Shown here: in pieces, positions 1 to 64,000 of the stretch
How positions within the stretch are numbered: position 1 is the first letter of the stretch
Layout of the letters: each line of letters starts with the position of its first letter
Origin: Promethearchaeota archaeon
GTDB taxonomy: Archaea; Asgardarchaeota; Heimdallarchaeia; Hodarchaeales; Hodarchaeaceae
Direction of reading: 5' to 3'
DNA length: 64,000 nt
Assembly (NCBI GenBank): GCA_048938105.1
Contig: JBHLMN010000001.1
Location: 32,001-96,000, forward strand
Notes under the pieces: model-generated
Told to the model about the DNA's origin: nothing
The model's database searches: none
What the model saw: the letters and a program-made list of their open reading frames with translations, nothing else
Position numbers and translations under genes: made by a program

Positions 1-876
1 GATAGTTGCATTGAAGTACTTGAGACTGTACTCCAACATCGGGGACCATATGGATTCTGGAACGAATGGGTTGGTTATTCTGAAGGACGAACTGATCTTG
101 GTGATATGACTAGTTCGGGATTCATTGGATTCACTCCCAAAAAGTGGCTTAAATACGCAGAACCAGAAGTACTGAAATATATTTACCTTAAAACACCTCC
201 AAAAAGACGAATCGTCTTGGGATTAGACAAAATTCCGAGCTATATAGCTGAATATGACAAAGCTCAGCGAATTTATCACGAATTAGAACCATTTAATGAA
301 ACTACAGAACTACAAGCTATTAGAAGAAGTTATGAAATTGTTTTTTACAACGATACTCCTCAATATCGTGGATTTCAACTTGACTACTCTCACGCAATAA
401 TTTTATCACAATTAGTTCCTGATTCACTGGAAGGGACAAAACAAGCAATTCATAAACTACAGGCTACTGAAATTCTAACATCACCGCTTACTAAAGAAAT
501 AAAAGTACATATCCATGAACGACTATCTAAAGCGCGAAGTTGGGTTCTAGATTATGCACCACCCCACCTTCGGATACAGATCCCTGATCATATCTCAAAT
601 ACAATAATTGATAAAATAGATAAAAAAACATGTAATTTTGTTCTAGATCTAGCCTCAGAGCTAGCCTTAACGAAATGGACTGAGGAGGAAATCAAGCGAA
701 AAATGATTTCTTTTCGGGGAAAAGCAGCCCTATCTCGGAAAGAAATGTCGGGACTCTTTCAAGCACTGTATCAGATTCTTCTAGGGAGTTCCCAAGGTCC
801 GCGTTTTGCACCATTCATAGCTGCACTTGATAAGGAATGGGTAATAGACCGATTAAGAGAGATTCAAAAGCCCTAA
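1..876 (+). CDS. lysS: Class I lysyl-tRNA synthetase, C-terminal part (5'-truncated by the window edge)
   Basis: Frame is open from base 1 (DSCIEVLE...GFWNEWVG...GDMTSSG, a KMSKS-like motif). It continues with TPKKWLKYAEPEVLKY and ends in the anticodon-domain motif LYQILLGSSQGPRF. Confidence 0.9.
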   Translation, partial: DSCIEVLETVLQHRGPYGFWNEWVGYSEGRTDLGDMTSSGFIGFTPKKWLKYAEPEVLKYIYLKTPPKRRIVLGLDKIPSYIAEYDKAQRIYHELEPFNETTELQAIRRSYEIVFYNDTPQYRGFQLDYSHAIILSQLVPDSLEGTKQAIHKLQATEILTSPLTKEIKVHIHERLSKARSWVLDYAPPHLRIQIPDHISNTIIDKIDKKTCNFVLDLASELALTKWTEEEIKRKMISFRGKAALSRKEMSGLFQALYQILLGSSQGPRFAPFIAALDKEWVIDRLREIQKP

Positions 877-889
877 TTGGAGATATTCT

Positions 890-1429
890 ATGAAATCTAA
901 CCCCGAAGATCCGAATACTCCCTCATCCCTCTCAGAAAGTAATAATCCATGGAATATTATCATTGGTGTCGTACTAGCACCTTTGAGCAGCTTTCTCATT
1001 GTATTTTGCTTTACTACTGTAATAAATTTCATCCACAATATAGACATTAATGTACTAAATGAATTTCCATTTCTAATGCCATACATCAAATCGCAAACAG
1101 CAATAATTTGGCCTATAGCAATATACGCAGGAGGGATAATAGGAGGAATAATTGGAGGACTCTTAGCATATTGGGAAATAACAATGAAATTGAGGAAAAA
1201 TAGCCCTTTAAAACCAGTTCCCCTTTTTTCTTCAGATATTTTTTATCTAGGATTGTTAATAATATTGACTTATGTATTAGAATTACTTTCAGAGAGTGTA
1301 ATTCTCCAAGGTCTTCTATTTATACTGGAAATTGCCCTTTTCACTGTTATTGGACGATACATTAGCAGAATGGCTGTGAGTATTTCTGAAACTTCAGTGA
1401 ATTCCAATATTACAGATGTGGAGCCATAA
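890..1429 (+). CDS. Hypothetical membrane protein (about 4 TM helices)
   Basis: Four hydrophobic segments; GGAG Shine-Dalgarno-like sequence upstream; 13 bp after lysS. Confidence 0.7.
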   Translation: MKSNPEDPNTPSSLSESNNPWNIIIGVVLAPLSSFLIVFCFTTVINFIHNIDINVLNEFPFLMPYIKSQTAIIWPIAIYAGGIIGGIIGGLLAYWEITMKLRKNSPLKPVPLFSSDIFYLGLLIILTYVLELLSESVILQGLLFILEIALFTVIGRYISRMAVSISETSVNSNITDVEP

Positions 1430-1589
1430 CGTTAGAGTAAAGCTAGAGTAATAGATCATTCCATATTACAACCAAACACTTTTTTAGAAGTAAGTTGTAA
1501 TACATAGGATCAAAGGCAGTGGACTGTTAGCTTCGAACTCCATTTAAGATGAAACTGGCATTCAAAATTGACCCTGGGTATGGATCAAA

Positions 1590-1994
1590 TTGCAATTTAG
1601 AACCTTTGGTTGGATAGCTCGGCAAAATCCAGACATCCGTATGACAAAAAACAAGATTGAAGACAATAAAAAATTCACATTTCCCGAGCTGTCTGATAAA
1701 AAGATTCAAGTGGCAGTTAAGGATCGAAAGACTTGGTTTAAAAAGGGGGAATTATGGCCAACAATAATTCTTGTCGAGAAGGGATGGGATAAAACTGGCA
1801 CTATAAAGAAAGAAGACGCTTACATCAGAATATTTAGGCATGAGGATGGCGCTATTCTTGATATATTGGTCGGCGAAAGTCTCGATGATGGAACTCTTCT
1901 CGCCGTCGACTACGAGGTACCTTTATTTAGTGTGACTTGTTCACGAAAAGGAACACGAGGTACGGTACAACGGATTCACCTAGATATCATCTGA
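1590..1994 (+). CDS. Hypothetical protein (start may be ATG at 1641)
   Basis: Only long ORF in the gap, with protein-like composition; no family recognised. Confidence 0.55.
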   Translation: MQFRTFGWIARQNPDIRMTKNKIEDNKKFTFPELSDKKIQVAVKDRKTWFKKGELWPTIILVEKGWDKTGTIKKEDAYIRIFRHEDGAILDILVGESLDDGTLLAVDYEVPLFSVTCSRKGTRGTVQRIHLDII

Positions 1995-2070
1995 TAGAAA
2001 CTGTTTCCTCTATAATAAGACTTTTTGGTCTGGTATTACCTTTTTAACATCACTATTAGAACATCAAACC

Positions 2071-2337
2071 TCACTCTTCTGAAGACTCATCTTTATGAAG
2101 AAGAAAGGTGAACTTGGTAATGGTAGACATATTTCGTACTCTTCCCTCAGAATCAAGATAGAGTAGTCGAGCATGTGATTGTTCATCATCGATTCCATGT
2201 AAATCAAGAAATAGATCTAAACCCGTCACATCAGGTTGAAGTTGGTTCGCTGGAATACCAAGCGCCAAAGTCTTTTTACAGATAGAGCAAGGTTCAGTTC
2301 GAAGTCTCATAAGGCTAGACAACTTTATACCCTTCAA
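2071..2337 (-). CDS. Small putative Zn-binding protein (CxxC...H...H); last gene of the giant-protein operon
   Basis: CSIC, DLHG, HARLLYLDSEGRVR; co-oriented, 35 bp downstream of the 1025-aa gene; start may be ATG at 2310. Confidence 0.65.
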   Translation of the reverse strand: MKGIKLSSLMRLRTEPCSICKKTLALGIPANQLQPDVTGLDLFLDLHGIDDEQSHARLLYLDSEGRVRNMSTITKFTFLLHKDESSEE

Positions 2338-2372
2338 TCTATAGTATCATAAGGAAATTCTAGCTAGAAATC

Positions 2373-5300
2373 TTAATCATTCTCAGAGGTACTTTTGGAG
2401 GGGTCAGTTTCATCAGCTTCATCTTTGTCAGAGTCATCATCAGGAAAATCTAAGAATTCAGACTCAAAATCACCCATAATCTCTTCTGAAATCTCATCTG
2501 TCTCTATTTCAATCTCATCTAAAACCTCTAAAGTCCCTGAAATAAACAATCGGAATTCTTGGGCCTTTCTAAGAATAGTATCCTTATCCTCACCAGAACA
2601 GATGAGATCTTTCAACTCTATAATACCATCTTTAATCTCTTCTTGGAAATTATTCGCAGTTTCACCCCACTTTTCACGCATCACCAACATTAACAACAAG
2701 ATGCCTTGTCCACCACCAACAGGCACTTGGTCAAGAGTTAATGCTGATAACCATTGTTGGGGAAGAGTCGAAACAGGATACGCAAATGTAATGGCAGAGC
2801 ATCCAATTTCTTCAATCTTAAAGTCAACAAATGTCACTTGATCTTGAGGTCGGGTTTGCATGATAAAAGCAACATTGTTGTTCGCTTTATCAGTGAGCTC
2901 TTTCAAATACTGATAAAAATGCCCTATTAGTTGGGGTTCCCACATTAAAATGCTAGAAACACCTTCCCTCTGACCGTAAGCTGCTATAAAACCAAACATA
3001 GCCTCTTCTCCAAGATAAGCTAATCGTTCACTCCGACCAAGGGCAGCTTCGAAGCGTCTTCTGCGAAGAGCCTTCAATCGCTGTGATTGAGCGACTTTAA
3101 TTGCTGTGAAAACACTCACGAAAGCTGTTACTATGATAATTTCCATGATTAATAATCCAAGAAAAGTACTAAAAAAGATTTTAGTGGTATATTTACCAAT
3201 AGGTCGATTTTCCTCATTAATTTCATTACCTTCATTATCTACTGCATATACTCTAAATTGAATTTGTTCATTACCCAGCCATCCTGTATAAATTTTTGCA
3301 ATATAGCGATTTCCTTCTTGAGTCATATTTATACGGTTTGTCCATCCATCTTTAGTTCTCTTCTCGAGTATAACTGATTCAATACCACTTCCTAAATCAC
3401 TCGCTTGAACCCGAACTTGTAATAAACCAGGTTGAGAGTATTCTAAGTTTTCAATTCTAACTTTAGGTGCTAATTCATCACGTACTACATAATAATAAGT
3501 CTCGCTATATTCATTAGGATCAGGTGTAGCTTTATCTCGTACAACAACAGTAATTGAATAATTCTCATAGTCCTCGCTAAATGGTAATTGTAATGCTGCT
3601 ACTCCAGCAATTTTACCTAGAACATAAAGACCAGGAGTGGTTGTGTTCTTAAGCAGGACATGAGAATAAGCTTCAAAAATTGAACCATTTTCATAACGAA
3701 CAACGAGATACACCTCGTCAATTTCACCAAAGGGATCTGATGCTCTGACTGTAACATGGGTTCTTTCTTCAACTGTTGAGTTCGGTGTTATTGTGACCAT
3801 ATGAATTTCAGGTAATACTTCATCAGTAACAGCCACAATCCTAACTCCAGGATAAAAATCTGAATTGCCAGCCACAGTATCATTAAAAGATATCCCAAAT
3901 TCAACAGTCTTTCCATAAAATTGACTAATATTAAGGGTGAAAATAGCTTGATAATCTGTTCCACTACCAGTAATACTTATGGGATCTTGAATTTCCCCGT
4001 CAATTGTATAATTAAGTACTAAGGTATCGATTCCATAGCCCCAGTCAGTTATATTAACACTAATGGTTATAAGACCAGTTCCAGTTTGATTGATGACCGT
4101 ACTTTCAATTACAGGAGGACTATAATCTCCAATAATTGTACTCTGAATTTCTGATACAAAACTATTATTTGCATAATCAAATGTGACAAAATAAAATGTG
4201 ATCTCATCACTGAAATTGAAGGGGGTGAAAAATTGCCACTTTGTTTGAATATACCCTGCATTAGTGACATAACTAGGTGGTAGATAATTCAGACTAGAAT
4301 TCAATGTTTTGTTGTATTCAACCCCACTCTGGTTATAGAAAACGGTGACATTTTTTATTGAGCTTTCCCATGTACCTTCAGAGAAATTAGCCCAGAATTC
4401 AAAAATAGAAATATTATTAGTTCTATCAAGGCCCATATCAAGGGGTTGAGGTGGATTATTATCAGGAATGTCGGTTATACCTATAATCCGAATTTCATCA
4501 AACCAAACATCAAAATACTCATTCCAAAACTCTCTCGTGTTTAAATATGCCCCTAGTTCAAGTGTAAAGTTTGATGACTCGGGGTTAACTTGAAAACTAT
4601 ACTTGAAGGTATACCATTCTTCATCTTGAGTAATATTTGATCCCACTCGATAAAAAACAGTCCCATTGGGATTTGTTTCACTGATCGGGTTTCCCACCCA
4701 AAAGGATTTATCGGAATCCATAGGATGTTCTATTCTGCAACGAATCTCTTGAAAATCAGGAGTTCCATCCCTAACAATGACTTTATCACCGTATATAAAT
4801 TCATCGTAATCATCGAAACCGCCATTGGGGGTATCAAAACGCCATTTAAAGCTGATATTAATCATTTTGTATGTGTTTTGAATTGGAAAGTCAGCTTGCC
4901 ACCCTGCGGAAATATTTGATAAACGATACTCAACTAAATCCTCTACTGCTGAAGATTCGTTCTTTATTCCGTAATCATTCCCATTATTTCCTATTCTAGT
5001 GAACAATGAGGCTCCCTGTCCATTACCTGCAGTATTGTAAGGATCAATTAGACAATTTTCATACAAAGAAGAATCATATGAATCTGTACCTAGTAAATCG
5101 GCCCAAATTTTATTTTCATAACTGAAAGAGGTATCCTGTTCATCTAAAGTCTCATATAATAACACATCATACTGTTGTTGAATAGAAAATCGTGGTACAT
5201 GATCCCCTGAATTTAGTTCTCTGTACTGGGAATTGATGGAGTTCACATCAACTAGGGACTCCTGTTCAAAAGGAGAAATTGGAGTCAAAATGGACTTATC

Positions 5301-5450
5301 AGACATTATAAAAGATTCACTTTTTAATCCAGGTAGATTCCTATCTTGAAAGACATAAACCAAACCTGTGTTTGAATTAATCGTGTACATTAAACTTCCA
5401 ATATTCAATATCAGAGCAGTTAATACAATAATATGTCTGTACCTTACCAT
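2373..5450 (-). CDS. Surface/membrane protein: signal, beta-sandwich, Ig-like repeats, TM, degenerate cytoplasmic longin/uDENN-like domain, acidic tail
   Basis: Hydrophobic N-terminus; D-x-x-G-N and D-x-x-x-P repeat motifs; TM FLGLLIMEIIIVTAFVSVFTAI; cytoplasmic part aligns by eye with the two upstream paralogues (ILMWEP vs VIWEP; LLMLVMREKWG vs IVLLLRKEWG). Confidence 0.85.
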   Translation of the reverse strand: MVRYRHIIVLTALILNIGSLMYTINSNTGLVYVFQDRNLPGLKSESFIMSDKSILTPISPFEQESLVDVNSINSQYRELNSGDHVPRFSIQQQYDVLLYETLDEQDTSFSYENKIWADLLGTDSYDSSLYENCLIDPYNTAGNGQGASLFTRIGNNGNDYGIKNESSAVEDLVEYRLSNISAGWQADFPIQNTYKMINISFKWRFDTPNGGFDDYDEFIYGDKVIVRDGTPDFQEIRCRIEHPMDSDKSFWVGNPISETNPNGTVFYRVGSNITQDEEWYTFKYSFQVNPESSNFTLELGAYLNTREFWNEYFDVWFDEIRIIGITDIPDNNPPQPLDMGLDRTNNISIFEFWANFSEGTWESSIKNVTVFYNQSGVEYNKTLNSSLNYLPPSYVTNAGYIQTKWQFFTPFNFSDEITFYFVTFDYANNSFVSEIQSTIIGDYSPPVIESTVINQTGTGLITISVNITDWGYGIDTLVLNYTIDGEIQDPISITGSGTDYQAIFTLNISQFYGKTVEFGISFNDTVAGNSDFYPGVRIVAVTDEVLPEIHMVTITPNSTVEERTHVTVRASDPFGEIDEVYLVVRYENGSIFEAYSHVLLKNTTTPGLYVLGKIAGVAALQLPFSEDYENYSITVVVRDKATPDPNEYSETYYYVVRDELAPKVRIENLEYSQPGLLQVRVQASDLGSGIESVILEKRTKDGWTNRINMTQEGNRYIAKIYTGWLGNEQIQFRVYAVDNEGNEINEENRPIGKYTTKIFFSTFLGLLIMEIIIVTAFVSVFTAIKVAQSQRLKALRRRRFEAALGRSERLAYLGEEAMFGFIAAYGQREGVSSILMWEPQLIGHFYQYLKELTDKANNNVAFIMQTRPQDQVTFVDFKIEEIGCSAITFAYPVSTLPQQWLSALTLDQVPVGGGQGILLLMLVMREKWGETANNFQEEIKDGIIELKDLICSGEDKDTILRKAQEFRLFISGTLEVLDEIEIETDEISEEIMGDFESEFLDFPDDDSDKDEADETDPSKSTSEND

Positions 5451-5453
5451 TTT

Positions 5454-8400
5454 TCATTCCACCATAGAATCTGACTCATAATCAATACCTGTATAGAGTT
5501 TATTAAATGAAATCATCAGTCTTGATACAAATTCTCGGAGCTGACGAGCATTTTTCTCAATTTGAGATGAAGATTGTTGACTTTCAACCATCTTACGAAT
5601 TTCACGTAATTTTTCCAGTAATTCATCTTGGAAAACCAATAAATAATCTCCCCACTCTTTCCTCAATAAGAGAACGATTGTTAGATTTTCTTTACCCCCA
5701 CGGGCTTCAGGATTGGGAACAGCAAACGAATATCCCAGAGCAGTACACTCATAACTTCCAGTGGAGAAATCAAAAGTACCACTTCTTTCTGCTTCCTCCA
5801 GCCTTACAAATTCAAGGGTCGAGAAGGATTTATCCGATAAGTCAAGCATTATTTGTTCTTGATCCTCAAGAAGGGGGGGTTCCCAAATAACAGGAACAGG
5901 GCCTTGGATTTGGTCAAAGAAATTGACAGTAACCCCTAATGCAAATTCATCCATTTGAGTGAGAATCACTTCTCGAGAGATCTTTTCACTTTCGTCCAAT
6001 ATCTTTTTCATATCATAACCAACTGTTTTAGAAGTGATTCTAATACCCACGATGATCATTACAACCAAAACTATACCAATAGCGAGAATAACAAAGGGAT
6101 TGATGATTAGAGGGGGAAGTTCAAAATCGCTATCCACCTTCCAAATATCCTTAAGTTCTTGTGGATTATAATCTCCGACATTTCCCACCTTGTCAACAGC
6201 AATAATACTAATTCCATACGATTTTGATCCAATAATATTATCAAACTCTATTTTTGATGAAATAACAGCAGAATATGTGGTTATTGATGAAATCAGCTGC
6301 GCTCCTGTACCTCCAATCTGTGTAAGATTAATTGATTGTGATCCAATTTTTAAGATTATATAGTCTACACCAAGACCTGCTTCTTCAACTTTCACTGTAA
6401 TCCTTATTTTTCTATCAACTGTAATCTCGTAAGTAATCTGGTGTATTCTTGGAGCAACACAATCCTCAATTTCTTCTTCTACTGAGTATGATTTCGTATT
6501 TCCGGCATTATCTGTAACGATAACAGTAAAATGATACATTTCAAAAACAGTGAGATTACCTTGCCATGAAAACCGTAATTCATCACGTTTATTTTCTAGA
6601 ACTCCTATGAGCTCCATATTAATTATCTGTGTCACATTATTTCGGTCTGTAATAACTAGCTGAACAGAATTTTCATTCAGCCCAGACCAAGTACTATCTC
6701 TGGCTACAACAGTGATACTCATGTTACCCTCTCTTATTTTTGTAGGATCTTTAGAATTGTATATAGTTAAGTAAGTTACATTGATTTTCTTGCCTTCTTG
6801 TTCAATGAACTGCGGTTTAAAAGGATCATAATTAGCTGTAATGTTAAATGAAATAATTTTAGAGTGAAACTTTTGTATCGACTGACTAACCTTATCAAAA
6901 TTAGTTCCTGTATCGGTGACATTTACCTGAAAAAGGAGAGTATCATTGAAATCAAATTGAAAGAAATCTTCATTACCCACCCACTCTTCTATCGATTGAT
7001 CATACGAATATGTATAAATATAACGAGATCCTCCAGAAGGTAACTGATAATACGTTGGGGGTCTAGGAAAATATTGTTGAACCGATGAACGAGCATCAAA
7101 TAATTCGACAGATTCAATCCCACTCCCTATCCAAGTTTCACTATCATCTGTTACATCGATAATAATTAATATTGTTCCATTTCCTAGTTCATAAGTGAAG
7201 AGTTCCATAATCCTGGGCTGCTGATCATCAATCCAGAATATTTCTAACCAGTCTTCCTTAGGTTCTGCGTCTGGAATATCTAACCATTGATACCATTGTT
7301 CAAATTGAGTTAGTCCAGTTGCTAAATCAGTCATACTTATAACTTCAATATACTGATACGCAGTCTTTAGACTAAATATGGAGAACTCAGTCCATGAAAT
7401 ATTTGTATATATTGAGCCATTCAGAGAAATGTCGAATCTTATCTTTGATGGGTCAATAGGAATCTCGAAATCAACAAATTCTTTGATGTCAACAGGGATA
7501 CTTTTTAATACTTTATATTCCAATGAAACAGAGATATTTGCCCAGCTACCATGAGGATGTTTTTGGTTTGCTACTAATGTAATTATTATTCTGTCCCACA
7601 ATATGCGTACATCATTTGAATCAGAGTTTGCAATCGAGAAAATTCCAAAACTAGGATCTGAATTTATTTTTAAAACCCGGAATCGAACAGCACGATATGC
7701 TTCAGTTCGATTCCCCTCCCAAGGAGCAATTCCTGCGGTAAACTCAAGAAGATGTGACTCCTGTTTTGTGAAATCATGAAGCGAGGCTGTTCCATTAAAA
7801 GGTGCATTATCATATGTATGGTAAGCATAACAGTATAACGTAGCATTTTGCCCAAAATTCGCAAAAAAGAGTCTAGTACCCCAATCCTGACTTGTTACAT
7901 TCTTTTCGGGGTCATAGGAGTCAGAAAAGGTGAAAACAATATCATCCCAAACAATATCCACAAAGACGATTCGATCGTCAGGTTTGTCATCTATCACATT
8001 CGTAAATTTCGTAATCCCAAATGATGCGTCCTCAATTCGTACAATATAATATCTATAACTGTCAGAACCAGTTTTAACTAACCCTAGCCAACTTCCATCT
8101 CCATCTTCCATATTAATATACTTTTGAATCCCAGATTCAAAGTCTTTAGCAATGATATATCCATTGAAATTGGAATAATCATGCTTCCAATAGGCATTAA
8201 AATTCATATCTACCTCTTTTCCTATTCCAACTCTGGCATCAGAAGGAATCATTTCAATAATTAAATATGTCCAAATAATAGTTAAATTAAAACTTGCCGA
8301 TTCTGCAGTTTTATTTACAAAGAGATATCCTTGAGGATCTATGGGAGACCCACTAATAATTCTACATTCAAAAGATACAGGTTCTGGTAAGTGATGAGAG

Positions 8401-10076
8401 TAAAACAAGAAAAACTTCCCATCTGAATTTATATCCCAACTTGTTCCATCAGTTATATTTTCCCACAAATTCTCTCCAAATCGATACGATATTTGGGCAC
8501 CTTTAGCAGGAGATCTATCAGATTCGTAAAGAACTGACAATGTTAGTGACCAATTTTCATGGATATCTACACCTAATGCTTTTGGTTCAGGATCAGATTT
8601 GGTACCTGTGTCCACACCGTCTTCGTATGTATAGTCATACAATAATTGATCCCAATAAATTACAACTTTAGAGGGATTCTCCATTTGAGAAGATTGATGG
8701 CCTTTCACATATATTAATAAGTCATAACGACCTCCTGCAGTAGTAGCATTAAGAGTCAGGGTTCCGGTACCATCAGCTTCTGATGTATCGGATAGTACTG
8801 CAAAAATATTTTCAGGTTGATTTGGATCTTGAAACCCTATCTCTTGAAGTGATGATTCATTCAATTGTGTAACATTATTGAAGACATAATAGCTAATTGT
8901 TAGGGTATCCCCAACATTTAACCGAAATATCACTTCATCTTGGCTATCGTTTGTCAATTCCTCATGCTTTCGCGCGGGGTATGATCCTACAGCTATTTCA
9001 TCAAGGATCACAAGTAACACGGTTCCTCTAGCTTCGAAATAATCTATTAAACCATAATCAGTAATTCCACGTGGTGATGTAATGGATACTGATAGATTAT
9101 GAAGACCATCAATAAATTTTGAAGCAAGAGTGGCAGTCATTAAGACAGTAAAAAGCCATTGTCCTGGAGTACTATTGTCTCCGAGAAATTCCTTAAAAAT
9201 TAGTTGCCCACTCACTCCTAATTGGGTGTTGAAGATGGTTACATTTGGATTTTGAGGAAGATATGAAACTGATTGAGTATTTTCATATACAGATATTGTT
9301 ATGTTAAAAGATTGATTTCCATCAATCTTATTGTTAAATTGTTGTGGTTCGGGGGCACCTACAAATGAAACTTTTAAATCCACCATCGGGAGAAGAACGG
9401 AATCATTTGAATTAGTACCAGAAACACTCGTATAGATATGTAATTTGTAATCCCCTAATTCAAGCTGAGAGAGAACAGTATTATTCAACTCAAATAAGAG
9501 CGAGTACCTGGCACTTGACATAGGTGTCCAATCTAAATACGAATCATTCGTAATTCGATAAAAATTAGGTTCACCAGTACGTTTGAGCGTTAAATTTTGG
9601 ATAGCTTCATCAGGGCTACTAAGCCACGGTGCATCAGTTATAGTAAAATTCAGTAGGATAGTCATACGAGATCTATTGATTTCCATTGCTTTTGGATAAT
9701 AATCGGTTATATTAACATCATATTGTGCACTAATCTTGAATGTAGGCGGTTTCAAATTATCAGGAACAGAAGGGAATGAGATGGAATTATTCTTTTCATC
9801 AAAGATATTATCTTCAGTCAGAGAACATGAGGAACATTTAATCTTAGAGGAGGTGAACACAGTATTAACTGAAGATGAGAAAGACATGAGTCTTATATCT
9901 TCATGAGAACGGTGAATGTTATTATAATTATCACGGGTCTGATCTATTTGTTTAGTAAAAGCTGTGTAATAATATTCTGATACGAATGAAATGATAAGTA
10001 TTCCTAATAATAAAAGTACATTGATATACTTAGGAGTAATAGATTTTGTCTTCATTTTTGATCCTCCTTTCAACAT
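5454..10076 (-). CDS. Surface/membrane protein: Ig-like ectodomain, TM, cytoplasmic longin/uDENN-like domain with ARG motif
   Basis: Signal-like N-terminus; TM PFVILAIGIVLVVMIIVGI; NFFDQIQGPVP and FAVPNPEARGG. The ATG at 10076 overlaps the upstream stop (TAATG); the ATG at 10055 follows AAGGAGGA and is a likely true start. Confidence 0.88.
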   Translation of the reverse strand: MLKGGSKMKTKSITPKYINVLLLLGILIISFVSEYYYTAFTKQIDQTRDNYNNIHRSHEDIRLMSFSSSVNTVFTSSKIKCSSCSLTEDNIFDEKNNSISFPSVPDNLKPPTFKISAQYDVNITDYYPKAMEINRSRMTILLNFTITDAPWLSSPDEAIQNLTLKRTGEPNFYRITNDSYLDWTPMSSARYSLLFELNNTVLSQLELGDYKLHIYTSVSGTNSNDSVLLPMVDLKVSFVGAPEPQQFNNKIDGNQSFNITISVYENTQSVSYLPQNPNVTIFNTQLGVSGQLIFKEFLGDNSTPGQWLFTVLMTATLASKFIDGLHNLSVSITSPRGITDYGLIDYFEARGTVLLVILDEIAVGSYPARKHEELTNDSQDEVIFRLNVGDTLTISYYVFNNVTQLNESSLQEIGFQDPNQPENIFAVLSDTSEADGTGTLTLNATTAGGRYDLLIYVKGHQSSQMENPSKVVIYWDQLLYDYTYEDGVDTGTKSDPEPKALGVDIHENWSLTLSVLYESDRSPAKGAQISYRFGENLWENITDGTSWDINSDGKFFLFYSHHLPEPVSFECRIISGSPIDPQGYLFVNKTAESASFNLTIIWTYLIIEMIPSDARVGIGKEVDMNFNAYWKHDYSNFNGYIIAKDFESGIQKYINMEDGDGSWLGLVKTGSDSYRYYIVRIEDASFGITKFTNVIDDKPDDRIVFVDIVWDDIVFTFSDSYDPEKNVTSQDWGTRLFFANFGQNATLYCYAYHTYDNAPFNGTASLHDFTKQESHLLEFTAGIAPWEGNRTEAYRAVRFRVLKINSDPSFGIFSIANSDSNDVRILWDRIIITLVANQKHPHGSWANISVSLEYKVLKSIPVDIKEFVDFEIPIDPSKIRFDISLNGSIYTNISWTEFSIFSLKTAYQYIEVISMTDLATGLTQFEQWYQWLDIPDAEPKEDWLEIFWIDDQQPRIMELFTYELGNGTILIIIDVTDDSETWIGSGIESVELFDARSSVQQYFPRPPTYYQLPSGGSRYIYTYSYDQSIEEWVGNEDFFQFDFNDTLLFQVNVTDTGTNFDKVSQSIQKFHSKIISFNITANYDPFKPQFIEQEGKKINVTYLTIYNSKDPTKIREGNMSITVVARDSTWSGLNENSVQLVITDRNNVTQIINMELIGVLENKRDELRFSWQGNLTVFEMYHFTVIVTDNAGNTKSYSVEEEIEDCVAPRIHQITYEITVDRKIRITVKVEEAGLGVDYIILKIGSQSINLTQIGGTGAQLISSITTYSAVISSKIEFDNIIGSKSYGISIIAVDKVGNVGDYNPQELKDIWKVDSDFELPPLIINPFVILAIGIVLVVMIIVGIRITSKTVGYDMKKILDESEKISREVILTQMDEFALGVTVNFFDQIQGPVPVIWEPPLLEDQEQIMLDLSDKSFSTLEFVRLEEAERSGTFDFSTGSYECTALGYSFAVPNPEARGGKENLTIVLLLRKEWGDYLLVFQDELLEKLREIRKMVESQQSSSQIEKNARQLREFVSRLMISFNKLYTGIDYESDSMVE

Positions 10077-13000
10077 TATTCAATGAACTCCTGCTTGTAC
10101 TTCCTTCGGAATAATAACATTACTCGTGTAAAAAAGTTACGAGTATTTTCCATTTCCTTTTGCACAACTTTGACATCTGCTTGGCTTGCCATCAATTCAC
10201 GGATCTTTCGTATATTTTCTAGTAATTCGTTTAAGAATTTATTAATATTCTCAAGATTACCAAAGGGAGGTCTAATTACAAAGCAGATTGAAAGATTCTC
10301 TTGACCTCCACGGGCTTCAGGATCAGGAACAGCAAAAGCATACCCAAATACGGTACATCGCTCGCCACCAACTTGAAAGCGGAAAGTGGCATGTTTATCT
10401 TCTTCTGGTTTAGCAACAAATCCTAAGGTTGAAAATGATCTATCTGCAAGCGAAGCAAGCATTGCTTCAGATGTACGCATTTTATCTGGGAAAACAATAA
10501 TTGGTACTGGACCTTTTACTTGATCAAAGAAGTTAGCTACTAAACCAATTGAAATATTGTCATTCTGTTCCCAAACTTCATTATCAGCGACTTTAACCAA
10601 ATCATCCATTATTTTACCCTTGTCAAAGCCGCGAATAGTGCGCAGCCGCTGAACAGTTATGTATGCGAAAGCAAGAAGAATAACAATTATCAATAGAATA
10701 ACAAAAGGATTACTAATAAGCTCAAACGATGCTGGTGGTATGGCAAAACCTTCTGGGGATAAACCCGCTAAGAATTTACTTAATTCTGAATTCGTGATTA
10801 TGCGCTCATTTCCTTCAGAATCTGTTAAACTCAATTTAAACTGAACTGTATTTGAGCTTAAAAAGTCAAGAATGGTGAATTTCTTAGTAAAGGTCTTCTT
10901 ATACAAATAATTTGGACTTTGAAGTAGAGATCCCCCACTCCCACCAGATAAGACTTCATCCAAACTCACTGGTACCCCCTTACCTTTGATATAATAATAA
11001 AGGGTTGCATTATCTATCTGTGCTCCATTGTCTCCTACTTCGATTTCAATGGAAAACTCTCCAAATGGATTATATTTGAAGACACAATCAACTAATTGGG
11101 GACCAGCCTCATCAGTTATTAGAATTGATCCTTTTATTATTCCAGAATTTCCAAAGTTATCAGTTACATTCAGCTGATATTTAACTGTTGCCCCTACATC
11201 AAAGATAGAATTAAACCAAAATTCTCTGGTTGTACCGTTGATTTCACGATAATTCATATTGTGAGGTTCCATCCAAGAGCTAGTAGTAGGATCAAAGAAG
11301 CGAATACTGGCTGTTTCTAGTCCTGACCAGAAATCTGAAGCATTAATTGCAATAGTGAGATTCCCATCACTACTATCGTCATAACGCAATTCAAGAAAAG
11401 CAATTTTAGGAGCAAGACTATCAAAAACTAATTTAGTTGGAAATTCGTAGGAAACAGTATTACCACGTTTATCCTTGATTTGAATTGTATAATTTAACCT
11501 AGCATTATAATAAAAATTGTCACGCACACTAGTTGTATCAGTTGATATAACAATGAAGTAGAATAACCCAGAACTGGTGTTTGTAAAAAGATCCAATGTT
11601 ACTCGCCTCCCTGGGCGGGGGGAGCGCTCAATAGTTAACCATGCAGTAACCTCCTCTATCCCACTACCAAAGTACTTCTCTGGCTTATCATCAGTTACCA
11701 TCACTCCAATACCAAGAGTTCCATCACCAAAATCAATTAATGTTTGTTCTAATAATATTGGCGCTAGAGTATCATACCAGGAAATAGAAACAAATGGATT
11801 AACTTCCTTAATAACAGAGTAGGCTCCTGTCAAACCTGTAATGGGATCATAAGCATCAATAATCTGATACGTATGATTAATAGAATACATCTCATGATCA
11901 GAAAAGAATTTTAATGTTCGATTTACTTCAGCAATCTCTGGTACCATCTCACCGTCCTTCGTTAAGTTGTAGATGAGATTAGTAACGGCTTTATGATCAC
12001 TTTCATATTCAGCAATAAGTGAAATGGTTATTGATTCTCCAGGTTGGAAGATAGTTTCATCGGGGAATTTTATAATAATTCTATCCCAACTAAGACTAAG
12101 GAAGGGAACATCTTCAGTTGTTGATAAAACTTGGAACCCGAGACGTGTCTCATTCACACTAAGACCCCATTTATCAGAAACAATGTCTTCTATCAGAAAA
12201 AGAGCATCCCCAGGTTCATCTTGATAAAGTATTGGGAGGGTAACTGGAACACTTACGTTCCAATATTGTGGTGCTAATGAAATATTCTGATAATAATCAT
12301 GAAGAACTGTAATAACTCCATTAAAGGGTGTATTATCGTATTCATAGTAAGCTTGGATCTGTACAGAACCATGAGTATTTACATTGAAACGTAACAATGA
12401 TCCCCAAGGTTCAGCGAGTGATATGCGGAAGATAACACGATCCCAGATGATCTCAACTCTAATATCTCTAGCTTTTGTAGTTATATGTTCAAAAACTGTT
12501 ATTCCAAATTTCTGATCCTTAAATCCATCTTTTGTAATGTTAAACATGACTTTATTGACAGTATGAGTTATTCCCTCAAATTTAATTCTGTGGTTAACCC
12601 ATACATTATTAGAGGTCTCAGCTGCGGAAACATTATCACGAATAGTAAGTAAAACACCATCCAGTGGAATGGAAAAATCATGTGCGTAAAAAGCTTCAAC
12701 ATGAATTTTACATGAGGTTAGCTGAGGGATGCGAGAATCGGCAGCCCACATACGAACTTGAAACTTAGTCCAAATCACTGTCGCCTTATAATCTGCGTCT
12801 GCAGTCTCATTGATATATGAAAAAACTGATCCAGGATACTCGTATTCCTCTGGATAGGATGAATAGAAGCGATAGGCCTTGTTTGAACCTTCATTCATTT
12901 CATCAGCTATTCTAACATCTAAATTAACTTTAATAACTTCGGAAAATTTGAGTTGAATGTTTATCTGTCCATCAGCGTCATCTATATTTTCCATTTCGTC

Positions 13001-16000
13001 AATGATTTTAATGATTCCAACTTTGGTAGTTCCATTGTGAAAAGTACTAGTTATATTACCACTTCCGTCCGAATGATCAATGGAGAATGGATTTAAGGAG
13101 ACCCATTGACCACCAAGGAACTGCCACAGTTCAATATTAATATTGAAAATTACTCCCCCTGTTTTTACTAATGAAGCTTTGCTAGACCTGTAAATTTGAG
13201 CAGAATATGTCAAATCATACATTCCATTAACATTGAGTACAGAATTGTTATCGTCTTCTGTATTATCATCAACAGCCTCAGTTGTTGCTTGTATTTTGGC
13301 CCATTCAAGGTAAAAACGCCAAGGGGCAAGAGAAAACTGTTTTTCACTATTTCCTTCAGCATAAGCAATGAAGGGACGGCTAGGAGATAATCTATCTGAT
13401 TTTACAGTTATATTTACGAACTCTGACTCATCTGGAGAATACCACAATGTATCTGTAGCATTCCAAGGGGTATGATCCCAGAAGATCGTAACTTTATCAG
13501 TAGTTGGAATTTTTCCAGGAACTTCTAATTTGTAGATTTTGAAACAAACAGTAATTTCATCGCCTACTGAAAGTCGGAAGGTATAATCAAGAGTAGCATT
13601 CACCTCGGTAAAGTTGAATCTACCATAGGGAGTAATAATCCATTCTAATCCTAATAAAGTTACAAAGTCTTTACTTTCCAAGTCAACTTTTGAATTTGTG
13701 ACATTATGTCCAAATTTATCGTTAATTGTAAGAATTAAATTAATGAAATTCAGACCTAGTTCACTGGCTTGAATTGAATCTAACACAAATTCAATAATAT
13801 ACTTACCTGGGGTCGGGGGATCTTGGAAATCGAACCAATCAACTATATTATCCAATGATACATTCTCATTTGCAGATTCCACGTTTATAAGATCCATCCA
13901 AACGAAGTTAGATGCATTTAGGGTGGTAACTGGAGAAATCGTCCCATTGCTATCTTGGACAGTGAAAGTAATATAAAAGGTTGTACGATCATCAGGATCA
14001 AATTCGTGAAGGTCGGAACCAACTCGTGTTGTTTCAATAGTATTAATGGTCATCTGCAAATCATGTCCCTGTATGTATGTTTCACCCCACTCATATAACT
14101 CTGAGATCGGATTCTGGATTCTGAAACGGACAAGGATGTCTCCTACCCAAGATTTCGGAGTAATATCATCAGTAAGAGTAAAATCAAAGAAATAATTACC
14201 TAGTGATGTACTATCATTGTTATCAATCAAATAGGTCAAATCTTGGCCCTTGATGATGAGACACTGCAAATCGGAATTGTCAATAAGATCATAGCTTTTA
14301 TCACCCTTATCCTCAGTTACAGTAAAGTTCACTAAAAAGTAGAAATCACCGTCAACTTCAAATACACGTAAGGATTCTGGTATACTTGCATCTATCACGA
14401 TATCATGATAAATAACAATTCCAGCTGGTTTTTCAGCCGCACTGGTGTTCGATTCGACAACATACTGATAGATACCAGTACCCAATGTCCAAACAAAATC
14501 AAGATCCTTTGAGCCTGTATCAAGATGCTGAGGGAGTTGAATAGTAATGTTATGATATCCATTACCTAAGTGTTCCGCTCCGAGAAAGGTGGCCTGGGTT
14601 TCATTTACCGTGAAAATAATATTTTCTATCGCTAAATTGCCAGTATAAGGAGAATAGTCTTTTTCAAGATACAAGGTGACATTCATAATATCATTGTCTG
14701 TGTTATCAGTTTCAATAATCTCAACATTATCCTCTTCATACTTTATTTCAAGATCATGGTAAATTACGACATCGCTTTTCTGATAGTCAATTTCTACCTC
14801 AATGTTTGAGTCAAGAATAGCCCAAATAAGGCGAAGTTGCTCCCCAAAAGTCGCGCCAATAGTTAAATTTTCTATTGCCGACCTTCCTGGTAAACTAATG
14901 GCTAATGTAAAGTTATGTTCATCAGTAGGAGCCCATATTAAAGAATTAATAGGCATAGAAGTACCAGCAATTTGAACAACGAACTGTGTTTCATTAACCC
15001 GACGATCTATGATGTTATTAGATTTGTTAATTATTTTATTATCATATTCTATCCCAATAATAATATCCCAAACGCCTGGATCGTCAATTTCGACATGTTT
15101 AGGAATATTGTGCTTTAATACAAAGAAACTGAGTGTGTGATAGGTTATTGTCGCATTATACTTAATAGAGTTGTGTACATTATCATAGACCTCTAATTCA
15201 ATAAGGACATTTTGACTGGGAGTGATGTCATTGAATGCAGAATTATTATTCACAGTCCAGTCAGCAAAATCTTCTGATATTATGTTTTGAAAATGATTGC
15301 CTGAAAGGTCTCTAATGGTGATATTTTGTACATCAGAACCAGCATCGAAAGCTTGGCCTGATAAACTAATATTCCCATTCTGATGTAATACCGTATTATC
15401 AAAATATACTGGTTTAGTGTTATCAAATTGAATTGTGATACTTGTTTGATTTGTGTTACCAACGTGGTCATAAGCGGTCAAAGTTAATGTGATAATACCA
15501 TCAGTATCATTTTCTATACCAAAAATAGTACCATCTCCATCCTTACCCAAATCCACTCCCATACGATCAGGACTCCCAGTACTAACCCAATCTAAATACA
15601 CTGTATAAATACCGCTCTTAGGATAGGGACCGTTGGGAAGATCCAAGGGAGCTGATGATATCATGAATCCTGATGTTAAAACACCTTGGTCATACCAATT
15701 ACTATCATTATCCAACTCAGTGCCAATCACATCATAAATGGGATCAGTAACATCAGTAAAGTGGATTGTAGGAGGTGTAGTATCCTTAATCACATGTAAT
15801 CTGACAATATAGGCATTGTAAACATTATCTATTATTGTGAAATCTATGGTGGCTGTAGTATCATCTGAAGTAGACAATGTATAAGTACGTGAATAGTAGA
15901 TTGTTGTGGAAGTAACTTCCTGTACTCCTTCAGTACCAATTCCTGGAAAAGTAATGTTCGCGATTCCTGCAAAAACGGAGCCAGGATCAGTAGCGTTCAA

Positions 16001-19000
16001 TGTAATATTGACAGGAACAGCAGACAATCCCATATTGTCAGAATACCAAAGTTCAGGAATGAAACCATTAGTATTATAGGACTCAAGATCTTGTGTTTCA
16101 TGAACAAATAATGATTCAGGAGTTTCTTCAATGCTGATAATGAATCCTTTGGGTTTGGTGTTGTCTCTTCTCACTTCCAAGGATGTGGAGGCAGAATTAC
16201 CACAATTATCAAAACTCGTGAAAGTCATGAACCCGGAACTAGAACTAGCATTAGAAATATAATAAGTTTGAGTGGGATTGGTCGTATTAAAAACAGTTGT
16301 ATTAAAGAATGTAGGAAATCTTATTCTGTACAGCCCCGAATCAGAGGGAAAAGTACTATCATTTGTAGTGACAGTAATCTGGAAATCAATGTCGAATGGC
16401 ATTCTATTACTGTACCAGAGGATTTGAGTCCCATCTTTCAAATAATGAGTATAATCGGTATGTTCATCAATAGCCATTTTTGCTAAATCAATCTTTGGAG
16501 GATCATTATCACGATGACAAATCAAATTGATTGGGAATGTGTTACCAACGTTGTCATACAAAGTTAATTCTAATTGTCCTTCAGTAGCATAATCAGATTT
16601 CGAAATAAAATAAGTTAACCAGTAATAATCAGAATAATCGTTATCAAAGACACCACTATTATTGAAATCGTCCTCACCCACTATTTTTTGTAAACTAGCC
16701 CCAACCACATTATCTGAAGCTGTGACGCTAATGGAGAAACTAACACTGAAAACCTGATCATTAGAGTAATAGAATTCCCCAGAAGTACTATTGTAATATA
16801 AATGTGGAGATGATTCAACAACTTCTTCTATACTCCCACTAGGCGCCACATTATCTTCAATACAAGTTAAATCAATGGAATTGTTATTTCCAACGCGATC
16901 GTAGAGCCAGATACGAATATAACCATTTGAAACTGGATCACCCAAATCGACAGTATAGTTCAATTGATAATAATTCTGAGGTAAGTAACTAGGGTCACCC
17001 GAAATAGGATCATTGAAATCTGCTTCTCCAGTAGCGTTAAATCGGCCAGCACCACCAGTATCACTACCTGTTATTTGAATAGTGAATTGATCACTCATTG
17101 GTTGATCGTTTGAGAAATAAAACTTTTTAGAACTGTCATTATAGTAGAGATAGGGAGAAGTCTCAACAACTGTATTTATGCTTATAGAAGGTTTTGTATT
17201 ATCTTTCTGTAATGTTAATGTGGTAGATCTAGAGTTCATAACTTGGTCATAGACAGTTATTGTGATCTGGTCTTCAGGGGCAGTTTCATCCTTCATTACA
17301 GTATAATCAACCAAGTAATATCCTTGAGAATAATCTGAGGATGATGGGGAGTCAGTAAATGCCATACTACCATCGACACGCATTAATCCACTAATCAGGT
17401 CATTAGATGTTATATTAATACTGAATTGCTCATCCTGAGAGCTATGCCAATTGGAATAGTATAATGTCGTTCCTGAATAGTAAAGTAAGAAACTATCTTT
17501 AATGATACCCTCAATAGTGACAAATTCTGGTCTATCATCATCGAGAATGCAACTAAGATTTATATTTTTACTGTTTCCTACATTATCAAATACTGTGAGG
17601 GTAATTTTACCACCTGAGGCAGATTCACCCGTACCCACATTATATGTCAAGTTATAGAAACCACCAGATTCTTTAAAACTACTAGCAAATTCATTAAAGT
17701 CAAAACTCCCTGTGACATTCTGAATTCCGCTTGATGATTCAATTGCAGTCAAATAAATGATGAAGGGGTCATTCATTGACTGATCACTTGAATAATACAA
17801 TGTTCCATCATAATACAGATAGTCTGAGAATGAATCGTCAACATTCACAATTGTTAGAGGATCAGGGGGATCATTATCATTAGCAAGGGGTAATGAGTCA
17901 GTAGCGCTGTTTCCAACTAGATCATAACCAGTTATAGTGATGCTAGCTCCCTCTAAATCATCTTTATCTACAAAATAATACAAGCTATAATAACCTGCAG
18001 TATAATCAGTAGAAGAATCAGTTTCAAGGAAGGCAGTTCCAGTCGCGTTGACTCGCCCACTCCCACTTCCATCGTCAACTGTCACACGAACTTCAAACAA
18101 TTCGTGCATTCCTACATGATAATTAGAATAATAGAGCATTGTGTTACCAACATTATATAGAAACTCCGATGACTCAATAACACTCATAATATCAACAACA
18201 GGGTCAGTTACATCTTGTACAACTTGAACAAGAGATTCAACGTTACTAGTGCGATTTGACGCATCAACAGCATAAGCTTGAACCCAAATCCCATTGGTAG
18301 TTAAGCTGTTGACCCAAAAGACAGCTGTGTCAACGACATCTTGACTTGCGACAGCCCCAGAATCAAAATCCTCAAAATGTACAAAACCCCCAGTCATTCC
18401 ACTTCCGCTATCGACTGCATTAACTGTAACGTTAAATCCAGCGTGGGAATTCCCCATCTTGTCACTGAAGTATAATTTTTTGTCAGCTGCATTTGCATAT
18501 ATTGTCCAGCTTAAATTCAATTCAGTAATTGTTGAAAGGGAGATTTCTGGAACATATTCGTCCACAAATAACCACATCTGAGTCCAGCTACTGTACCATT
18601 CTGTACTGTCTTTAGCTCTAATGAAGATGCTACGATTGCCCTCTGTACCGAAATCATAATTTATGAGTTTGTTTGAGAGATAATAATTATTCCCATCATT
18701 TGACCACTGAAGATCAGCGAAATTATATACTTGTATGATAGCATTCTGATCACTATAAATGCTAATTTGATCCAGTGGAGCAACAGATGTATAATTGAAA
18801 TTTAGGATGAAATCTGTTCCATCCCAGTCATAGATAGTAGTATCCGAAATATATTGTTCATTACCTAAAACAGAAGCTGTAGCGATAGCAGGACCGTTCT
18901 TTGTTAGGAGAAAATTGAAACCTGATGTCCCTGGAATATAATTATGAGTGAAAACATTTCCTGCTTCATCTGTTACTCTCAGGTCTATTGTATTCGGACC

Positions 19001-22000
19001 ATTAAAGAGCGTATCAATCCAATTCAATATTTGCCAATCATCAGTAAAATCGATTAAAGATGGATCGGATGAATAATCAAAAATTGTGTACCATCCACTA
19101 CCATCATCTGTCTGATACTCAGCGCTGAAAAGACCACTAAAGAACGATGGTGATCCTAATCCGCTAACATCAAAATCAATATCAAAATAAATACTTGCAT
19201 TGTCATTGATGCTATAATACACATCAGTTGTTTTTCCTGCTTCAAGGAGTTCATCGTCCCCTCCTAGAAATATTATCCAATTATAGGAGATACTAGGATC
19301 AGTATCGTCGTGCCAAACCTGAACACTATACTTATTTCTATTTCCAACTCGATCTGAAACATAAACTGTCAGTGTGACATTTGCATTATCTATGGTTGTT
19401 ATATTGAAGGTATTACGCCATGTATTACCACCAGGAGCTTCATTAACAAATGATTGATTGGGAGAACCGATATAACTGGAAATTACTTCATCAAATTCAG
19501 TAAAAGCATAGGAGTTCGTGTCGATTCCACTTTTATAGGTACCTCCATTATCAAAAACGTTTCCTCCAAATAGCGAGACCCCTCCATCTGTTTTATTCCA
19601 TACTTTACTGTCTGGATATTCAATAGTAATGGTTGGAGGAGTGTTATCCACAATACAGCTGAGATTTATGGTGTTGTAATTTCCTACATGATCAAAAACT
19701 TTGATTACGATTTTCTCATCGTCCCCTACATCTTCATCATAACTTACAATATATGAAAGATTGTATCCATTAGAATAACTAAGATCAAAGCCAAATTCAC
19801 CAAAATCTAAGCTGCCTGTAGCATTTTGAAGCATTGAAATAGGATCACTAGCCAAAATAATGACATAAAACTCCGAATCTAATCCAATAGTATCATTTGA
19901 ATAAAACAAACCTATTCCTGGTTCATAATAGAGATTAACAGCATTTTCTCCAACTGATTCAATAGCTAGACCTGAAGGTGGAGTATTATCCAATGTACAA
20001 GGTAAGCTTGTCGTTTTAGAATTCCCAACACGATCAAAGAAGTAAATTGACACACTTCCTTCGCTTGCATATCCCCCATAATCAACATAATACTCTAATT
20101 CATAATAAGTAGTGTAATCAGTGTCACCAACATCAAAACTGTTAAAATCATCCTCACCAGTGGCATTCAACTTCCCAGCACCACCTGAATCACTACCGAT
20201 GACTCGGATAGTGAATTTCTCATGCATGCCAATGGTATGGTTAGAATAATAAAGGACTCCTCCAGAGTAATGAAGGTATTCACTGTCCTCTATGACTGTC
20301 TGGATAGCAACATAAGGTTCAGTTATATCCAAGAATGCATTAGTTTTGTTGCTTGCGTAGTTTCCAACCTTGTCATAGACGTAGAATCGAATTTCGTTAT
20401 CCGAAGCAGTCTCACCAGAATTAACATAATAAACCAATGAATATCCCCATGATGGAAGGTATTCTGTAGAGTTATGTTGTTCGTTAAAATCAATTGATCC
20501 ATTAACACTTCGTAACCCCGCACCAGTACCGTCAGATGCTGTTATATTAATCCTAACAGGATCATTCATAGGATTTTGGTTATTGTAGAAAAGAGTATTC
20601 GTAGATGTAGCATAATATAGATAATATGAGTTATAAACTTGGACAGAGTCTATATGGATAAACGTTGGGGCAATGTTGTCCTCTATACAGGTTAAATTGA
20701 GTTCAAGATAATTACCAACACGATCATAAAGCTTAATTGTAACATTCTCGTCTGATACGCCGTCATTCTCATCTATTGTATATACTAATTCATAATAGGT
20801 CGAATAATCAGTATCCCCGACTCCTGAGTCTAAAAACTCATATTCTCCAGTTGCATTAAGACGACCTGATTGGTTAATCCCTACGTCAGTACTAGTAACA
20901 CGAATAGTAAAACTATCACTCATGCCTTGATTATTGCTGAAATAGAACCTCTCAGTACCATCATTATAAAACAGGTGAGGGGAGGATTCAATTATTGTAT
21001 CTATATCCCCAGTAGGGGCAGTATTATCTAATCTGCAAACCAAATTAATTGATTCGTTATTACCAACACGATCAAAGATGAATAGCTGGATATATCCCTT
21101 GGTAGCAATGTTTCCTGGATCAACCGTATAATCTAGCTCATAATAATTCCCAGGGAGGTAACTAATGTCACCTGGTTTTGGATCGCCAAAATCGGGTTCA
21201 CCAGTCGCGTTCAATCGGCCAGCATCATCATCAATGCATGTGATTCGAATGGTGAAACTTTCACTCATTGTGGGATTCTGGTTAGAGTAATATAACTCCT
21301 TAGAGGATCCATTGTAATACAAGAAATCAGAGGATTCAATTACATCAAGAATACTCAAGCTATGCGGGCTAAAATTATCTTTGGTGCAATTTACAGGTCT
21401 TGACTCATAATTATTCACATTATCGTAGACTGTTACGCTAAATTGTGTTGGAGAGGTTTCTTCATAAGAAACAGTATAACTAATCAGATAATAGTCATTA
21501 GTATAGTCAGAACTGGATGGTTGTTCCCCAAAAGCCGTACCCCCTTTTACAATCAATCTACCACTTGCTAAATCTTCACAGGTAATATTTACGTTAAAAA
21601 CTTCATTTTGCAAAGTTCTATAGTTTGAATAGAACAGTATAGTCCCATCATAGTAAAGGAATTCACTACTTTCAATAATACCTTCTATCTGAATTTGGGC
21701 TGGAGGATCATCATCTAGAATTGCAGAGAGTTCATAATTATTATTGATATTCCCCACACGATCATAAACAGTGATTATTATCTTATTATCTACCCCCGCA
21801 GTTTCAGACTCACTGACAGTATATTGGATCCAAAACTGGCCTGTGCTATTTGTAGTTGTAAATGGTGTGGTCTCACCAAAGTCACTTGACCCAGTAACAT
21901 TTTTCACACCGCTACTCCGTTCAGTCACATTCAGCTGTAATGTGAATTCATCATTCATGCTTTGGTCAGATGAATAAAAGAAAATCTTCTTAGTCTCATC

Positions 22001-25000
22001 ATAATATAAGTAATCACTATTTTCTTCGAGATGATGTAAGACAACTAAGACTGGAGGATCATTATCTAGGACACTGGTTAAATTAACTGTAGCGCTGTTC
22101 CCTACACGATCATAAACCCATATGATTGTCTCATTGTTCGTTGCATTTTCTGATTGACCAATATTATAATGCAATACATAATTTGAGACATAATCACTAT
22201 CTGATACACCCACGTCTCCAAAATCATTTTCTCCTGTAGCATTGAAAAGCCCTACACCAGACCCGTCATGGGCTGTCACAAAAATACTAAACTGTTCGTT
22301 CATTTCCTGATCATTAGAGTAATAAAGAGTGTGATTTTGTAGCGTTATGTTATAATAGAGGTATTCAGAAGAGTAGGTGTCCACATATTCAATCGTTAAT
22401 GACTTCGGCGGTGTATCATCTAAATTTACTTGAAGAGTATATTCATTACTGTTGTTAACACGGTCGTAAATTGTTATAGTAATACCTCCTGAAGTTCCCT
22501 CACCTGTATCAATAACATAGGGTAATTGATAATAATTTTCGGGTGTATAACTCAAATCAGAAGGAGTTGAGCCAAATTCTAATGATCCTGTCGCCTTGTG
22601 CAAGCCACTTTGAGAATCGCTAGTTGTAATCCTTATAGTGAATGAATCGCTCATTGTTTGGTCACTAGAATACCAAAGTATCTTTGTACTTGAATTATAA
22701 TAGATATTACAAGATGATTCTATGATTCCAATGATAGTAGGTTGTGCGGGAGGAGTTGCATCATTAACACAAGTCAAGTAAAAAGTTTCATTATTTCCTA
22801 CATTATCATATACATTTATAGAAAGAAGGTTATTGCTAGCGCTCTCTCCTGCTTCAATACCATATTGTAAGGAGAAATATCCGTCTGAGGAGGTGGTATT
22901 ATGCTGTTCTCCAAAATCGTAAGACCCATTACCACTAAATAAGCCACTATGAATATCCTTCGCAGAAATCTTTAATGTGAAAATTTGGGGAGATATAATG
23001 CTTGGATCATTGGAGTAGTATAAAGTAGTACCAGTATAATGAATAAAAACACTGTCTTCTGTAAGCTCAGAAAATGCCAGATTCTTTGGACCAGTATTAT
23101 CCAAATACAGGTAGAATGAGGTAGTATTTGAATTCGCAACGTTATCCCACACCTTTATGGTGACTGAACCATTGTGTGCTCCATTCAGGGCTGTATAACT
23201 ATAATTCCAAAAGTCTAATGCATAATTTGTATCATATCCCCCTGAACTAAATCCAGCACCGATATCGGGGAATGAAGCATTACGAAGACCTGCACCCCCA
23301 GTATCAACTGAAGTAACCTTTACCGTAAACTTTCGAGGCCCTTTATCAGTACGAACATTAGAGTACCATAAGATCGCTGTGGTTCCACTAACATAATGGA
23401 GGTATTCAGCTAGCAAATCCTCTGTAATCTCATGAATATTGACACTGGAGGGGCCTTCATTGTCAGATACGTAAGGTACATCAACTTGACGTGAATTATT
23501 AACACGATCAATGAGAAAGATACGAATGAATCCAGTAGTGTATTGTTCTGAGTCTAGAGAATCAATTTCATAATCAAAGCTCCAATATGTCCCATAATTC
23601 GGACTAAATGTACTTCCAAATGCATTTTCGGATATTATCCGATGAACTCCCACTCCTCCGCCATCACTTGCTGTACCATTAATTGTCATGGTTTGCACAG
23701 AAAGCATATTAGCACTAAAGAAGAACTGAGTCCCATCATCATGGAGATAATCACTTTCATGGTCATTAAAGAATAAACTAGTCTTGTGTGGTGGAGTATG
23801 ATCTACATAAATTGGAAGAGAAGTAGAATTTTTATTTCCTACTTTATCATATGTCTCAATTACTATTGAAGTGCCATTAAAAGCAGTATCACCAGGATCA
23901 ATTGAGTAAGTCAATACATATTGATAAGATGTAGTACTAGGAGATTCCCCAAAGTATAAACTACCATTAGCAAGTAATCTTCCCGATTCAGAGGATGGTT
24001 CAGTGTTATTTATGTAAATTGAGAATGTTTCACTTGAAAGGGAAAGTGTACTAACATACAAAGTTAAACTCCCTGAATCATTTTTCAGATAGATATAATT
24101 TGACCCCTCAATAACTTGATCAATAAATACATCCTGAGGGGCTTTATTATCTAAAGTTGCGGTTAAATTAACAGTATTCCAGTTTCCACACAAGTCATAA
24201 ACAGTATAAACCACTTTTCCTTCAGTAGCATAATCAGATTGACTAATTATATAGCTAAGTTCATAATAACCCTTTGGAAGGTAATTAATATCATTAATGT
24301 TGGTATCGTTAAATTCATTTTCTTCTCCTGTAGCGTTTTTCAGTCCCACCTTTGCGTCTGCAGCTGTTATCCTAATAGAAAACGATTCATCCTGAGGTTG
24401 ATCATTACTATAAAACAGAATTTTGCGTGACACATCATAATAGATGAATGGACTTGTTTCAATAACATTTGTAATTAGAAGACTGCTAGGTGGATCATTG
24501 TCTTCTAGACATAATAATTTCACAATTTCGTTATTCCCTACTTGATCAAAGACCCATATTGTGATATTTGTCGTAATCGGCTCTAATTCATTTATATTAA
24601 TCTGATATGTTAAATTGTACCCCTCATCATAAGTGGTATCCAGTCTTACTGTTTCTCCGAATTTAGCTTCTCCAGTAGCGTTTAATAGCCCAGCTCCTGT
24701 CCCATCATCGGCAGTTACTTGAATTGTAAAGTCTGCAAACATAACCTGATCGTCCGAATAATACAGCCTCTTGGTTCCTGTTGAATTATAATAAAGATGT
24801 TCGGTTGTTGTATATACATAATAAATTACTGGAGTGGGAGGATTATTGTCAAGTTTGACTGTTAGATAAGAAGTTTCATTGTTTCCAACTAAATCATACC
24901 CTGTTATTGCTACACTACCTCCTTCGAATTCGTTATAGTCTACCCAATACGTGAGTTGGTAATAATTATTCGAGTAGTCAGAAGAAGTATCTTGATCGTT

Positions 25001-28000
25001 GAAAATTGTGCCATTAGCATGTGAGCGATTACTTTCAGTATCATCTACAGTTACGCGTACTCTAAACAATTCATGCATAGTCAGATGTTTATTGGAGTAG
25101 AATAAAGAAGTACTACTCTCTTTGTAGAGATATTCAGAATCTGGAATAATGATATTGATGACATTTACACTTGGTTTTGTAATATCTAAATGTAGTTTAA
25201 AATCTGCAGAATTCGAGTTGCCCACCTGGTCATAGATTGTTATGGTATAGCTTCCTGTCTTATTTGTTGGCTGAATGGAATATTGCCATTGCCAATAACG
25301 AGCATGAGACGTGCCATTCTTTGTACTAGTATTATCATAATTATCTCCTCCAAAAATTTCAGGGAAAGATGCTTTTTTCACTCCAGAATTGATACTAGGA
25401 ATGGATTCTTCAGCAAGCACAGTTACTGTAAAGAGAGGAGTGCCTGTGCTTTTATTAGAATAATAAAGGAGTGTTTCGTTTACAGGATGCATGTATTCTT
25501 TGATTGCATCTTCTGTAAATCCTATTACTGTTATTGTTGGTTTTATTTTGTCTTTTAAGAAAGTTACAGTTTTTATATCTGTGTTGTTTACTCTATCTAC
25601 TCCAGTAATTATTATATTTGTCTCTGGGTAGGATTGTTCTAAATCATTGGCATGGATAGTATAAGTGGCTTCCCAAACTGGAGTCCCTACATCTTCTGGA
25701 GGGGAATCTCCAAAATGAGTGGTGAAATTTACAGTTAAATAACCAGAGTCCCCATCATTTATAGTTCCATTGATTACTACATCAACTCCACTAGGATCCA
25801 TGAGATTACTAAAGTAGAAGTATGTTCCAATAATATAAAGATAAGGACTTCCTGAGGGATTATCAACTAGATCAATAGCCACATTTGGTGCTGTATTATC
25901 CTCACGAAACTGGAATGTATCTATAAAGGAATTATTCACATTATCAGTGGCTGTATAAGTTATAGTGACATCATCATAAATGATAGAATCTCCTGAATCG
26001 ATCTTATACGTAAATGTCCAAGCATTTAGCGACCCACCTCGAATTGGGTCATTTCCAAATAATGTATTATCAGTAATAGAAAGCAATCCTGATCCGCTCC
26101 CATCACTGGCATCTCCACCCACTATAAAATCAGTTAAAGTCAGTCCCATATTATCGGAATAGAATCCATGATCTGAACTCCCATCATAATAGAGATAATC
26201 TGACAACTCGCTAGTACTTACTGGATTATAGGCAATACTTGGATTGGTGTTATCCTCTCTAAGTTCAAAAGAAGCAATAGCGGTATTTGCCACATTATCG
26301 GTAGCAGTATAAGTCACCGTAAAGGTACCATTCCCAGCATCCCCTTGATCAATGGCATAAGTAAAGATCCAGCTCGCTAAGGTGCCACCACGAGGGAGAT
26401 CATTCCCAAAAGCAGTATCATCCTCTATAGATAAAAGATCCGCTCCTCCATCGCTAGCTGTTCCTCCCACGATGAAATTAGTATCTACAGCACCCATGTT
26501 ATCTGAATAATAACCATGAGCAGAACTCCCATCATAATAGAGATAATTTGAAGACTCGCTAGTAGTTACTGGATTATGGGCAATACTTGGATTGGTGTTA
26601 TCTAATCGAAATTCAAAAGTATCACTAGCATTTATACTTGATGTTTCGACTATGAATGCAGTAAAAGTAATAATAAATGTATTAAAGATTGAATCAGATG
26701 AATTAATGGAATAAGTGAAACTCCATGTGTCACTTGTACCACTTAGGGAATCATTAAGGGGATTATTTCCAAAAGATGTATCATCCCTTACAATGAATAA
26801 AGTTCCTGTTTCTGTACTGACTGTTCCTCCAACAGTGAAATCGACTGAAGTACTTCCCATATTATCCGAATAATAACCAAAATCGGAACTCCCATCATAG
26901 TAAAGGTAGGGGGACGATTCTGATATAAAGGCTGAGTCAATAGTGATGATGATTTGGCCTACAAGCTCAATTGCATCATATTGAAATTCTAAATAGTTAC
27001 CAGCATTATTTATAATCCTAATTATAAATGTACCATTCTTATCTCCCCAATAATTAAAATCTTTAAGGTCAGGTAGCCCACTGGTATCATTTATTGCAAC
27101 TCCAAATGTGTTATTCTTATCCCATTCAATTTTCCAAAACCCACTATTATTAATATCTCCAGTATTAAGAACTGTGACAGTAAAGTAATCATTTTGCTGA
27201 CTATCAAAATAAATTGAAGAGCCATCAAAAAAGGCATTATCAAATGGAGCACCATCAGCTCTATCCCAATCTAAAGTAAAGCCTTCGGGGGAATCAGTAT
27301 CGACAATAACCCATTGTGTTGAATTATCACCTTCATTCCCGACATGATCTATTACTTTAAGGTCAACAGTATGATTTGCTTCAGTCATGGTATATTGTTT
27401 AGTTATCTCTGATTGCCATACAAATGCTGCTCCATCATAGCTAAATCCATAAGGAGAACCAGGTAATCCTGATCCAGTACCATCTGTCGCTGTTCCTCCT
27501 ACTGTAAAGTCAACGGTGGGATCATCATAATAATTAGTATTGGGAGCATAACCAATCGTTTTCGGATCTGCATCTAAAATTAACCAGTAACTACTTGGAT
27601 TAATGATATCACGACTAATAGTTATTGATGTGGTACCAGCATTCCCTAAGAGATCATAAACAGTGATAAGTAAGCTGCCACTCCATGAGTCAGCATTGGT
27701 GATATTGACTACTGGTACGTCATAGGTTCTTCCTGCTTCAGTATCCTCCGTATCATCAGTGCGGTCTTCAGGGGATCCTCCAAGATTAGCGGCTGCAATT
27801 GCATAATTCAACCCAACACCTGTTCCATCATCCGTGTTTACCCCCACAGTAAATTTCGCCTCACTTGAACCCATGTCGTCTCCATACCACCATATTGAAC
27901 CATTCCAATAGATGTAATCCTCTTGACCATTTGCAACTTCGTATTGGTGGGTATAATCTATAGTTGCAGAAGGAGCTGTATCGTCTAAAGTAATGTTATT

Positions 28001-31000
28001 AATTCCTGTAAAAGTGGTATTAGTTCTCCCAGCTTTGTCTCTGATAGTAATTGTAATAAAGGTTACCCCATCAGTATAGCTTGGATCAAGGTTGATAATT
28101 GAATAAAACGGACTAGATTGACCTTGACCTGCGTCACTTGCTTGATCACCGTTTAGATTACAGACCACTTGAATGGAGTATACATTAACTTCATTAAAAC
28201 TAATGCTATAATTTGCAAAACCAGTTTCTCCTTGATCATACCAATTTGGAGAGTAATCTGGTAAAATAAAGTTCGTTGTGATTGATTTAGGATTGATTGT
28301 ATCAACATGTACCTCATAGGAGCGATTAAAGAGGCCATAATTTCCTACTTTATCAACAGCTACAGCCCAAAAAGTGTAATCACCATCATCTCCTATATCG
28401 ACAGGATATACGAAGGGATCATCAGATGAATTATATGCATCAGGCGAATTATCATCAACATCGAAAACCACTGTGTTTATTCCAGAGGCACCATCAGCAA
28501 TCGGGGATGGATTGATTGAGAACCCGCTTCCATCTTGATCCCAACCAGCTACTGGAGATCCATCATTACCAGATGCGGTAATACTCGCCATCGTCGGACC
28601 AGTGGTGTCTGCTGTAGTGATAAGAGTTACTCTCTGACTTAATCCACATTGATTAATTATGTCGACTGTAATACTCCCTATAGCCCCTGTATTAGAATGA
28701 TAATTTTCAGAGAGATCAGTTGAAGAGAAGGGAGGAGACGAATCATTAACAGGTGAAGCAATTCCCCAACCCTCGCTGAATACCACACGCCAGGGTCCGC
28801 TATTTCCCCAGTCACCTGAACTATCCATTGATATACTCCATTCTGTATCACCTCCGTTTCCCAGAAAAAGTTCTCCCGAAGTGATATCAGACGAATCAGA
28901 TATCCAAGCGTAAGAAGGAGCCGCCAAAGTCCATATCCCTGTGCCAATTATATCTATATCCATTCCCGTTGGTGTTTCTGTGGAGTAATATACATCAATA
29001 TTGGGGGAAAATGTAGATGTAGCATTGTTACCTACATTGTCTACAACTTGGTACCAGATAGTATTGATGGTTTCGGCTGTAAGTGGGCACGAAACATTTG
29101 ATCCATCAGTAACAGAATCGCCATAAGTTCCTGTCGTATTAGACTTAATCTTTAGGATATAAATACCAGAGCCATCTTCAGTACGGTATACTGTAGCGTT
29201 AAAGGTTGAATCATCATAAAAAGCTTGTATAGTGGTGTTTCCTTTAGTCGGTAGGTATCCATCACCATTATTATCAGTATTGTCATAATAATCAGCAATC
29301 GATATTGCTGAAGGATCATCATTGTCCTCTCGAAACTCAAAAGTCATTATAGCAGTGTTGTTAACGAGATCGGTGGCTGTGTATTTCACCCTAAATATTC
29401 CATTCCCAAAATCTCCTTGGGTGATGTTATAAGTAAATGTCCAACTTGATAACGTCCCACCCATACCTGGATCTTTTCCAAAAGTAGTATTATCTACTAT
29501 AGATAAAAGACCCGCTCCTCCATCGCTAGCTGTGCCTCCTATGACAAAATCAGTACCTACAGGACCCATATTATCTGAATAATAACCATGAGTAGAACTC
29601 CCATCATAATACAGATAAGCAGAAGCCTCAGTTGTCGTACTGGAACTAAAATCAATCGTTGGGTCAGTATTGTCTTCACGAAACTCAAAGGAAGTGGTAA
29701 AGAAATTTCCCACATTATCAGTCGCATTGTAGGTTACCGAAAAGGTGCCGTTCCCAGCATCCCCTTGATCGATCTCATATGTAAATGTCCAGCTGGTTAA
29801 GGTACCACCACGAGGGAGATCATTCCCAAATGTAGTATCGTCCTCTATAGACAAAAGATCCGCTCCTCCATCGCTAGCTGTGCCTCCCACAACGAAATTA
29901 GTATCAATTGAATCCATGTTATCTGAATAATAACCATGAGTAGAACTACCATCATAATACAGATAGGGAGAATCCTCTGTTGTCGTACTGGTACTGATTC
30001 CAATAGTCGGATCAGTATTATCTTCCCGAAACTCAAAAGTTATGATATTGCTATTGTTCACCCTATCAATGGCTTTATAGGTCACTGTGAATGTCCCATT
30101 GTTCTTATCCCCTTGATCAATGGCATAAGTGAACGTCCAACTCGTAAGGGATCCCCCTCGTGGGGGATTATTCCCAAACGCAGTATCATCTTCGACTGCT
30201 AGCAATCCTACGCCTCCATCACTTGCAGTCCCTCCTATGATGAAATCATTATCCACAGAACCCATATTGTCCGAATAATAACCATAAGCAGCACTTCCCT
30301 CATAGTAGAGATAAGGAGACGATTCACTAGTTGCACCTGGATTATGTGTAATGGCAGGAATTGTATTGTCCTCTTTAAACTCAAAGTAAGCAGGTTTAGT
30401 ATTACCAACACGATCAGTGGCTGTGTACATAATTACGAACGTATGCTGGGCAGAGTCACCTGAAGTAATGCTATAAGTAAAGATCCAGTCCGTTAATGAT
30501 CCACTATTACTTGGATCAGTTCCAAATGTGGTATTATCAATTATTGAGAGTAAACCTGCGCCACCATCGCTTGCTGTGCCACCCACCACAAAATCAGTTG
30601 GCGTACTTCCCATATTATTCGAATAGTATCCATAAGCTGCAACGTTATCATAATAAAGGTAATTAGACGACTCACTTGTTGTACTTGGATCGTGATTATT
30701 AGTTGGATCAGTGTTATCTACACGAAATTCGAATAATGTTGTCCCATTATTACCTACATTATCAGTAGCAGTGTAAATGATGTTAAAGGTTCCTTCAGAG
30801 GAATCATCTGAATCGATGGTGTATGAAAAAGTCCAACTACTTAATGAACCACCTCTACTTGGGTTATCACCAAATGTAGTGGTATTATCGGTAACCAATT
30901 GCATACCTGCATCTGCATCATTAGCTGTTCCCCCAACAATAAACGTTACAGTTGTTAATTCCATGTTATCTGAGTAATACCCATGTGCAGAACTCCCATC

Positions 31001-34000
31001 ATAGTAGAGATATGGTGATGATTCACTCGTTGTACTTGGATTATGGCCAATTGTAGGATTGGTATTGTCTCGACTAATTAGTATTGTACATGAATTGTTA
31101 ATATTCCCAACTTGATCAGTTATAGTCAAAACAAGATTTATATTGGGCCCTATATCGGCTGAATTAATATCTACAACTGGGACATCATATGTTCTTCCTG
31201 CTTGAGTATCCTCTGTTTCATCCGTTCTTTCTGCAAGTGTTCCACCAAGATCGGAAGCAGCGCTTGCATTTTTTAAACCAGCACCAGTTCCATCACTTGC
31301 ATCGATTCCCACTGTAAAATTCGCTTCATTAAGTCCCATGTTTACTCCATACCACCATTTCGAGTTTGAAGCATCCCAATAGAGATATTCACCATATGCA
31401 GTCTCATATTGGTGTGAATAGTCTATTGTGGCCGAAGGGTTATCATTATCTTCTCGAAATTGAAAGGTTACGATATTGCTGTTGTTCACCTTATCAGTCG
31501 CTTTATAGGTCACTGTGAATGTCCCATTGTTCTTATCCCCTTGATCAATTGCATAAGTAAATGTCCAACTCGTAAGAGATCCCCCTCGTGGGGGATTATT
31601 CCCAAAGAAAGTATCATCCTCGATTGCTAATAATCCTACACCTCCATCACTTGCAGTCCCTCCTATGATGAAATTAGTATCTACAGGACCCATATTGTCC
31701 GAATAATAACCATAAGCAGCACTTCCCCCATAAAAGAGATAATCAGATGATTCACTAGTGGCACTCGGATTATGCGTAATAGTAGGATTAGTATTGTCTT
31801 CTCGAAACTGAAAAGAAGTAGTATTAGTATTTCCCACATGATCCTTGGCAGTATAGGTTATTAAAAATGTCCCATTATTCTTATCCCCTTGATCAATCTC
31901 ATAAGTAAAAGTCCAGCTGATTAAGAAACCACCTTGCGGGGGATTATTGCCAAAAGAAGTGTCATCCTCGATTGATAATAACCCCACACCCCCATCATCA
32001 CCTGCAGTTCCTCCTACGATGAAATTAGTATCTGCAGTTCCCATATTATCTGAATAATAACCATATCCCGAAGCGCTATCATAGAAAAGGAAATCAGAGG
32101 CCTCACTTGTTGTACTTGGATCGTGATCAATATTCGGAGCAGTGTTGTCCTCGTAAAACGTAAATGAAGTAGTCTTGGTATTACCTACTTTATCATTGAC
32201 TATATAATTTACAGTAAATGATCCAAACGAGGAATCACCTGAATCGATAGTGTACGCAAAAGTCCAAGCCGTTAATGAACCGCTATAACTTGGATTGTCC
32301 CCGAAAATTGTATTATCTTGAACATACTGTAGTCCTGCACCTCCATCACTAGCAGTGCCTCCTACATTGAATGTTTGTTTTGTACCCTCCATATTGTCTG
32401 AATAGTAACCATAATTAGAAAGAGTATCATAATAGAGATAGGGAGAGGTCTCATTAGTAGCACTGGGTTCGTGAGTGATGGTAGGATCATTGTTATCCTC
32501 TCGAAAAGTGAAAATAGTTATAGCAGTGTTGTTAACAAAGTCTGTTGCTGTATATTTCACTCTAAATGTCCCATTGTTCTTATCTCCTTGATCAATTACA
32601 TATGTAAATGACCAGCTTGCTAACGAGCCACCACGAGAGGGATCATTCCCAAAGCTGGTGTTATCCACAATAGATACTAGACCAGCCCCACTATCACTAG
32701 CTGTCCCTCCTACTACAAAATTGGTATCTATAACACCCATATTATCTGAATAATAACCATAAGCTGAACTCCCGTCATAATATAGATAATTAGAGGCCTC
32801 GCTCGTGGTACCGGGATTATGGGTGATGGTAGGATCGGTATTGTCCTCTCGGAATTCAAAGCTGACAGTATTACTGTTATTCACTCTATCAATGGCAATG
32901 TAAGTCACCGTAAAGGTGCTATTCCCTGCATCCCCTTGATCAATTTCATAAGTAAACGTCCAGCTGGTTAAGGTCCCACCACGAGGGAGATTATTCCCAA
33001 AAGTAGTATCATCTTCTATAGATAAAAGACCCGCTCCTCCATCGCTAGCTGTACCTCCCACGATAAAATCAGTATCTACAGAATCCATATTGTCTGAATA
33101 ATAACCATAAGTAGTACTCCCCTCGTAGTAAAGATAATCAGATGACTCGCTAGTGGTACCAGAGCTATGGGCAATTGTAGGATTGGTATTGTCTATCCTG
33201 AATTCGAATTCAGTAGTATTAGTATTTCCTACGTAGTCTGTAACGGTGTATGTTATAACAAACGTACCATAGGAGGTGTCTCCTGATGTAATTTCATAAG
33301 TATAGATCCAACTACTATATGATCCCCCCATAGAAGGATTTCCACCGAAATCTGTATTATCAGTAAGTGATGCAATTCCTGAGCCTTCATCGCTTGCAGT
33401 ACCACCTATTATGAAATCAGTCGGTGATGCCCCCATATTATCCGAATAATAGCCATATGTTGAGCTAGTATCGTAATAAAGATAATCTGATAATTCACTG
33501 GTCGTTGCAGGATTGTGCTCAATCGTAGGGGGAGCATTATCCCATCCAATGTCTGGAAGGCTTGCAGCCAGAGTTGGATCGATATAAACTTGAGGTCCAT
33601 AGACATTCTGAACTCCTTCTATGGCAGATCCCACCGTTATATCATCCCTTTCTTGGATAGTCCCAGCTGGGGGATTTTCTTCTACATCATTCCTTATTAA
33701 GCCTGTTGTTGCCCCATAAGCTCCAGTATTTCCAACATATCCAACATAAACCTCTCCAGCATACGGATTTGAAGTATAATTCCACACTGCAGAAACAGTA
33801 ATCCAGATCTCATCGTCTGACGCGTCATTATCCTCCCAAAACCGAGAACCATCATTATACTTATGACTAGATATAGTGATGGCTGTAATTTTGACACAAT
33901 CAACTGCCACTTCGACATTTGTGTTGTTAAGATAGTGGGTGGCGCCATCACCCGCAAGATCCACGACTGGATAGTAGGAATAATTCCCTACTGTAGATTC

Positions 34001-36646
34001 TGAATCAGCAGAAACACTGAACGACGCGACACTGCTAGATATTGTGGTTTCGTCTCCAGTAGTAGGATTTGCAGGGTCTCTAAAAATAGAGACTTGATCA
34101 ATTTGTGCATCTGGAACTGAATAGGAAGTCCCTTTATAACGAATAATTCCTGTGAATGTGAGATCTGACGCATTATTCGGATTAATAGACGAATCATCTG
34201 AAGTAAAAGAAGAGACAACGATATCATGATTGAATGAATAAGTACTTATCGAATTTTCATTATCCGAATGTGCTAATGAGTCATTTACAAATGCCTCAAT
34301 TGGAATCCCTGTTCCTGTGGGAAAATCCCAGTCAAATGTAATGTCAAACGTTACTGATAAATCATTCACAGAGCCAGTTCCGCTTGCTGAACTTAGACTC
34401 ATGTTATTTAAGGGATCCCAGATTTCACTATAGCTACTATCAGTCCTATTGTATCCGACTGAGAATTCAACACCATTTACTGTAAAATTCAGTTGGACAT
34501 ATTCAATATCTGTATAGCCAGAGAGATCTGTCGCATTCACTCGAAAAGTATAATCTTTTCTCTGGGAATGAATTTCTCCCTCATCGTCATTAGTGACAGT
34601 AATTTCTGTTATTTCAGGTATATCATTTTCTTCACTATCAATAGTTATTGTTGGAGGAGTTTCCACCGCAGCCATCACTGCCCACACGCCTATTTTCATA
34701 TATGAAAAAGTAGTACTTTCGTAAAACGTTAGTGAACCACTTGAAGGAAGTCCACTTGCAGTGTGGCTTAATGTCCATGCACTTGGCTCGTTATTCCCAG
34801 TTGCCCAACGTTTTCCTTTAAGGGTATCTCCTACAATCTGGAATTTATAAAAATACCAAAGTGCAGTGGAGTAACCTCCACTTATTGAAGTATATTGGAT
34901 AGTAGAGCCAGTATATCGACGAAGAGATATGGCAGTTGAATTTTGATCTAAATAGAGATAATTTGGTCCACCAATGTTTGTCCTTAAACTAATAGAAGAG
35001 CTTGTGGAAGCTATTGCTTTATACATTACAAATACTTGAGTGTTATTGGTTACTAGATTTGATCGTTCAAGTGTCCCATAAGCTGTATTAGATCCTGACG
35101 CGATATTATTATTAGTCCACCATCCGATGTTGGTGGGTTTTGTTCCATCAGTTGTCGCAGCCCAAGATGTTGTAATATAGGAATTTAAGTTTCCACTGCT
35201 AAAGTCATCATAATCTATGAAGATTTTTGAAGTGTCTGAAGGAGGATTCCCAGGATCTCCGGACCGAAAACCATAATAAATTGCATAATTATGATCTGAT
35301 GAAGATGCAGTTATTGTTTTTTGGAGTTTAAAGAACACTGCAGTTTTTTGTGTATTATTTTTCAGAACCACCCTGTTTAGTTCATACCAGGTTGAATCAG
35401 TTTCGTTATAGTAGACCACTCGTAGATCCTTACAATCAGCTCGCAGTTTGGACGCAGAAACCAGAGTTTGTGTATCTAAATCTACTTGGATAGTATAATT
35501 TGTCCCAATTTCGGATCCTGCTGTTATTCTAACTTGCTTGACGTATTGGTAGTTGCTATTCCACCACGAAGGACTCCCTGTTATATCGCTAAACGCAAAA
35601 TTTGGTTGCAAATAGGGATATGCAACGTCAACTAATGGAGAAGTTGATTCCTCCTCAATAGTTGTATCAATATGCTCTGTTTCATTTAATTGTAAATCTA
35701 CTTCACTATCTTCGATCGTTTGCTCAATTTTGGGATAAACAACGCTAGCGCCTGTTCCTGATAGTGCCTGTAATTCAAATGCTGTTGATAAGTCCTTTAC
35801 CATTTGAAGTGAGAAATAACCATTTCCTAAATCTCGTCGTTCGTACACTCGGTTAAAGAATGTGAAACGCGTTACACCTTCCTCCTTTTCTTCAGGAAGA
35901 GAGGTGAGGATATTCTGCACTTGAGTGATTATTGTTAGGGGCATCATCAGAAGAATGATTCCAAATAACAGCAACAAAATGTTTCCAAACTGCTGTGGAT
36001 AAACTATTGATAAGCCAAATAATCCAATGGTTCCTAGGATGAGTAAGAATAACTGACTAGGGATCCCTGTTATTGGGGTCAAATGAAATCGTATTTGTTC
36101 AAATTGGATTCCTTTTAGGCTGTCACTGGCATTCCATGACGAGAAAGACACCTCAAAATATTCTAACTCTTTGAAAGCGGTAGTATTAAAATTAAATTGA
36201 ATGTTTGTTCCACGGTATAAATCCAAGGCATTTATTACTTGAACAGAGTTGTTCACTCCCTCAATAGTAGCCAATTCAAACGGAAAAACGTTAATTGTAA
36301 CATTATGTAACCCACCCCAACAAATAAAACTGGTAGTTTTGGTTGTGAATAACATTTGCATACGTAATGAGAGCATTTCAAAAGGTTCTTTGGGAGTCTT
36401 GAAGATGAACCGGAATTTATAGGCATCCTGTTCACTAATCGCCTCTTGGATCTTCATTCCACTTTCTGACCTATAACTCTGATTATGAAGCCCATTAGTA
36501 ATAGTTCCATCCTTCCCAAACGCGAAATAATTGCTAAAAGGATAAATTGTATTGTTTGGCTGATTCATGGACACTGATGATATCATTAAAACTAGGAGAA
36601 GCAATAAGATCGCTTTTAAAAAGTATTCTTGGTATTTTAGTGTCAT
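10076..36646 (-). CDS. Giant 8856-aa surface protein: signal, TM hairpin, DUF2341-like and lectin-like domains, dozens of ~116-aa Ig/cadherin-like repeats, TM, cytoplasmic longin/uDENN-like domain
   Basis: 26.6-kb uninterrupted ORF with GAGGA upstream. DUF2341-like WWNSNYQY...DLRVVYYN; repeated ES.YLYY...YYS[DN]...D..GN...DN..P units; TM PFVILLIIVILLAFAYITV; NFFDQVKGPVP; FAVPDPEARGG. Confidence 0.92.
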   Translation of the reverse strand: MTLKYQEYFLKAILLLLLVLMISSVSMNQPNNTIYPFSNYFAFGKDGTITNGLHNQSYRSESGMKIQEAISEQDAYKFRFIFKTPKEPFEMLSLRMQMLFTTKTTSFICWGGLHNVTINVFPFELATIEGVNNSVQVINALDLYRGTNIQFNFNTTAFKELEYFEVSFSSWNASDSLKGIQFEQIRFHLTPITGIPSQLFLLILGTIGLFGLSIVYPQQFGNILLLLFGIILLMMPLTIITQVQNILTSLPEEKEEGVTRFTFFNRVYERRDLGNGYFSLQMVKDLSTAFELQALSGTGASVVYPKIEQTIEDSEVDLQLNETEHIDTTIEEESTSPLVDVAYPYLQPNFAFSDITGSPSWWNSNYQYVKQVRITAGSEIGTNYTIQVDLDTQTLVSASKLRADCKDLRVVYYNETDSTWYELNRVVLKNNTQKTAVFFKLQKTITASSSDHNYAIYYGFRSGDPGNPPSDTSKIFIDYDDFSSGNLNSYITTSWAATTDGTKPTNIGWWTNNNIASGSNTAYGTLERSNLVTNNTQVFVMYKAIASTSSSISLRTNIGGPNYLYLDQNSTAISLRRYTGSTIQYTSISGGYSTALWYFYKFQIVGDTLKGKRWATGNNEPSAWTLSHTASGLPSSGSLTFYESTTFSYMKIGVWAVMAAVETPPTITIDSEENDIPEITEITVTNDDEGEIHSQRKDYTFRVNATDLSGYTDIEYVQLNFTVNGVEFSVGYNRTDSSYSEIWDPLNNMSLSSASGTGSVNDLSVTFDITFDWDFPTGTGIPIEAFVNDSLAHSDNENSISTYSFNHDIVVSSFTSDDSSINPNNASDLTFTGIIRYKGTSYSVPDAQIDQVSIFRDPANPTTGDETTISSSVASFSVSADSESTVGNYSYYPVVDLAGDGATHYLNNTNVEVAVDCVKITAITISSHKYNDGSRFWEDNDASDDEIWITVSAVWNYTSNPYAGEVYVGYVGNTGAYGATTGLIRNDVEENPPAGTIQERDDITVGSAIEGVQNVYGPQVYIDPTLAASLPDIGWDNAPPTIEHNPATTSELSDYLYYDTSSTYGYYSDNMGASPTDFIIGGTASDEGSGIASLTDNTDFGGNPSMGGSYSSWIYTYEITSGDTSYGTFVITYTVTDYVGNTNTTEFEFRIDNTNPTIAHSSGTTSESSDYLYYEGSTTYGYYSDNMDSVDTDFIVGGTASDGGAGLLSIEDDTTFGNNLPRGGTLTSWTFTYEIDQGDAGNSTFTVTYIAIDRVNNSNTVSFEFREDNTDPTITHNPGTTSEASNYLYYDGSSAYGYYSDNMGVIDTNFVVGGTASDSGAGLVSIVDNTSFGNDPSRGGSLASWSFTYVIDQGDKNNGTFRVKYTATDFVNNTAITIFTFREDNNDPTITHEPSATNETSPYLYYDTLSNYGYYSDNMEGTKQTFNVGGTASDGGAGLQYVQDNTIFGDNPSYSGSLTAWTFAYTIDSGDSSFGSFTVNYIVNDKVGNTKTTSFTFYEDNTAPNIDHDPSTTSEASDFLFYDSASGYGYYSDNMGTADTNFIVGGTAGDDGGVGLLSIEDDTSFGNNPPQGGFLISWTFTYEIDQGDKNNGTFLITYTAKDHVGNTNTTSFQFREDNTNPTITHNPSATSESSDYLFYGGSAAYGYYSDNMGPVDTNFIIGGTASDGGVGLLAIEDDTFFGNNPPRGGSLTSWTFTYAIDQGDKNNGTFTVTYKATDKVNNSNIVTFQFREDNDNPSATIDYSHQYETAYGEYLYWDASNSKWWYGVNMGLNEANFTVGIDASDGTGAGLKNASAASDLGGTLAERTDETEDTQAGRTYDVPVVDINSADIGPNINLVLTITDQVGNINNSCTILISRDNTNPTIGHNPSTTSESSPYLYYDGSSAHGYYSDNMELTTVTFIVGGTANDADAGMQLVTDNTTTFGDNPSRGGSLSSWTFSYTIDSDDSSEGTFNIIYTATDNVGNNGTTLFEFRVDNTDPTNNHDPSTTSESSNYLYYDNVAAYGYYSNNMGSTPTDFVVGGTASDGGAGLLSIIDNTTFGTDPSNSGSLTDWIFTYSITSGDSAQHTFVIMYTATDRVGNTKPAYFEFKEDNTIPAITHNPGATSESSPYLYYEGSAAYGYYSDNMGSVDNDFIIGGTASDGGVGLLAVEDDTAFGNNPPRGGSLTSWTFTYAIDQGDKNNGTFTVTYKAIDRVNNSNIITFEFREDNTDPTIGISTSTTTEDSPYLYYDGSSTHGYYSDNMDSIDTNFVVGGTASDGGADLLSIEDDTTFGNDLPRGGTLTSWTFTYEIDQGDAGNGTFSVTYNATDNVGNFFTTSFEFREDNTDPTIDFSSSTTTEASAYLYYDGSSTHGYYSDNMGPVGTDFVIGGTASDGGAGLLSIVDNTTFGKDPGMGGTLSSWTFTYNITQGDFGNGIFRVKYTATDLVNNTAIMTFEFREDNDDPSAISIADYYDNTDNNGDGYLPTKGNTTIQAFYDDSTFNATVYRTEDGSGIYILKIKSNTTGTYGDSVTDGSNVSCPLTAETINTIWYQVVDNVGNNATSTFSPNIDVYYSTETPTGMDIDIIGTGIWTLAAPSYAWISDSSDITSGELFLGNGGDTEWSISMDSSGDWGNSGPWRVVFSEGWGIASPVNDSSPPFSSTDLSENYHSNTGAIGSITVDIINQCGLSQRVTLITTADTTGPTMASITASGNDGSPVAGWDQDGSGFSINPSPIADGASGINTVVFDVDDNSPDAYNSSDDPFVYPVDIGDDGDYTFWAVAVDKVGNYGLFNRSYEVHVDTINPKSITTNFILPDYSPNWYDQGETGFANYSISFNEVNVYSIQVVCNLNGDQASDAGQGQSSPFYSIINLDPSYTDGVTFITITIRDKAGRTNTTFTGINNITLDDTAPSATIDYTHQYEVANGQEDYIYWNGSIWWYGDDMGSSEAKFTVGVNTDDGTGVGLNYAIAAANLGGSPEDRTDDTEDTEAGRTYDVPVVNITNADSWSGSLLITVYDLLGNAGTTSITISRDIINPSSYWLILDADPKTIGYAPNTNYYDDPTVDFTVGGTATDGTGSGLPGSPYGFSYDGAAFVWQSEITKQYTMTEANHTVDLKVIDHVGNEGDNSTQWVIVDTDSPEGFTLDWDRADGAPFDNAFFDGSSIYFDSQQNDYFTVTVLNTGDINNSGFWKIEWDKNNTFGVAINDTSGLPDLKDFNYWGDKNGTFIIRIINNAGNYLEFQYDAIELVGQIIITIDSAFISESSPYLYYDGSSDFGYYSDNMGSTSVDFTVGGTVSTETGTLFIVRDDTSFGNNPLNDSLSGTSDTWSFTYSINSSDSIFNTFIITFTAFIVETSSINASDTFEFRLDNTNPSIAHNPVTTSESSNYLYYDGSSAHGYYSDNMGAVDTNFIVGGTASDGGADLLSIEDDTAFGNDLPRGGTLASWIFTYAIDQGDAGNGTFTVTYTATDNVANTAIASFELREDNTNPSIAYNPVSTSELSDYLYYDGSSDHGFYSDNMGLTLTDFIVGGDASDGSGSGLLSITDNTLFGNDPIRGGSLNAWTFTYKIDSGDSIIYDDVTITYTATDNVNNSFIDTFQFREDNTAPNVAIDLVDNPSGSPYLYIIGTYFYFSNLMDPSGVDVVINGTINDGDSGYLTVNFTTHFGDSPPEDVGTPVWEATYTIHANDLEQSYPETNIIITGVDRVNNTDIKTVTFLKDKIKPTITVIGFTEDAIKEYMHPVNETLLYYSNKSTGTPLFTVTVLAEESIPSINSGVKKASFPEIFGGDNYDNTSTKNGTSHARYWQWQYSIQPTNKTGSYTITIYDQVGNSNSADFKLHLDITKPSVNVINIIIPDSEYLYKESSTSLFYSNKHLTMHELFRVRVTVDDTESNRSHANGTIFNDQDTSSDYSNNYYQLTYWVDYNEFEGGSVAITGYDLVGNNETSYLTVKLDNNPPTPVIYYVYTTTEHLYYNSTGTKRLYYSDDQVMFADFTIQVTADDGTGAGLLNATGEAKFGETVRLDTTYDEGYNLTYQININELEPITTNITIWVFDQVGNNEIVKLLCLEDNDPPSSLLITNVIETSPFIYYDVSRKILFYSNDQPQDESFSIRITAADAKVGLKNATGEENEFNDTNINDINYLPKGYYELSYIISQSDYATEGKVVYTVYDLCGNWNTVNLTATLDNKAPQDVFIDQVIEGSNYIYLKNDSGSLTLYVSTLSLSSETFSIYINNTEPSSESGRLLANGSLYFGESPSTTSYQYVLTYSIDPGDTAFNGTSIVIETYDKVGNKNSTSLPIYVDHTPPHKTSLFFNDHESDYLHDDGTQFFFSANMLSVQTMTINGTASDGGGVGVHRIISENAFGSTFSPNYGTYWSFDYEIDSLDSEQYTTGFIRIFLIDRVNNSRQVDVPYVSDNEGPSSVNIHEITEDLLAEYLHYVSGTTAILWYSNVRTDKGPRKFTVKVTSVDTGGAGLRNASFPDIGAGFSSGGYDTNYALDFWNYSYTALNGAHNGSVTIKVWDNVANSNTTSFYLYLDNTGPKNLAFSELTEDSVFIHYTGTTLYYSNDPSIISPQIFTLKISAKDIHSGLFSGNGSYDFGEQHNTTSSDGYFSLQYGIEAGESASNNLLSINVYDNVGNNETFYLTCVNDATPPAQPTIIGIIESSCNIYYNSSTKILWYSSDQTMSDSFTIRITTSDSQSGLHKATGSLEFGSTPSDLSYTPENYYQLPYVIDTGEGTSGGITITIYDRVNNSNEYTLQVNLDDTPPKSLTIEYVDTYSSEYLYYNITLQNHTLYYSNDQEMNEQFSIFVTAHDGSGVGLFNATGENDFGDVGVSDSDYVSNYVLHYNIGQSENATNNETIIWVYDRVGNSATVNLTSVLDNDPPVLVVLHHLEENSDYLYYDETKKIFFYSSDQSMNDEFTLQLNVTERSSGVKNVTGSSDFGETTPFTTTNSTGQFWIQYTVSESETAGVDNKIIITVYDRVGNINNNYELSAILDDDPPAQIQIEGIIESSEFLYYDGTILFYSNYRTLQNEVFNVNITCEDLASGRLIVKGGTAFGEQPSSSDYTNDYYLISYTVSYEETSPTQFSVTVYDNVNNYESRPVNCTKDNFSPHSLSILDVIESSDFLYYNGSSKELYYSNQNPTMSESFTIRITCIDDDAGRLNATGEPDFGDPKPGDISYLPGNYYELDYTVDPGNIATKGYIQLFIFDRVGNNESINLVCRLDNTAPTGDIDTIIESSPHLFYNDGTERFYFSNNQGMSDSFTIRVTSTDVGINQSGRLNATGEYEFLDSGVGDTDYSTYYELVYTIDENDGVSDENVTIKLYDRVGNYLELNLTCIEDNIAPTFIHIDSVQVYNSYYLYYATSTNTLFYNNQNPMNDPVRINITASDGTGAGLRSVNGSIDFNEQHNSTEYLPSWGYSLVYYVNSGETASDNEIRFYVYDKVGNYASNKTNAFLDITEPYVAIQTVIEDSEYLHYSGGVLYYSNHTIGMHEKFTIRVIGSDSGGAGKLNATGEDDFNSFDVGDTDYTTYYELEYYVDYGGYASEGSVSIYFFDRVGNSKTTSLPCTLDNTPPSGLAIESVGENAVNLYYEPGIGLFYSNDTIGLDSEFYVIILASDPISMLQNATGSLDFGEFGFDLSYSNGYNLSYIVSYDEDVGDDEKIVIKVFDHVGNYNTINLSCIVDNTPPTITIEYPDSKVWNKTDGGVSLFGGNVFDNGGTYKSGIDTNSYAFTEFDEVISSYIGSPNQSFVNEAPGGNTWRNTFNITTIDNANVTLTVYVSDRVGNRNKYSVQVWHDDTDPSISYNWIIFLGGDDELLEAGKTTDVYYSINDNASIYFDIDFDVSGLGSPSFFSGLFSAEYQTDDGSGWYTIFDYSSDPSLIDFTDDWQILNWIDTLFNGPNTIDLRVTDEAGNVFTHNYIPGTSGFNFLLTKNGPAIATASVLGNEQYISDTTIYDWDGTDFILNFNYTSVAPLDQISIYSDQNAIIQVYNFADLQWSNDGNNYYLSNKLINYDFGTEGNRSIFIRAKDSTEWYSSWTQMWLFVDEYVPEISLSTITELNLSWTIYANAADKKLYFSDKMGNSHAGFNVTVNAVDSGSGMTGGFVHFEDFDSGAVASQDVVDTAVFWVNSLTTNGIWVQAYAVDASNRTSNVESLVQVVQDVTDPVVDIMSVIESSEFLYNVGNTMLYYSNYHVGMHELFEVRVTVDDGSGSGRVNATGTAFLETDSSTDYTAGYYSLYYFVDKDDLEGASITITGYDLVGNSATDSLPLANDNDPPDPLTIVNVDDSFSDYLYYDGTLYYSSDQSMNDPFIIYLTAIESSSGIQNVTGSFDFNEFASSFKESGGFYNLTYNVGTGESASGGKITLTVFDNVGNSKNINLSCILDDDRPEFVTIEGIIKDSFLLYYSGTTLYYSNWHSSQDEQFSINITSNDLISGLMRVDGSMAFTDSPSSSDYSQGYYLVDYTVMKDETAPEDQITITVYDQVMNSRSTTLTLQKDNTKPSISINTVVETSPYLYYNDSSKKFYFSNDQPMSDQFTIQITGSDTGGAGRFNATGEADFNDPISGDPSYLPQNYYQLNYTVDLGDPVSNGYIRIWLYDRVGNNNSIDLTCIEDNVAPSGSIEEVVESSPHLYYNSTSGEFYYSNDQVFSVSFSISVTASDNVVGASLQKIVGEDDFNNSGVFDNDYSDYYWLTYFISKSDYATEGQLELTLYDNVGNTFPINLICHRDNDPPKIDLAKMAIDEHTDYTHYLKDGTQILWYSNRMPFDIDFQITVTTNDSTFPSDSGLYRIRFPTFFNTTVFNTTNPTQTYYISNASSSSGFMTFTSFDNCGNSASTSLEVRRDNTKPKGFIISIEETPESLFVHETQDLESYNTNGFIPELWYSDNMGLSAVPVNITLNATDPGSVFAGIANITFPGIGTEGVQEVTSTTIYYSRTYTLSTSDDTTATIDFTIIDNVYNAYIVRLHVIKDTTPPTIHFTDVTDPIYDVIGTELDNDSNWYDQGVLTSGFMISSAPLDLPNGPYPKSGIYTVYLDWVSTGSPDRMGVDLGKDGDGTIFGIENDTDGIITLTLTAYDHVGNTNQTSITIQFDNTKPVYFDNTVLHQNGNISLSGQAFDAGSDVQNITIRDLSGNHFQNIISEDFADWTVNNNSAFNDITPSQNVLIELEVYDNVHNSIKYNATITYHTLSFFVLKHNIPKHVEIDDPGVWDIIIGIEYDNKIINKSNNIIDRRVNETQFVVQIAGTSMPINSLIWAPTDEHNFTLAISLPGRSAIENLTIGATFGEQLRLIWAILDSNIEVEIDYQKSDVVIYHDLEIKYEEDNVEIIETDNTDNDIMNVTLYLEKDYSPYTGNLAIENIIFTVNETQATFLGAEHLGNGYHNITIQLPQHLDTGSKDLDFVWTLGTGIYQYVVESNTSAAEKPAGIVIYHDIVIDASIPESLRVFEVDGDFYFLVNFTVTEDKGDKSYDLIDNSDLQCLIIKGQDLTYLIDNNDSTSLGNYFFDFTLTDDITPKSWVGDILVRFRIQNPISELYEWGETYIQGHDLQMTINTIETTRVGSDLHEFDPDDRTTFYITFTVQDSNGTISPVTTLNASNFVWMDLINVESANENVSLDNIVDWFDFQDPPTPGKYIIEFVLDSIQASELGLNFINLILTINDKFGHNVTNSKVDLESKDFVTLLGLEWIITPYGRFNFTEVNATLDYTFRLSVGDEITVCFKIYKLEVPGKIPTTDKVTIFWDHTPWNATDTLWYSPDESEFVNITVKSDRLSPSRPFIAYAEGNSEKQFSLAPWRFYLEWAKIQATTEAVDDNTEDDNNSVLNVNGMYDLTYSAQIYRSSKASLVKTGGVIFNINIELWQFLGGQWVSLNPFSIDHSDGSGNITSTFHNGTTKVGIIKIIDEMENIDDADGQINIQLKFSEVIKVNLDVRIADEMNEGSNKAYRFYSSYPEEYEYPGSVFSYINETADADYKATVIWTKFQVRMWAADSRIPQLTSCKIHVEAFYAHDFSIPLDGVLLTIRDNVSAAETSNNVWVNHRIKFEGITHTVNKVMFNITKDGFKDQKFGITVFEHITTKARDIRVEIIWDRVIFRISLAEPWGSLLRFNVNTHGSVQIQAYYEYDNTPFNGVITVLHDYYQNISLAPQYWNVSVPVTLPILYQDEPGDALFLIEDIVSDKWGLSVNETRLGFQVLSTTEDVPFLSLSWDRIIIKFPDETIFQPGESITISLIAEYESDHKAVTNLIYNLTKDGEMVPEIAEVNRTLKFFSDHEMYSINHTYQIIDAYDPITGLTGAYSVIKEVNPFVSISWYDTLAPILLEQTLIDFGDGTLGIGVMVTDDKPEKYFGSGIEEVTAWLTIERSPRPGRRVTLDLFTNTSSGLFYFIVISTDTTSVRDNFYYNARLNYTIQIKDKRGNTVSYEFPTKLVFDSLAPKIAFLELRYDDSSDGNLTIAINASDFWSGLETASIRFFDPTTSSWMEPHNMNYREINGTTREFWFNSIFDVGATVKYQLNVTDNFGNSGIIKGSILITDEAGPQLVDCVFKYNPFGEFSIEIEVGDNGAQIDNATLYYYIKGKGVPVSLDEVLSGGSGGSLLQSPNYLYKKTFTKKFTILDFLSSNTVQFKLSLTDSEGNERIITNSELSKFLAGLSPEGFAIPPASFELISNPFVILLIIVILLAFAYITVQRLRTIRGFDKGKIMDDLVKVADNEVWEQNDNISIGLVANFFDQVKGPVPIIVFPDKMRTSEAMLASLADRSFSTLGFVAKPEEDKHATFRFQVGGERCTVFGYAFAVPDPEARGGQENLSICFVIRPPFGNLENINKFLNELLENIRKIRELMASQADVKVVQKEMENTRNFFTRVMLLFRRKYKQEFIE
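25880..26940 (-). repeat. Three further copies of the same ~348-bp unit
   Basis: G[YF]YSDNMG anchors near 26863, 26501 and 26153; DNA near 26330-26560 closely matches 29750-29960 and 32920-33110. Confidence 0.85.
29330..33540 (-). repeat. In-frame tandem repeat array, 348/351-bp unit (116/117 aa): 6 units, one divergent unit, then 5 units
   Basis: The GYYSDNM-type anchor recurs at about 33440, 33092, 32744, 32396, 32048, 31697 and then 30968, 30617, 30269, 29921, 29573. Confidence 0.9.
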
Positions 36647-36807
36647 TTTCTATCCTCAAGAAAACAGAGCTATTTTTTGTCGGACTTTTGAAAAGCATTT
36701 GGTTGAAATGGAATATTATATCCATTTCTTGTCTATCTACAAGAGATCCTTCTTCACTTGATATAAGCAGATATTATGCTGATATTAGGAATATCACTTA
36801 ATTCTAT

Positions 36808-36817
36808 ATTTATATAA
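36808..36817 (-). promoter_or_regulatory. Candidate TATA box for the giant-protein operon
   Basis: TTATATAAAT on the minus strand, about 160 bp upstream of the 36646 ATG; an AT-rich background weakens this. Confidence 0.3.
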
Positions 36818-36995
36818 CCCTAACAGGGAAATTCTGGAATTTTTACTTTTAACCTCTTCCGAATGGGAGGACGTAAAGATTTCAACCGAACAGAGTGCTA
36901 AGATGATAATCTACCACATCTTATGACTTAAAATTAATTCTTTTCCTCCTCACTTCTTTAGGGAGATTGTTCTACATTTTTTTTACAGGAATTCT

Positions 36996-37904
36996 TTAAA
37001 ATTTAGAAGTGAGAAATTCTGCTATTTCTGTGGGACTTTTTCCAAACAGATAAAGGATAGCTTCGAGGCCGACTCCTCCAGCATCAGCAATTACTTCAAT
37101 TTTTCTAATTTCTTCACTAGAAAATGTTTCAAGGGTTTTTTTCCAATTTTTATCGGCTTCCTCAGTTTTAACGATGTATTTTTCTGATTCCAGCGTTTTT
37201 AAAATCTCTTCTGTGTTTCGTAAAGATATTACTGATCTATGAGCTGACCCATGTTTTCTAAAATGAATTAGGATTTGAGCGAGAGTGAACCCTTGTTGAA
37301 ATTCGGGAGAAGAGACAATTCTCCCTTTTCCTTTGATTTTGATTATTCTACCAGGAAAACCAGCAACATCGGCTAATGTTTGACTATTCTTGGCTAGACT
37401 TACAAACTGACATCCAATTTCAGGAATTAATTGACCAAATGCTTCTCCAGTGTTAACTAATCTTTGTCCTGCTTCAAACAGTTCTCTTGTCGTCTGGAGT
37501 TTTTGGTTGAAAACTTCAGTTTGTACTGCTGATGGAAAGCATAGGTTACAATCAGGGGGAAAATCCAATGAAGTTTTCTTTCTATGAACGTCACATAATG
37601 GTCCAGCAGTTCTGAATTGTTGACATTCTTGACAAATGATTTCCATAAGATCTAATACTGCTGTTGAATCGCTCTTAATTCTCAATACAAGATTAGAAAC
37701 TAGCTCTTTAAAAGCAGGTCTTGATGTTACAGGAGTGGGAGGAGACTTTGGTGCCTTTAAATAGGATGAAACTACAGGTTGTGAAACACCGAGAAGTTGT
37801 GCGATCTCTATCTGAACAAAACCCTGATTAGCTAATTCTTGAGCCAAAGCTTTTCGCAGGGGAGTTAAGAAGCTCGATGGGACGATTTCGCAAATAAAAT
37901 GCAT
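36996..37904 (-). CDS. thiR: ThiR-type regulator (N-terminal HTH plus ThiN/thiamine-phosphate synthase-like domain)
   Basis: HTH QIEIAQLLGVSQPVVSSYL; Cys motifs; ThiN-like LIPEIG, DVAGFPGRII, DAGGVGLEAILYLFG; next to thiamine transporter genes. Confidence 0.8.
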   Translation of the reverse strand: MHFICEIVPSSFLTPLRKALAQELANQGFVQIEIAQLLGVSQPVVSSYLKAPKSPPTPVTSRPAFKELVSNLVLRIKSDSTAVLDLMEIICQECQQFRTAGPLCDVHRKKTSLDFPPDCNLCFPSAVQTEVFNQKLQTTRELFEAGQRLVNTGEAFGQLIPEIGCQFVSLAKNSQTLADVAGFPGRIIKIKGKGRIVSSPEFQQGFTLAQILIHFRKHGSAHRSVISLRNTEEILKTLESEKYIVKTEEADKNWKKTLETFSSEEIRKIEVIADAGGVGLEAILYLFGKSPTEIAEFLTSKF

Positions 37905-37985
37905 ATAATCACATAATTAAATTCTATTACTTACGACTTATTTTTTTTATCAAAAGGTGAACATCATTAAAATATTGCTTATTTT

Positions 37986-38190
37986 CGTAGTTAATAAATT
38001 CTCATGTGAACCGCCACCAGCTAAAGCAAGGGGCTTCCTACGAGTTCGCCGAACCCCTTATCAACAAGATGAGGGGAAACTTTCGTTTTACCATTGACTG
38101 TATATCGTAGATTATCAATCCGATTTATGAAGTACTGATAACCCGTCCACAGGGCATTGTGTGAGAGAAATCGCTTCATTATGTTGATCG
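37986..38190 (-). ncRNA. Putative TnpB omegaRNA/reRNA (scaffold over the tnpB 3' end and right end, guide from the flank); 5' boundary approximate
   Basis: Known TnpB architecture plus the right-end hairpin ending in TTCAC; predicted guide ATGAGAATTTATTAACTACG (38005-37986). Confidence 0.55.
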
Positions 38191-39325
38191 CAGAGTTTTT
38201 GTCGCGATCACGGACGATTCCACACACCTCACAGTGATAGATGCGTTCAGAAAGAAGCATCCTCTCTTTTATATGACCACAGACAGCACAGGTTTTGGTT
38301 GTATCCCGTTCATCAATTACTGTTACTCTTTTACCTAACTTTTTCGCTTTATAGGTCAGTAATTCGATAAAGCGACCTAGATGGCCAGTGTTGTGGACAC
38401 CACGATTAATACTCCTCTGATACTTCTTCTTCTCCCTCTTAATCATTCCATTTTTCTTGCCAGTCATTTGTTTAGGTGAGAGATCACCCGCGATAATGGT
38501 ATTGGCTTTGGTATTTTGTAAGAGGTTGATACTTTGCTTATGTTGCCAGTCCCTCGTTTGGTTTCGACATTTCCGTGTGATGGTCGCTAACCGTTGACTG
38601 AACAATCGGTGTCTGCGACTCCCCTGTTTGCAGTGATCTCTTCTCCGCTGCAAAGAGCGAATCTTCGGTTCCCAATATTTGTCGGGACGCTTGACCGTTG
38701 ATTCGAGAAATTTTCCATGTAGATTAATGGCCGTATGTTTAGTCGTACCAAGATCAAACGCTTGGTATAATCCATTGTCAATGAAAGGGGGATCCTCGTG
38801 GTCAAACGTAACTGCTAAGTAGAACTGCTTGTCATAGTGATCTTGAAAGATCTCAATCTGTTTAATGACGTAAGTAGAAAAGTCAAACGGGACTGGAAAG
38901 ATTAATTCTGTCTCACTCGGATGTTTGTGAGAGAATCGTATAGTCTGCTTCGTTATTTTAAAACCTGATTGATTGTAACATAATGTGAAAAAATAATCCT
39001 TGCCTCGGAAGGTTGGTGGCCGAACAGTATGATCTCCGCTCTTTAGTAACCCAAAAAATGATTTATACGCCGCGTCCAGCTTTTTAAGCGTCATTTGGAG
39101 GACTTTGGAGTAGACCTGGTTGTACCTAGGGAACAGCTTCTTTACTTGTGGTAAGGCGTTCTGCTGCTCTCTATAAGTAACACAATGGCTGTAGGTATCA
39201 TAAAGATATTTTCTTTCTGTTAGTGCATGGTTGTACAGTAGTCGACACGTCTCTGATAATTCCCGTAGTACCTCCTCCTGTTGTGGTGTAGGAATGACTG
39301 TGAACTTCCTTGTGAGAGTTACCAT
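38021..39325 (-). CDS. tnpB: RNA-guided endonuclease TnpB
   Basis: N-terminal PTPQQEEVL...CRLLYNHAL; RuvC-I AFDLG; Zn finger CAVC...CEVC; RuvC-III DRDKNSAINI. Confidence 0.93.
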   Translation of the reverse strand: MVTLTRKFTVIPTPQQEEVLRELSETCRLLYNHALTERKYLYDTYSHCVTYREQQNALPQVKKLFPRYNQVYSKVLQMTLKKLDAAYKSFFGLLKSGDHTVRPPTFRGKDYFFTLCYNQSGFKITKQTIRFSHKHPSETELIFPVPFDFSTYVIKQIEIFQDHYDKQFYLAVTFDHEDPPFIDNGLYQAFDLGTTKHTAINLHGKFLESTVKRPDKYWEPKIRSLQRRRDHCKQGSRRHRLFSQRLATITRKCRNQTRDWQHKQSINLLQNTKANTIIAGDLSPKQMTGKKNGMIKREKKKYQRSINRGVHNTGHLGRFIELLTYKAKKLGKRVTVIDERDTTKTCAVCGHIKERMLLSERIYHCEVCGIVRDRDKNSAINIMKRFLSHNALWTGYQYFINRIDNLRYTVNGKTKVSPHLVDKGFGELVGSPLL

Positions 39326-39356
39326 GTAATTAACCTGAGATATTTTTTGTCCAATA

Positions 39357-39366
39357 CTTTATATAA
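39357..39366 (-). promoter_or_regulatory. TATA box for tnpB (probably a near-leaderless transcript)
   Basis: TTATATAAAG about 30 nt upstream of the tnpB ATG. Confidence 0.5.
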
Positions 39367-39653
39367 GCCTTCTTAACCACTTTTTCCAACTTAAGTAGCA
39401 ATTATTTCTCCTTTTGACCTTTCTGTTCCTATTATTCCTTCTTTCCCCTTTTCATTGTCTTTGAGGTAATATTTACCTCACTGTTCATCCCCCATATGAA
39501 TAAAAGGGGACTTCTCGTGAAGCTAGGTTAAATTTGTCATGGTCTTTTAACTACTATTTAATACAAAGAGATAAAAGTGCATTTCCTTAGTACTTTTACT
39601 TCAGATCACGAGAATTCAGTAGTAATCGCTGATCAATAAGGATATTTAATCAA

Positions 39654-40610
39654 ATGAACCACTACTCAAAGCTTCTAACACAGATTCCTCCTATTCTTCT
39701 ACCAAAAGAAATCACTTCTGCACGCATAATCGAAGATGGTTTAAACAATAAGAATATCCTCATTAACGATTCATGGTTAGTCAAGGAATATCAAATTACA
39801 GATGAAATAAATGATCCTATCTTTCTACGTTTTCTACGTGAGAAAGATAGCCTTTTGCTGCTTAAACACAACGCCCATGCTCCTCGACTATTGAAATATT
39901 ATGATGATGGAAAAAGGTTTTTCATTTCTCGTAAGTGGGTTGAAGGACAACCTTTCACTCACGATTTACTCATAAATAATATGGAACTTCTATCTAATGC
40001 TCTCATGTCTATTCACAGCTTAACGGAATCCACAGCTGGTGATTTCCATTACTATGATGTGATTAAACGATATCTTCTTGAATACAAAGGGATTGAACGG
40101 CAGTATCCTACCTCTCCCTCTCTGGAAACAGAGTTTTCACATTTTCCTTCGTATGAGAGAGTGAATCAATTTTTTAATGACCATATTCATCAACTTCAAA
40201 GTATGAAAACTGCTAAACCTGGTGTTCGAATTCATGGAGACCTTGTTTTCTCTAACATCATTTATTCGCAAAAAAATAATGAAATCGCTTTCATCGATTG
40301 GGAGTATTCAACCCTAGCGGATCCATGTATTGATTTAGCTTATCTTATAACTCAAAACCAGCTTCCACAAAAAACCCAACAAACTTTTGTTCAAAAATTT
40401 GAAGAACAGCTGGGTGATCAAATCAATCCCAAGGTTTTGAAGTTCACTTGTAACTTAATGAATTTAATGTCTGGTTTATGGTATGTAATTCAAGCAGCGC
40501 GATTTAAATCAACATCTGTTTCCATTGTAGAGCCGCATCCCTCTTTTATCGAGTTCCTCTCTTTTGCCCAAGAAAGATTTCAAGCTCTGGATCTGGTTAA
40601 GGCTTTATAG
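39654..40610 (+). CDS. APH/choline-kinase-family phosphotransferase, candidate thiamine kinase (ThiK-like)
   Basis: GLNNKN, IHGDLVFSNII, FIDWEYS, DPCIDLAY; directly upstream of thiBPQ. Confidence 0.75.
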   Translation: MNHYSKLLTQIPPILLPKEITSARIIEDGLNNKNILINDSWLVKEYQITDEINDPIFLRFLREKDSLLLLKHNAHAPRLLKYYDDGKRFFISRKWVEGQPFTHDLLINNMELLSNALMSIHSLTESTAGDFHYYDVIKRYLLEYKGIERQYPTSPSLETEFSHFPSYERVNQFFNDHIHQLQSMKTAKPGVRIHGDLVFSNIIYSQKNNEIAFIDWEYSTLADPCIDLAYLITQNQLPQKTQQTFVQKFEEQLGDQINPKVLKFTCNLMNLMSGLWYVIQAARFKSTSVSIVEPHPSFIEFLSFAQERFQALDLVKAL

Positions 40611-40697
40611 GGCCCCTATATTATTAACCTATACTATTTAAATCTATGAAAGGAGGTTTCTTTGTTTTCAATAATCTTTCATAGAGGTTGTACGGAC

Positions 40698-41972
40698 ATG
40701 ATAAAAGATGTAATAAAACCAGTTCGTGGAATATTTCTGAAGTGGACCTTAATAGTTGTAGTTCTTATCGTTTCAGCCTCGCTCATCCTCGCTCAAGTCT
40801 CAATCGCTAGTGGTCATCTCAACTCGACCTATCAAACCCCTACTTTAACCATTTACACTTATGATTCCCTAATTAACTGGGGATTAAATGCTACTGATGC
40901 AAACCTTCGCGTCTTCGATGCTTTTGAAGACCAAGAAAATTGTATTATTGAACTAGAGTATTTTGATGATGCAAACTCTGTCCTTGCTAAGGCTGTAGCA
41001 GAAAAAGATTCGCCAAAAGCTGACATTATTATAGGAATTGACAATATATTGATTTACGAAGCGTTAACTCAAGGTATCCTCATTCCGTACGAGGCTTCTA
41101 CGCTGCCCGACCTTTCGGAAAGTGCTATCAATGGACTGGATCCTGACCATTATGTCACCCCTTACGATTATGGCCTTATTGCTATAATTTATCACAAACA
41201 TTTAGTGAATTCATCAAATGTACCAACCATTGACAATCTCAAACTTGACGATTTACTTGACCCCAAAGTAGCTCAAATGCTTGTTACCGAAGATCCAACA
41301 TTAAGCAGTACAGGTCTTGGTTTTCTTATGTGGACAATCGGAGTTTATGAAAAAGTCCTTGATAAAGACTGGGAACTTTGGTGGAACGATACAAGGAAGG
41401 ATATACAAGTAGAAGATAGTTGGGGGGACGCATTTGATGTTTTTTACACTCCTGCTGCTAATCGGCCAATGGTAGTGTCATACGGAACGGATCCTGCATA
41501 TGATTACCTTTTCTACGGAAAACCTTACAATACAACTTACATAGGAGCAACAGTTTCTCATGAAAATGGTTCGAAGTACGGCTGGTTACAAATTGAAGGT
41601 TTAGGTATTTTAAAAGGAACTGAAAATCTTGTTTTAGCTCAAAAATTCATTGATTGGTTTACAGGAGTAACTGTACAAGAAATAATTCCTGAAACCAACT
41701 GGATGTATCCTGCTAATGAGCTTGCTAAACTTCCAGAGAGCTATAATTATGCAATTGATCCTACAACTGTTACACCACTGAATGATTTTTTCACCCCTGA
41801 TGAACTAAAAAAGTCTTTAGATGAATGGCTAGATATTTGGGAACAAGTAATGATCTTAGGTTATACCATAGCTGAATCAACACCATTTCCTCCGAGTTTA
41901 TTCATCCTGATCCCAATGATTCTCATTGTTATTCGAAGAAGGCTAAAGAGAAAAGTTAATCTTTCTGTTTGA
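40698..41972 (+). CDS. thiB: Thiamine ABC transporter substrate-binding protein with C-terminal membrane anchor
   Basis: LTIYTYDS, PKADIIIGIDN, PYDYG, DPTLSSTGLGF, MVVSYGTDPAY, QIEG, NWMYP; the ORF track starts at TTG 40662. Confidence 0.88.
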   Translation: MIKDVIKPVRGIFLKWTLIVVVLIVSASLILAQVSIASGHLNSTYQTPTLTIYTYDSLINWGLNATDANLRVFDAFEDQENCIIELEYFDDANSVLAKAVAEKDSPKADIIIGIDNILIYEALTQGILIPYEASTLPDLSESAINGLDPDHYVTPYDYGLIAIIYHKHLVNSSNVPTIDNLKLDDLLDPKVAQMLVTEDPTLSSTGLGFLMWTIGVYEKVLDKDWELWWNDTRKDIQVEDSWGDAFDVFYTPAANRPMVVSYGTDPAYDYLFYGKPYNTTYIGATVSHENGSKYGWLQIEGLGILKGTENLVLAQKFIDWFTGVTVQEIIPETNWMYPANELAKLPESYNYAIDPTTVTPLNDFFTPDELKKSLDEWLDIWEQVMILGYTIAESTPFPPSLFILIPMILIVIRRRLKRKVNLSV

Positions 41973-43930
41973 ACATTGTGAAGGTAGCATATGTGGTTCA
42001 AGTACTCCAGAGTGAAACATCAAAACAACAGATCATTAATAAATCATTCAACGCAATTTTATTGACTCCTTTGCTAATCTCTCTTTTGTTCTTCTACATT
42101 CCCCTTATTTTTATTTTAATTGATGCAGTTACATCTACTTCAGGTGTATTTACTTTTGAATTCATGAGAGATGCGTTAATAGATCCATTGAATCTATACT
42201 TTATCCAATTTACTATTAATCAAGCTATTATCAGTTCAATTATAACAGTAATTATTGGATTACCTGGTGCCTACATCTTTGCTAAGTACCAATTTACAGG
42301 GGATAAATCTTTAAAAACTATTTTAACTGTACCGTTTGTATTACCACCAATTGTCGTTGTACTAGGTTTTGTTTTACTAATCGGGCCAAATGGAATTATC
42401 AACTCTTTTTTAATGACATCTTTTAACTTAGAGAGTCCTCCAATCCATTTATATAAAACATTCGATGGAATAATACTCGTCCATGCTTTTTACAATGTCC
42501 CTATTGTTTTACATCTAGTATCTAGCGCTTGGGCAAAGGCAAATGTGGATATGGAAGAGGTGGCAACTACTCTTGGAAGTCGAAAACTCCACTTCTTTCG
42601 TTATGTAACCTTCCCCCAAATTAGCTCAGCTATTCTAGTTAGTGGAATCCTCACTTTTCTCTACTGCTTCACTTCTTTTGCAGTTGTTCTATCTTTGGGA
42701 GGAATTCAATTTAAAACATTAGAGGTACAGATTTACTCTCTATTTCACTATCGATATGATTATCATCAAGCTGCTGCATTAGCGTTATTTCAATTATTCA
42801 TTACCTCTATTCTCATTATTTCATACCTTTATTTTTCTGAACCTGTTTTCAAACGTGAAAGATTTCCAGTATTTTTCTCGGCAATTTGGATTAAAATTCT
42901 ACAATGTTTAATTTTGGGGGGAATAGTTCTGTTTTTTCTTTATTTCCGTGTCAATATTATACTGATATTCTTACTTGGACTTATTGGAGGGGGATTTTGG
43001 AAATATGGCAGAACTACACCTTTAACCATTGGAGAAATCCGAGAGAGATCAAAAACGAAATTAAAAGGCCTTCTTTCTCATGATAAGTTCCATTTCTGTA
43101 TAATAGTCATCTATATCACTTCTATAACCATTTTTCTTCTTTCCCCCATCGTTATAATCTTTTTCTCTGCTTTTTATGATCGCATGACTAATAATTGGAA
43201 CATTGAAGCGATTTTCAGTCTTTTAGGCTTCAGACTAAATGAAGCTGGTTTAGTGTGGGCTCCAAAGTCAAATCCTGCTTTAGGGGCAAACACATCTGCA
43301 ATTAATTTAATCTTCAATTCAGTGCTTTTTGCTTTCATCACATTAATTTTATCAGCTTTTTTTGGAGTTGTTTCGATTTATGTAGTCAGAAGATCAGAAT
43401 TTCTAGGACAGCACCATTTCATAGCTCTGATCATTTCGTGGTCTCTAATTCTTCCATTAGTAACTTCTTCTATTACCATTGGCCTAGGAATGCTCCGAGC
43501 TTTTGGATTTATCCGAATTTCCTCTCAAGATGCATGGATACCCATCATACTCGCTCATCTTATTGCTGCTTATCCTTTTGTATCACGTACAGTCAGTACT
43601 GCGTATAATAAAATTGATTTCAGCTTGATTGAAATTGGAAAAACATTGGGAGCCTCTAGGTGGTATATTTTCCGAAATATTGAATTCCCGATAATTTCAT
43701 CTGGTATCTTAGCTGGAGCGACTTTCGCACTCGCTATTAGTCTTGGGGAATTTGGAGCTACATATTTTATTGCTCGTTCAGAATTCACAACGATGACGAT
43801 TGGAATCTATAAATTCTTAAATCTAAGACAATTACAAAATTCTGCAATAATGGCTTCAATTTTAATCTTAGTTTGTATTATTGCCTTTCTCCTTGTCCAA
43901 AAACTTGGTGAAGACGAATTCCATTTTTAG
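41969..43930 (+). CDS. thiP: Thiamine/iron-type ABC transporter permease (duplicated TM domain)
   Basis: PFVLPPIVVVLGF, HAFYNVP, EAA-like EEVATTLG and EIGKTLGA, SLGEFGAT; overlaps the thiB stop. Confidence 0.85.
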   Translation: MNIVKVAYVVQVLQSETSKQQIINKSFNAILLTPLLISLLFFYIPLIFILIDAVTSTSGVFTFEFMRDALIDPLNLYFIQFTINQAIISSIITVIIGLPGAYIFAKYQFTGDKSLKTILTVPFVLPPIVVVLGFVLLIGPNGIINSFLMTSFNLESPPIHLYKTFDGIILVHAFYNVPIVLHLVSSAWAKANVDMEEVATTLGSRKLHFFRYVTFPQISSAILVSGILTFLYCFTSFAVVLSLGGIQFKTLEVQIYSLFHYRYDYHQAAALALFQLFITSILIISYLYFSEPVFKRERFPVFFSAIWIKILQCLILGGIVLFFLYFRVNIILIFLLGLIGGGFWKYGRTTPLTIGEIRERSKTKLKGLLSHDKFHFCIIVIYITSITIFLLSPIVIIFFSAFYDRMTNNWNIEAIFSLLGFRLNEAGLVWAPKSNPALGANTSAINLIFNSVLFAFITLILSAFFGVVSIYVVRRSEFLGQHHFIALIISWSLILPLVTSSITIGLGMLRAFGFIRISSQDAWIPIILAHLIAAYPFVSRTVSTAYNKIDFSLIEIGKTLGASRWYIFRNIEFPIISSGILAGATFALAISLGEFGATYFIARSEFTTMTIGIYKFLNLRQLQNSAIMASILILVCIIAFLLVQKLGEDEFHF

Positions 43931-43951
43931 AATTGGAGTTTGAGAAGAATT

Positions 43952-45016
43952 ATGGCTTTCCTCGAAATTAAAAATCTTTCTAAGAAATTTGAGGATGTAA
44001 TCGCTGTTGATTCAGTTAGTTTTTCAATTGCAGAAGGGGAGATATTAGGAATTCTTGGGCCATCTGGATGTGGTAAAACAACCATCTTGAAGGCTATTCT
44101 GGGTTTGATAACTCCAACAAACGGGGACATTCGTCTTAAGGGTGAATCTATTGTAAAAGTTCCGCCCGAATTGCGTAATTTTGGATATATTCCGCAGAAT
44201 TTGGCTTTATTTCCTCATTTAACCGTTTTTGAGAATATAGCTTTTGGATTAAGGGCAAAAAAGTGGAAAAAACCAGAAATAATTGCTAAAACAAAATCCT
44301 TGTTGAAAATGCTAGAATTAGAAAATCTAGAATCAAAACTACCCTATGAAATAAGTGGAGGCCAACAACAAAGAGTAGCTCTTGCACGAGCTCTTGCTCC
44401 AGAACCAGCATTATTATTGATGGATGAACCTCTGACTTCATTAGACACCACATTGTCCTTTCATCTGCGTTGGGAAATTAGGAAAATCCTCAAAACCACC
44501 ACAACAACTGCTATTTTTGTTACTCATAATCCTGAGGAGGCTATCTCCATTTGTGATCACTTAGTTTTGATGGATGCTGGCCGAACCATTCAAATTATAT
44601 CCTCTAAAGATGTCTTTGATTCTCCTACTTCTGTAAAAGCTATGCAAATTATGGGTAAATCCAACATATTTCCTATTATTAAACATACAAAGGATCAAAA
44701 TGGAAGAGATGTGGTAATGACATCGCTAGGTTTGCTTCCTCGTCCAAAGTTTACACTAGAAAAACCGATTTTAGGGTGTTGGATCCCTGAAGCAGATATT
44801 GGGTTTCAAAACTTAAATAAAAACCAAAATGATCATCTAGATACTACAGGAGAGTTGTTAGGTATTATATGGGGCAGGACTAAACATCGACTCATTTTCC
44901 AATTACCAGACAACAACCAGATCGCAGTTCAAATACCCTCAAACTATCCTATCCTCCCAACCATTGGAGAAACCATTACTCTCATTATACCCTTAAGTAA
45001 AATCCGCTGGTTTTAA
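43952..45016 (+). CDS. thiQ: ABC transporter ATP-binding subunit
   Basis: Walker A GPSGCGKT, signature ISGGQQQR, Walker B LLLMDEP, VTH. Confidence 0.85.
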   Translation: MAFLEIKNLSKKFEDVIAVDSVSFSIAEGEILGILGPSGCGKTTILKAILGLITPTNGDIRLKGESIVKVPPELRNFGYIPQNLALFPHLTVFENIAFGLRAKKWKKPEIIAKTKSLLKMLELENLESKLPYEISGGQQQRVALARALAPEPALLLMDEPLTSLDTTLSFHLRWEIRKILKTTTTTAIFVTHNPEEAISICDHLVLMDAGRTIQIISSKDVFDSPTSVKAMQIMGKSNIFPIIKHTKDQNGRDVVMTSLGLLPRPKFTLEKPILGCWIPEADIGFQNLNKNQNDHLDTTGELLGIIWGRTKHRLIFQLPDNNQIAVQIPSNYPILPTIGETITLIIPLSKIRWF

Positions 45017-45084
45017 TTCATCTTTATTTCGTTTGTTTAGATCTATTTGGTTGATCCTTTTAAGCTTATATACGTATTAGCACG

Positions 45085-45342
45085 TTATAATTGATTATTA
45101 TTGTTTCCAAGGGATTCACTAATGATAAGTGTTATTGATTTCGTTATTCCTTCAATTGAACGAATTTTCTTAGTCATGAGGGTTCCTAATGCCTTAACTT
45201 TATCCGTCTGTACTTCAGCTACCAAATCATACTCACCAAATGTAATACGACATGACTTGACTTGGTCTATTTTATTTATTTCTTCTTTAACAGAATATTC
45301 CTTACCTGGAAATACACATAATAATACAACAGCGTCAACCAT
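45085..45342 (-). CDS. Stand-alone Lrp/AsnC ligand-binding (RAM) domain protein
   Basis: ITFGEYDLVAEV...KIRSIEGITKSITLI. Confidence 0.85.
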   Translation of the reverse strand: MVDAVVLLCVFPGKEYSVKEEINKIDQVKSCRITFGEYDLVAEVQTDKVKALGTLMTKKIRSIEGITKSITLIISESLGNNNNQL

Positions 45343-45618
45343 AAATCTCAGTCCTTTTTACCTACTTTTTTGACTTCAATAATGAGATTTCCTACTATTA
45401 CATGGTGATTTTCTTATGACTAACAGAAAAATTAGAAGTATTAAATCTGTTTGTGAATAATCTAAAACAAAAAAATGGAAAAACTTTTTAGTTTCTTGCG
45501 AAATTACTTAGCAGGAATCATAATTTTTGCTGAATCGAGGTTTAAACGAAGATCATTTTCGAATAGTCATTGATAGACCAATAATAATGAAAATTCTAAC
45601 AATAAATAACCAATAACC

Positions 45619-46326
45619 TTGACAAGAGGAATTATTGTGACATCCGTCCAAGAACTTTATCATCTACAAAACAGTCTTTCTCAGATTTTCGATAGAATCG
45701 GAATTACGCAGGAAATTCGAGAAAATTTTTCTCTAGACGAATTATCACGCCAAGAGCAAGAGCAATTAACTTTCCTGATTGAAAAATTCGAAGTTAGTCT
45801 CAAAGAAATCCGTCACTCACCCAATATCATAGAAGAAATAATTGATCAACGTTTGTTAATTCGTCTTGGGAATTATTACTATTGCCAAGGTGATCTATCT
45901 CAAGCCTTAGAACATTATGATTTAAGCAATCTAGTTGAAGAAAATGAGTGGGCGTACTTCAATTCAGCTAGAATCCTACAGATCAACGAACAGCTACGAC
46001 CTGCTTATGAAAAATATGATTTAGCAATAAAGCTCAAACCTGATTTTCCCCTGGCTCTCCGACATCAGGCTGAAATTTTAACTCATCAAGGTGATCATGA
46101 AGCAGCTCTGAAAAAATTACAAAAGTGCCAACAGCTTAATCCAAATGATCCTGAAACTAATAAGCTTTTAGCAAACTATTATATTGAGCATGGGGAGAAG
46201 GAAGAGGCGTTGATACGCCTTAAAGCCATACATCATCGCGATAAGGATGTTATAGAGAAGATTGAAGAACTAGAACGAAAGGAATCCTTCCTAAGTCGTA
46301 TTATCGGCCGATTCCGTAAAAAATAA
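45619..46326 (+). CDS. TPR-repeat protein
   Basis: LGNYYY...ALEHY, YDLAIKLKPDF, QLNPND...LANYY. Confidence 0.8.
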   Translation: MTRGIIVTSVQELYHLQNSLSQIFDRIGITQEIRENFSLDELSRQEQEQLTFLIEKFEVSLKEIRHSPNIIEEIIDQRLLIRLGNYYYCQGDLSQALEHYDLSNLVEENEWAYFNSARILQINEQLRPAYEKYDLAIKLKPDFPLALRHQAEILTHQGDHEAALKKLQKCQQLNPNDPETNKLLANYYIEHGEKEEALIRLKAIHHRDKDVIEKIEELERKESFLSRIIGRFRKK

Positions 46327-46382
46327 GAGTAAAATCTCATTCGGGACTATGTGAAACGAATGAAAGATGGGAATATGTCCTT

Positions 46383-46577
46383 ATGTCTCCCAAGCAAAAA
46401 GGCTCATTGCGGTTAAAACGAAAACATCGTCCCCGATTGAAACATAAAAAACCTGAATCGAAGGGTAGTGGAATCTCAAAAGGTGACGGAGTGCTTTTTC
46501 CTTCTACCAGGGTTCCCAATGGTATGAATAAAAAGACAGCAAAAAAGTTGAAAAAGGCAACACGTTACAAATATTAA
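46383..46577 (+). CDS. Small, highly basic protein
   Basis: 64 aa, very K/R-rich, co-oriented between the TPR and helicase genes. Confidence 0.5.
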   Translation: MSPKQKGSLRLKRKHRPRLKHKKPESKGSGISKGDGVLFPSTRVPNGMNKKTAKKLKKATRYKY

Positions 46578-46677
46578 GAATAATCATCTGAGAAATTATA
46601 TTCTATTTTTCCATTCAGCGTAGTATAGAATTCTGATTACCATTAAACTGACAACCTCTTCAATCTGAGGAAGCTTC

Positions 46678-48489
46678 GTGAACACGCACATTTCAAGATT
46701 AATTATACATCCCACTGTTCGTCCTCAACAGCAACGTACTTTTAATGCTATTTCACAAAAATGGTCTCAATATAACTCTTTTTTTTGTTCACTCCCGACA
46801 GGATCTGGGAAAACCGATCTTGCTGCATGTATTATATCAGATTATCTTCAAACCAACTCATCAGATAAGATAGATATTTTGGTTCCCTATCGGATGCATC
46901 AAGATTTTTGGTTCAACATCTTACAGAAGTATGCTCGAAAACATGATTTTTCCGTTGCTTTATTAAAGGGAAGATCAGCATATTATTGTCCAATTATACG
47001 TTCAGGAGCAAATATCTCCCCTTGTGCATTTGATCCTTACTATGCTCAGAATTGTCGTTCAAAACGGCAGTGTCCTTTATTAAAAGCTCGACAACAAATC
47101 CGAAGAAGCCAAGTTCGAATTTTAAACTGGTGGGTCTTTAAATACGTAGATTTGGGGGAAGATAAAGCGACTTTCCGAATATTTGATGAAGCACATAATT
47201 TATTCAATCTAGAAAATTTATTGCGTGTGGAAATCAATAAGTCTTTTTTATTTAACATTACCCAAGACCAGGAATTATTGACCAAGTTTGTGAATTGGGA
47301 AAACAAGCTTAAGAAACGCCAATGGATTGAAGTAAAGCAAGATACAGGATTAAATTTCATACGACAACTCCAAGCTGTCTTAACTGAACGTGAAAGAAAC
47401 ATCGCCAAAATGTTGAATGAAAGTTCTCAGATTACCATTAAACTTGATTTGTTAAGAGAACTCCAAAAGATCACGGAGATGGTTGCTGCTCTTTCTGATT
47501 TAATTGCTAATCCCGTATCTTCAGATCTAACATTCTTTTTTCAACGTGACAAGTCAAAAAAACAAGTTCAACTTATTATTCAACCCTTTGAAATCGCATA
47601 CATTTTTACCCAATTATTTAGTGGAAGTAAGAACCTATTTTTGTCAGCAACAATTGGGGATGGTGAATACCTAGCTAAGTTACTTGGATTAAATACCCAA
47701 TATTGTCATTATATACATGAAGACTCCTCATTTGATAAAAAAAATCACCCTTTCATACTGTTGGAGGAAGCAGAGAAGCTTTCGACCGCAACTAGTGAGA
47801 AAAAGGGAAAATCATTTCAAATTATAAAAAATCAATCTCAAACTTTTCTTGATTTATTGAAACAACACCATTTACGTGCTTTGATTCTAACTTCTAGTTT
47901 TGAATTAGCTAATCTGATGTACGGACTTGCGAGGTCAAAACAGCTTGAAGTTATTACACATTCAGCTGGAAAATCAGACAAAGCTATTAAGAGTTTCATA
48001 TCAAATCGTCAAGGAGACGTTCTAATTACTCCTTCAGGGTGGGAAGGGATTTCCTTAGATGATGACCTAGCACGATTATGTATAATTCCAAAATTACCTT
48101 TTCCAATGTTGAGAGATCCAATTATTCAGAAAAAGGCTAAAAAGTATCCTCAATTCCTTGAGAACGACGTTTTAATATCAATACAACAAGCTCACGGTAG
48201 GATTCAACGAAATAGTGCAGATTGGGGAATATCTGTTTGTTTGGATGGAAATTTTCGATGGCTTAAAAGAAAACGAGCGAAGAGTCTAGAACCGTGGTTT
48301 TCAAACAGGATTCATGAAATCTCAATGTTGGAAGCAAAAAAGCTAATTCTTCAGTTGATTTCAGAACAAAGATTGGAAAAAACATCTAAATTATTATCAA
48401 AAACAAAAGCCCCAGCTTTTTCACGAATGAGTAAGAAAGATAGGGAATGGTTAGAATCAAGCGGTTTGGGAGATTTATTGAAAAAATGA
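46678..48489 (+). CDS. DinG/Rad3/XPD-family SF2 helicase with Fe-S cluster cysteines
   Basis: RPQQ (Q motif), LPTGSGKT, LKGRSAYYC plus three more Cys, FDEAHN, LSAT, WEGIS, KLPFP, QAHGRIQR. Confidence 0.88.
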   Translation: MNTHISRLIIHPTVRPQQQRTFNAISQKWSQYNSFFCSLPTGSGKTDLAACIISDYLQTNSSDKIDILVPYRMHQDFWFNILQKYARKHDFSVALLKGRSAYYCPIIRSGANISPCAFDPYYAQNCRSKRQCPLLKARQQIRRSQVRILNWWVFKYVDLGEDKATFRIFDEAHNLFNLENLLRVEINKSFLFNITQDQELLTKFVNWENKLKKRQWIEVKQDTGLNFIRQLQAVLTERERNIAKMLNESSQITIKLDLLRELQKITEMVAALSDLIANPVSSDLTFFFQRDKSKKQVQLIIQPFEIAYIFTQLFSGSKNLFLSATIGDGEYLAKLLGLNTQYCHYIHEDSSFDKKNHPFILLEEAEKLSTATSEKKGKSFQIIKNQSQTFLDLLKQHHLRALILTSSFELANLMYGLARSKQLEVITHSAGKSDKAIKSFISNRQGDVLITPSGWEGISLDDDLARLCIIPKLPFPMLRDPIIQKKAKKYPQFLENDVLISIQQAHGRIQRNSADWGISVCLDGNFRWLKRKRAKSLEPWFSNRIHEISMLEAKKLILQLISEQRLEKTSKLLSKTKAPAFSRMSKKDREWLESSGLGDLLKK

Positions 48490-48656
48490 TCCTCATTTTG
48501 TTATTGAATTTCCTTTGCACAAGTCAATAAAACAAGTCTTATATTAAGAACAGGTTAAGTTAAATTTATAAAATTCCTAGTTAAATGATAACCTCAGATT
48601 TGATAAATCCACCAAATAAAAACATATTTAAGAGTAAATCGAGAAAAGAATCGCTA

Positions 48657-48918
48657 GGATCTATGACTAAGACGGGTCTAGTGTCAACGGGTGCAAAACC
48701 TTGCTCTTCGCATTCATCCCGGTAAGAATGGGAAATGGTCAGGTGGGCAGACAATTTTGGCCTAGACATCCCAACCGAATCACAGGAAGTCATGATTACC
48801 AGTAGAGTTAAAAATAAGCATTCCTGAAAGTTTGGTGAACAAACAGACAGGATAGAGGGCATAGGGTTATGCCCAATATGATGGAGGTTCGTATCGGTAA
48901 CGAGCTAGCTGATGATCC
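48657..48918 (+). ncRNA. Candidate structured ncRNA of unknown family (~260 nt)
   Basis: GC-richer intergenic island with a TATA-like TATTTAAG at 48625-48632, terminal GGATC/GATCC pairing and several clean hairpins. Confidence 0.5.
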
Positions 48919-48990
48919 CATGTGAATACAAATGTCTATCTTTTATAGCATTTGTGATAACCTGTATACATATATTGTGGTGAAAGCGAA

Positions 48991-49842
48991 TTGTATTTTT
49001 CCTTATTCCCTCCAATATCGATTGAGGGGCCAACAACGGAGAAAAACTTAGATATACCTGGACTAGAAGCGCTGAAATCTGTTCAGGTTTCGCCTGATAA
49101 GGTTAGTTGTGTCCTTGATATCGATGGTAGTACCCGAACAATCGATGTGATTAATTTCAATGATCCCAGTCCAGACATAAACCACCGTATTGAAATCGAT
49201 GATAAATTTCCTTTAGAGCTCATGCCACTTGTAACAATAGAGTTATTAGAAGATTTAGCTCAGAAAATTGGAGGATATACCCTAATTTTTACAAACCCTC
49301 CCGAAGCTGGATATTTCGAATTCTACCGTGGAGATTTTTATCCTATTTCCATTCGTGGAACTGATAAACAGCTTTATGCTTCCACTGCTGAACTACGGCC
49401 TCTAAGAAATGATTATTTCGTCGCATTGAACAGTTTGCTTGAAATTGATTTCGAGTCACAGCTCGAAACCTCTCTCGCAACCTTTTCTGAAAATGTCCTT
49501 AAACCAATGTCTACAACAATGGATGAAGTTTTCTCTTTGGATAATGAGTTAGATTCTGATGACTCAATTGTCAATATCATTGGTAGTGATTTTAAGCGAC
49601 TTATTTCCCGAACAGATCAGCTTATCACCATTGTTAGTTATCATATGGATCAAACAGCAGAACGGAATAAAGCCTTCCTCCGTTTAACTCTACCTCTGAT
49701 GTTAAAACAAGCCCTCCTTGAGAACTTTACAGAATATCTCCAATTTGAAGCGGAAAATTCTGAGCTTAGACTAAAAATCATTAAACGAAAGAGCCTAGCC
49801 GTTGAAGACCTTTTGAATCTAATTTTGAAATCTCTTCAATAA
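48991..49842 (+). CDS. Hypothetical protein
   Basis: 283-aa acidic ORF co-oriented with ade; no family recognised. Confidence 0.65.
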   Translation: MYFSLFPPISIEGPTTEKNLDIPGLEALKSVQVSPDKVSCVLDIDGSTRTIDVINFNDPSPDINHRIEIDDKFPLELMPLVTIELLEDLAQKIGGYTLIFTNPPEAGYFEFYRGDFYPISIRGTDKQLYASTAELRPLRNDYFVALNSLLEIDFESQLETSLATFSENVLKPMSTTMDEVFSLDNELDSDDSIVNIIGSDFKRLISRTDQLITIVSYHMDQTAERNKAFLRLTLPLMLKQALLENFTEYLQFEAENSELRLKIIKRKSLAVEDLLNLILKSLQ

Positions 49843-49872
49843 TTTAGGATATTCTTCTTAATTTTTGGAGCT

Positions 49873-51654
49873 TTGGTTAAATTGAACATTTCTTCCCTTA
49901 AAGAATTGATCTCTTGCGCGCGTGGTGAAATACCTTCCAATTTGCTAATTCGAGGGGGAACACTGGCAAATGTGATTACTCGAGAATTGTATAAAGCAGA
50001 TATAGCAATTTGTGGTAACCGTATAGCGAATGTCGCAGAACCAAACTCATTAGATCCAGAAAATTGCCATAAAGTGATTGATATTCAAGGTAAATACGTG
50101 TCACCTGGCCTTATTGAGTCTCACCTTCACATTGAAAGCACAATGTTACCACCAACGGAATTTGCCAAGGTTGTGGTTCCCCGAGGAACGACTACTGTAC
50201 TCCTAGATCCACATGAAATTGGTAATGCTTTAGGAGTAAGAGGACTTCAACTTCTTCTCAATCAATCCGAAAATCTTCCTTTACGATTTCTAATTGAAAT
50301 ACCATCTTGTGTGCCTGCAGCACCAGGTTTAGAAACTTCAGCTCATAATATTGATTCTAAAATAATAAAAAAGCTCATTGAGAATGAACCTCGTTTTTTT
50401 GGCCTTGGAGAAGTAATGAATTACCCAGGAGTACTTTTCAAAGACGATGAATTATTAACTAAAGTTAAATTAGGTTCTAAACTTAATATTGTGGATGGTC
50501 ATAGCCCTGGCGTCTCTGGTAGAGATTTAGATGCCTATATAGCAGCTGGTATAGAGTCGGACCACGAAAGTACTACAGCAGATGAATTTCTGGAAAAATT
50601 ACGTAAAGGTATGAAAGTTATGGCAAGAGAGGGATCTCTAACTAAAGACCTAAGAAATCTATTGAAAGCAGTTAAAGGTACCAATTTAGATCTGAGAAAT
50701 TGCCTCATAGCATCAGATGATCGTAATGTCATTGATCTTTTAGAAAATGGGCATTTGGATAATCAATTAAGGATCGCTGTTGAAGAAGAAATCCCTCCAT
50801 TATCAGCATTACAAATGGCTACCATCAACCCAGCAACATATTTTGGGTTAGATCACAAGCTCGGAAGCATCGCTCCTGGAAAAATTGCTGATATAGTTGT
50901 TTTTGAGGACCTACGACAATTTCAAATAAATTCAGTCATTTTTGGCGGAAAGATCGTCTTTCAAGACAAAACACTGAATTGGAAGTTTCCTGAACCTAAT
51001 TTTCCACAGTGGGCTATTGATACGGTAAAATTAACACAACCAATCACCCCAGAAGCATTTCGCGCAACAGTCGCACTTTCAGATGGAACGTATCAAACTC
51101 GAGTTATTGGTGTCCTACCGCACTCAGTGATTACTGAAGCATTAGTAGAAAATCTCAAAGTGGAAAATGGATGGATACATCCTGACCCTGAGAAAGACAT
51201 CCTATCATTGTCAGTCATTGAGCGTTATGGGATTAATGGTAATATTGCGAATGCTTTTGTCAAAGGATTTCGTATTACATCTAAGGATTTTGCAATGGCA
51301 ACAACAGTAGCCCACGATTGCCACAACCTCATCGTAACGGGAACTGATCATATCATAATGACCAAAGCAGTTGAAATATTGCATCAAATCAAGGGAGGAT
51401 ACATTGTTATCATGGGAGATAAAATCCAAAAGCTCCCCCTTTCTTATGGTGGCTTAATGAGCATAGAACCATTTATGGTTCTTTTTAATCAATTAACTGA
51501 GTTGAATAATGTTTTCTCTGAAATTACTGAATTTGATGAGCCCTTAATGGCGTTATCATTTATGGCTCTCTCTGTTATACCTCATTTAAAGCTTACAGAC
51601 AAAGGGCTTGTAGATGTTGATAGTTTCACCTTCACTGACCTTATTATCCAATAA
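49873..51654 (+). CDS. ade: Adenine deaminase
   Basis: PGLIESHLHIESTM, DPHEIGN, GLGEVMNYPGV, DGHSP, SDHES, REGS, TVAHDCHN, VIPHLKLTDKGL. Confidence 0.95.
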   Translation: MVKLNISSLKELISCARGEIPSNLLIRGGTLANVITRELYKADIAICGNRIANVAEPNSLDPENCHKVIDIQGKYVSPGLIESHLHIESTMLPPTEFAKVVVPRGTTTVLLDPHEIGNALGVRGLQLLLNQSENLPLRFLIEIPSCVPAAPGLETSAHNIDSKIIKKLIENEPRFFGLGEVMNYPGVLFKDDELLTKVKLGSKLNIVDGHSPGVSGRDLDAYIAAGIESDHESTTADEFLEKLRKGMKVMAREGSLTKDLRNLLKAVKGTNLDLRNCLIASDDRNVIDLLENGHLDNQLRIAVEEEIPPLSALQMATINPATYFGLDHKLGSIAPGKIADIVVFEDLRQFQINSVIFGGKIVFQDKTLNWKFPEPNFPQWAIDTVKLTQPITPEAFRATVALSDGTYQTRVIGVLPHSVITEALVENLKVENGWIHPDPEKDILSLSVIERYGINGNIANAFVKGFRITSKDFAMATTVAHDCHNLIVTGTDHIIMTKAVEILHQIKGGYIVIMGDKIQKLPLSYGGLMSIEPFMVLFNQLTELNNVFSEITEFDEPLMALSFMALSVIPHLKLTDKGLVDVDSFTFTDLIIQ

Positions 51655-51723
51655 TTTTAAATAACGGTTTCCTTCCTTGTTTAGTGAAACCTTATATAGG
51701 AAATACTAGGAGGAGATGCCCAA

Positions 51724-52098
51724 ATGAAAGTCCAAAAGCATTGTATATATAATCTAGATTTTTCCTATACCCGAATTACAGCAAATCAAAACGAAATTGA
51801 TTTTCGAGGTGTCCTTAGCTACCATATTAAAGGCCTAGAATTACTCAAAGAGTCTACAAGAGGGCTTTTAGAACTTGATTCAGTAAACATTTTCCTCTTC
51901 TTTCAAGTTCAGCGTCATATAGATCTTGTACTTAATGATGTAGATGAAAATGATGTTGTAAACCAGCGGCCTATAATTATTAACAGGCTGAAAATGATTC
52001 TTCGTCGTGAATTAATTGATATTGGACTTGAACTAGTGGATTTCAAGCGAATATCACTTTGGTGTTATGGTGCAGCGGATCGAGGAGTGGAATTCTAA
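51724..52098 (+). CDS. Hypothetical protein
   Basis: 124-aa ORF with AGGAGGAG upstream. Confidence 0.65.
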   Translation: MKVQKHCIYNLDFSYTRITANQNEIDFRGVLSYHIKGLELLKESTRGLLELDSVNIFLFFQVQRHIDLVLNDVDENDVVNQRPIIINRLKMILRRELIDIGLELVDFKRISLWCYGAADRGVEF

Positions 52099-52412
52099 CA
52101 TTTTAGGAATCTTCCAAATTCTCAAGGAAGGAACGACACATTTCCAAGCTTTAATAGACTTCTCCTAGGAAAAAGTTCAATGTAGCTGATTACAATTAGA
52201 GTTGTAGATCATTTTTAGTACTAAAAGACTGTTAGGGGGTAATTAAACTATTTTTCATTAGGATATTTTATCCAATGATATATAAAGCCGTTTTAAAGAG
52301 GATTCCCTCCCAACCATAAAATGATAATAAACTCCCTAAGCCTTTTTATCCTCAAGATTACCTTTCAAGAAACTGAGAGCAATTTAATCATAAAATGCGT
52401 GAATTGGTTTAA

Positions 52413-52955
52413 ATGCCTTTGATTATGATGACTGGATTACCAGGTACAGGGAAAACCTATTTGGCGCTAAACCTAATTGAATCTCTATTACATCATTACA
52501 TCTATTTGAGTACTGACAACATTCGAAGAAATCTTTTTGATTTCTCTCATCATCAATATGTGCCCTTTGGAGATAAATTATACACCCAAGAAAAGCGTGA
52601 TCTTGTTTATAATGCATTATATTTAATTACTGACATTTTATTAACTCAACAACTTTCTGTAATAGTAGATGGTACTTTTTACTCCCAAACAAAAAGACAA
52701 CCACTTTTCACAATTTGCCAGCGGTTAAATCAGAAGTTGATTATCATCAAAACAATCTGTTCTGAGGATAAAATCAAACAACGAATCCAAGGACGAAAAA
52801 CACAAGTAGAAAATACCAGTGATGCTGATTTTAATATTTATATGGAAATCAAAGAAAGATTTGAACCAATAATTCCACCCCATTTAGAAATTAATACAGA
52901 AAAGAATCTACCGTTAATTCTTAAGGAAGTGAAAGCTTATATTGACAGCTTTTAA
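52413..52955 (+). CDS. P-loop kinase (AAA_33/gluconate-kinase-like)
   Basis: GLPGTGKT, LSTDNIRR, VIVDGTF, SDAD. Confidence 0.85.
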   Translation: MPLIMMTGLPGTGKTYLALNLIESLLHHYIYLSTDNIRRNLFDFSHHQYVPFGDKLYTQEKRDLVYNALYLITDILLTQQLSVIVDGTFYSQTKRQPLFTICQRLNQKLIIIKTICSEDKIKQRIQGRKTQVENTSDADFNIYMEIKERFEPIIPPHLEINTEKNLPLILKEVKAYIDSF

Positions 52956-53922
52956 TCCTAGTATGTTAAAGGCACCTTCAGCTTATGATCATCCCATTGA
53001 ATCAATAGAGATACGAGAAACACATATCTCTTGGGTGTTTTTAACTGGACCTTTTGCTTACAAAGTAAAAAAGCCTGTAAAATTCGGAGATATTCTCGAT
53101 TTCTCTACCCTGGATTTACGCAAGAAATTCTGTTACAAAGAAATTGAGTTAAACAGACGATTTTCTCCAGAAATCTATATTGATGTCTTTTCAATTAATT
53201 CAGAGGGTAGGATCGCTGGATCAGGAGAGATCGTGGAATATGGGGTAAAAATGAAACAACTTCCAGAAGAATGTTTAATGAAAAATGTTTTGATGAAAAA
53301 AAGAGTAACAACCGCTACCATTGAAAAAATTGCAATGGTGCTTGCGGATTTCCATAAAAAAACTGTAAAAGTCCCTGAATGGGGTAAATTAAAATATATC
53401 TGGGAAAAGTGGGATGAAAATTTCCGGACTACAGCCCAATTTCGCACTGAAAGCGAAGAATTTCAAAATCAGATCTTTGGTTTCATGCGGGGAAATAAAG
53501 GCTTATTTCAAGAACGTATTAATGATGAACGAATAACGGATAACCATGGAGATCTTTGTAGTAATAATATTTTCATTGTACATGAAGAGGAGATCAAAAT
53601 TTTTGATTGTATTGAGTTTAATCCTCTATTACGATATGGGGATGTGTGTGAAGATGTAGGATTTTTAGCAATGGATCTCGATTATTGGGGAGAATCGAAA
53701 TTATCAAAACATTTTATAAATAAATATGTCGAATATAGCGGAGATGAATTATTACCAGAGATTATAGATTTCTTTAAATGCTATCGTGCATATGTTAGGG
53801 GAAAAGTATATGGGTTTCAAGCAATGAATGAATCCAATCTTCAAAAAAAGGAAGAACAAATAACTCTTTCAAACCGATATTATAATTTAGCACACACATA
53901 CGTCTTAAATTTTGCAAAATAA
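52942..53922 (+). CDS. APH-like phosphotransferase (Rv2004c N-terminal type)
   Basis: ETHISWVFL, YKVKKPV, DFSTL, HGDL, FDCIEFN, YRAYVRGKV. Confidence 0.85.
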   Translation: MTAFNPSMLKAPSAYDHPIESIEIRETHISWVFLTGPFAYKVKKPVKFGDILDFSTLDLRKKFCYKEIELNRRFSPEIYIDVFSINSEGRIAGSGEIVEYGVKMKQLPEECLMKNVLMKKRVTTATIEKIAMVLADFHKKTVKVPEWGKLKYIWEKWDENFRTTAQFRTESEEFQNQIFGFMRGNKGLFQERINDERITDNHGDLCSNNIFIVHEEEIKIFDCIEFNPLLRYGDVCEDVGFLAMDLDYWGESKLSKHFINKYVEYSGDELLPEIIDFFKCYRAYVRGKVYGFQAMNESNLQKKEEQITLSNRYYNLAHTYVLNFAK

Positions 53923-53995
53923 AAAAAATGCTTACAATACCATTTCACATCTTATACATGTAATATGCTTGTTTTTGAAGCCGATTTAAGAAGAA

Positions 53996-54982
53996 TCACT
54001 CGGATTTCTGGGTTATTTTAACTTCGAAAGCACGTAAAGTCACCTGTTCCAAGCTCGGTGAATATTGTTGATTCTCACGTGTTTCAACTGCATATGATGC
54101 AAGAGCAGAACCAATTTTAGCAGCCTCATCAATTGGTTTCTTTAATGATATACCGTAGACAAGACCCGCGCGGAATGCATCCCACCAAAACTCTTCTGCC
54201 AGAACTTCTTCTGCTGGACCTTTAGACACTTTCATCTTAAATTCCTTAGAATGGATTACGATTTTTGATCTCTCTACCATAGAAACAATATATATTAACC
54301 GTCTTGAATTTGCTAATATCTCATTACTTGTTTGTTTCATCCGTTCTTCTATTATCTCCAGTTCTTTTTCTGTACAAACCAACACCGTGATTTTATCAAG
54401 GATTTGAGATAATCTCCATTTGACCAATTCATTCATATTCAGATCTGGAGAGTAGACTACAGGAACTCTATTAGCCTGTTCTTGTACCTTTGAAATAAAT
54501 TTAATATCAGCCTCAACCTTTCCTGTCCCAACGAATATAGTATCAAGAGTTTGAAACTCACTTGATTCAAGTTGCTCTGCTAAATTTCTTTCAGCAAAGA
54601 ATCGATAACTATTTTCTTGATCAACAATAAGAATTTTATCCTGTTCATCTTTTATTCTGTAATAACAAGCAGTCTCTTTTTCTGGATGAGTAAAAACTCT
54701 CACGTCAATTCCTGTTTTTTCCAGGTGGGGACGAAAGATCCAATCAAAGTCAGGCCCTACCTGGGATACAATAATCGGATGTGATCCTAAAATTGCCAGA
54801 CCATAAGCGACATTTGCACCCATTCCACCAAATGTTCGTTTAACGTCAGTACCAACTGTAGTAGGATTCTTATTATCCTTATTACATAGAATAGAAAACT
54901 CAGATGAAATAGAGAAGTCAAAATGATAAGTGACCTTTCCTATTACCAGAATCTGTGCCACAAGACCACTTCTTTTAAACAT
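53996..54982 (-). CDS. PfkB/ribokinase-family protein with degenerate C-terminal signature
   Basis: FGGMGANVAYGLA and VGPDF are present, but the expected D-x-x-GAGD is replaced by EEFWWDAFRAG. Confidence 0.75.
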   Translation of the reverse strand: MFKRSGLVAQILVIGKVTYHFDFSISSEFSILCNKDNKNPTTVGTDVKRTFGGMGANVAYGLAILGSHPIIVSQVGPDFDWIFRPHLEKTGIDVRVFTHPEKETACYYRIKDEQDKILIVDQENSYRFFAERNLAEQLESSEFQTLDTIFVGTGKVEADIKFISKVQEQANRVPVVYSPDLNMNELVKWRLSQILDKITVLVCTEKELEIIEERMKQTSNEILANSRRLIYIVSMVERSKIVIHSKEFKMKVSKGPAEEVLAEEFWWDAFRAGLVYGISLKKPIDEAAKIGSALASYAVETRENQQYSPSLEQVTLRAFEVKITQKSE

Positions 54983-55003
54983 TGAAGTTGTGAATTTCTA
55001 AGT

Positions 55004-55915
55004 TTAATTATTCTTTAATATCGCAATTGAAGCATAACCAACAACTGCACTTTTAGATCCACAAGTCAACCCGCTAGTTGAATAGTTTAGCAATTTAGCT
55101 GATTTCGCCTGTAATCTCTCAGTGAATGAAAGAAGAACTTTAACAGGCCCCACTCCGCACATTGATATGTTATTTTTTTGTACTGCTTCCTCCAATCCTT
55201 CAGGATCTCGATTTAACAAGGGTTTCAAAGCAAACTTATCAAGTGTAGAGACTTGATCGTGATTAAGAATAGGGAAATAATTGCCATGAGTCATATCAGT
55301 ACTAGCAATAGCGATTGTTGAATCTTCAATTCCTTCCTCCTTGATTAGATCAGCTAAATAACTCCCAAAAGATTGAGTAAGACTTGTCGGTAAGTAACCA
55401 ATCGCAATTGGGGCTATTTTAAAGTCTGAAAAAATATCTTGGAGAAAGGGAATCTGTAATTCAATTGAATGCTCGTCCATATGAGCTGTTTCGTCAAAAT
55501 CTATCATTTGTGCCAATTGATCGGGTAATTGATCCTTATTTTCAACTAATTTTCTTAATAATAGCATATTTACTGGAACTTGGCCAAGGGGGGTGTTCCA
55601 GGCATCATAAGGGGCAACTGAAATTTCTGGTCCACGGTGAGAATGTTTATTTCCAAGTAATACCGCTGTATCGATTTCCTTACGATCTTCCGCTAAGGCT
55701 AAAAATCCATGAACAGCAGTGGGAGCAGAGCATGCATAACCAGCATGAGGTGAGACTATCCCCAAAATATTCTTAACGTTTTTCCTTTGATCTAGTGCTA
55801 ATGGTTTTCGGCCTGGGCCTACTTTATGGGAGTACATCGAATGAATTTCATTAATTAGCCGATCTTTTTGGCCAGAATACCAACTACCAGCACGCACAGC
55901 AGCACGAACTCGCAT
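55004..55915 (-). CDS. amrB: MEMO1-family protein (AmmeMemoRadiSam system protein B)
   Basis: AGSWY, VSPHAGY, TPLG, EHSIELQIPFLQ, IASTDMTH, SMCG, VVGYAS. Confidence 0.92.
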   Translation of the reverse strand: MRVRAAVRAGSWYSGQKDRLINEIHSMYSHKVGPGRKPLALDQRKNVKNILGIVSPHAGYACSAPTAVHGFLALAEDRKEIDTAVLLGNKHSHRGPEISVAPYDAWNTPLGQVPVNMLLLRKLVENKDQLPDQLAQMIDFDETAHMDEHSIELQIPFLQDIFSDFKIAPIAIGYLPTSLTQSFGSYLADLIKEEGIEDSTIAIASTDMTHGNYFPILNHDQVSTLDKFALKPLLNRDPEGLEEAVQKNNISMCGVGPVKVLLSFTERLQAKSAKLLNYSTSGLTCGSKSAVVGYASIAILKNN

Positions 55916-56198
55916 ATTAATTTCAACTCATGATTTGAATTTTTAAAATAGCGTTTTTTTGAAATCGATTGAGTCAGTGCTGGGATGATTTTAAAGTGTT
56001 TTGTAGGCCAATTCTAATACTGATTTATTCCAAAAATTCCTTAAAATTGAAAGATCTTTCACAATGGAGGAATTTCATTTTAGAACTTATAATTTCTATT
56101 GGACCTTGTTACTTCTACTCTAAATTGAAAAAAAATCTAATTTTAATTTCCCCAACTTCAAGCGTTAAAACAATTAAATAATTACTGGAAGTGACTTC

Positions 56199-56681
56199 CT
56201 ATTTCTTAACTACTTGAAAATGCTTTCCTTTCATGATTCCATACTGTTGAATTAAATCTCTATTCTTAGACTTAAATTTAAAATCACCAGTATCCTTGCG
56301 TAAAAATCCTACATAAAATTCTTTTTCATCCTTTTCTAACCATAAATGTATGAAATTTGCAAATTGTGGGTCATCAGATGGTTTTATGCTAAATTTACCT
56401 AGATTTTGTCCTTCGTCTGTAATTTTGAGAGAATACTCAATAACTGGTTTTTCTTCTGTCGATACTTTACGTGGTTTTGTTTTTTCTCTTAATTTCTTCT
56501 CTTCTTCGTCTAAATAAGCAATAGCTAATTGTGTTGCCTCTTTAATTGCATCTTTCATTACTGAGGGATCACTAACATCCAACTCATACTCTATGAAGAT
56601 CTCTTCAGGTTCAAATTGCCTCACTTGAATTTTACGACTCCTCCCTATACGTTTAGGCATTATACGCCATTTATCTTTCAT
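56199..56681 (-). CDS. Hypothetical protein
   Basis: 160-aa ORF; two apparent small domains joined by a charged linker. Confidence 0.6.
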   Translation of the reverse strand: MKDKWRIMPKRIGRSRKIQVRQFEPEEIFIEYELDVSDPSVMKDAIKEATQLAIAYLDEEEKKLREKTKPRKVSTEEKPVIEYSLKITDEGQNLGKFSIKPSDDPQFANFIHLWLEKDEKEFYVGFLRKDTGDFKFKSKNRDLIQQYGIMKGKHFQVVKK

Positions 56682-56788
56682 GGGGTTCCCACCTTGGCCT
56701 TTAAAGAATTCTTTTACTACTTTTTTATTGCTAATGAAGTTCAGCTAATGAATTAAGTTATAAGTTTTATACTCATATCTTTTTTAAC

Positions 56789-58210
56789 TTATTTCTCGAC
56801 TTGCACTGTTTCTATTTTCCCTAGATCTTTCTCTAATATCATCTCATGGATGGCCTTGGCTGCTTTTCGTCCAGCTTCCATTGCAAGAATAACAGTAGCC
56901 GCTCCAGTAGCAGCATCACCCCCAGTATAAACTCGTTCTCGTGTTGTTTTTCCTGTTTCTTCGTTATGAACCAATGTACCCCACTTTGTAGATTCAAGAC
57001 CTGAAGTTGTTTGGGTAATTAATTGATTTGGTCTTTGGCCAATAGCTATGATTACGGTATCTACAGGAAAAATAAATTCGGTATTAGGGATTGGAATGGG
57101 TCTTCTACGACCAGATTCATCTTTTTCACCCAATTGCATACGTAAACACTTTAATCCAATTACATTCCCTTTTTTATCACCGAGGATTTCCACTGGGGAT
57201 GTTAGTTCTCCTATAAGAACTCCCTCTTCTTTAGCGTTAATGATTTCCTCCAATCTTGCTGGACATTCTCCCTCAGTACGACGATAAATAATATCTACTT
57301 CACGAGCCCCTAGGCGGAGTGCAGTCCGAGCAGAATCCATGGCAACGTTACCTGCCCCAATAACGGCTACTTTTTCACCCACAGACACAGGAGTGTCATA
57401 TTCAGGAAATTGATATGCTTTAAGAAGATTTACACGAGTTAAGAATTCATTTGCAGAATAAACTCCTCTTAAATTCTCTCCAGGTACTCTTAAAAAGTTT
57501 GGTGTCCCTGCACCAGAAGCAATATATACCGCATTGAATTTGTTTTCATTTAAAAGCTCATCAACTGTAACTGTCTTTCCTATTAGAATATCTTTCTCTA
57601 ATCTAACCCCTAGACTTTGTACATATTCTACTTCTTCTTTTACAATTTGTTTTGGCATTCTAAATTCAGGAATTCCATAAATCAATACTCCCCCAAATTC
57701 ATGTAATGCTTCATATACTACCACTTCATGACCATAATTTGCCAACTCAGCTGCACAAGTCAAACCTGAGGGACCAGAGCCAACAATAGCAACTTTGGTT
57801 TTCAATCTTTTATGTGGGGAAGGTTCAGGTCGTTTCCCATGATCTGCAACAAATCTTTCCAGTGCGCCGATACTGATTGCATTGGGGTGTATACAAAACT
57901 CTTGACATTGATTCTCTTGCGGACAAACCCGCCCTGTGATAGCTGGTAGACTGTTAGTAGATAGAATTATCTCTTTTGCCGCATTAATGTCTCCTTCTCT
58001 CATTTTAAGTATAAAATTGGGTATTTGAACATTAACAGGGCATCCTTGAATACACCGAGGCCGTTTACACTGGAGACACCGTGATGCTTCCTCCAGTGCC
58101 TCCTCCTCTGTAAATCCCAGAGCAACCTCTTCAAAGTTTCTAATTCGTTCGTCTGGTTCTTGAACTGCCATACGGACTCTTTGTTTCTTAGTTTTCTTTT
58201 TCTTTGACAT
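56789..58210 (-). CDS. nfnB: NfnB/SudA/GltD-like FAD and 4Fe-4S oxidoreductase (large subunit of Nfn-type transhydrogenase)
   Basis: NFEEV, RCLQC...C...CP, GRVCPQENQC, GSGPSG, YGIPEFR, GAGNVAMD, YRR, GGD...GAATVILAM. Confidence 0.88.
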   Translation of the reverse strand: MSKKKKTKKQRVRMAVQEPDERIRNFEEVALGFTEEEALEEASRCLQCKRPRCIQGCPVNVQIPNFILKMREGDINAAKEIILSTNSLPAITGRVCPQENQCQEFCIHPNAISIGALERFVADHGKRPEPSPHKRLKTKVAIVGSGPSGLTCAAELANYGHEVVVYEALHEFGGVLIYGIPEFRMPKQIVKEEVEYVQSLGVRLEKDILIGKTVTVDELLNENKFNAVYIASGAGTPNFLRVPGENLRGVYSANEFLTRVNLLKAYQFPEYDTPVSVGEKVAVIGAGNVAMDSARTALRLGAREVDIIYRRTEGECPARLEEIINAKEEGVLIGELTSPVEILGDKKGNVIGLKCLRMQLGEKDESGRRRPIPIPNTEFIFPVDTVIIAIGQRPNQLITQTTSGLESTKWGTLVHNEETGKTTRERVYTGGDAATGAATVILAMEAGRKAAKAIHEMILEKDLGKIETVQVEK

Positions 58211-58224
58211 TGTTTTTGCTCCTT

Positions 58225-60072
58225 CTATGACCTCTCTCGGGCCATTTTTTCACCAGCTATTCGTTCTTCATATAAGTAGGCCCTTGATCTACGCGTTAAT
58301 TCCTCGAAATCTACCTTAAGACCATCAAAATTAGGCCCATCCACACAAGCGAATTTAACCTCACCGCCAACAGTCACCCGACAGGCACCACACATTCCAG
58401 TACCATCTACCATTATAGGCGCTAAACTTACTGTAGTAGGTATGTTATGTTCCTTGGTGAAAGCACATGTGAACTTCATCATGGGAATTGGACCAACAGC
58501 AACGACATGGTCGAAATGCCTTCCTTCTTCAACAAAGTGTTTTAAAATATCAAGGCCAAATCCGTGATGGCCCTCTGTACCATCATCAGTAGCAATATGG
58601 AGCTCATCACTCACGGCCCGCATCTCATTACGACATATTAAAAGTGAAGATGTTCTCGCTGATATTATACTTACCACATAATTCCCCAACTCTTTCAAAG
58701 CTTTAGTTTTAGGTAATACTGGTGCAACACCACAACCACCACCTAATACAGCTACTGTACCCCACTTCTTAATTTCGACGGGTTTTCCTAAAGGGCCCAA
58801 GAGATTGAGAATGTGATCACCAGCTTCCATTGTCCCCATAAGCTTGGTACTCTTCCCTATTTTTTGAAAAATCAGTGTTATTGTACCCTTTTCCTTATCG
58901 CTATCAGCTATAGTAAGGGGAATTCGTTCACCATTCTGAATTACTCTAACAATAATAAATTGTCCTGGTTGAGTTTTTTTTGCAATCAATGGTGCTTTAA
59001 CAATCCATCTAACAATTTCTGGAGATAAATCCTCTTTTTCAATGATAGTACATCTACCTTCAGTAAATCTTTGAACACGGATTGGTTCTTCCTTTTTTTC
59101 TTCTTCTTGAACCTCTTTCTCTTCTAACTTAGTAAGATACCTTGAAATTTCTTCTGCTGCTTTAATCCCCTCTGCAGCCCCAACACCTACTACTGAGTCC
59201 CCTCTTGTTGCACTACCTGCTGCAAAAACACCAGGAATATTTGTATCTTGATTAGGTGAATTTACAATAATTCTTCCCTGAGGAGTAGTCGCTAAACCTG
59301 CATCTTGGAATAGCTCGCGGTTTGTGTTCTTACTACTCAGAATCAATACCATCTCTGTTAAAATAGAATATTGTTTTCCGTCCCTGTTTTTGAGACGTGT
59401 TTTTTTCAACCTATCAGTTCCTTCAAAATATAAAACTTCATGTGAATATAGGACTTCAACAAAACTTTCATTTAATCTTCTCATAAGAGCAGGATGGGCA
59501 TCAAAAGCGTCTCGAACAGTAATCAGGTAGACATGCGCGCCCATGGCATCATAATGAAGCGCATTTCGGACAGCCCACGATGTATGTCCAATTACTGCAA
59601 CATTTTTTTCTGTATAATCTCCCTCTGGAAGAGAATAGAATACTCCTTTTCCTCTAAATTTTCCCTCACCAGGAATATCAAGTTTCTTAGGTTGGAGGCC
59701 CGTGGCAATCAATACAGCTCTACTTTCGTACTTAAATTCTTCAGTAAAGAATTCTCCTCTTGTGACTTGGGTATAAATCCGCTTTAGGGGATCATTAAGC
59801 TCAAGATTACTAACTTTTTCGGCATAATTGATAGTTGCATGATACTTTGCTTGTTTAGCCATTTTATCCAGTAGCTCTTGCCGAGTAATGCTAAAGAAGC
59901 CTGGGTAGCCATCTACAGCCATACTGCCTGCGGTAGCTGTTCCAGAACGTGCATCAAGAACAAGAACATATAGTCCTAGTTCTGCAGCCCGTATAGCACC
60001 AGAAAGGCCTGCTGGCCCACCTCCTACAACAATGAGATCCCATATCTGTGAACTCAAAATATTCTTCTCCAA
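58225..60072 (-). CDS. nfnA: Fusion of a degenerate thioredoxin-reductase-like module and NfnA/SudB (FAD/NAD, 2Fe-2S)
   Basis: N-half: VGGGPAGLSGA, LIATG, TNIPGVFAAG. C-half: PGQFIIVR, ERIPLTIAD, GPLG, GGGCG, TDDG, MVDGTGMCGACRV, FACVDGP. Confidence 0.85.
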   Translation of the reverse strand: MEKNILSSQIWDLIVVGGGPAGLSGAIRAAELGLYVLVLDARSGTATAGSMAVDGYPGFFSITRQELLDKMAKQAKYHATINYAEKVSNLELNDPLKRIYTQVTRGEFFTEEFKYESRAVLIATGLQPKKLDIPGEGKFRGKGVFYSLPEGDYTEKNVAVIGHTSWAVRNALHYDAMGAHVYLITVRDAFDAHPALMRRLNESFVEVLYSHEVLYFEGTDRLKKTRLKNRDGKQYSILTEMVLILSSKNTNRELFQDAGLATTPQGRIIVNSPNQDTNIPGVFAAGSATRGDSVVGVGAAEGIKAAEEISRYLTKLEEKEVQEEEKKEEPIRVQRFTEGRCTIIEKEDLSPEIVRWIVKAPLIAKKTQPGQFIIVRVIQNGERIPLTIADSDKEKGTITLIFQKIGKSTKLMGTMEAGDHILNLLGPLGKPVEIKKWGTVAVLGGGCGVAPVLPKTKALKELGNYVVSIISARTSSLLICRNEMRAVSDELHIATDDGTEGHHGFGLDILKHFVEEGRHFDHVVAVGPIPMMKFTCAFTKEHNIPTTVSLAPIMVDGTGMCGACRVTVGGEVKFACVDGPNFDGLKVDFEELTRRSRAYLYEERIAGEKMARERS

Positions 60073-60443
60073 GTATTTGAGAGTTTTTGATTAATTGTTT
60101 CTATTAGGGTGAGTAAATGAGGATATACTAAAAAATTACGTTTCAAAGTAGAAAGAATTTTCTAGTGATATTGAATTTAGTTACATTATTTCTTTGCCTT
60201 GTTAACTTGGTTTATTTTAGTGACAAAAAAGAATTTTTTGCACTTACCTATCTAACTACTATAAAAGAGTCAAAAGTGCTCAATAGAACTGGATAGAAAC
60301 AATAAACAGTCAATAGTCTCACAAAAGAAAATTACATTGTATTTGCGAAAACTTTTGAAGTTGGAGGGAGATGTTACCCCTGACTGTAAACTGTTCCAAA
60401 AAGACTTATTCTCGTCAATAAATTAAAAATGTAAGGAGAAACG

Positions 60444-61382
60444 ATGAATATCGATCCCTTTTTTGAAACGAATATCAAAACAACACCAAATAAGCAAACT
60501 TTCGTATCAAAAGTGGGCTTGATAGGGGTTTTTTTATGTTCTTTTGATACTACTTATGGTTTACAGATCCTATTTTCCATTCCATCAAAATTACAGCATG
60601 ATCAAAATGAAATTAACATCCTGAAGACACATTGTGTATGGAAAATAGAAAATGTACCTCTCCGAATTGACCTGAAGTTTTCAGAATTTGTATATTCAGC
60701 TTTTCAGCTCCAAACGACTTCACAGGAAATAACACCACCGAAGGATCAACCAATTTATGGTATTGTAATAAAAAATTGGAAAGATATTAATCCCATTCCA
60801 AATGAGGTTTATCTTGATTTTAAAACCACTTTAGAATCAAGTATCGCTTCAGAGCTCGGATTGTTATACAAGCGTGAACGATTAGAATCAAATCCTATTA
60901 AAAAAAAGGAATACAAAAAGCTTGTAAAACTCACAGAAAAAACTGAAAGACAACTAAAATCTATGTGGAAGAAATTCTGTATCCGTATTGGTGAAAAGAT
61001 TGATACTTTTACCACAGAGATAATTCCAAGCCCAGTTAATTCTTCCATGGTTCCAATAGAAACAAGTCAATGTGCTCAGGAGTTATTTAAACAGAAAATA
61101 ACCATGAGGATCTTATCATCAGAGGATACAGGGGGATTAATGGTAATTTTAGTTAATCAGAGTGAGCATTTGAAGGATGTATTGATTCAGGTATCAAGAA
61201 GAACTGAATTTTTCAGTGAACCTATCTGGGAGCAAGAACTTGAAGATTGGCCGTTGAAAGAGGATTTAATTTTGGAATTTCCCAGATCCGATGTAGTCGA
61301 AAATTATCTCATCAGAATTAGTAGCAGAAAAACAACGATAGACATAAAATCTCTTGAGGTTGGTACAGCTTCTGTCAGTTAA
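60444..61382 (+). CDS. Soluble longin/uDENN-like protein with C-terminal beta-sandwich
   Basis: GVFLCSFDTTYGLQILFSIP resembles the uDENN/longin start F-D-x-x-x-G...x-P; the C-terminus is paralogous to the next gene. Confidence 0.6.
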   Translation: MNIDPFFETNIKTTPNKQTFVSKVGLIGVFLCSFDTTYGLQILFSIPSKLQHDQNEINILKTHCVWKIENVPLRIDLKFSEFVYSAFQLQTTSQEITPPKDQPIYGIVIKNWKDINPIPNEVYLDFKTTLESSIASELGLLYKRERLESNPIKKKEYKKLVKLTEKTERQLKSMWKKFCIRIGEKIDTFTTEIIPSPVNSSMVPIETSQCAQELFKQKITMRILSSEDTGGLMVILVNQSEHLKDVLIQVSRRTEFFSEPIWEQELEDWPLKEDLILEFPRSDVVENYLIRISSRKTTIDIKSLEVGTASVS

Positions 61383-61518
61383 CTTAAAGATCACTAGAAT
61401 TAACAATAAAGTTGCAAAAACATTTTAGGTTTTGTAAGATTGATGTATTGCATCAGAGAAAGCTCTTATAATCATTTAAAAATTGCCTAATCTCGAAAAA
61501 AAGGAGAAATATCTAGTT

Positions 61519-62556
61519 ATGAGACATGGGGATCTGTCCCAAGCCACAGATATTGATCAATCAACCACAAATGATACTTATGGATTTTTTCTCTACTTTT
61601 TTGATGAAATTCAAGGGCATGTCCCCCTTTTTGCTTATCCACAAGAATTACTTAATAATAAAAACGAAAAACAGATTATTTCGATTCACAGTATTTGGTG
61701 GCATCAAGATAAGTTCTTAGAATTAAATAAGTTTATCTCCATGGATCTGGAATTAGGAGGAGTTATTTACTGTGCTACTCTCATTTTATGTCAAACTAGG
61801 AGAACTAAAAGACGGTCTGGTATGGATTCTCAGAAATGGCAAGCAGAGAGATTTGTTTTAATCGTAAAAGCCCCCTCGGCGGTCTCTTTCATTGCTCAAG
61901 AGATTTTACATGAATTAAAAACGAGGATACAAGGAGTTATTGGCGAAAATTTGTGTTTTCTAGTAGAAGACCACCTTAAAATGCAAGAAGATCCAGAGTT
62001 TGGAGAACTTCTGAAAAAAAAATCTAATCATATTGAACAAGAGCTTGTAAAGCTGTGTGTCTCGTTAATTCCTAAAACCCCTATATCAAAACTTGACTTT
62101 CAGTTAGAAGGAGGGTCCCAAGAAAAAATAGATGAATTGTTGGCTCCAACCATTCAAACACCACAAGAACAACAAAAGCCCCTGAAAAAACCCCAATTAA
62201 GATTTTCAATACCCATGGGGGATAAGCATAAAATAAAAAGGGAAAAACACGAGGTAACTCTAGCTCCAGAAGCAAAACGTGTAAAAGTAGTAAAAATCAA
62301 GCGTTCTGAAGATGATAAGTTCGTTCAAGTAACTGTTCGTAATAATAGTTTAGATGTTATTAACAATGCTCTTCTAAAAATATATGAATCACAGGGATTT
62401 TTCGGAAACGACATTCTTATTTCGAGGCTGAAGAAATGGGCACCAAATGAGGAGATTTCCATTGAATTTGAGCTAGCTAATACAACTGGAATTATCTATT
62501 TCCTGAAGATTGAAGATGAAAAAGAAACGATAAAAGTAAAAAGAATCGTTGGATAG
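61519..62556 (+). CDS. Soluble longin/uDENN-like protein with C-terminal beta-sandwich
   Basis: GFFLYFFDEIQGHVPLFAYP, close to NFFDQIQGPVP of the receptors; ATG 61519 follows AAGGAG (the track starts at TTG 61483). Confidence 0.65.
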   Translation: MRHGDLSQATDIDQSTTNDTYGFFLYFFDEIQGHVPLFAYPQELLNNKNEKQIISIHSIWWHQDKFLELNKFISMDLELGGVIYCATLILCQTRRTKRRSGMDSQKWQAERFVLIVKAPSAVSFIAQEILHELKTRIQGVIGENLCFLVEDHLKMQEDPEFGELLKKKSNHIEQELVKLCVSLIPKTPISKLDFQLEGGSQEKIDELLAPTIQTPQEQQKPLKKPQLRFSIPMGDKHKIKREKHEVTLAPEAKRVKVVKIKRSEDDKFVQVTVRNNSLDVINNALLKIYESQGFFGNDILISRLKKWAPNEEISIEFELANTTGIIYFLKIEDEKETIKVKRIVG

Positions 62557-62567
62557 GATGTAGTAAC

Positions 62568-63017
62568 ATGTATTCAACTAAAGTAAAAGACCTAATGAAT
62601 AAAGAAATAATTGCTGTTAGTGTCAACGATAACCTTGATAAGGTCGCCCAATTGATGTTTGAAAATCATATCGGCTCAATATTAGTACACCAGGATCATG
62701 AACCAATTGGAATTATTACAAAGCGAGATATAATTGAAAGAGTGATATTAAATTGTCAAGATCCTTGTGAAGTAAAAGCAAAAGATGTCGCGACAAGAAA
62801 CCTTATTACGATATCTTCAGGAGAAACCATTAAAGATGCTTTGATGTTGATGTATAAACATAAGATCAAGAGAGTTCTTGTGAAAGATCCTGAAAGTTTT
62901 GAACTAGTAGGAATAATCACAACATATGATTTAATTGCAGCCTTCAACGCATTGGAGCTCCAGTCTTCGTCTCCAAACGAATTCTCATCCTCCATAAATA
63001 AAAAATCCGACATCTAG
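62568..63017 (+). CDS. CBS-domain pair protein
   Basis: VKDLM, IGSILV, GIITKRDI, IKRVLV, VGIITTYDL. Confidence 0.9.
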   Translation: MYSTKVKDLMNKEIIAVSVNDNLDKVAQLMFENHIGSILVHQDHEPIGIITKRDIIERVILNCQDPCEVKAKDVATRNLITISSGETIKDALMLMYKHKIKRVLVKDPESFELVGIITTYDLIAAFNALELQSSSPNEFSSSINKKSDI

Positions 63018-63034
63018 CTTAAGGATGGTAAAAA

Positions 63035-64000
63035 ATGACTGAAATTAACCAAGAACAAGGTCAGTTGATCAGTTATCGATTATCTAAACGGAAATTACAG
63101 GGAAATAAAGAAGCAAAATTTGCTACGCTGAAAAAACAAGTCATTGACACTGGATTGTGCAGCGCATGTGGAGCCTGTGTTGCTTCATGTGTTGAAAATG
63201 CGCTAGAAATGATTAATGATCGACCACAATTAACAGGAAAATGCACAGCTTGTGGAGTCTGTGTCCACCAATGTCCCAAGACAAAGACTACTGTCCCTCA
63301 ACTAGTGGGCAATTTTATTGAAGCTTTCCGTGCAAAAAGTCTTCTTTCTGAAGTAGTTGGTCAGGATGGAGGAGTGGTGACTAGTCTTTTGATCTACTTA
63401 TTGCGTGAGGGAATGATAGACGGTGCAGTAATAACCGCAAAGGATGATTCAGAACATTGGAAACCAAAACCTATCATAGCCACCACGGAAGATCAAATAT
63501 TATCTTCTTCGGGATCTATTTATAGTCAAAGTTCAGCAGTGGGAAAACTCCTTGAAGCTATCAAATCGGGATTGAATTCTATTGCTTTTGTCGGATGTCC
63601 ATGCAATATTGATGCTGTAAATAAAATGCAAAGCTCTCCATACGGACTAGTCAGATTATTTATGCGAAGTTCAGTTCTTAAAATCGGTCTTTTCTGTATG
63701 GATGCTTTCTCTTATGAAAGATTACGGCATTTTGTAGAGGAAGTTGATAAAGTCCCTCTGAAAGATATAGAGAAGATGACAATTTCTAAGGGAAAGTTTC
63801 ACATGATACAGGAAAGTGGGGAGACGATCAGTCACCCAGTAAAAGAAATGGATAGATTACGAGCAAGCTCCTGTCATTATTGTATTGATTTTTCCAGTGA
63901 AAATGCGGACATTAGTGTTGGATCTGTTGGGGCTCCAGAGGGATACAATACAATCCTAGTCCGCACAGGATTGGGATTGGAAATTCTTCAAGATGCTGCT
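63035..64000 (+). CDS. frhB: Coenzyme F420 hydrogenase/dehydrogenase beta subunit (FrhB/FdhB family) with N-terminal 2x[4Fe-4S]; 3'-truncated and absent from the ORF track
   Basis: Translated by hand: MTEINQ...CSACGACVASC...CTACGVCVHQCP...GQDGGVVTSLL...SSGSIY...VGCPC...IGLFC...CHYC.DF..ENADISVG. Confidence 0.85.
   Translation, partial: MTEINQEQGQLISYRLSKRKLQGNKEAKFATLKKQVIDTGLCSACGACVASCVENALEMINDRPQLTGKCTACGVCVHQCPKTKTTVPQLVGNFIEAFRAKSLLSEVVGQDGGVVTSLLIYLLREGMIDGAVITAKDDSEHWKPKPIIATTEDQILSSSGSIYSQSSAVGKLLEAIKSGLNSIAFVGCPCNIDAVNKMQSSPYGLVRLFMRSSVLKIGLFCMDAFSYERLRHFVEEVDKVPLKDIEKMTISKGKFHMIQESGETISHPVKEMDRLRASSCHYCIDFSSENADISVGSVGAPEGYNTILVRTGLGLEILQDAA

Follow-up and report, generated by a model that had tools for sequence, protein, structure and literature searches.

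Three abutting genes on the minus strand of the window (the whole stretch of 64,000 nucleotides that was analyzed) encode paralogous surface proteins of 8856, 1540, and 1025 amino acids (aa), termed here genes 1, 2, and 3, in which an ectodomain is joined to a cytoplasmic tail resembling the longin domains of folliculin (FLCN), SMCR8, and NPRL2. We consider the longin fold of the tails and their cytoplasmic location, taken alone, to be highly probable. For the triad as a whole, we favor a reading in which the products are longin-tailed surface glycoproteins, the tails of genes 1 and 2 bind Rag/Gtr GTPases and stimulate hydrolysis, and gene 3 provides a non-catalytic partner; we give this reading about an even chance of being right.

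Gene layout, conservation and membrane topology

Gene 1 (positions 10076 to 36646) encodes the giant surface protein, as judged by its open reading frame (ORF), translation and hydropathy, and is followed on the minus strand by the surface protein genes 2 (5454 to 10076) and 3 (2373 to 5450), both identified by ORF and translation. The stop codon of gene 1 overlaps the start codon of gene 2 in the sequence TAATG at 10074 to 10078, and genes 2 and 3 are separated by 3 bp (5451 to 5453), so that ORF coordinates and junction letters both agree with the three contiguous genes of the original prediction. The true start of gene 2 may be the second ATG, which lies seven codons in and behind a GGAGG sequence, and the public gene call for gene 2 is 1533 aa long. 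An ORF of 26.5 kb in DNA of 36% G+C is implausible as a chance product, and we conclude that gene 1 is not one.

The locus had been delimited as 2071 to 36646 and described as three genes; the three are confirmed, but the start at 2071 also takes in a small fourth ORF of 79 aa (2071 to 2310, minus strand; starting MRLRTEPCSICKK), located 62 nt downstream of gene 3. This ORF occurs at the same position in 11 related loci (56 to 90% identity), has one paralogue at C52:258134-258331, and is possibly a fourth member of the operon. Convergent with the operon is a 134-aa ORF (1590 to 1994, plus strand) that is 56 to 95% identical over 11 related loci. A Pfam search assigned no family to the downstream small ORFs of 79, 134, and 179 aa, and their kept state reflects general synteny. 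On the other side of the triad, a TnpB/IS605 OrfB-like gene (38021 to 39325, minus strand), with matches to Cas12f1-like TNB and HTH_OrfB_IS605, is separated from the giant gene by ~1.4 kb on its upstream side, with a ThiN gene in between, and represents a mobile-element remnant.

The order of a giant gene, a gene of ~1550 aa and a gene of ~1000 aa, with gaps of 0 to 25 nt, is kept in at least 10 related genomes, in line with the conservation of the arrangement that had been anticipated. Near-identical loci were found in metagenome-assembled genomes (MAGs) labelled Hodarchaeota, Hodarchaeum, or Heimdallarchaeota, in agreement with the Asgard archaeal host of the original prediction. As these genomes are close kin, the counts are not independent, and triad synteny alone is thus weak evidence; LysRS and the small ORFs flanking the triad are equally syntenic. 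Of 20 genomes examined from the genus, 19 contain the tail, in 1 to 11 copies each, and it almost always ends a long ORF where the contigs allow this to be seen.

Hydropathy analysis revealed in each of the three proteins an N-terminal hydrophobic segment, a long ectodomain, one C-proximal transmembrane (TM) helix, and a tail of 188 to 240 aa. More specifically, gene 1 consists, in order, of a signal peptide or anchor (aa 7 to 30; 36557 to 36628, from hydropathy and sequence), an N-terminal domain, a hydrophobic hairpin (aa 197 to 244; 35915 to 36058), the ectodomain, the TM helix (aa 8646 to 8668; 10643 to 10711, supported by hydropathy and flanking K+R residues), and the longin tail. The corresponding TM helices of gene 2 (aa 1327 to 1349; 6030 to 6098) and gene 3 (aa 758 to 785; 3096 to 3179) were likewise located by hydropathy. 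Thus, the shared layout of signal, ectodomain, TM helix and tail that had been proposed was recovered, but the hairpin makes gene 1 an exception to a strictly single-pass arrangement. Since this hairpin contributes two extra segments, TM parity still places the ectodomain of gene 1 outside and its tail inside.

Two further features bear on orientation. K+R residues number 4, 3, and 6 after the TM helix versus 0, 1, and 3 before it (genes 1, 2, and 3, respectively), and sequons occur in the ectodomains at 1.5 to 2.8 times the frequency expected from composition versus at expectation in the tails. The positive-inside charge and the sequon distribution together indicate N-out/C-in glycoproteins with cytoplasmic tails, as the original prediction had it.

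The ectodomains differ greatly in length, spanning ~700 aa in gene 3, ~1300 aa in gene 2, and about 8400 to 8600 aa in gene 1. Residues 554 to 1528 of gene 2 are colinear with residues 7923 to 8850 of gene 1 (26% identity, E = 5e-65), and residues 628 to 989 of gene 3 are colinear with residues 1178 to 1540 of gene 2 (E = 6e-18). These colinear C-terminal parts imply that stalk, TM helix and tail are common to all three proteins, which differ in their distal reach. Most of the gene 1 ectodomain is occupied by an array of ~45 repeats of ~115 aa with the pattern DNTxP...YLYY...D.V[GN]N (15467 to 33529, minus strand), which we delineated by motif spacing and alignment; 36 D.V[GN]N motifs recur at ~115-aa spacing, and 32 repeats could be aligned. 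Judged by their sequence, the repeats are probably Ig-like: all 10 of their feature neighbors in the Atlas carry Ig-like families (scores of 0.88 to 0.91), and the ectodomains gave matches to the Big_13, Big_7, and DUF7743 profiles, all of them sub-threshold. A search of the PDB with the repeat profile returned nothing significant, phage tail fibres being matched at E ~0.08.

Folliculin-type longins in the cytoplasmic tails

The cytoplasmic domain of gene 1 (aa 8669 to 8856; 10079 to 10642) is a FLCN-type longin, and that of gene 2 (aa 1350 to 1540; 5457 to 6029) matches Pfam Folliculin with an E value of 0.005; the two tails are 39% identical (E = 9e-53). They had been described as beginning with NFFDQ.[KQ]GPVP. 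Both motifs are present, but ~35 juxtamembrane residues come first, separating the TM helix from NFFDQVKGPVP in gene 1 and from NFFDQIQGPVP in gene 2.

In gene 1, alignment and modeling place FFDQVKGPVP (10502 to 10528) at the end of strand 1, the ensuing loop, and the GP motif that opens strand 2, and alignment together with secondary structure places an ARGG loop (10304 to 10315) between strands 4 and 5, with Arg8779 (codon 10310 to 10312) as candidate arginine finger. The equivalents in gene 2 are FFDQIQGPVP (5892 to 5921) and Arg1459 (5700 to 5702). An alignment of 80 tails, the members of which are 22 to 75% identical to the gene 1 tail, showed at least 90% conservation at F40, D41, Q42, G45, P46, and P48 and at A111, R112, G113, G114, E116, and N117, and other families of the class have kept the GP and ARGG motifs as well. 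AlphaFold2 run with this 80-sequence alignment yielded a model of the gene 1 tail with a pLDDT of 93.4 and a pTM of 0.89, in which two strands, a helix, three strands, and two helices follow one another in the order of a longin and G45-P46 open strand 2 (residues 45 to 52). By analogy with the canonical longin sheet, the GP loop and the ARGG loop would lie adjacent to each other.

Structural ranking of the tail model placed FLCN first (12.7), followed by CSW (11.7), Lst4 (11.4), and NPRL2 (9.8), with TRAPP (8.7), VAMP7 (8.5), Ykt6 (8.2), and Sec22 (8.0) lower. By this modeling, the tail stands nearer to the longins of GTPase-activating proteins (GAPs) than to SNARE, TRAPP, or adaptor longins. 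LOV/PAS and LuxR-type ligand-binding folds were considered as well and rejected, given Foldseek rmsd values of 8 to 12 Å, TM-scores of 0.3 to 0.4, and lower Z scores.

At the sequence level, the excised gene 1 tail scored 22.8 bits against Pfam Folliculin (PF11704), just below the curated cut-off of 23.3 bits, and 23.5 bits in a six-frame search; the gene 2 tail scored 17.1 bits. Of the 80 relatives, 16 matched Folliculin at E ≤ 0.01; it was the sole recurrent Pfam family and had no rival. FLCN, SMCR8, and NPRL2 were not retrieved from the PDB by sequence with the tail, the 80-sequence tail profile, the soluble relative described below, or a longin-only fragment as query, and the link to FLCN therefore consists of the structural match and a marginal Pfam match. 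The tail arginine corresponds to position ~61 of the Pfam Folliculin model, as does that of a soluble 449-aa paralogue and of longin-Rag fusions. This position may correspond to FLCN R164, with SMCR8 R147 and NPRL2 R78 as presumed counterparts.

No cDENN or dDENN domain follows the longin; the proteins stop at the last longin helix. The lack of a C-terminal DENN module makes them longin-only relatives rather than full FLCN or SMCR8 orthologues. Of the longin/uDENN tails originally proposed, the longin fold of FLCN/SMCR8/NPRL2 type is accordingly retained on the strength of the model and the structural ranking, but the rest of the DENN module is absent.

A search of 1.8 billion representative sequences with the tail yielded 147 clusters, in nearly every one of which the match is C-terminal, in proteins of up to 5809 aa; all tail-bearing database proteins with a source name are called "hypothetical protein." When the tail was compared by its features in the Atlas, the matches were unnamed Asgard clusters and one cluster with NPR2 on 19% of its members, at scores below 0.9, which we treat as no more than a lead. 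Across a sample of the phylum, genes encoding a TM helix and a longin (TM-longin genes) occur mainly in the same class, the other matches being proteins of ~470 aa.

Two further proteins were noted in the same genome. The genome's top Pfam Folliculin match (28.5 bits, exceeding the cut-off) is the N-terminal longin of the soluble 449-aa protein (L006:652-1998, minus strand, equivalent to G000:C52:295244-296593), which bears the motifs FDEEHGPI and EDPEARG. Within the window, a 357-aa protein (61483 to 62556, plus strand) carries in its N-terminal part FFDEIQGHVPLFAYP, similar to the motif that spans strands 1 and 2 in the tails; the tail profile matched the protein with E = 0.009, and a Pfam search gave no match for it.

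The tail of gene 3 (2376 to 3095, minus strand), which ends in the acidic motif DIMxDFExEFLD, is related to the other two distantly but significantly (E = 1.8e-14 when compared with a profile built from five Arg-bearing paralogues). It reads AAYGQREGVSS where genes 1 and 2 have FFDQxxGPxP, with G-V replacing GP, and carries a 13-aa insert devoid of Arg in place of the ARGG loop. All 12 gene 3 orthologues lack both GP and Arg, and they are 59 to 89% identical to the copy in the window; this shared loss under strong conservation argues for a maintained, presumably non-catalytic form rather than decay. Pfam Folliculin gave no match to the gene 3 tail, the lead of GAP longins over other longins in the structural ranking was smaller for its model, and gene 3 sits on a long branch of the midpoint-rooted tail tree. 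After the longin, all gene 3 orthologues carry D-[ED]-x-[ST]-[DE]-x-I-M-x-D-F-E-x-[ED]-F-L (2376 to 2450 in the window, minus strand), doubled in two of them, and this acidic end is a possible short linear binding motif.

Rag/Gtr-type GTPases and the proposed function

The original prediction linked the tails to small GTPases. Neighborhoods of paralogues and gene fusions support such a link, specifically with Rag/Gtr-type GTPases, but the triad itself has no GTPase gene adjacent to it or within 27 kb, the nearest Rag-like gene lying 27.9 kb away. The host genome contains 26 Gtr1/RagA and 62 Arf profile matches. Of the six Gtr1/RagA-like GTPase genes with the strongest matches in this genome, three lie just past the end of the window, at C52:96.5-103.5 kb, two form the C28 pair described next, and one is on C8.

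Elsewhere in the genome, 239 nt separate the paralogue C28_49987-57729 from a gene for a 729-aa Gtr1/RagA fusion (E = 5e-32), which is followed by one for a 300-aa Gtr1/RagA protein (E = 1e-37); only 6 of the 2268 large ORFs of this genome have a Rag-like neighbor within 1 kb. Across 68 related loci, 17 with a tail gene also carry Rag-like genes, within ~600 nt of the tail gene in 14 of these 17. Outside the genus, Rag-like genes directly flank the TM-longin gene in all six loci fetched (five from other families of the class and one from elsewhere in the phylum), and two of the six contain tandem TM-longin pairs. In L098 (G140:C13) and L099 (G135:C85), which belong to another family of the class, a tandem pair of TM-longin genes, each ~1600 aa long and bearing ARGG, precedes a Rag-like fusion gene on the same strand, to which L098 adds a convergent second Rag-like gene. 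Their layout may be the ancestral gene arrangement. In the midpoint-rooted tail tree, Rag-adjacent genes are spread over several lineages.

The nearest soluble relatives in other Asgard classes are the proteins of ~470 aa, in which a Folliculin-type longin (24.0 bits) is joined to a Gtr1/RagA GTPase domain. Examples with the Arg finger and a C-terminal region were found at L104:1038-2447, L105:1484-2887, and L106:881-2290, and the top PDB matches of these fusions are Lokiarchaeal Rag-like GTPases, RagA, and Gtr1. Such fusions constitute a "Rosetta-stone" tie of this longin type to Rag-like GTPases. A functional tie to these GTPases is well supported at the level of the family, and would extend to the triad by homology.

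These observations also bear on a reading in which the three proteins are structural adhesins or S-layer-like envelope components, the tail serving solely in anchoring, sorting, or contact with the cytoskeleton, without signaling through a GTPase, and the GTPase neighbors of paralogues being incidental. Sequon-rich giant repeat ectodomains are typical of archaeal and bacterial adhesins, no GTPase gene adjoins the triad, and the longin and profilin folds are related (PMC10933270). However, TM-longin genes repeatedly have Rag-like neighbors, across several lineages of paralogues as well as in several of the families within the class; other proteins combine this longin type with a Rag-like GTPase in one chain; and the catalytic-type motifs are conserved. 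We therefore judge a purely structural role to be quite unlikely.

The function that we consider most likely for the triad is that of a Rag-GAP or a docking module, tethered to the membrane as part of receptors resembling adhesins. In the mechanism we propose, three paralogous type-I-like surface glycoproteins would display repeat ectodomains of very unequal reach on a shared membrane-proximal stalk, each ectodomain being connected by a single TM helix with a longin of the folliculin/SMCR8/NPRL2 class in the cytoplasm. Genes 1 and 2 have tails that preserve both signatures of longin GAPs, the GP motif and the Arg of the strand 4-5 loop; these tails would engage small GTPases of the Rag/Gtr type on the cytoplasmic side of the cell membrane and would stimulate their hydrolysis of GTP. 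The gene 3 tail would most likely act as a non-catalytic longin partner or scaffold, by analogy with FNIP, NPRL3, and C9orf72, and engagement of the ectodomains, through adhesion or contact with a partner cell, would be coupled to the state of the GTPase.

Binding might also occur without GAP catalysis. On lysosomes, Rag GTPases are recruited by Ragulator, and the longin tails could similarly be passive docking platforms or GEF-like scaffolds that recruit Rag-like dimers, with the Arg being structural or contacting a partner. The TM helix would supply the membrane tether that Rag-family GTPases need, the neighborhood and fusion data fit binding as well as they fit catalysis, and longin and roadblock dimers are mostly platforms or GEFs rather than GAPs (PMC10933270). 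Against this stand the structural ranking, in which FLCN, SMCR8, and NPRL2 come above TRAPP and SNARE longins, and the near invariance of the GP motif and ARGG loop, which PMC12290439 reports to be specific to GAP longins. We regard docking without catalysis as rather unlikely.

The favored GAP reading can be extended to a hetero-oligomeric plasma-membrane receptor, in which the gene 3 tail would be the partner of the Arg-finger tails encoded by genes 1 and 2, while the ectodomains, graded in reach, would sense a surface or a syntrophic partner cell and set the nucleotide state of Rag-like GTPases. Arg-bearing and Arg-less paralogues do stand side by side and are conserved together; complex prediction for the gene 1 and gene 3 tails gave a score of 0.00, with the partner poorly folded, a result that points neither way. 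We deem this extension unlikely. Signaling could also run inside-out, as in integrins, the GTPase state being read by the tails and controlling clustering, conformation, or shedding of the ectodomains. The architecture fits either direction equally, and the spread of ectodomain lengths (~700, 1300, and 8600 aa) above one shared stalk is suggestive of adjustable reach or adhesion. Nothing counts directly against this direction, but a GAP with an Arg finger changes the state of its GTPase and does not sense it; we hold inside-out signaling to be very improbable.

Known longin systems and significance

The archaeal tails differ in several respects from the Folliculin longin of eukaryotes, as represented by FLCN-FNIP2, a GAP for RagC/D, and by yeast Lst7-Lst4 (8DHB, 6NZD, 6ULG, and 4ZY8). 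The eukaryotic proteins have a C-terminal DENN region that the archaeal tails lack. FLCN is soluble, whereas the archaeal longin forms the cytoplasmic end of a single-pass protein with an ectodomain of 700 to 8600 aa; and FLCN is found at the lysosome, whereas the archaeal tails are predicted to reside at the cell membrane, with a GAP activity that is putative. GATOR1 NPRL2-NPRL3 and C9orf72-SMCR8 are multi-domain soluble longin heterodimers, whereas a heterodimer of the archaeal tails is a proposal. The Roadblock-Longin protein of Lokiarchaeota (8YQG) shares only 10 to 12% identity with the tails and is soluble, dimeric, and without a membrane protein; Lokiarchaeal Rag-like GTPases are available as comparison structures (8YL2 and 8ZLA/9M28).

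FLCN-type Asgard longins and longin-Rag fusions have already been published (PMC12290439; 10.1101/2020.10.19.343400; PMC10933270). According to PMC12290439, the combination of GP motif and arginine finger is specific to the GAP longins FLCN, NPRL2, and SMCR8/C9orf72 and is present in Asgard longins. The FLCN/SMCR8-type longins of that study and of Liu et al. 2020 (10.1101/2020.10.19.343400) share the class, the two motifs and the phylum with our tails, with an emphasis on Heimdallarchaeia, but those presented in the two main texts are soluble, combined with DENN, or fused to GTPases or two-component domains. Neither the fusion to a TM helix and giant ectodomain nor an Arg-less triad member is mentioned in the main text of either source. 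A full-text literature search likewise found no description of a TM-anchored FLCN-type longin on giant surface proteins, and longins go unmentioned in a survey of giant proteins from Asgard archaea. The original claim of an undescribed architecture is therefore upheld for the literature searched, but has to be narrowed, as Asgard FLCN-type longins with GP motif and Arg finger were known from PMC12290439. The new elements here are the 8856-aa paralogue and a conserved triad that includes a pseudo-catalytic member.

Being small (~190 aa) and confidently modeled, the tails lend themselves well to biochemical and crystallographic work. Hodarchaeales have been put forward as one of the archaeal groups closest to eukaryotes, and in eukaryotes FLCN-FNIP and GATOR1 control lysosomal Rag GTPases and hence mTORC1. 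The presence of the same kind of longin, with the two catalytic-site motifs, on giant surface proteins, and of relatives encoded beside Rag-like GTPases or fused to them, offers a concrete and testable archaeal Rag-regulator pair. The Rag-linked longin module may thus predate eukaryotes, and its location suggests that it first worked at the cell membrane. The occurrence of two catalytic-type tails and one Arg-less tail in one conserved, putative operon is a first hint that partnership between catalytic and pseudo-catalytic longins may likewise predate eukaryotes. If the triad does form a receptor heteromer, it would be the archaeal precursor type of heterodimers such as FLCN-FNIP, NPRL2-NPRL3, and SMCR8-C9orf72, which join a catalytic to a non-catalytic longin, and Rag signaling would have begun as signaling by cell-surface receptors and later moved to the lysosome.

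What the first reader, a model, noticed from the sequence alone, without database searches (positions are those of the whole stretch)
35920..36646. The giant protein appears membrane-anchored at both ends
After the signal/TM1 and a ~170-aa domain there is a hydrophobic hairpin (LFLLILGTIGLFGLSIVY-PQQ-FGNILLLLFGIILLMMPLTII, about aa 197-240). About 8400 extracellular residues and the C-terminal TM follow. The TM parity is self-consistent and leaves the longin domain inside. An uncleaved protein would form a huge surface loop or tether, for example bridging membrane protrusions or sensing tension, rather than a free-ended adhesin.
Basis: partly seen in the sequence, partly recalled or inferred. 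Interest (0 to 1): 0.7.

Follow-up and report, generated by a model that had tools for sequence, protein, structure and literature searches.

The report
Giant archaeal surface protein tethered twice
An 8,856-residue surface protein of a Heimdall-group (Hodarchaeales-type) Asgard archaeon has, near its start, a conserved pair of membrane-spanning helices as well as its membrane anchor near the end, so its roughly 8,400-residue outer part is made as a closed loop held to the cell at both ends.

Summary
The ORF at window 10076-36646 (minus strand, 8,856 aa) has only four hydrophobic segments: a signal-peptide-like segment (aa 9-27), two segments 3-6 residues apart (aa 197-216 and 223-241), and a C-terminal helix (aa 8647-8665) ahead of a folliculin-like longin tail. 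AlphaFold2 twice models the pair as two helices that break at Y216/P217.

The module is conserved. Eighteen relatives keep both segments free of charged residues. They share a P-x-[K/R]-F turn, a small-residue face on helix 1 and an invariant proline in helix 2. Five N-glycosylation sequons lie in the preceding CBM-like domain. Three other full-length orthologues (7,561, about 8,820 and about 10,060 aa) show the same four segments and tail. In no relative is the N-module a separate gene.

The hairpin is specific to the giant. Its two linked paralogues, their orthologues and about 20 other large surface proteins in this genome have only a signal peptide and a C-terminal helix.

So double tethering at synthesis is well supported in silico. 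Later cleavage in the acidic linker is not excluded, and the loop or tension-sensor function is untested. A first-stage note on another genome flagged the same hairpin. No tool here predicts membrane topology directly.

The parts
10076..36646 (-). Giant gene, 8,856 aa, one open frame. An SD-like GAGGAT lies upstream of the ATG.
36566..36646 (-). aa 1-27: Sec-type signal peptide or signal anchor. It has K4/K11, a Leu-rich core at 12-22 and a c-region SSVSM. Relatives end in [ST]-x-A before (R)PDNT.
   Evidence: whether it is cleaved was not determined
36059..36565 (-). aa 28-196: extracellular CBM-like beta-sandwich. It has 6 N-x-S/T sequons, 5 of them conserved in 17-18 of 18 relatives.
   Evidence: pLDDT 76-93; CBM28 Z 9.4, rmsd 3.2, 135 aligned; CBM27 Z 9.1; CBM15 Z 8.5
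35999..36058 (-). aa 197-216: hairpin helix 1. It is moderately hydrophobic, has no charged residue in 18/18 relatives, and has a conserved small-residue face at positions 205/206, 208, 211 and 213.
35981..35998 (-). aa 217-222: tight turn PQQFGN, inferred to face the cytoplasm. The family consensus is P-x-[K/R]-F, with P217 in 16/18, F220 in 15/18 and 1-2 K/R in 16/18. This protein and its closest relative have no K/R here.
35924..35980 (-). aa 223-241: hairpin helix 2. It is strongly hydrophobic (KD 2.75), P236 is invariant (18/18), and the modelled helix runs on to aa 249.
35732..35881 (-). aa 256-305: juxtamembrane element GVTRFTFF..YERRDLGNG.FSL.MVKDLSTAFELQALSGTG..VYP. At 78% mean pairwise identity it is the best conserved part of the N-terminal region. 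It is modelled as three strands plus a short helix, at low confidence.
35567..35731 (-). aa 306-360: acidic, poorly conserved linker modelled as disordered (18% identity; 13 D/E against 2 K/R in aa 306-372; pLDDT 25-39). It is a possible processing site.
10721..35566 (-). aa 361-8642: ectodomain. It starts with a DUF2341-like region (aa 404-495, sub-threshold), followed by Ig-like repeats with a period of about 116 aa. It has 196 sequons against about 132 expected and no hydrophobic segment.
10652..10720 (-). aa 8643-8665: C-terminal transmembrane helix (KD 2.94), followed by RLRTIRGFDKGK.
10079..10651 (-). aa 8666-8856: cytoplasmic folliculin-like longin tail.
   Evidence: PF11704, E 1.1e-4, 22.5 bits against a cut-off of 23.3; earlier scan notes
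5454..10076 (-). Paralogue B, 1,540 aa: signal peptide plus C-terminal helix only, no hairpin. Serves as a comparison.
   Evidence: the orthologue in G002 is the same
2373..5450 (-). Paralogue C, 1,025 aa: signal peptide plus C-terminal helix only, no hairpin. Serves as a comparison.
   Evidence: the orthologue in G002 is the same

Best explanation
The first ~305 residues are a conserved, lineage-specific membrane-anchor module fused to a giant type-I surface protein. The inferred biogenesis is as follows.

1. The Sec signal peptide starts export of a glycosylated CBM-like beta-sandwich (aa 28-196).
2. Helix 1 (aa 197-216) stops transfer.
3. A 3-6-residue P-x-K/R-F turn stays on the cytoplasmic face.
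4. Helix 2 (aa 223-241) acts as a reverse signal anchor and restarts export.
5. About 8,400 residues of Ig-like repeats are exported.
6. The last helix (aa 8647-8665) stops transfer and leaves the longin domain in the cytoplasm.

The ectodomain is therefore made as a closed extracellular loop with both feet in the same membrane, not as a free-ended stalk. With about 72 repeats of about 116 aa, my estimate of its contour length is roughly 300 nm.

What is shown in silico: the four hydrophobic segments, their conservation, the two-helix model, the extracellular signatures on both flanks, and the fusion in all relatives.

What is inferred: the membrane insertion itself, the loop persisting in the mature protein, and the function. 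My best guess at function is that the hairpin keeps the N-terminal lectin-like domain and the very conserved juxtamembrane element at the membrane, beside the signalling end. This is the TM-ectodomain-TM-output layout of bacterial chemoreceptors and sensor kinases, so binding or pulling on the loop could be reported to the longin tail.
For: - Only four hydrophobic segments occur in 8,856 aa, and two of them are 3-6 residues apart.
- AF2 gives two helices breaking at Y216/P217 in both runs.
- In 18 non-identical relatives both helices have zero charged residues. Their sequence identity is low (26% and 36%, against 52% for the N-domain), which is the pattern expected of membrane spans.
- P217 is kept in 16/18, F220 in 15/18 and P236 in 18/18. 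Helix 1 has a small-residue face.
- The turn has 1-2 K/R and no acidic residue in 16/18 relatives. The flank after helix 2 is net acidic, which fits the positive-inside rule.
- Sequons at N55, N115, N132 and N154 are kept in 18/18 and N172 in 17/18. The N-domain has 6 sequons against 2.5 expected (P=0.02) and the ectodomain 196 against 132.
- Full-length orthologues P0028 (7,561 aa), G002:C87 (8,821-aa frame) and G001:C10 (10,069-aa frame) have the same hairpin region and longin tail; G001's helix 1 scores below the scan threshold.
- No stops were found in 10 loci.
- The hairpin is unique to the giant among 40 frames of 1,500 aa or more in this genome, and it is absent from paralogues B and C and from their G002 orthologues.
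Against: - No dedicated topology or signal-peptide predictor was available, and there are no experimental data.
- Helix 1 is only marginally hydrophobic. It scores about +0.5 kcal/mol here on the memory-typed Hessa scale, and up to +4.6 (KD 1.07-1.46) in three relatives.
- This protein's own turn (PQQFGN) has no positive charge, and its closest relative has PEQFGN.
- AF2 confidence over the hairpin is moderate (pLDDT 66-72), and no model coordinates or PAE could be inspected.
- The acidic linker after aa 305 is disordered and unconserved, so cleavage there cannot be excluded.
- The family is small and confined to one GTDB genus (12 of 20 genomes; 0 of 19 in other families of the class). The 18 sequences are therefore not independent.
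Confidence: 0.65

Rival explanations
1. Made with two anchors but then cut. A protease cleaves the acidic linker (aa ~306-370). This leaves a small membrane protein (CBM-like domain, hairpin and conserved juxtamembrane element) and an ordinary free-ended type-I giant. The N-module would then serve biogenesis, or act as a separate subunit that may rebind the stalk non-covalently.
For: - The linker is the least conserved stretch (18% identity), strongly acidic and modelled as disordered.
- The 50 residues just before it are the most conserved (78%), as expected of an interaction surface that survives cleavage.
- All other large surface proteins of this genome are free-ended type-I proteins.
Against: - No known autoproteolytic motif is conserved. 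The SEA-like 'G-SVV' in SGTGASVVYP has Q, K, R or F in place of S in relatives.
- The fusion is kept in every relative over about 45-80% identity.
- There is no direct evidence of cleavage.
Confidence: 0.22
2. Helix 1 does not cross the membrane. It would lie at the interface or pack on the N-domain, so the region is not a true two-span hairpin. Helix 2 alone, or a re-entrant loop, would hold the N-terminal end.
For: - Helix 1 is rich in Gly, Ser and Thr (35% small residues).
- It falls below usual thresholds in P0021, P0022 and G001 (KD 1.07-1.46).
Against: - A single span would put either the sequon-rich 8,400-aa Ig-repeat region or the sequon-conserved N-domain in the cytoplasm, and the longin tail outside.
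- Helix 1 is charge-free in 18/18 relatives and about 19-20 residues long.
- It ends in a conserved Pro followed by K/R, and it is modelled as a helix antiparallel in sequence to helix 2.
- From established knowledge: marginal helices commonly insert as hairpins with a strong partner.
Confidence: 0.08
3. Artefact: the N-module and the giant are two genes joined by an assembly or sequencing error, or the true start lies after the hairpin.
For: Giant repeat genes are often misassembled. Most database relatives are contig-end fragments.
Against: - The same continuous frame from the same start is seen in 10 independent genomes with no stops. Three of these frames are 7.5-10 thousand aa long and end in the same tail.
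- An SD-like GAGGAT sits before the ATG.
- The module is never found alone.
Confidence: 0.02

Closest known systems
Two-TM sensor topology of bacterial and archaeal methyl-accepting chemotaxis proteins and sensor histidine kinases (TM1 - outside sensor domain - TM2 - cytoplasmic output). The Wzc-type polysaccharide co-polymerases have the same layout.
   Same: The outside domain is flanked by a membrane helix on each side, and the output domain sits in the cytoplasm directly after the last helix. So both ends of the outside part are fixed in one membrane.
   Different: The outside part here is about 8,400 aa rather than about 150-400 aa. The first anchor is a hairpin preceded by a further exported domain, not an N-terminal signal anchor. 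The output is a folliculin-like longin domain, not HAMP, kinase or methyl-accepting modules. There is no sequence relationship. This comparison rests on general knowledge and was not tested by search.
Ordinary type-I large surface proteins of the same genome, including linked paralogues B (window 5454-10076) and C (2373-5450)
   Same: They share the signal peptide, Ig-like ectodomain, C-terminal helix with an NPFVIL-type start, and (for B and C) the longin tail. B aligns with the giant's last ~900 aa (25% identity in the G002 orthologue).
   Different: None has the CBM-like domain, the hairpin or the juxtamembrane element.
Giant bacterial RTX adhesins with an N-terminal retention module (LapA, MpIBP, SiiE type)
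   Same: They are very long rods of Ig-like repeats with a dedicated N-terminal module that holds one end at the cell envelope.
   Different: Those are exported by type I secretion, are plugged in an outer-membrane pore, have no transmembrane helices and have a free ligand-binding far end. Here both ends are in the cytoplasmic membrane and export is Sec-type. This comparison rests on general knowledge.
Beta-sandwich carbohydrate-binding modules (CBM28, CBM27, CBM15, CBM4, CBM22)
   Same: The fold of aa 31-192 matches: VIA-align Z 9.4/9.1/8.9/8.5, 135-143 residues aligned, rmsd 3.2-4.8; Foldseek E 1e-5 to 1e-4.
   Different: Sequence identity is 8-13%, and there is no Pfam or PDB sequence match. 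Sugar-binding residues were not examined. Z is only slightly above the tool's stated background of 7-8.

Membership tests
Two-span transmembrane helical hairpin | Two uncharged hydrophobic segments, each about 18-22 residues | tested here: met
   aa 197-216 and 223-241 have KD peaks of 2.13 and 2.75. Both have zero D/E/K/R in 18/18 relatives. Helix 1 is marginal in 3 relatives.
Two-span transmembrane helical hairpin | Short turn with a helix breaker and positive charge on the cytoplasmic side (positive-inside rule) | tested here: inconclusive
   P217 is kept in 16/18 and K/R is present in 16/18 relatives. This protein (PQQFGN) and its closest relative (PEQFGN) have no K/R. The flank after helix 2 is net acidic.
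Two-span transmembrane helical hairpin | Both flanks lie on the same (outer) side | tested here: met
   This is indirect evidence only. Five sequons are conserved in the N-domain, and sequons are enriched on both sides: 6 against 2.5 expected, and 196 against 132.
Two-span transmembrane helical hairpin | Experimentally mapped topology | not testable with these tools
   Needs reporter fusions or accessibility labelling. DeepTMHMM/TOPCONS were not available.
Sec-type cleavable signal peptide | Positive n-region, hydrophobic core, and small residues at -3/-1 | tested here: inconclusive
   K4/K11 and the L-rich core are present. Relatives end in [S/T]-x-A, but the aligned -1 residue here is Met. 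S-V-S|M one residue earlier is a possible alternative site. No SignalP was available.
Beta-sandwich carbohydrate-binding module | Jelly-roll fold covering the whole domain | tested here: met
   CBM28 Z 9.4, rmsd 3.2, 135 of 179 aligned. The hit list is dominated by CBMs. One search agrees.
Beta-sandwich carbohydrate-binding module | Ligand-binding cleft residues or measured sugar binding | not tested
   No coordinates were accessible and identity is 8-13%.
Folliculin-type longin domain (C-terminal tail) | Pfam PF11704 match at the gathering score | tested here: inconclusive
   22.5 bits against a cut-off of 23.3, E 1.1e-4. Earlier scan reports treat it in depth.
DUF2341 (first ectodomain module) | Pfam PF10102 match at the gathering score | tested here: inconclusive
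   22.7 bits against a cut-off of 23.4, aa 404-495.

The most novel reading that the evidence does not exclude
The protein is a closed-loop surface strap that works as a mechanical or contact sensor. The hairpin packs against the C-terminal helix in the membrane. Ligand binding or tension on the ~300-nm glycoprotein loop (for example a loop lying around or between cell protrusions) would shift the helices and switch the folliculin-like longin tail that acts on small GTPases. This would be an archaeal forerunner of eukaryotic signalling from the cell surface to GTPases.
Probability: 0.1. Interest if true: 0.85.

Novelty: new variant of a known kind. Interest (0 to 1): 0.5.

Why it matters
Asgard archaea lack a regular S-layer and carry many large surface proteins. 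These are thought to mediate the cell-cell contacts relevant to eukaryote origins (PMC9834061).

This family would show that the largest of these proteins in a Heimdall-group lineage is not a free-ended adhesin. It would be a loop fixed at both ends, with a eukaryote-like longin domain inside the cell.

That changes what to look for in cryo-tomograms: arches or straps rather than filaments. It also gives a concrete, compact construct (aa 1-420) for testing topology.

It is also a clean natural example of a stop-transfer and restart hairpin placed ahead of an 8,400-residue exported segment.

Tried and rejected
- **Paralogues in the own genome:** tblastn with aa 1-300, 26-198 and 190-300 found none; the best E-values were 0.87-8.
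- **Post-hairpin element versus the membrane-proximal stalk:** Smith-Waterman alignment against the stalks of A, B and C gave z of 0.03, 1.23 and -1.16 against shuffles. The resemblance suggested in an earlier scan note (SGTGASVV versus the Gly loop) is therefore chance.
- **SEA-type G|SVVV autoproteolysis at SGTGASVVYP:** rejected, because the Ser is not conserved.
- **Family and structure searches:**
  - Pfam on aa 1-500 gave only a sub-threshold DUF2341 match.
  - A PDB profile search with A2 gave nothing; the best E was 0.78.
  - The ESM Atlas gave no usable hit.
- **Literature:** four searches found no description of this architecture. Two papers on giant proteins mention Asgard only in passing.
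Contig context for P0023, P0007 and P0028 could therefore not be read. Genome handles were used instead.
  - AF2 coordinates and PAE are not exposed. So I could not see whether the post-hairpin strands dock on the N-domain, or whether the signal peptide packs with the hairpin.
- **Short database hits (72-355 aa):** these looked like stand-alone N-modules, but they are 'partial' contig-end fragments. The odd end of P0011 is an artefact, because its cluster-mate P0032 has the full hairpin.

Full report
**What is there**

The window holds one uninterrupted minus-strand frame, 10076-36646, of 8,856 aa. An SD-like GAGGAT lies a few bases before its ATG.

A Kyte-Doolittle scan with a 19-residue window finds only four segments at or above 1.6 in the whole protein:
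- aa 9-27 (2.43)
- aa 199-217 (2.13)
- aa 223-241 (2.75)
- aa 8647-8665 (2.94)

Sums on the Hessa biological scale pick out the same four segments. Nothing in the 8,400 residues between them falls below +4 kcal/mol.

**Two helices or one**

AlphaFold2 was run on aa 1-360 with 13 aligned sequences and on aa 1-315 with 22. Both runs give H197-215 and H217-249, with the break at Y216/P217. pLDDT over these helices is 66-72.

Each hydrophobic stretch is about 19-20 residues, which is enough to span a membrane.

**Conservation**

A search of 1.84 billion cluster representatives with aa 1-300 found 17 relatives. In every one that starts at a real N-terminus, the module starts at residue 1 and runs on into ectodomain sequence.

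A word-indexed search added 11 proteins of 649-1,664 aa. Their sources name them as Hodarchaeota, Hodarchaeales, Heimdallarchaeota, Kariarchaeaceae or 'Promethearchaeota' MAG proteins, nearly all 'partial'. It also added one protein of 7,561 aa, P0028.

A whole-genome search found the module in 12 of 20 genomes of the same GTDB genus. It was not found in 19 genomes of four other families of the class. There were never internal stops, and open frames reached 8,821 aa (G002) and 10,069 aa (G001).

In an alignment of 18 non-identical N-modules:
- Both helices contain no D, E, K or R in any sequence.
- Mean pairwise identity by region:

| Region | Identity |
|---|---|
| Helix 1 | 26% |
| Helix 2 | 36% |
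| N-domain | 52% |
| aa 256-305 | 78% |
| Following linker | 18% |

- P217 is kept in 16/18, F220 in 15/18 and P236 in 18/18.
- Helix 1 has a face of small residues at 205/206, 208, 211 and 213.

Hydrophobicity and a few structural residues are constrained while the rest of the sequence is free. That is the pattern of real membrane helices that pack against something.

**Which side is which**

The turn between the helices carries one or two K/R and no acidic residue in 16 of 18 relatives. The stretch after helix 2 is net acidic. By the positive-inside rule (established knowledge), the turn is cytoplasmic.

This protein and its nearest relative are the exceptions (PQQFGN, PEQFGN). Their turn is still less negative than the flank after helix 2.

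The N-domain has sequons at N55, N115, N132 and N154 in 18/18 relatives and at N172 in 17/18. It has 6 sequons against 2.5 expected from shuffles (P=0.02). The ectodomain has 196 against 132. Both flanks thus look like exported glycoprotein, and only an even number of spans between them allows that.

The C-terminal helix is followed by RLRTIRGFDKGK and a tail that matches Pfam Folliculin just under threshold. Earlier reports of this scan analysed that tail as a folliculin-type longin domain.

**Both ends in relatives**

Three other full-length orthologues show the same layout:
- P0028 (7,561 aa)
- the G002 frame (8,821 aa)
- the G001 frame (10,069 aa)

Each has a signal-peptide-like segment, the hairpin region, no other strong hydrophobic segment, and a C-terminal helix about 190 residues before an almost identical tail. 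G001's helix 1 scores KD 1.42, below the scan threshold, but is charge-free in the alignment.

The ectodomain varies by about 2,500 residues between species while the two ends stay the same.

**Specific to the giant**

The two downstream paralogues (B, 1,540 aa; C, 1,025 aa) have only an N-terminal segment and a C-terminal helix. The A-B-C cluster is conserved in G002, where B and C again lack a hairpin.

Among 40 open frames of 1,500 aa or more in this 5.85-Mb genome, about 20 have the plain type-I pattern. Only the giant adds the hairpin. The module has no paralogue in the genome.

**The other parts of the module**

- **N-domain.** aa 31-192 fold as a CBM-type beta-sandwich. VIA-align gives Z 9.4 to CBM28, 9.1 and 8.9 to CBM27, and 8.5 to CBM15, in a list dominated by carbohydrate-binding modules. 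Foldseek agrees. Z is only a little above the tool's stated background, so 'lectin-like' is a lead and not a finding.
- **Signal peptide.** In relatives it ends in [S/T]-x-A before (R)PDNT, a typical signal-peptidase site. Here the aligned -1 residue is Met, so cleavage is uncertain. If it is not cleaved, the N-terminal end simply has three spans.
- **Juxtamembrane element.** The most conserved element is not the hairpin but aa 256-305, just outside the membrane. It is modelled as a three-stranded meander plus a short helix, at low confidence. I could not assign it a fold or a partner. It is not related to the C-terminal stalk.

**Interpretation**

The best-supported reading is a stop-transfer and restart hairpin, which leaves the giant ectodomain as a loop with both feet in one membrane (confidence about 0.65).

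The main rival is later cleavage in the acidic, disordered, unconserved linker at aa 306-370. I found no conserved autoproteolysis motif there, but I cannot exclude a protease (about 0.2).

A non-spanning helix 1 is possible on hydrophobicity alone in a few relatives. It would break the parity that all other evidence supports (about 0.08).

A gene-fusion artefact is excluded by ten independent genomes.

Function is inference only. The layout resembles two-TM sensors with a cytoplasmic output. From about 72 repeats of about 116 aa, I estimate a contour of roughly 300 nm.

**Prior knowledge**

Four literature searches found no description of this architecture. A preprint on giant genes notes only that Asgard archaea hold most of the archaeal proteins longer than 10,000 aa. 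The Lokiarchaeum ossiferum paper describes complex surface proteins and no ordered S-layer.

A first-stage note of this scan on another genome flagged the same kind of hairpin (an SPRK turn) without follow-up.

**Limits**

No topology or signal-peptide predictor was available. The family is small and closely related, so the 18 sequences are not independent observations.

Noticed in passing
window 35732-35881 (-), aa 256-305: This 50-residue stretch just outside the hairpin (GVTRFTFF..YERRDLGNG.FSL.MVKDLSTAFELQALSGTG..VYP) has 78% mean pairwise identity across relatives. That is far above the N-domain (52%) and the hairpin (26-36%). It has no known fold, motif or paralogue. It is probably an interaction surface.
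   Followed up: partly
own genome G000: C39 (+,167147; 3,549 aa), C28 (-,79231; 2,580 aa), C27 (-,17844; 1,619 aa), C13 (+,2416; 1,530 aa): Four other large type-I surface proteins have their last hydrophobic helix about 200-300 residues before the end. They may carry cytoplasmic tails like the longin tails of A, B and C.
   Followed up: no
protein P0024: This 1,540-aa relative has 63% identity over the N-module, yet GenBank names it under 'Bacteroides sp. SM23_62_1'. It is probably an Asgard contig placed in a bacterial bin.
   Followed up: no
proteins P0005 and P0007-P0010: The ectodomain content after the linker differs between orthologues. P0005 goes straight into Ig-like repeats, whereas the query and P0007-P0010 have a DUF2341/LamG-like block first. 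Total length ranges from 7,561 to about 10,060 aa while both ends stay constant.
   Followed up: partly
protein P0007 (649 aa): This is the only relative not flagged 'partial'. It ends about 350 residues into the ectodomain on a 20-kb contig. It may be a frameshifted or split copy in a Kariarchaeaceae MAG.
   Followed up: no
window 38021-39325 (-) and 36996-37904 (-): Upstream of the giant gene are an IS605-type TnpB (Pfam Cas12f1-like_TNB E 1e-19, HTH_OrfB_IS605) and a ThiN-domain protein. Neither has an evident link to the giant gene.
   Followed up: no

Follow-up and report, generated by a model that had tools for sequence, protein, structure and literature searches.

A TnpB-less mobile element, probably carrying an omega RNA homologue, with a conserved additional 5′ domain in a Hodarchaeales archaeon

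The window analyzed here, i.e., the whole stretch of 64,000 nt, holds two conserved plus-strand genes with a GC-richer island between them. Upstream lies an XPD/Rad3-like helicase gene (46678–48489; Pfam Helicase_C_2, ResIII and DEAD), syntenic in congeners, and downstream a conserved gene of 283 aa (48991–49842), present in 20 of the 21 genus genomes, whose product has no Pfam match. The original prediction placed an unassigned structured RNA with its own TATA box at 48620–48925, in between. The island is real, with a GC content of 0.44–0.48 at 48650–48875 against 0.25–0.38 around it, but the feature is larger than proposed: copy-versus-copy similarity delimits a mobile element of 419 nt at 48545–48963, on the plus strand, with sharp similarity borders and unrelated flanks, and the helicase gene lies outside it.

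The orthologous site is empty in seven congeners (loci L067–L073), where the helicase and the 283-aa gene are adjacent and the intergenic region, about 120 nt long, reads ...CAAGTCTTATAT|GTG... between the same two genes. The occupied site reads TATAT|element|GTATAC against TATAT|GTG in the empty ones. In the window, the left flank ends at 48544 with the TAM-like target motif TATAT (48540–48544, plus strand); the element starts at 48545 as TAAGAAC, directly 3′ of TAT, and closes with GATAACCT at 48963, after which the right flank restarts as GTATACATATAT. Comparison with the empty sites revealed no target-site duplication at the element junctions. Across copies, TAT is found immediately 5′ of the left end in 10 of 11 cases, and TAC in the remaining one. 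When window positions 48964–48995 are compared with the seven empty loci, approximately 41 nt upstream of the 283-aa gene are missing here and kept there; the missing segment includes ATTATAAGC, likely the TATA box of this gene. The TTG start of the 283-aa gene is now located 27 nt after the right end of the element and, for this reason, the gene may be transcribed from the element.

A BLAST search of the stretch against its own genome returned a second full copy (C6:101682–102087, 80% identity) and at least seven partial matches limited to the last 115–150 nt. Between the two full copies, similarity begins near 48545 and halts at 48963, with unrelated sequence beyond both ends. Full copies are also present in three congeners, namely G005 (one), G012 (four to five) and G020 (a divergent subfamily), and in five metagenome contigs, and the flanks are unrelated in every copy. 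The G020 subfamily (L061, L063 and L065) has a longer conserved left part of at least 200 nt; one hairpin of its 5′ domain is expanded, and a further hairpin precedes a CCAAC motif. This subfamily is useful for covariation tests. A gene-less multi-copy unit with sharp ends and an empty orthologous site, inserted 3′ of a short conserved motif without target-site duplication, is what is expected of a PATE-type element.

No conserved open reading frame is found in this region, in line with the original prediction. A minus-strand ORF of 93 aa (48581–48862) is disrupted in 5 of 10 copies, by stops or a frameshift, and lacks a start codon in three (one copy shows both); its variable sites are distributed over codon positions as 38, 28 and 34, without third-position bias, and the product has no Pfam match. 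A protein-coding reading was rejected on these grounds. The folding energy of 48650–48925 gave z = −1.15 on the plus strand and −0.84 on the minus strand, and 25 of 200 shuffled sequences were as good on the plus strand. Energy does not rise above the shuffled level, and so the single sequence does not show structure. The support for structure is covariation, not energy. Over the whole RNA (11 copies), pairing is kept in 97.9% of cells and 10 pairs vary in both partners, compared with 4.1 ± 1.5 in shuffles, but shuffle counts, here and below, are not probabilities since the structures were built on these very alignments and the copies share ancestry. Covariation support was drawn from 11 to 34 such related copies, depending on the part of the molecule. 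In addition, G-U pairs are frequent on the plus strand only; they would be A-C on the other strand, which indicates that it is the plus strand that is folded and favors RNA over DNA.

A structured, non-coding RNA-like element on the plus strand is thus supported by covariation, and the homologues that were to be collected for this purpose do exist, as copies of a mobile element. The individual helices proposed from the single sequence had mixed fates. Both TCCTG/CAGGA, with its inner hairpin, and GGGCATA/TATGCCC are in the family consensus and show compensatory changes. The GGT-loop-ACC hairpin is also present in the consensus, but it is invariant and hence without covariation evidence. Pairing of GTCTAG with CTAGAC exists too, as an ordinary nested helix instead of the pseudoknot suggested. 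For GTTCGT/ACGAGC, most copies use a different register, CTAGC/GCTAG, and AATCA/TGATT is absent from the consensus, its bases pairing elsewhere. The pairing of GGATC with GATCC (48914–48918), which had been proposed as a possible helix, is lost in other copies; the conserved closing helix is TCGCTA/TGATGA.

The identity of the 3′ half comes from its similarity to TnpB genes. The last ~150 nt of the element are 71–74% identical to the 3′ ends of approximately seven TnpB genes in the same genome (BLAST), and more are found in congeners. These partial matches fall at the 3′ end of an ORF of 402 aa (e.g., L004:385–1593), present in about seven copies in the genome, which is TnpB according to Pfam OrfB_IS605 and Cas12f1-like_TNB and to NCBIfam guided_TnpB (199 bits). 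In TnpB-bearing copies, the ORF spans the homologous region (...NILKKAFLNAVDADRIEAVGLHPTRWRLAAVTS*) and the similarity extends to the right end, composed of a hairpin and AATAACCT. In the window copy, the tnpB frame is broken by stops while every hairpin is retained with different bases. We aligned this 3′ domain (48813–48963, plus strand) over 34 sequences, of which 13 are TnpB-less and 20 TnpB-linked, the last one being a solo right end. Pairing holds in 96.3% of cells; both partners vary in 14 of 27 pairs (86 cells), where shuffles give 8.5 pairs and 29 cells. As a control, partners slid by one to three columns pair in 30–39% of cells. A covariance model of the scaffold (R2) scores 148 bits at the window copy. 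It also detects the scaffold in 16 of 20 congeners, where a single genome may contain as many as 20 copies, and gives weaker hits in six further genera of the class. No Rfam family was matched by the window, the TnpB-linked or the G020 copies.

TnpB omega RNAs are encoded across the 3′ end of tnpB and the right end of the transposon, and their guide is the DNA beyond the right end (PMC10691335; bioRxiv 10.1101/2023.03.14.532601). The scaffold described above agrees with this arrangement in its homology to the tnpB 3′ end and right end, in its covariation-backed structure, and in that it stops at the transposon boundary, as set by the empty sites, and is followed by locus-specific sequence. Sequence comparison shows it to be homologous, in sequence and in structure, to TnpB omega RNA regions. 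The omega RNA family of Hodarchaeales and related Heimdallarchaeia to which it belongs is absent from Rfam and appears to be new. Canonical omega RNAs overlap or adjoin a tnpB gene and none of the 15 composite copies does so: no TnpB similarity was detected in or beside the element in any of them, and for this reason we file the element as a standalone omega RNA and not as a canonical one. A simpler TnpB-less unit was also observed in another genome (L017; G002:C58, around 29417–29564). It is a deletion derivative of a TnpB element without the 5′ domain, made of the left-end type of L019, L027 and L028, the last 30 tnpB codons and the right end. It shows that TnpB-less omega RNA units also arise by a second route, independently of the first.

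The 5′ half of the element is of a different nature. A multi-helix junction at 48656–48799 (plus strand), which we call the 5′ accessory domain, is found in TnpB-less elements only and scores 166.7 bits with its own covariance model (R1). Apart from the C6 copy, it has no similarity to TnpB-bearing elements or to the rest of the genome; no Rfam match was obtained at gathering or permissive thresholds, and tblastn detected no TnpB remnant in the 5′ half. With the divergent G020 subfamily included, 15 copies were compared: pairing holds in 95.8% of cells, and both partners vary in 9 of the 39 pairs, compared with 3.5 in shuffles. It is also the best conserved part of the element (91% mean column identity): two orthologous loci differ by one mismatch in 148 nt of the 5′ domain, against ~5% in the flanks. 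Matches of R1 are restricted to 4 of the 21 genus genomes, with none in 61 other genomes of the class, and in every match the 5′ domain is fused to the omega scaffold. Within the window's own genome, neither R1 nor R2 gave a match near window positions 38200–38770.

The RNAalifold consensus of 11 copies encloses this domain in the closing helix, whose 5′ strand, TCGCTA (48651–48656, plus strand), pairs with the 3′ strand, TGATGA (48910–48915, plus strand). Pairing in this helix reaches 98.5% across the 11 copies; the changes, in three pairs, touch one partner each and never break the pair. TnpB-linked copies can form the same closing helix (98% paired) with ATCATTAA inside the tnpB codons, at the I-I-N codons that directly precede the RuvC-III aspartate. 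From this strand to the scaffold there are ~42 nt of coding sequence in TnpB-linked copies and ~155 nt in TnpB-less ones, meaning that a 144-nt domain replaces a tnpB coding stretch. Both this conserved 144-nt insertion and the internal archaeal promoter-like box appear to be new. The 5′ domain would most likely stabilize the guide RNA, or help it to fold, outside the tnpB mRNA.

That promoter-like box is AAACATATTTAAG (48620–48632, plus strand), an archaeal BRE/TATA-like box that is conserved among copies and is a putative promoter. Its TTTAAGA is invariant in ten intact subfamily-1 copies, and at an equal distance the G020 subfamily carries GGTTTAAAAAG. The TATA box of the original prediction, TATTTAAG at 48625–48632, 25 nt before GGATC (48657–48661), holds up well against this conservation. 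A start would be predicted at about 48654–48657, which is on or immediately downstream of the TCGCTA strand of the closing helix, so one of the two assignments, helix or start site, is in error. A second TATA-like box is located at 48566–48574. Scans for bacterial-type promoters and terminators were uninformative, the host being archaeal.

The extremities of the element resemble each other. The left end (48545–48600, plus strand) has a subterminal A/T hairpin at 48562–48576, followed at 48587–48594 by the same octamer that ends the right end. The right end (48927–48963, plus strand) is defined on the alignment as a subterminal hairpin, ACAAATG...CATTTGT, in which four pairs are changed on both sides, plus the terminal octamer at 48956–48963. 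Hairpin and octamer together match the TnpB-linked copies L018, L027 and L028, and the architecture of a hairpin followed by [AG]ATAACCT is common to TnpB-bearing copies. The left end has its small A/T hairpin and the octamer, but its homology to the left ends of TnpB-bearing copies is not clear-cut on the alignments. Alignments likewise gave no clear backing for reading the 5′ half as a left end of the resident TnpB type. Elements of the IS608 type insert 3′ of a short motif without duplication and carry subterminal hairpins at both ends. The insertion geometry and the hairpin–octamer arrangement at both ends of our element, as read from the sequence, fit the IS200/IS605 type.

Several other identities were considered. 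The RNase P RNA of this genome is located at C52:489555–489917 (137 bits) and its SRP RNA at C52:297893–298199 (70 bits, below the 96.5-bit gathering cut-off); neither model matched in the window. With both RNAs located elsewhere in the genome, the stretch is neither of them, in agreement with the original prediction. The Rfam search proposed along with it returned nothing at gathering thresholds (whole window) and only noise at permissive ones (48450–49050). An archaeal C/D box sRNA would have conserved boxes C (RUGAUGA) and D (CUGA) placed so as to form a k-turn; UGAUGA is conserved here, yet this motif is preceded by U or C and is paired in the closing helix, the only CUGA sits in the UCCUG/CAGGA helix and is replaced by CCCAAA in the G020 subfamily, and the sole model match (SNORD48, 14 bits, minus strand) is noise. 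A hammerhead ribozyme and an IStron (group I) were likewise weighed from motifs and ruled out on the alignments; no group I intron match was obtained.

We also searched for the enzyme that could mobilize such an element. PATE-type elements would be expected to have a Y1 TnpA available in trans, but Y1 TnpA (PF01797) was not found in this genome (G000), which is 99% complete; it occurs in 2 of the 21 genus genomes, as one copy with a stop and one partial copy. The genome does contain an IS607-like pair (G000:C52:247701–249309), in which a serine recombinase gene (Pfam Resolvase, 73 bits) immediately precedes the gene of a TnpB with 43% identity to the main family. A serine recombinase of the IS607 type was set aside as the mobilizer, as the TAT-adjacent insertion without duplication does not point there. 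Another ORF, of 244 aa (L079:1463–2197; G000:C6:189962–190696), lies directly upstream of a frameshifted TnpB copy, and remnants of its 3′ end are observed upstream of other TnpB copies (L008 and L040). It has no Pfam or NCBIfam match and may be an unrecognized accessory or transposase gene of the TnpB IS family.

One TnpB-bearing copy allowed a comparison of insertion sites. The copy on contig C11 is located directly after ...GGATTAT, as defined by its right junction against the empty sites of five congeners; its left flank has no homology to congeners, and the right junction is the only one alignable. The sequences thus show a TAT target motif common to the element and to a TnpB-bearing copy. 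Two ORFs follow the right end of a TnpB element on C11 (L004:1669–3111; G000:C11), one of 252 aa and one open at its 3′ end, which are putative ESCRT-type genes, judging by eye from the translations. The 252-aa ORF has homologues in 21 of the 21 genus genomes, and the insertion is ~20 nt before the first ORF.

We consider it probable, with good confidence, that the element is a TnpB-less mobile unit carrying an omega RNA homologue. It would be a non-autonomous element of the IS200/IS605–IS1341 type, PATE- or MITE-like, which lost tnpB, kept the omega RNA and probably expresses it. A function of this RNA as a guide acting in trans is a separate claim, which we favor by a small amount over its absence. 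Transcription would begin at the element's own TATA-like box, or at the second one (48566–48574), and proceed through the right end, so that the transcript would include ~16–20 nt of flanking DNA as its guide. We place the predicted guide segment in the read-through flanking DNA at 48964–48983 (plus strand), its length being borrowed from known omega RNAs. No two copies share the sequence that follows the right end. Within the genome, the guide 20-mer matches only its own locus, where it is preceded by AACCT and not by TAT, and no secondary target in the genome was found for either of the two guides.

The RNA would then be loaded in trans by TnpB from the ~7 genomic copies. Since the scaffold is only 71–74% identical to those of the resident TnpB copies, compatibility with the resident TnpB is assumed. 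The complex would cut the emptied donor site, where TAT is followed by a match to the guide, and recombination would restore the element. Such cut-and-restore selfish retention has been proposed for TnpB elements and omega-RNA-encoding PATEs, and both standalone omega RNAs acting in trans and omega-RNA-encoding PATEs have been described (PMC10691335; bioRxiv 10.1101/2023.03.14.532601).

Alternatively, the element could be an inert relic, i.e., a decaying deletion derivative of a TnpB element whose apparent structure is no more than a legacy of the parent omega RNA. Copy number is low (1–5 per genome), no transposase was found in the genome, some copies are decayed (L050, with deletions of 5 nt and 23 nt, and L057, with a degenerate 3′ half), and a plain left-end plus right-end derivative, L017, does exist. 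Inheritance alone sits poorly with compensatory changes among the TnpB-less copies themselves, with two divergent subfamilies that share the composite layout and a promoter-like box at the same distance, and with a 5′ domain that is better conserved than any other part and differs far less between orthologous loci than their flanks do. We regard the relic reading as improbable. The same conservation, stronger in the 5′ domain than in the scaffold and without a known family match, might instead indicate that the function resides in this domain, as a novel RNA (a ribozyme, a ligand- or protein-binding module, or a regulator) that rides on or has exapted a transposon end; or else the element could now serve the host as promoter and 5′ leader of the downstream gene, whose native upstream region was deleted and whose start is 27 nt from the right end. 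Neither version is easily reconciled with a 5′ domain never seen apart from the omega scaffold and present in only 4 of 21 genus genomes, nor with copies that adjoin unrelated genes. Helices explain most of the conserved bases, and no ribozyme or riboswitch signature was found. This possibility seems quite improbable to us.

The hairpins might also act in single-stranded DNA, as recognition sites for an IS200/IS605 transposase, and not as RNA. IS200/IS605 ends do have subterminal DNA hairpins, and here a hairpin followed by the octamer is found at both ends, but ~80 pairs in 12 helices over more than 300 nt go far beyond what end recognition needs, many of the pairs are G-U or alternate between G-U and Watson–Crick (A-C on the other strand, and weak in DNA), and the homologous regions of TnpB elements are expressed as omega RNA (PMC10691335; bioRxiv 10.1101/2023.03.14.532601). 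We see very little chance for this reading. The least probable of all is the one with which the original prediction ended, a unique cellular gene encoding a structured RNA of a new class, suggested by the lack of an Rfam match and by a GC island with a TATA-like box. What we found is a multi-copy mobile element with unrelated flanks, missing from 17 of the 21 genus genomes, and its 3′ half is homologous to the omega RNA and right-end region of TnpB elements, a known kind of RNA. The empty orthologous sites of the seven congeners and this TnpB homology refute a stand-alone cellular class, leaving it a negligible probability.

These results remove a false lead, in that no missing universal RNA or new cellular RNA class is present here in an Asgard genome. 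They document a TnpB omega RNA family in Hodarchaeales and related Heimdallarchaeia that Rfam does not hold, and they identify a derived, gene-less form of it, which has a promoter-like box of its own plus an additional RNA domain that is conserved. Precise empty-site comparisons yield TAT as a TAM candidate for this Hodarchaeales TnpB family, on the evidence of aligned junctions. TnpB is the ancestor of Cas12 and of the eukaryotic Fanzors, and a standalone guide with an added module therefore bears on how guide RNAs become separate genes. One may speculate that TnpB-less omega RNA elements gained, in the 144-nt 5′ domain, a new functional RNA module, an idea that we find unlikely on balance. 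If true, the module might bring in a host or TnpB-related factor, process the RNA as a ribozyme, or free the guide from the tnpB mRNA, and the elements would be Asgard-specific parasites or partners of TnpB of a "guide-only" kind, self-expressed and with properties unseen in bacterial PATEs.

Compared with canonical TnpB omega RNAs (reRNA, e.g., of ISDra2), the element has the same position at the right end, a multi-hairpin scaffold running up to the boundary and a 3′ guide; unlike them, it does not overlap a tnpB ORF, the frame being broken by stops, and it is ~115 nt longer owing to the 5′ domain. Bacterial omega RNA families have no sequence similarity to it, and no Rfam model matched. Group I introns end in G, and a domain of 144 nt is, we presume, too small for a group I core. 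IStrons, which combine a group I intron with an IS605/IS607 TnpB, also join a 5′ structured RNA domain to a 3′ omega RNA (bioRxiv 10.1101/2023.11.20.567912); our element differs from them in that it has no group I match, is intergenic and ends in T.

The closest systems are standalone omega RNAs and PATEs (Altae-Tran et al. 2021, via PMC10691335; Meers et al. 2023, bioRxiv 10.1101/2023.03.14.532601). They share with our element the lack of a protein gene with ends and scaffold kept, a genome that also houses TnpB-bearing elements, the right-flank DNA as guide, and insertion beside a short target motif without duplication. Our element is set apart by a 144-nt structured insertion in the scaffold and an internal archaeal TATA-like box, by a Hodarchaeales (Asgard) host in whose genome no Y1 transposase was detected, and by a left end that is not clearly that of the resident TnpB elements. 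As standalone omega RNAs and PATE-like elements were already known, the kind itself is not new; what appears new is its 5′ domain, its internal TATA-like box and its Asgard host.
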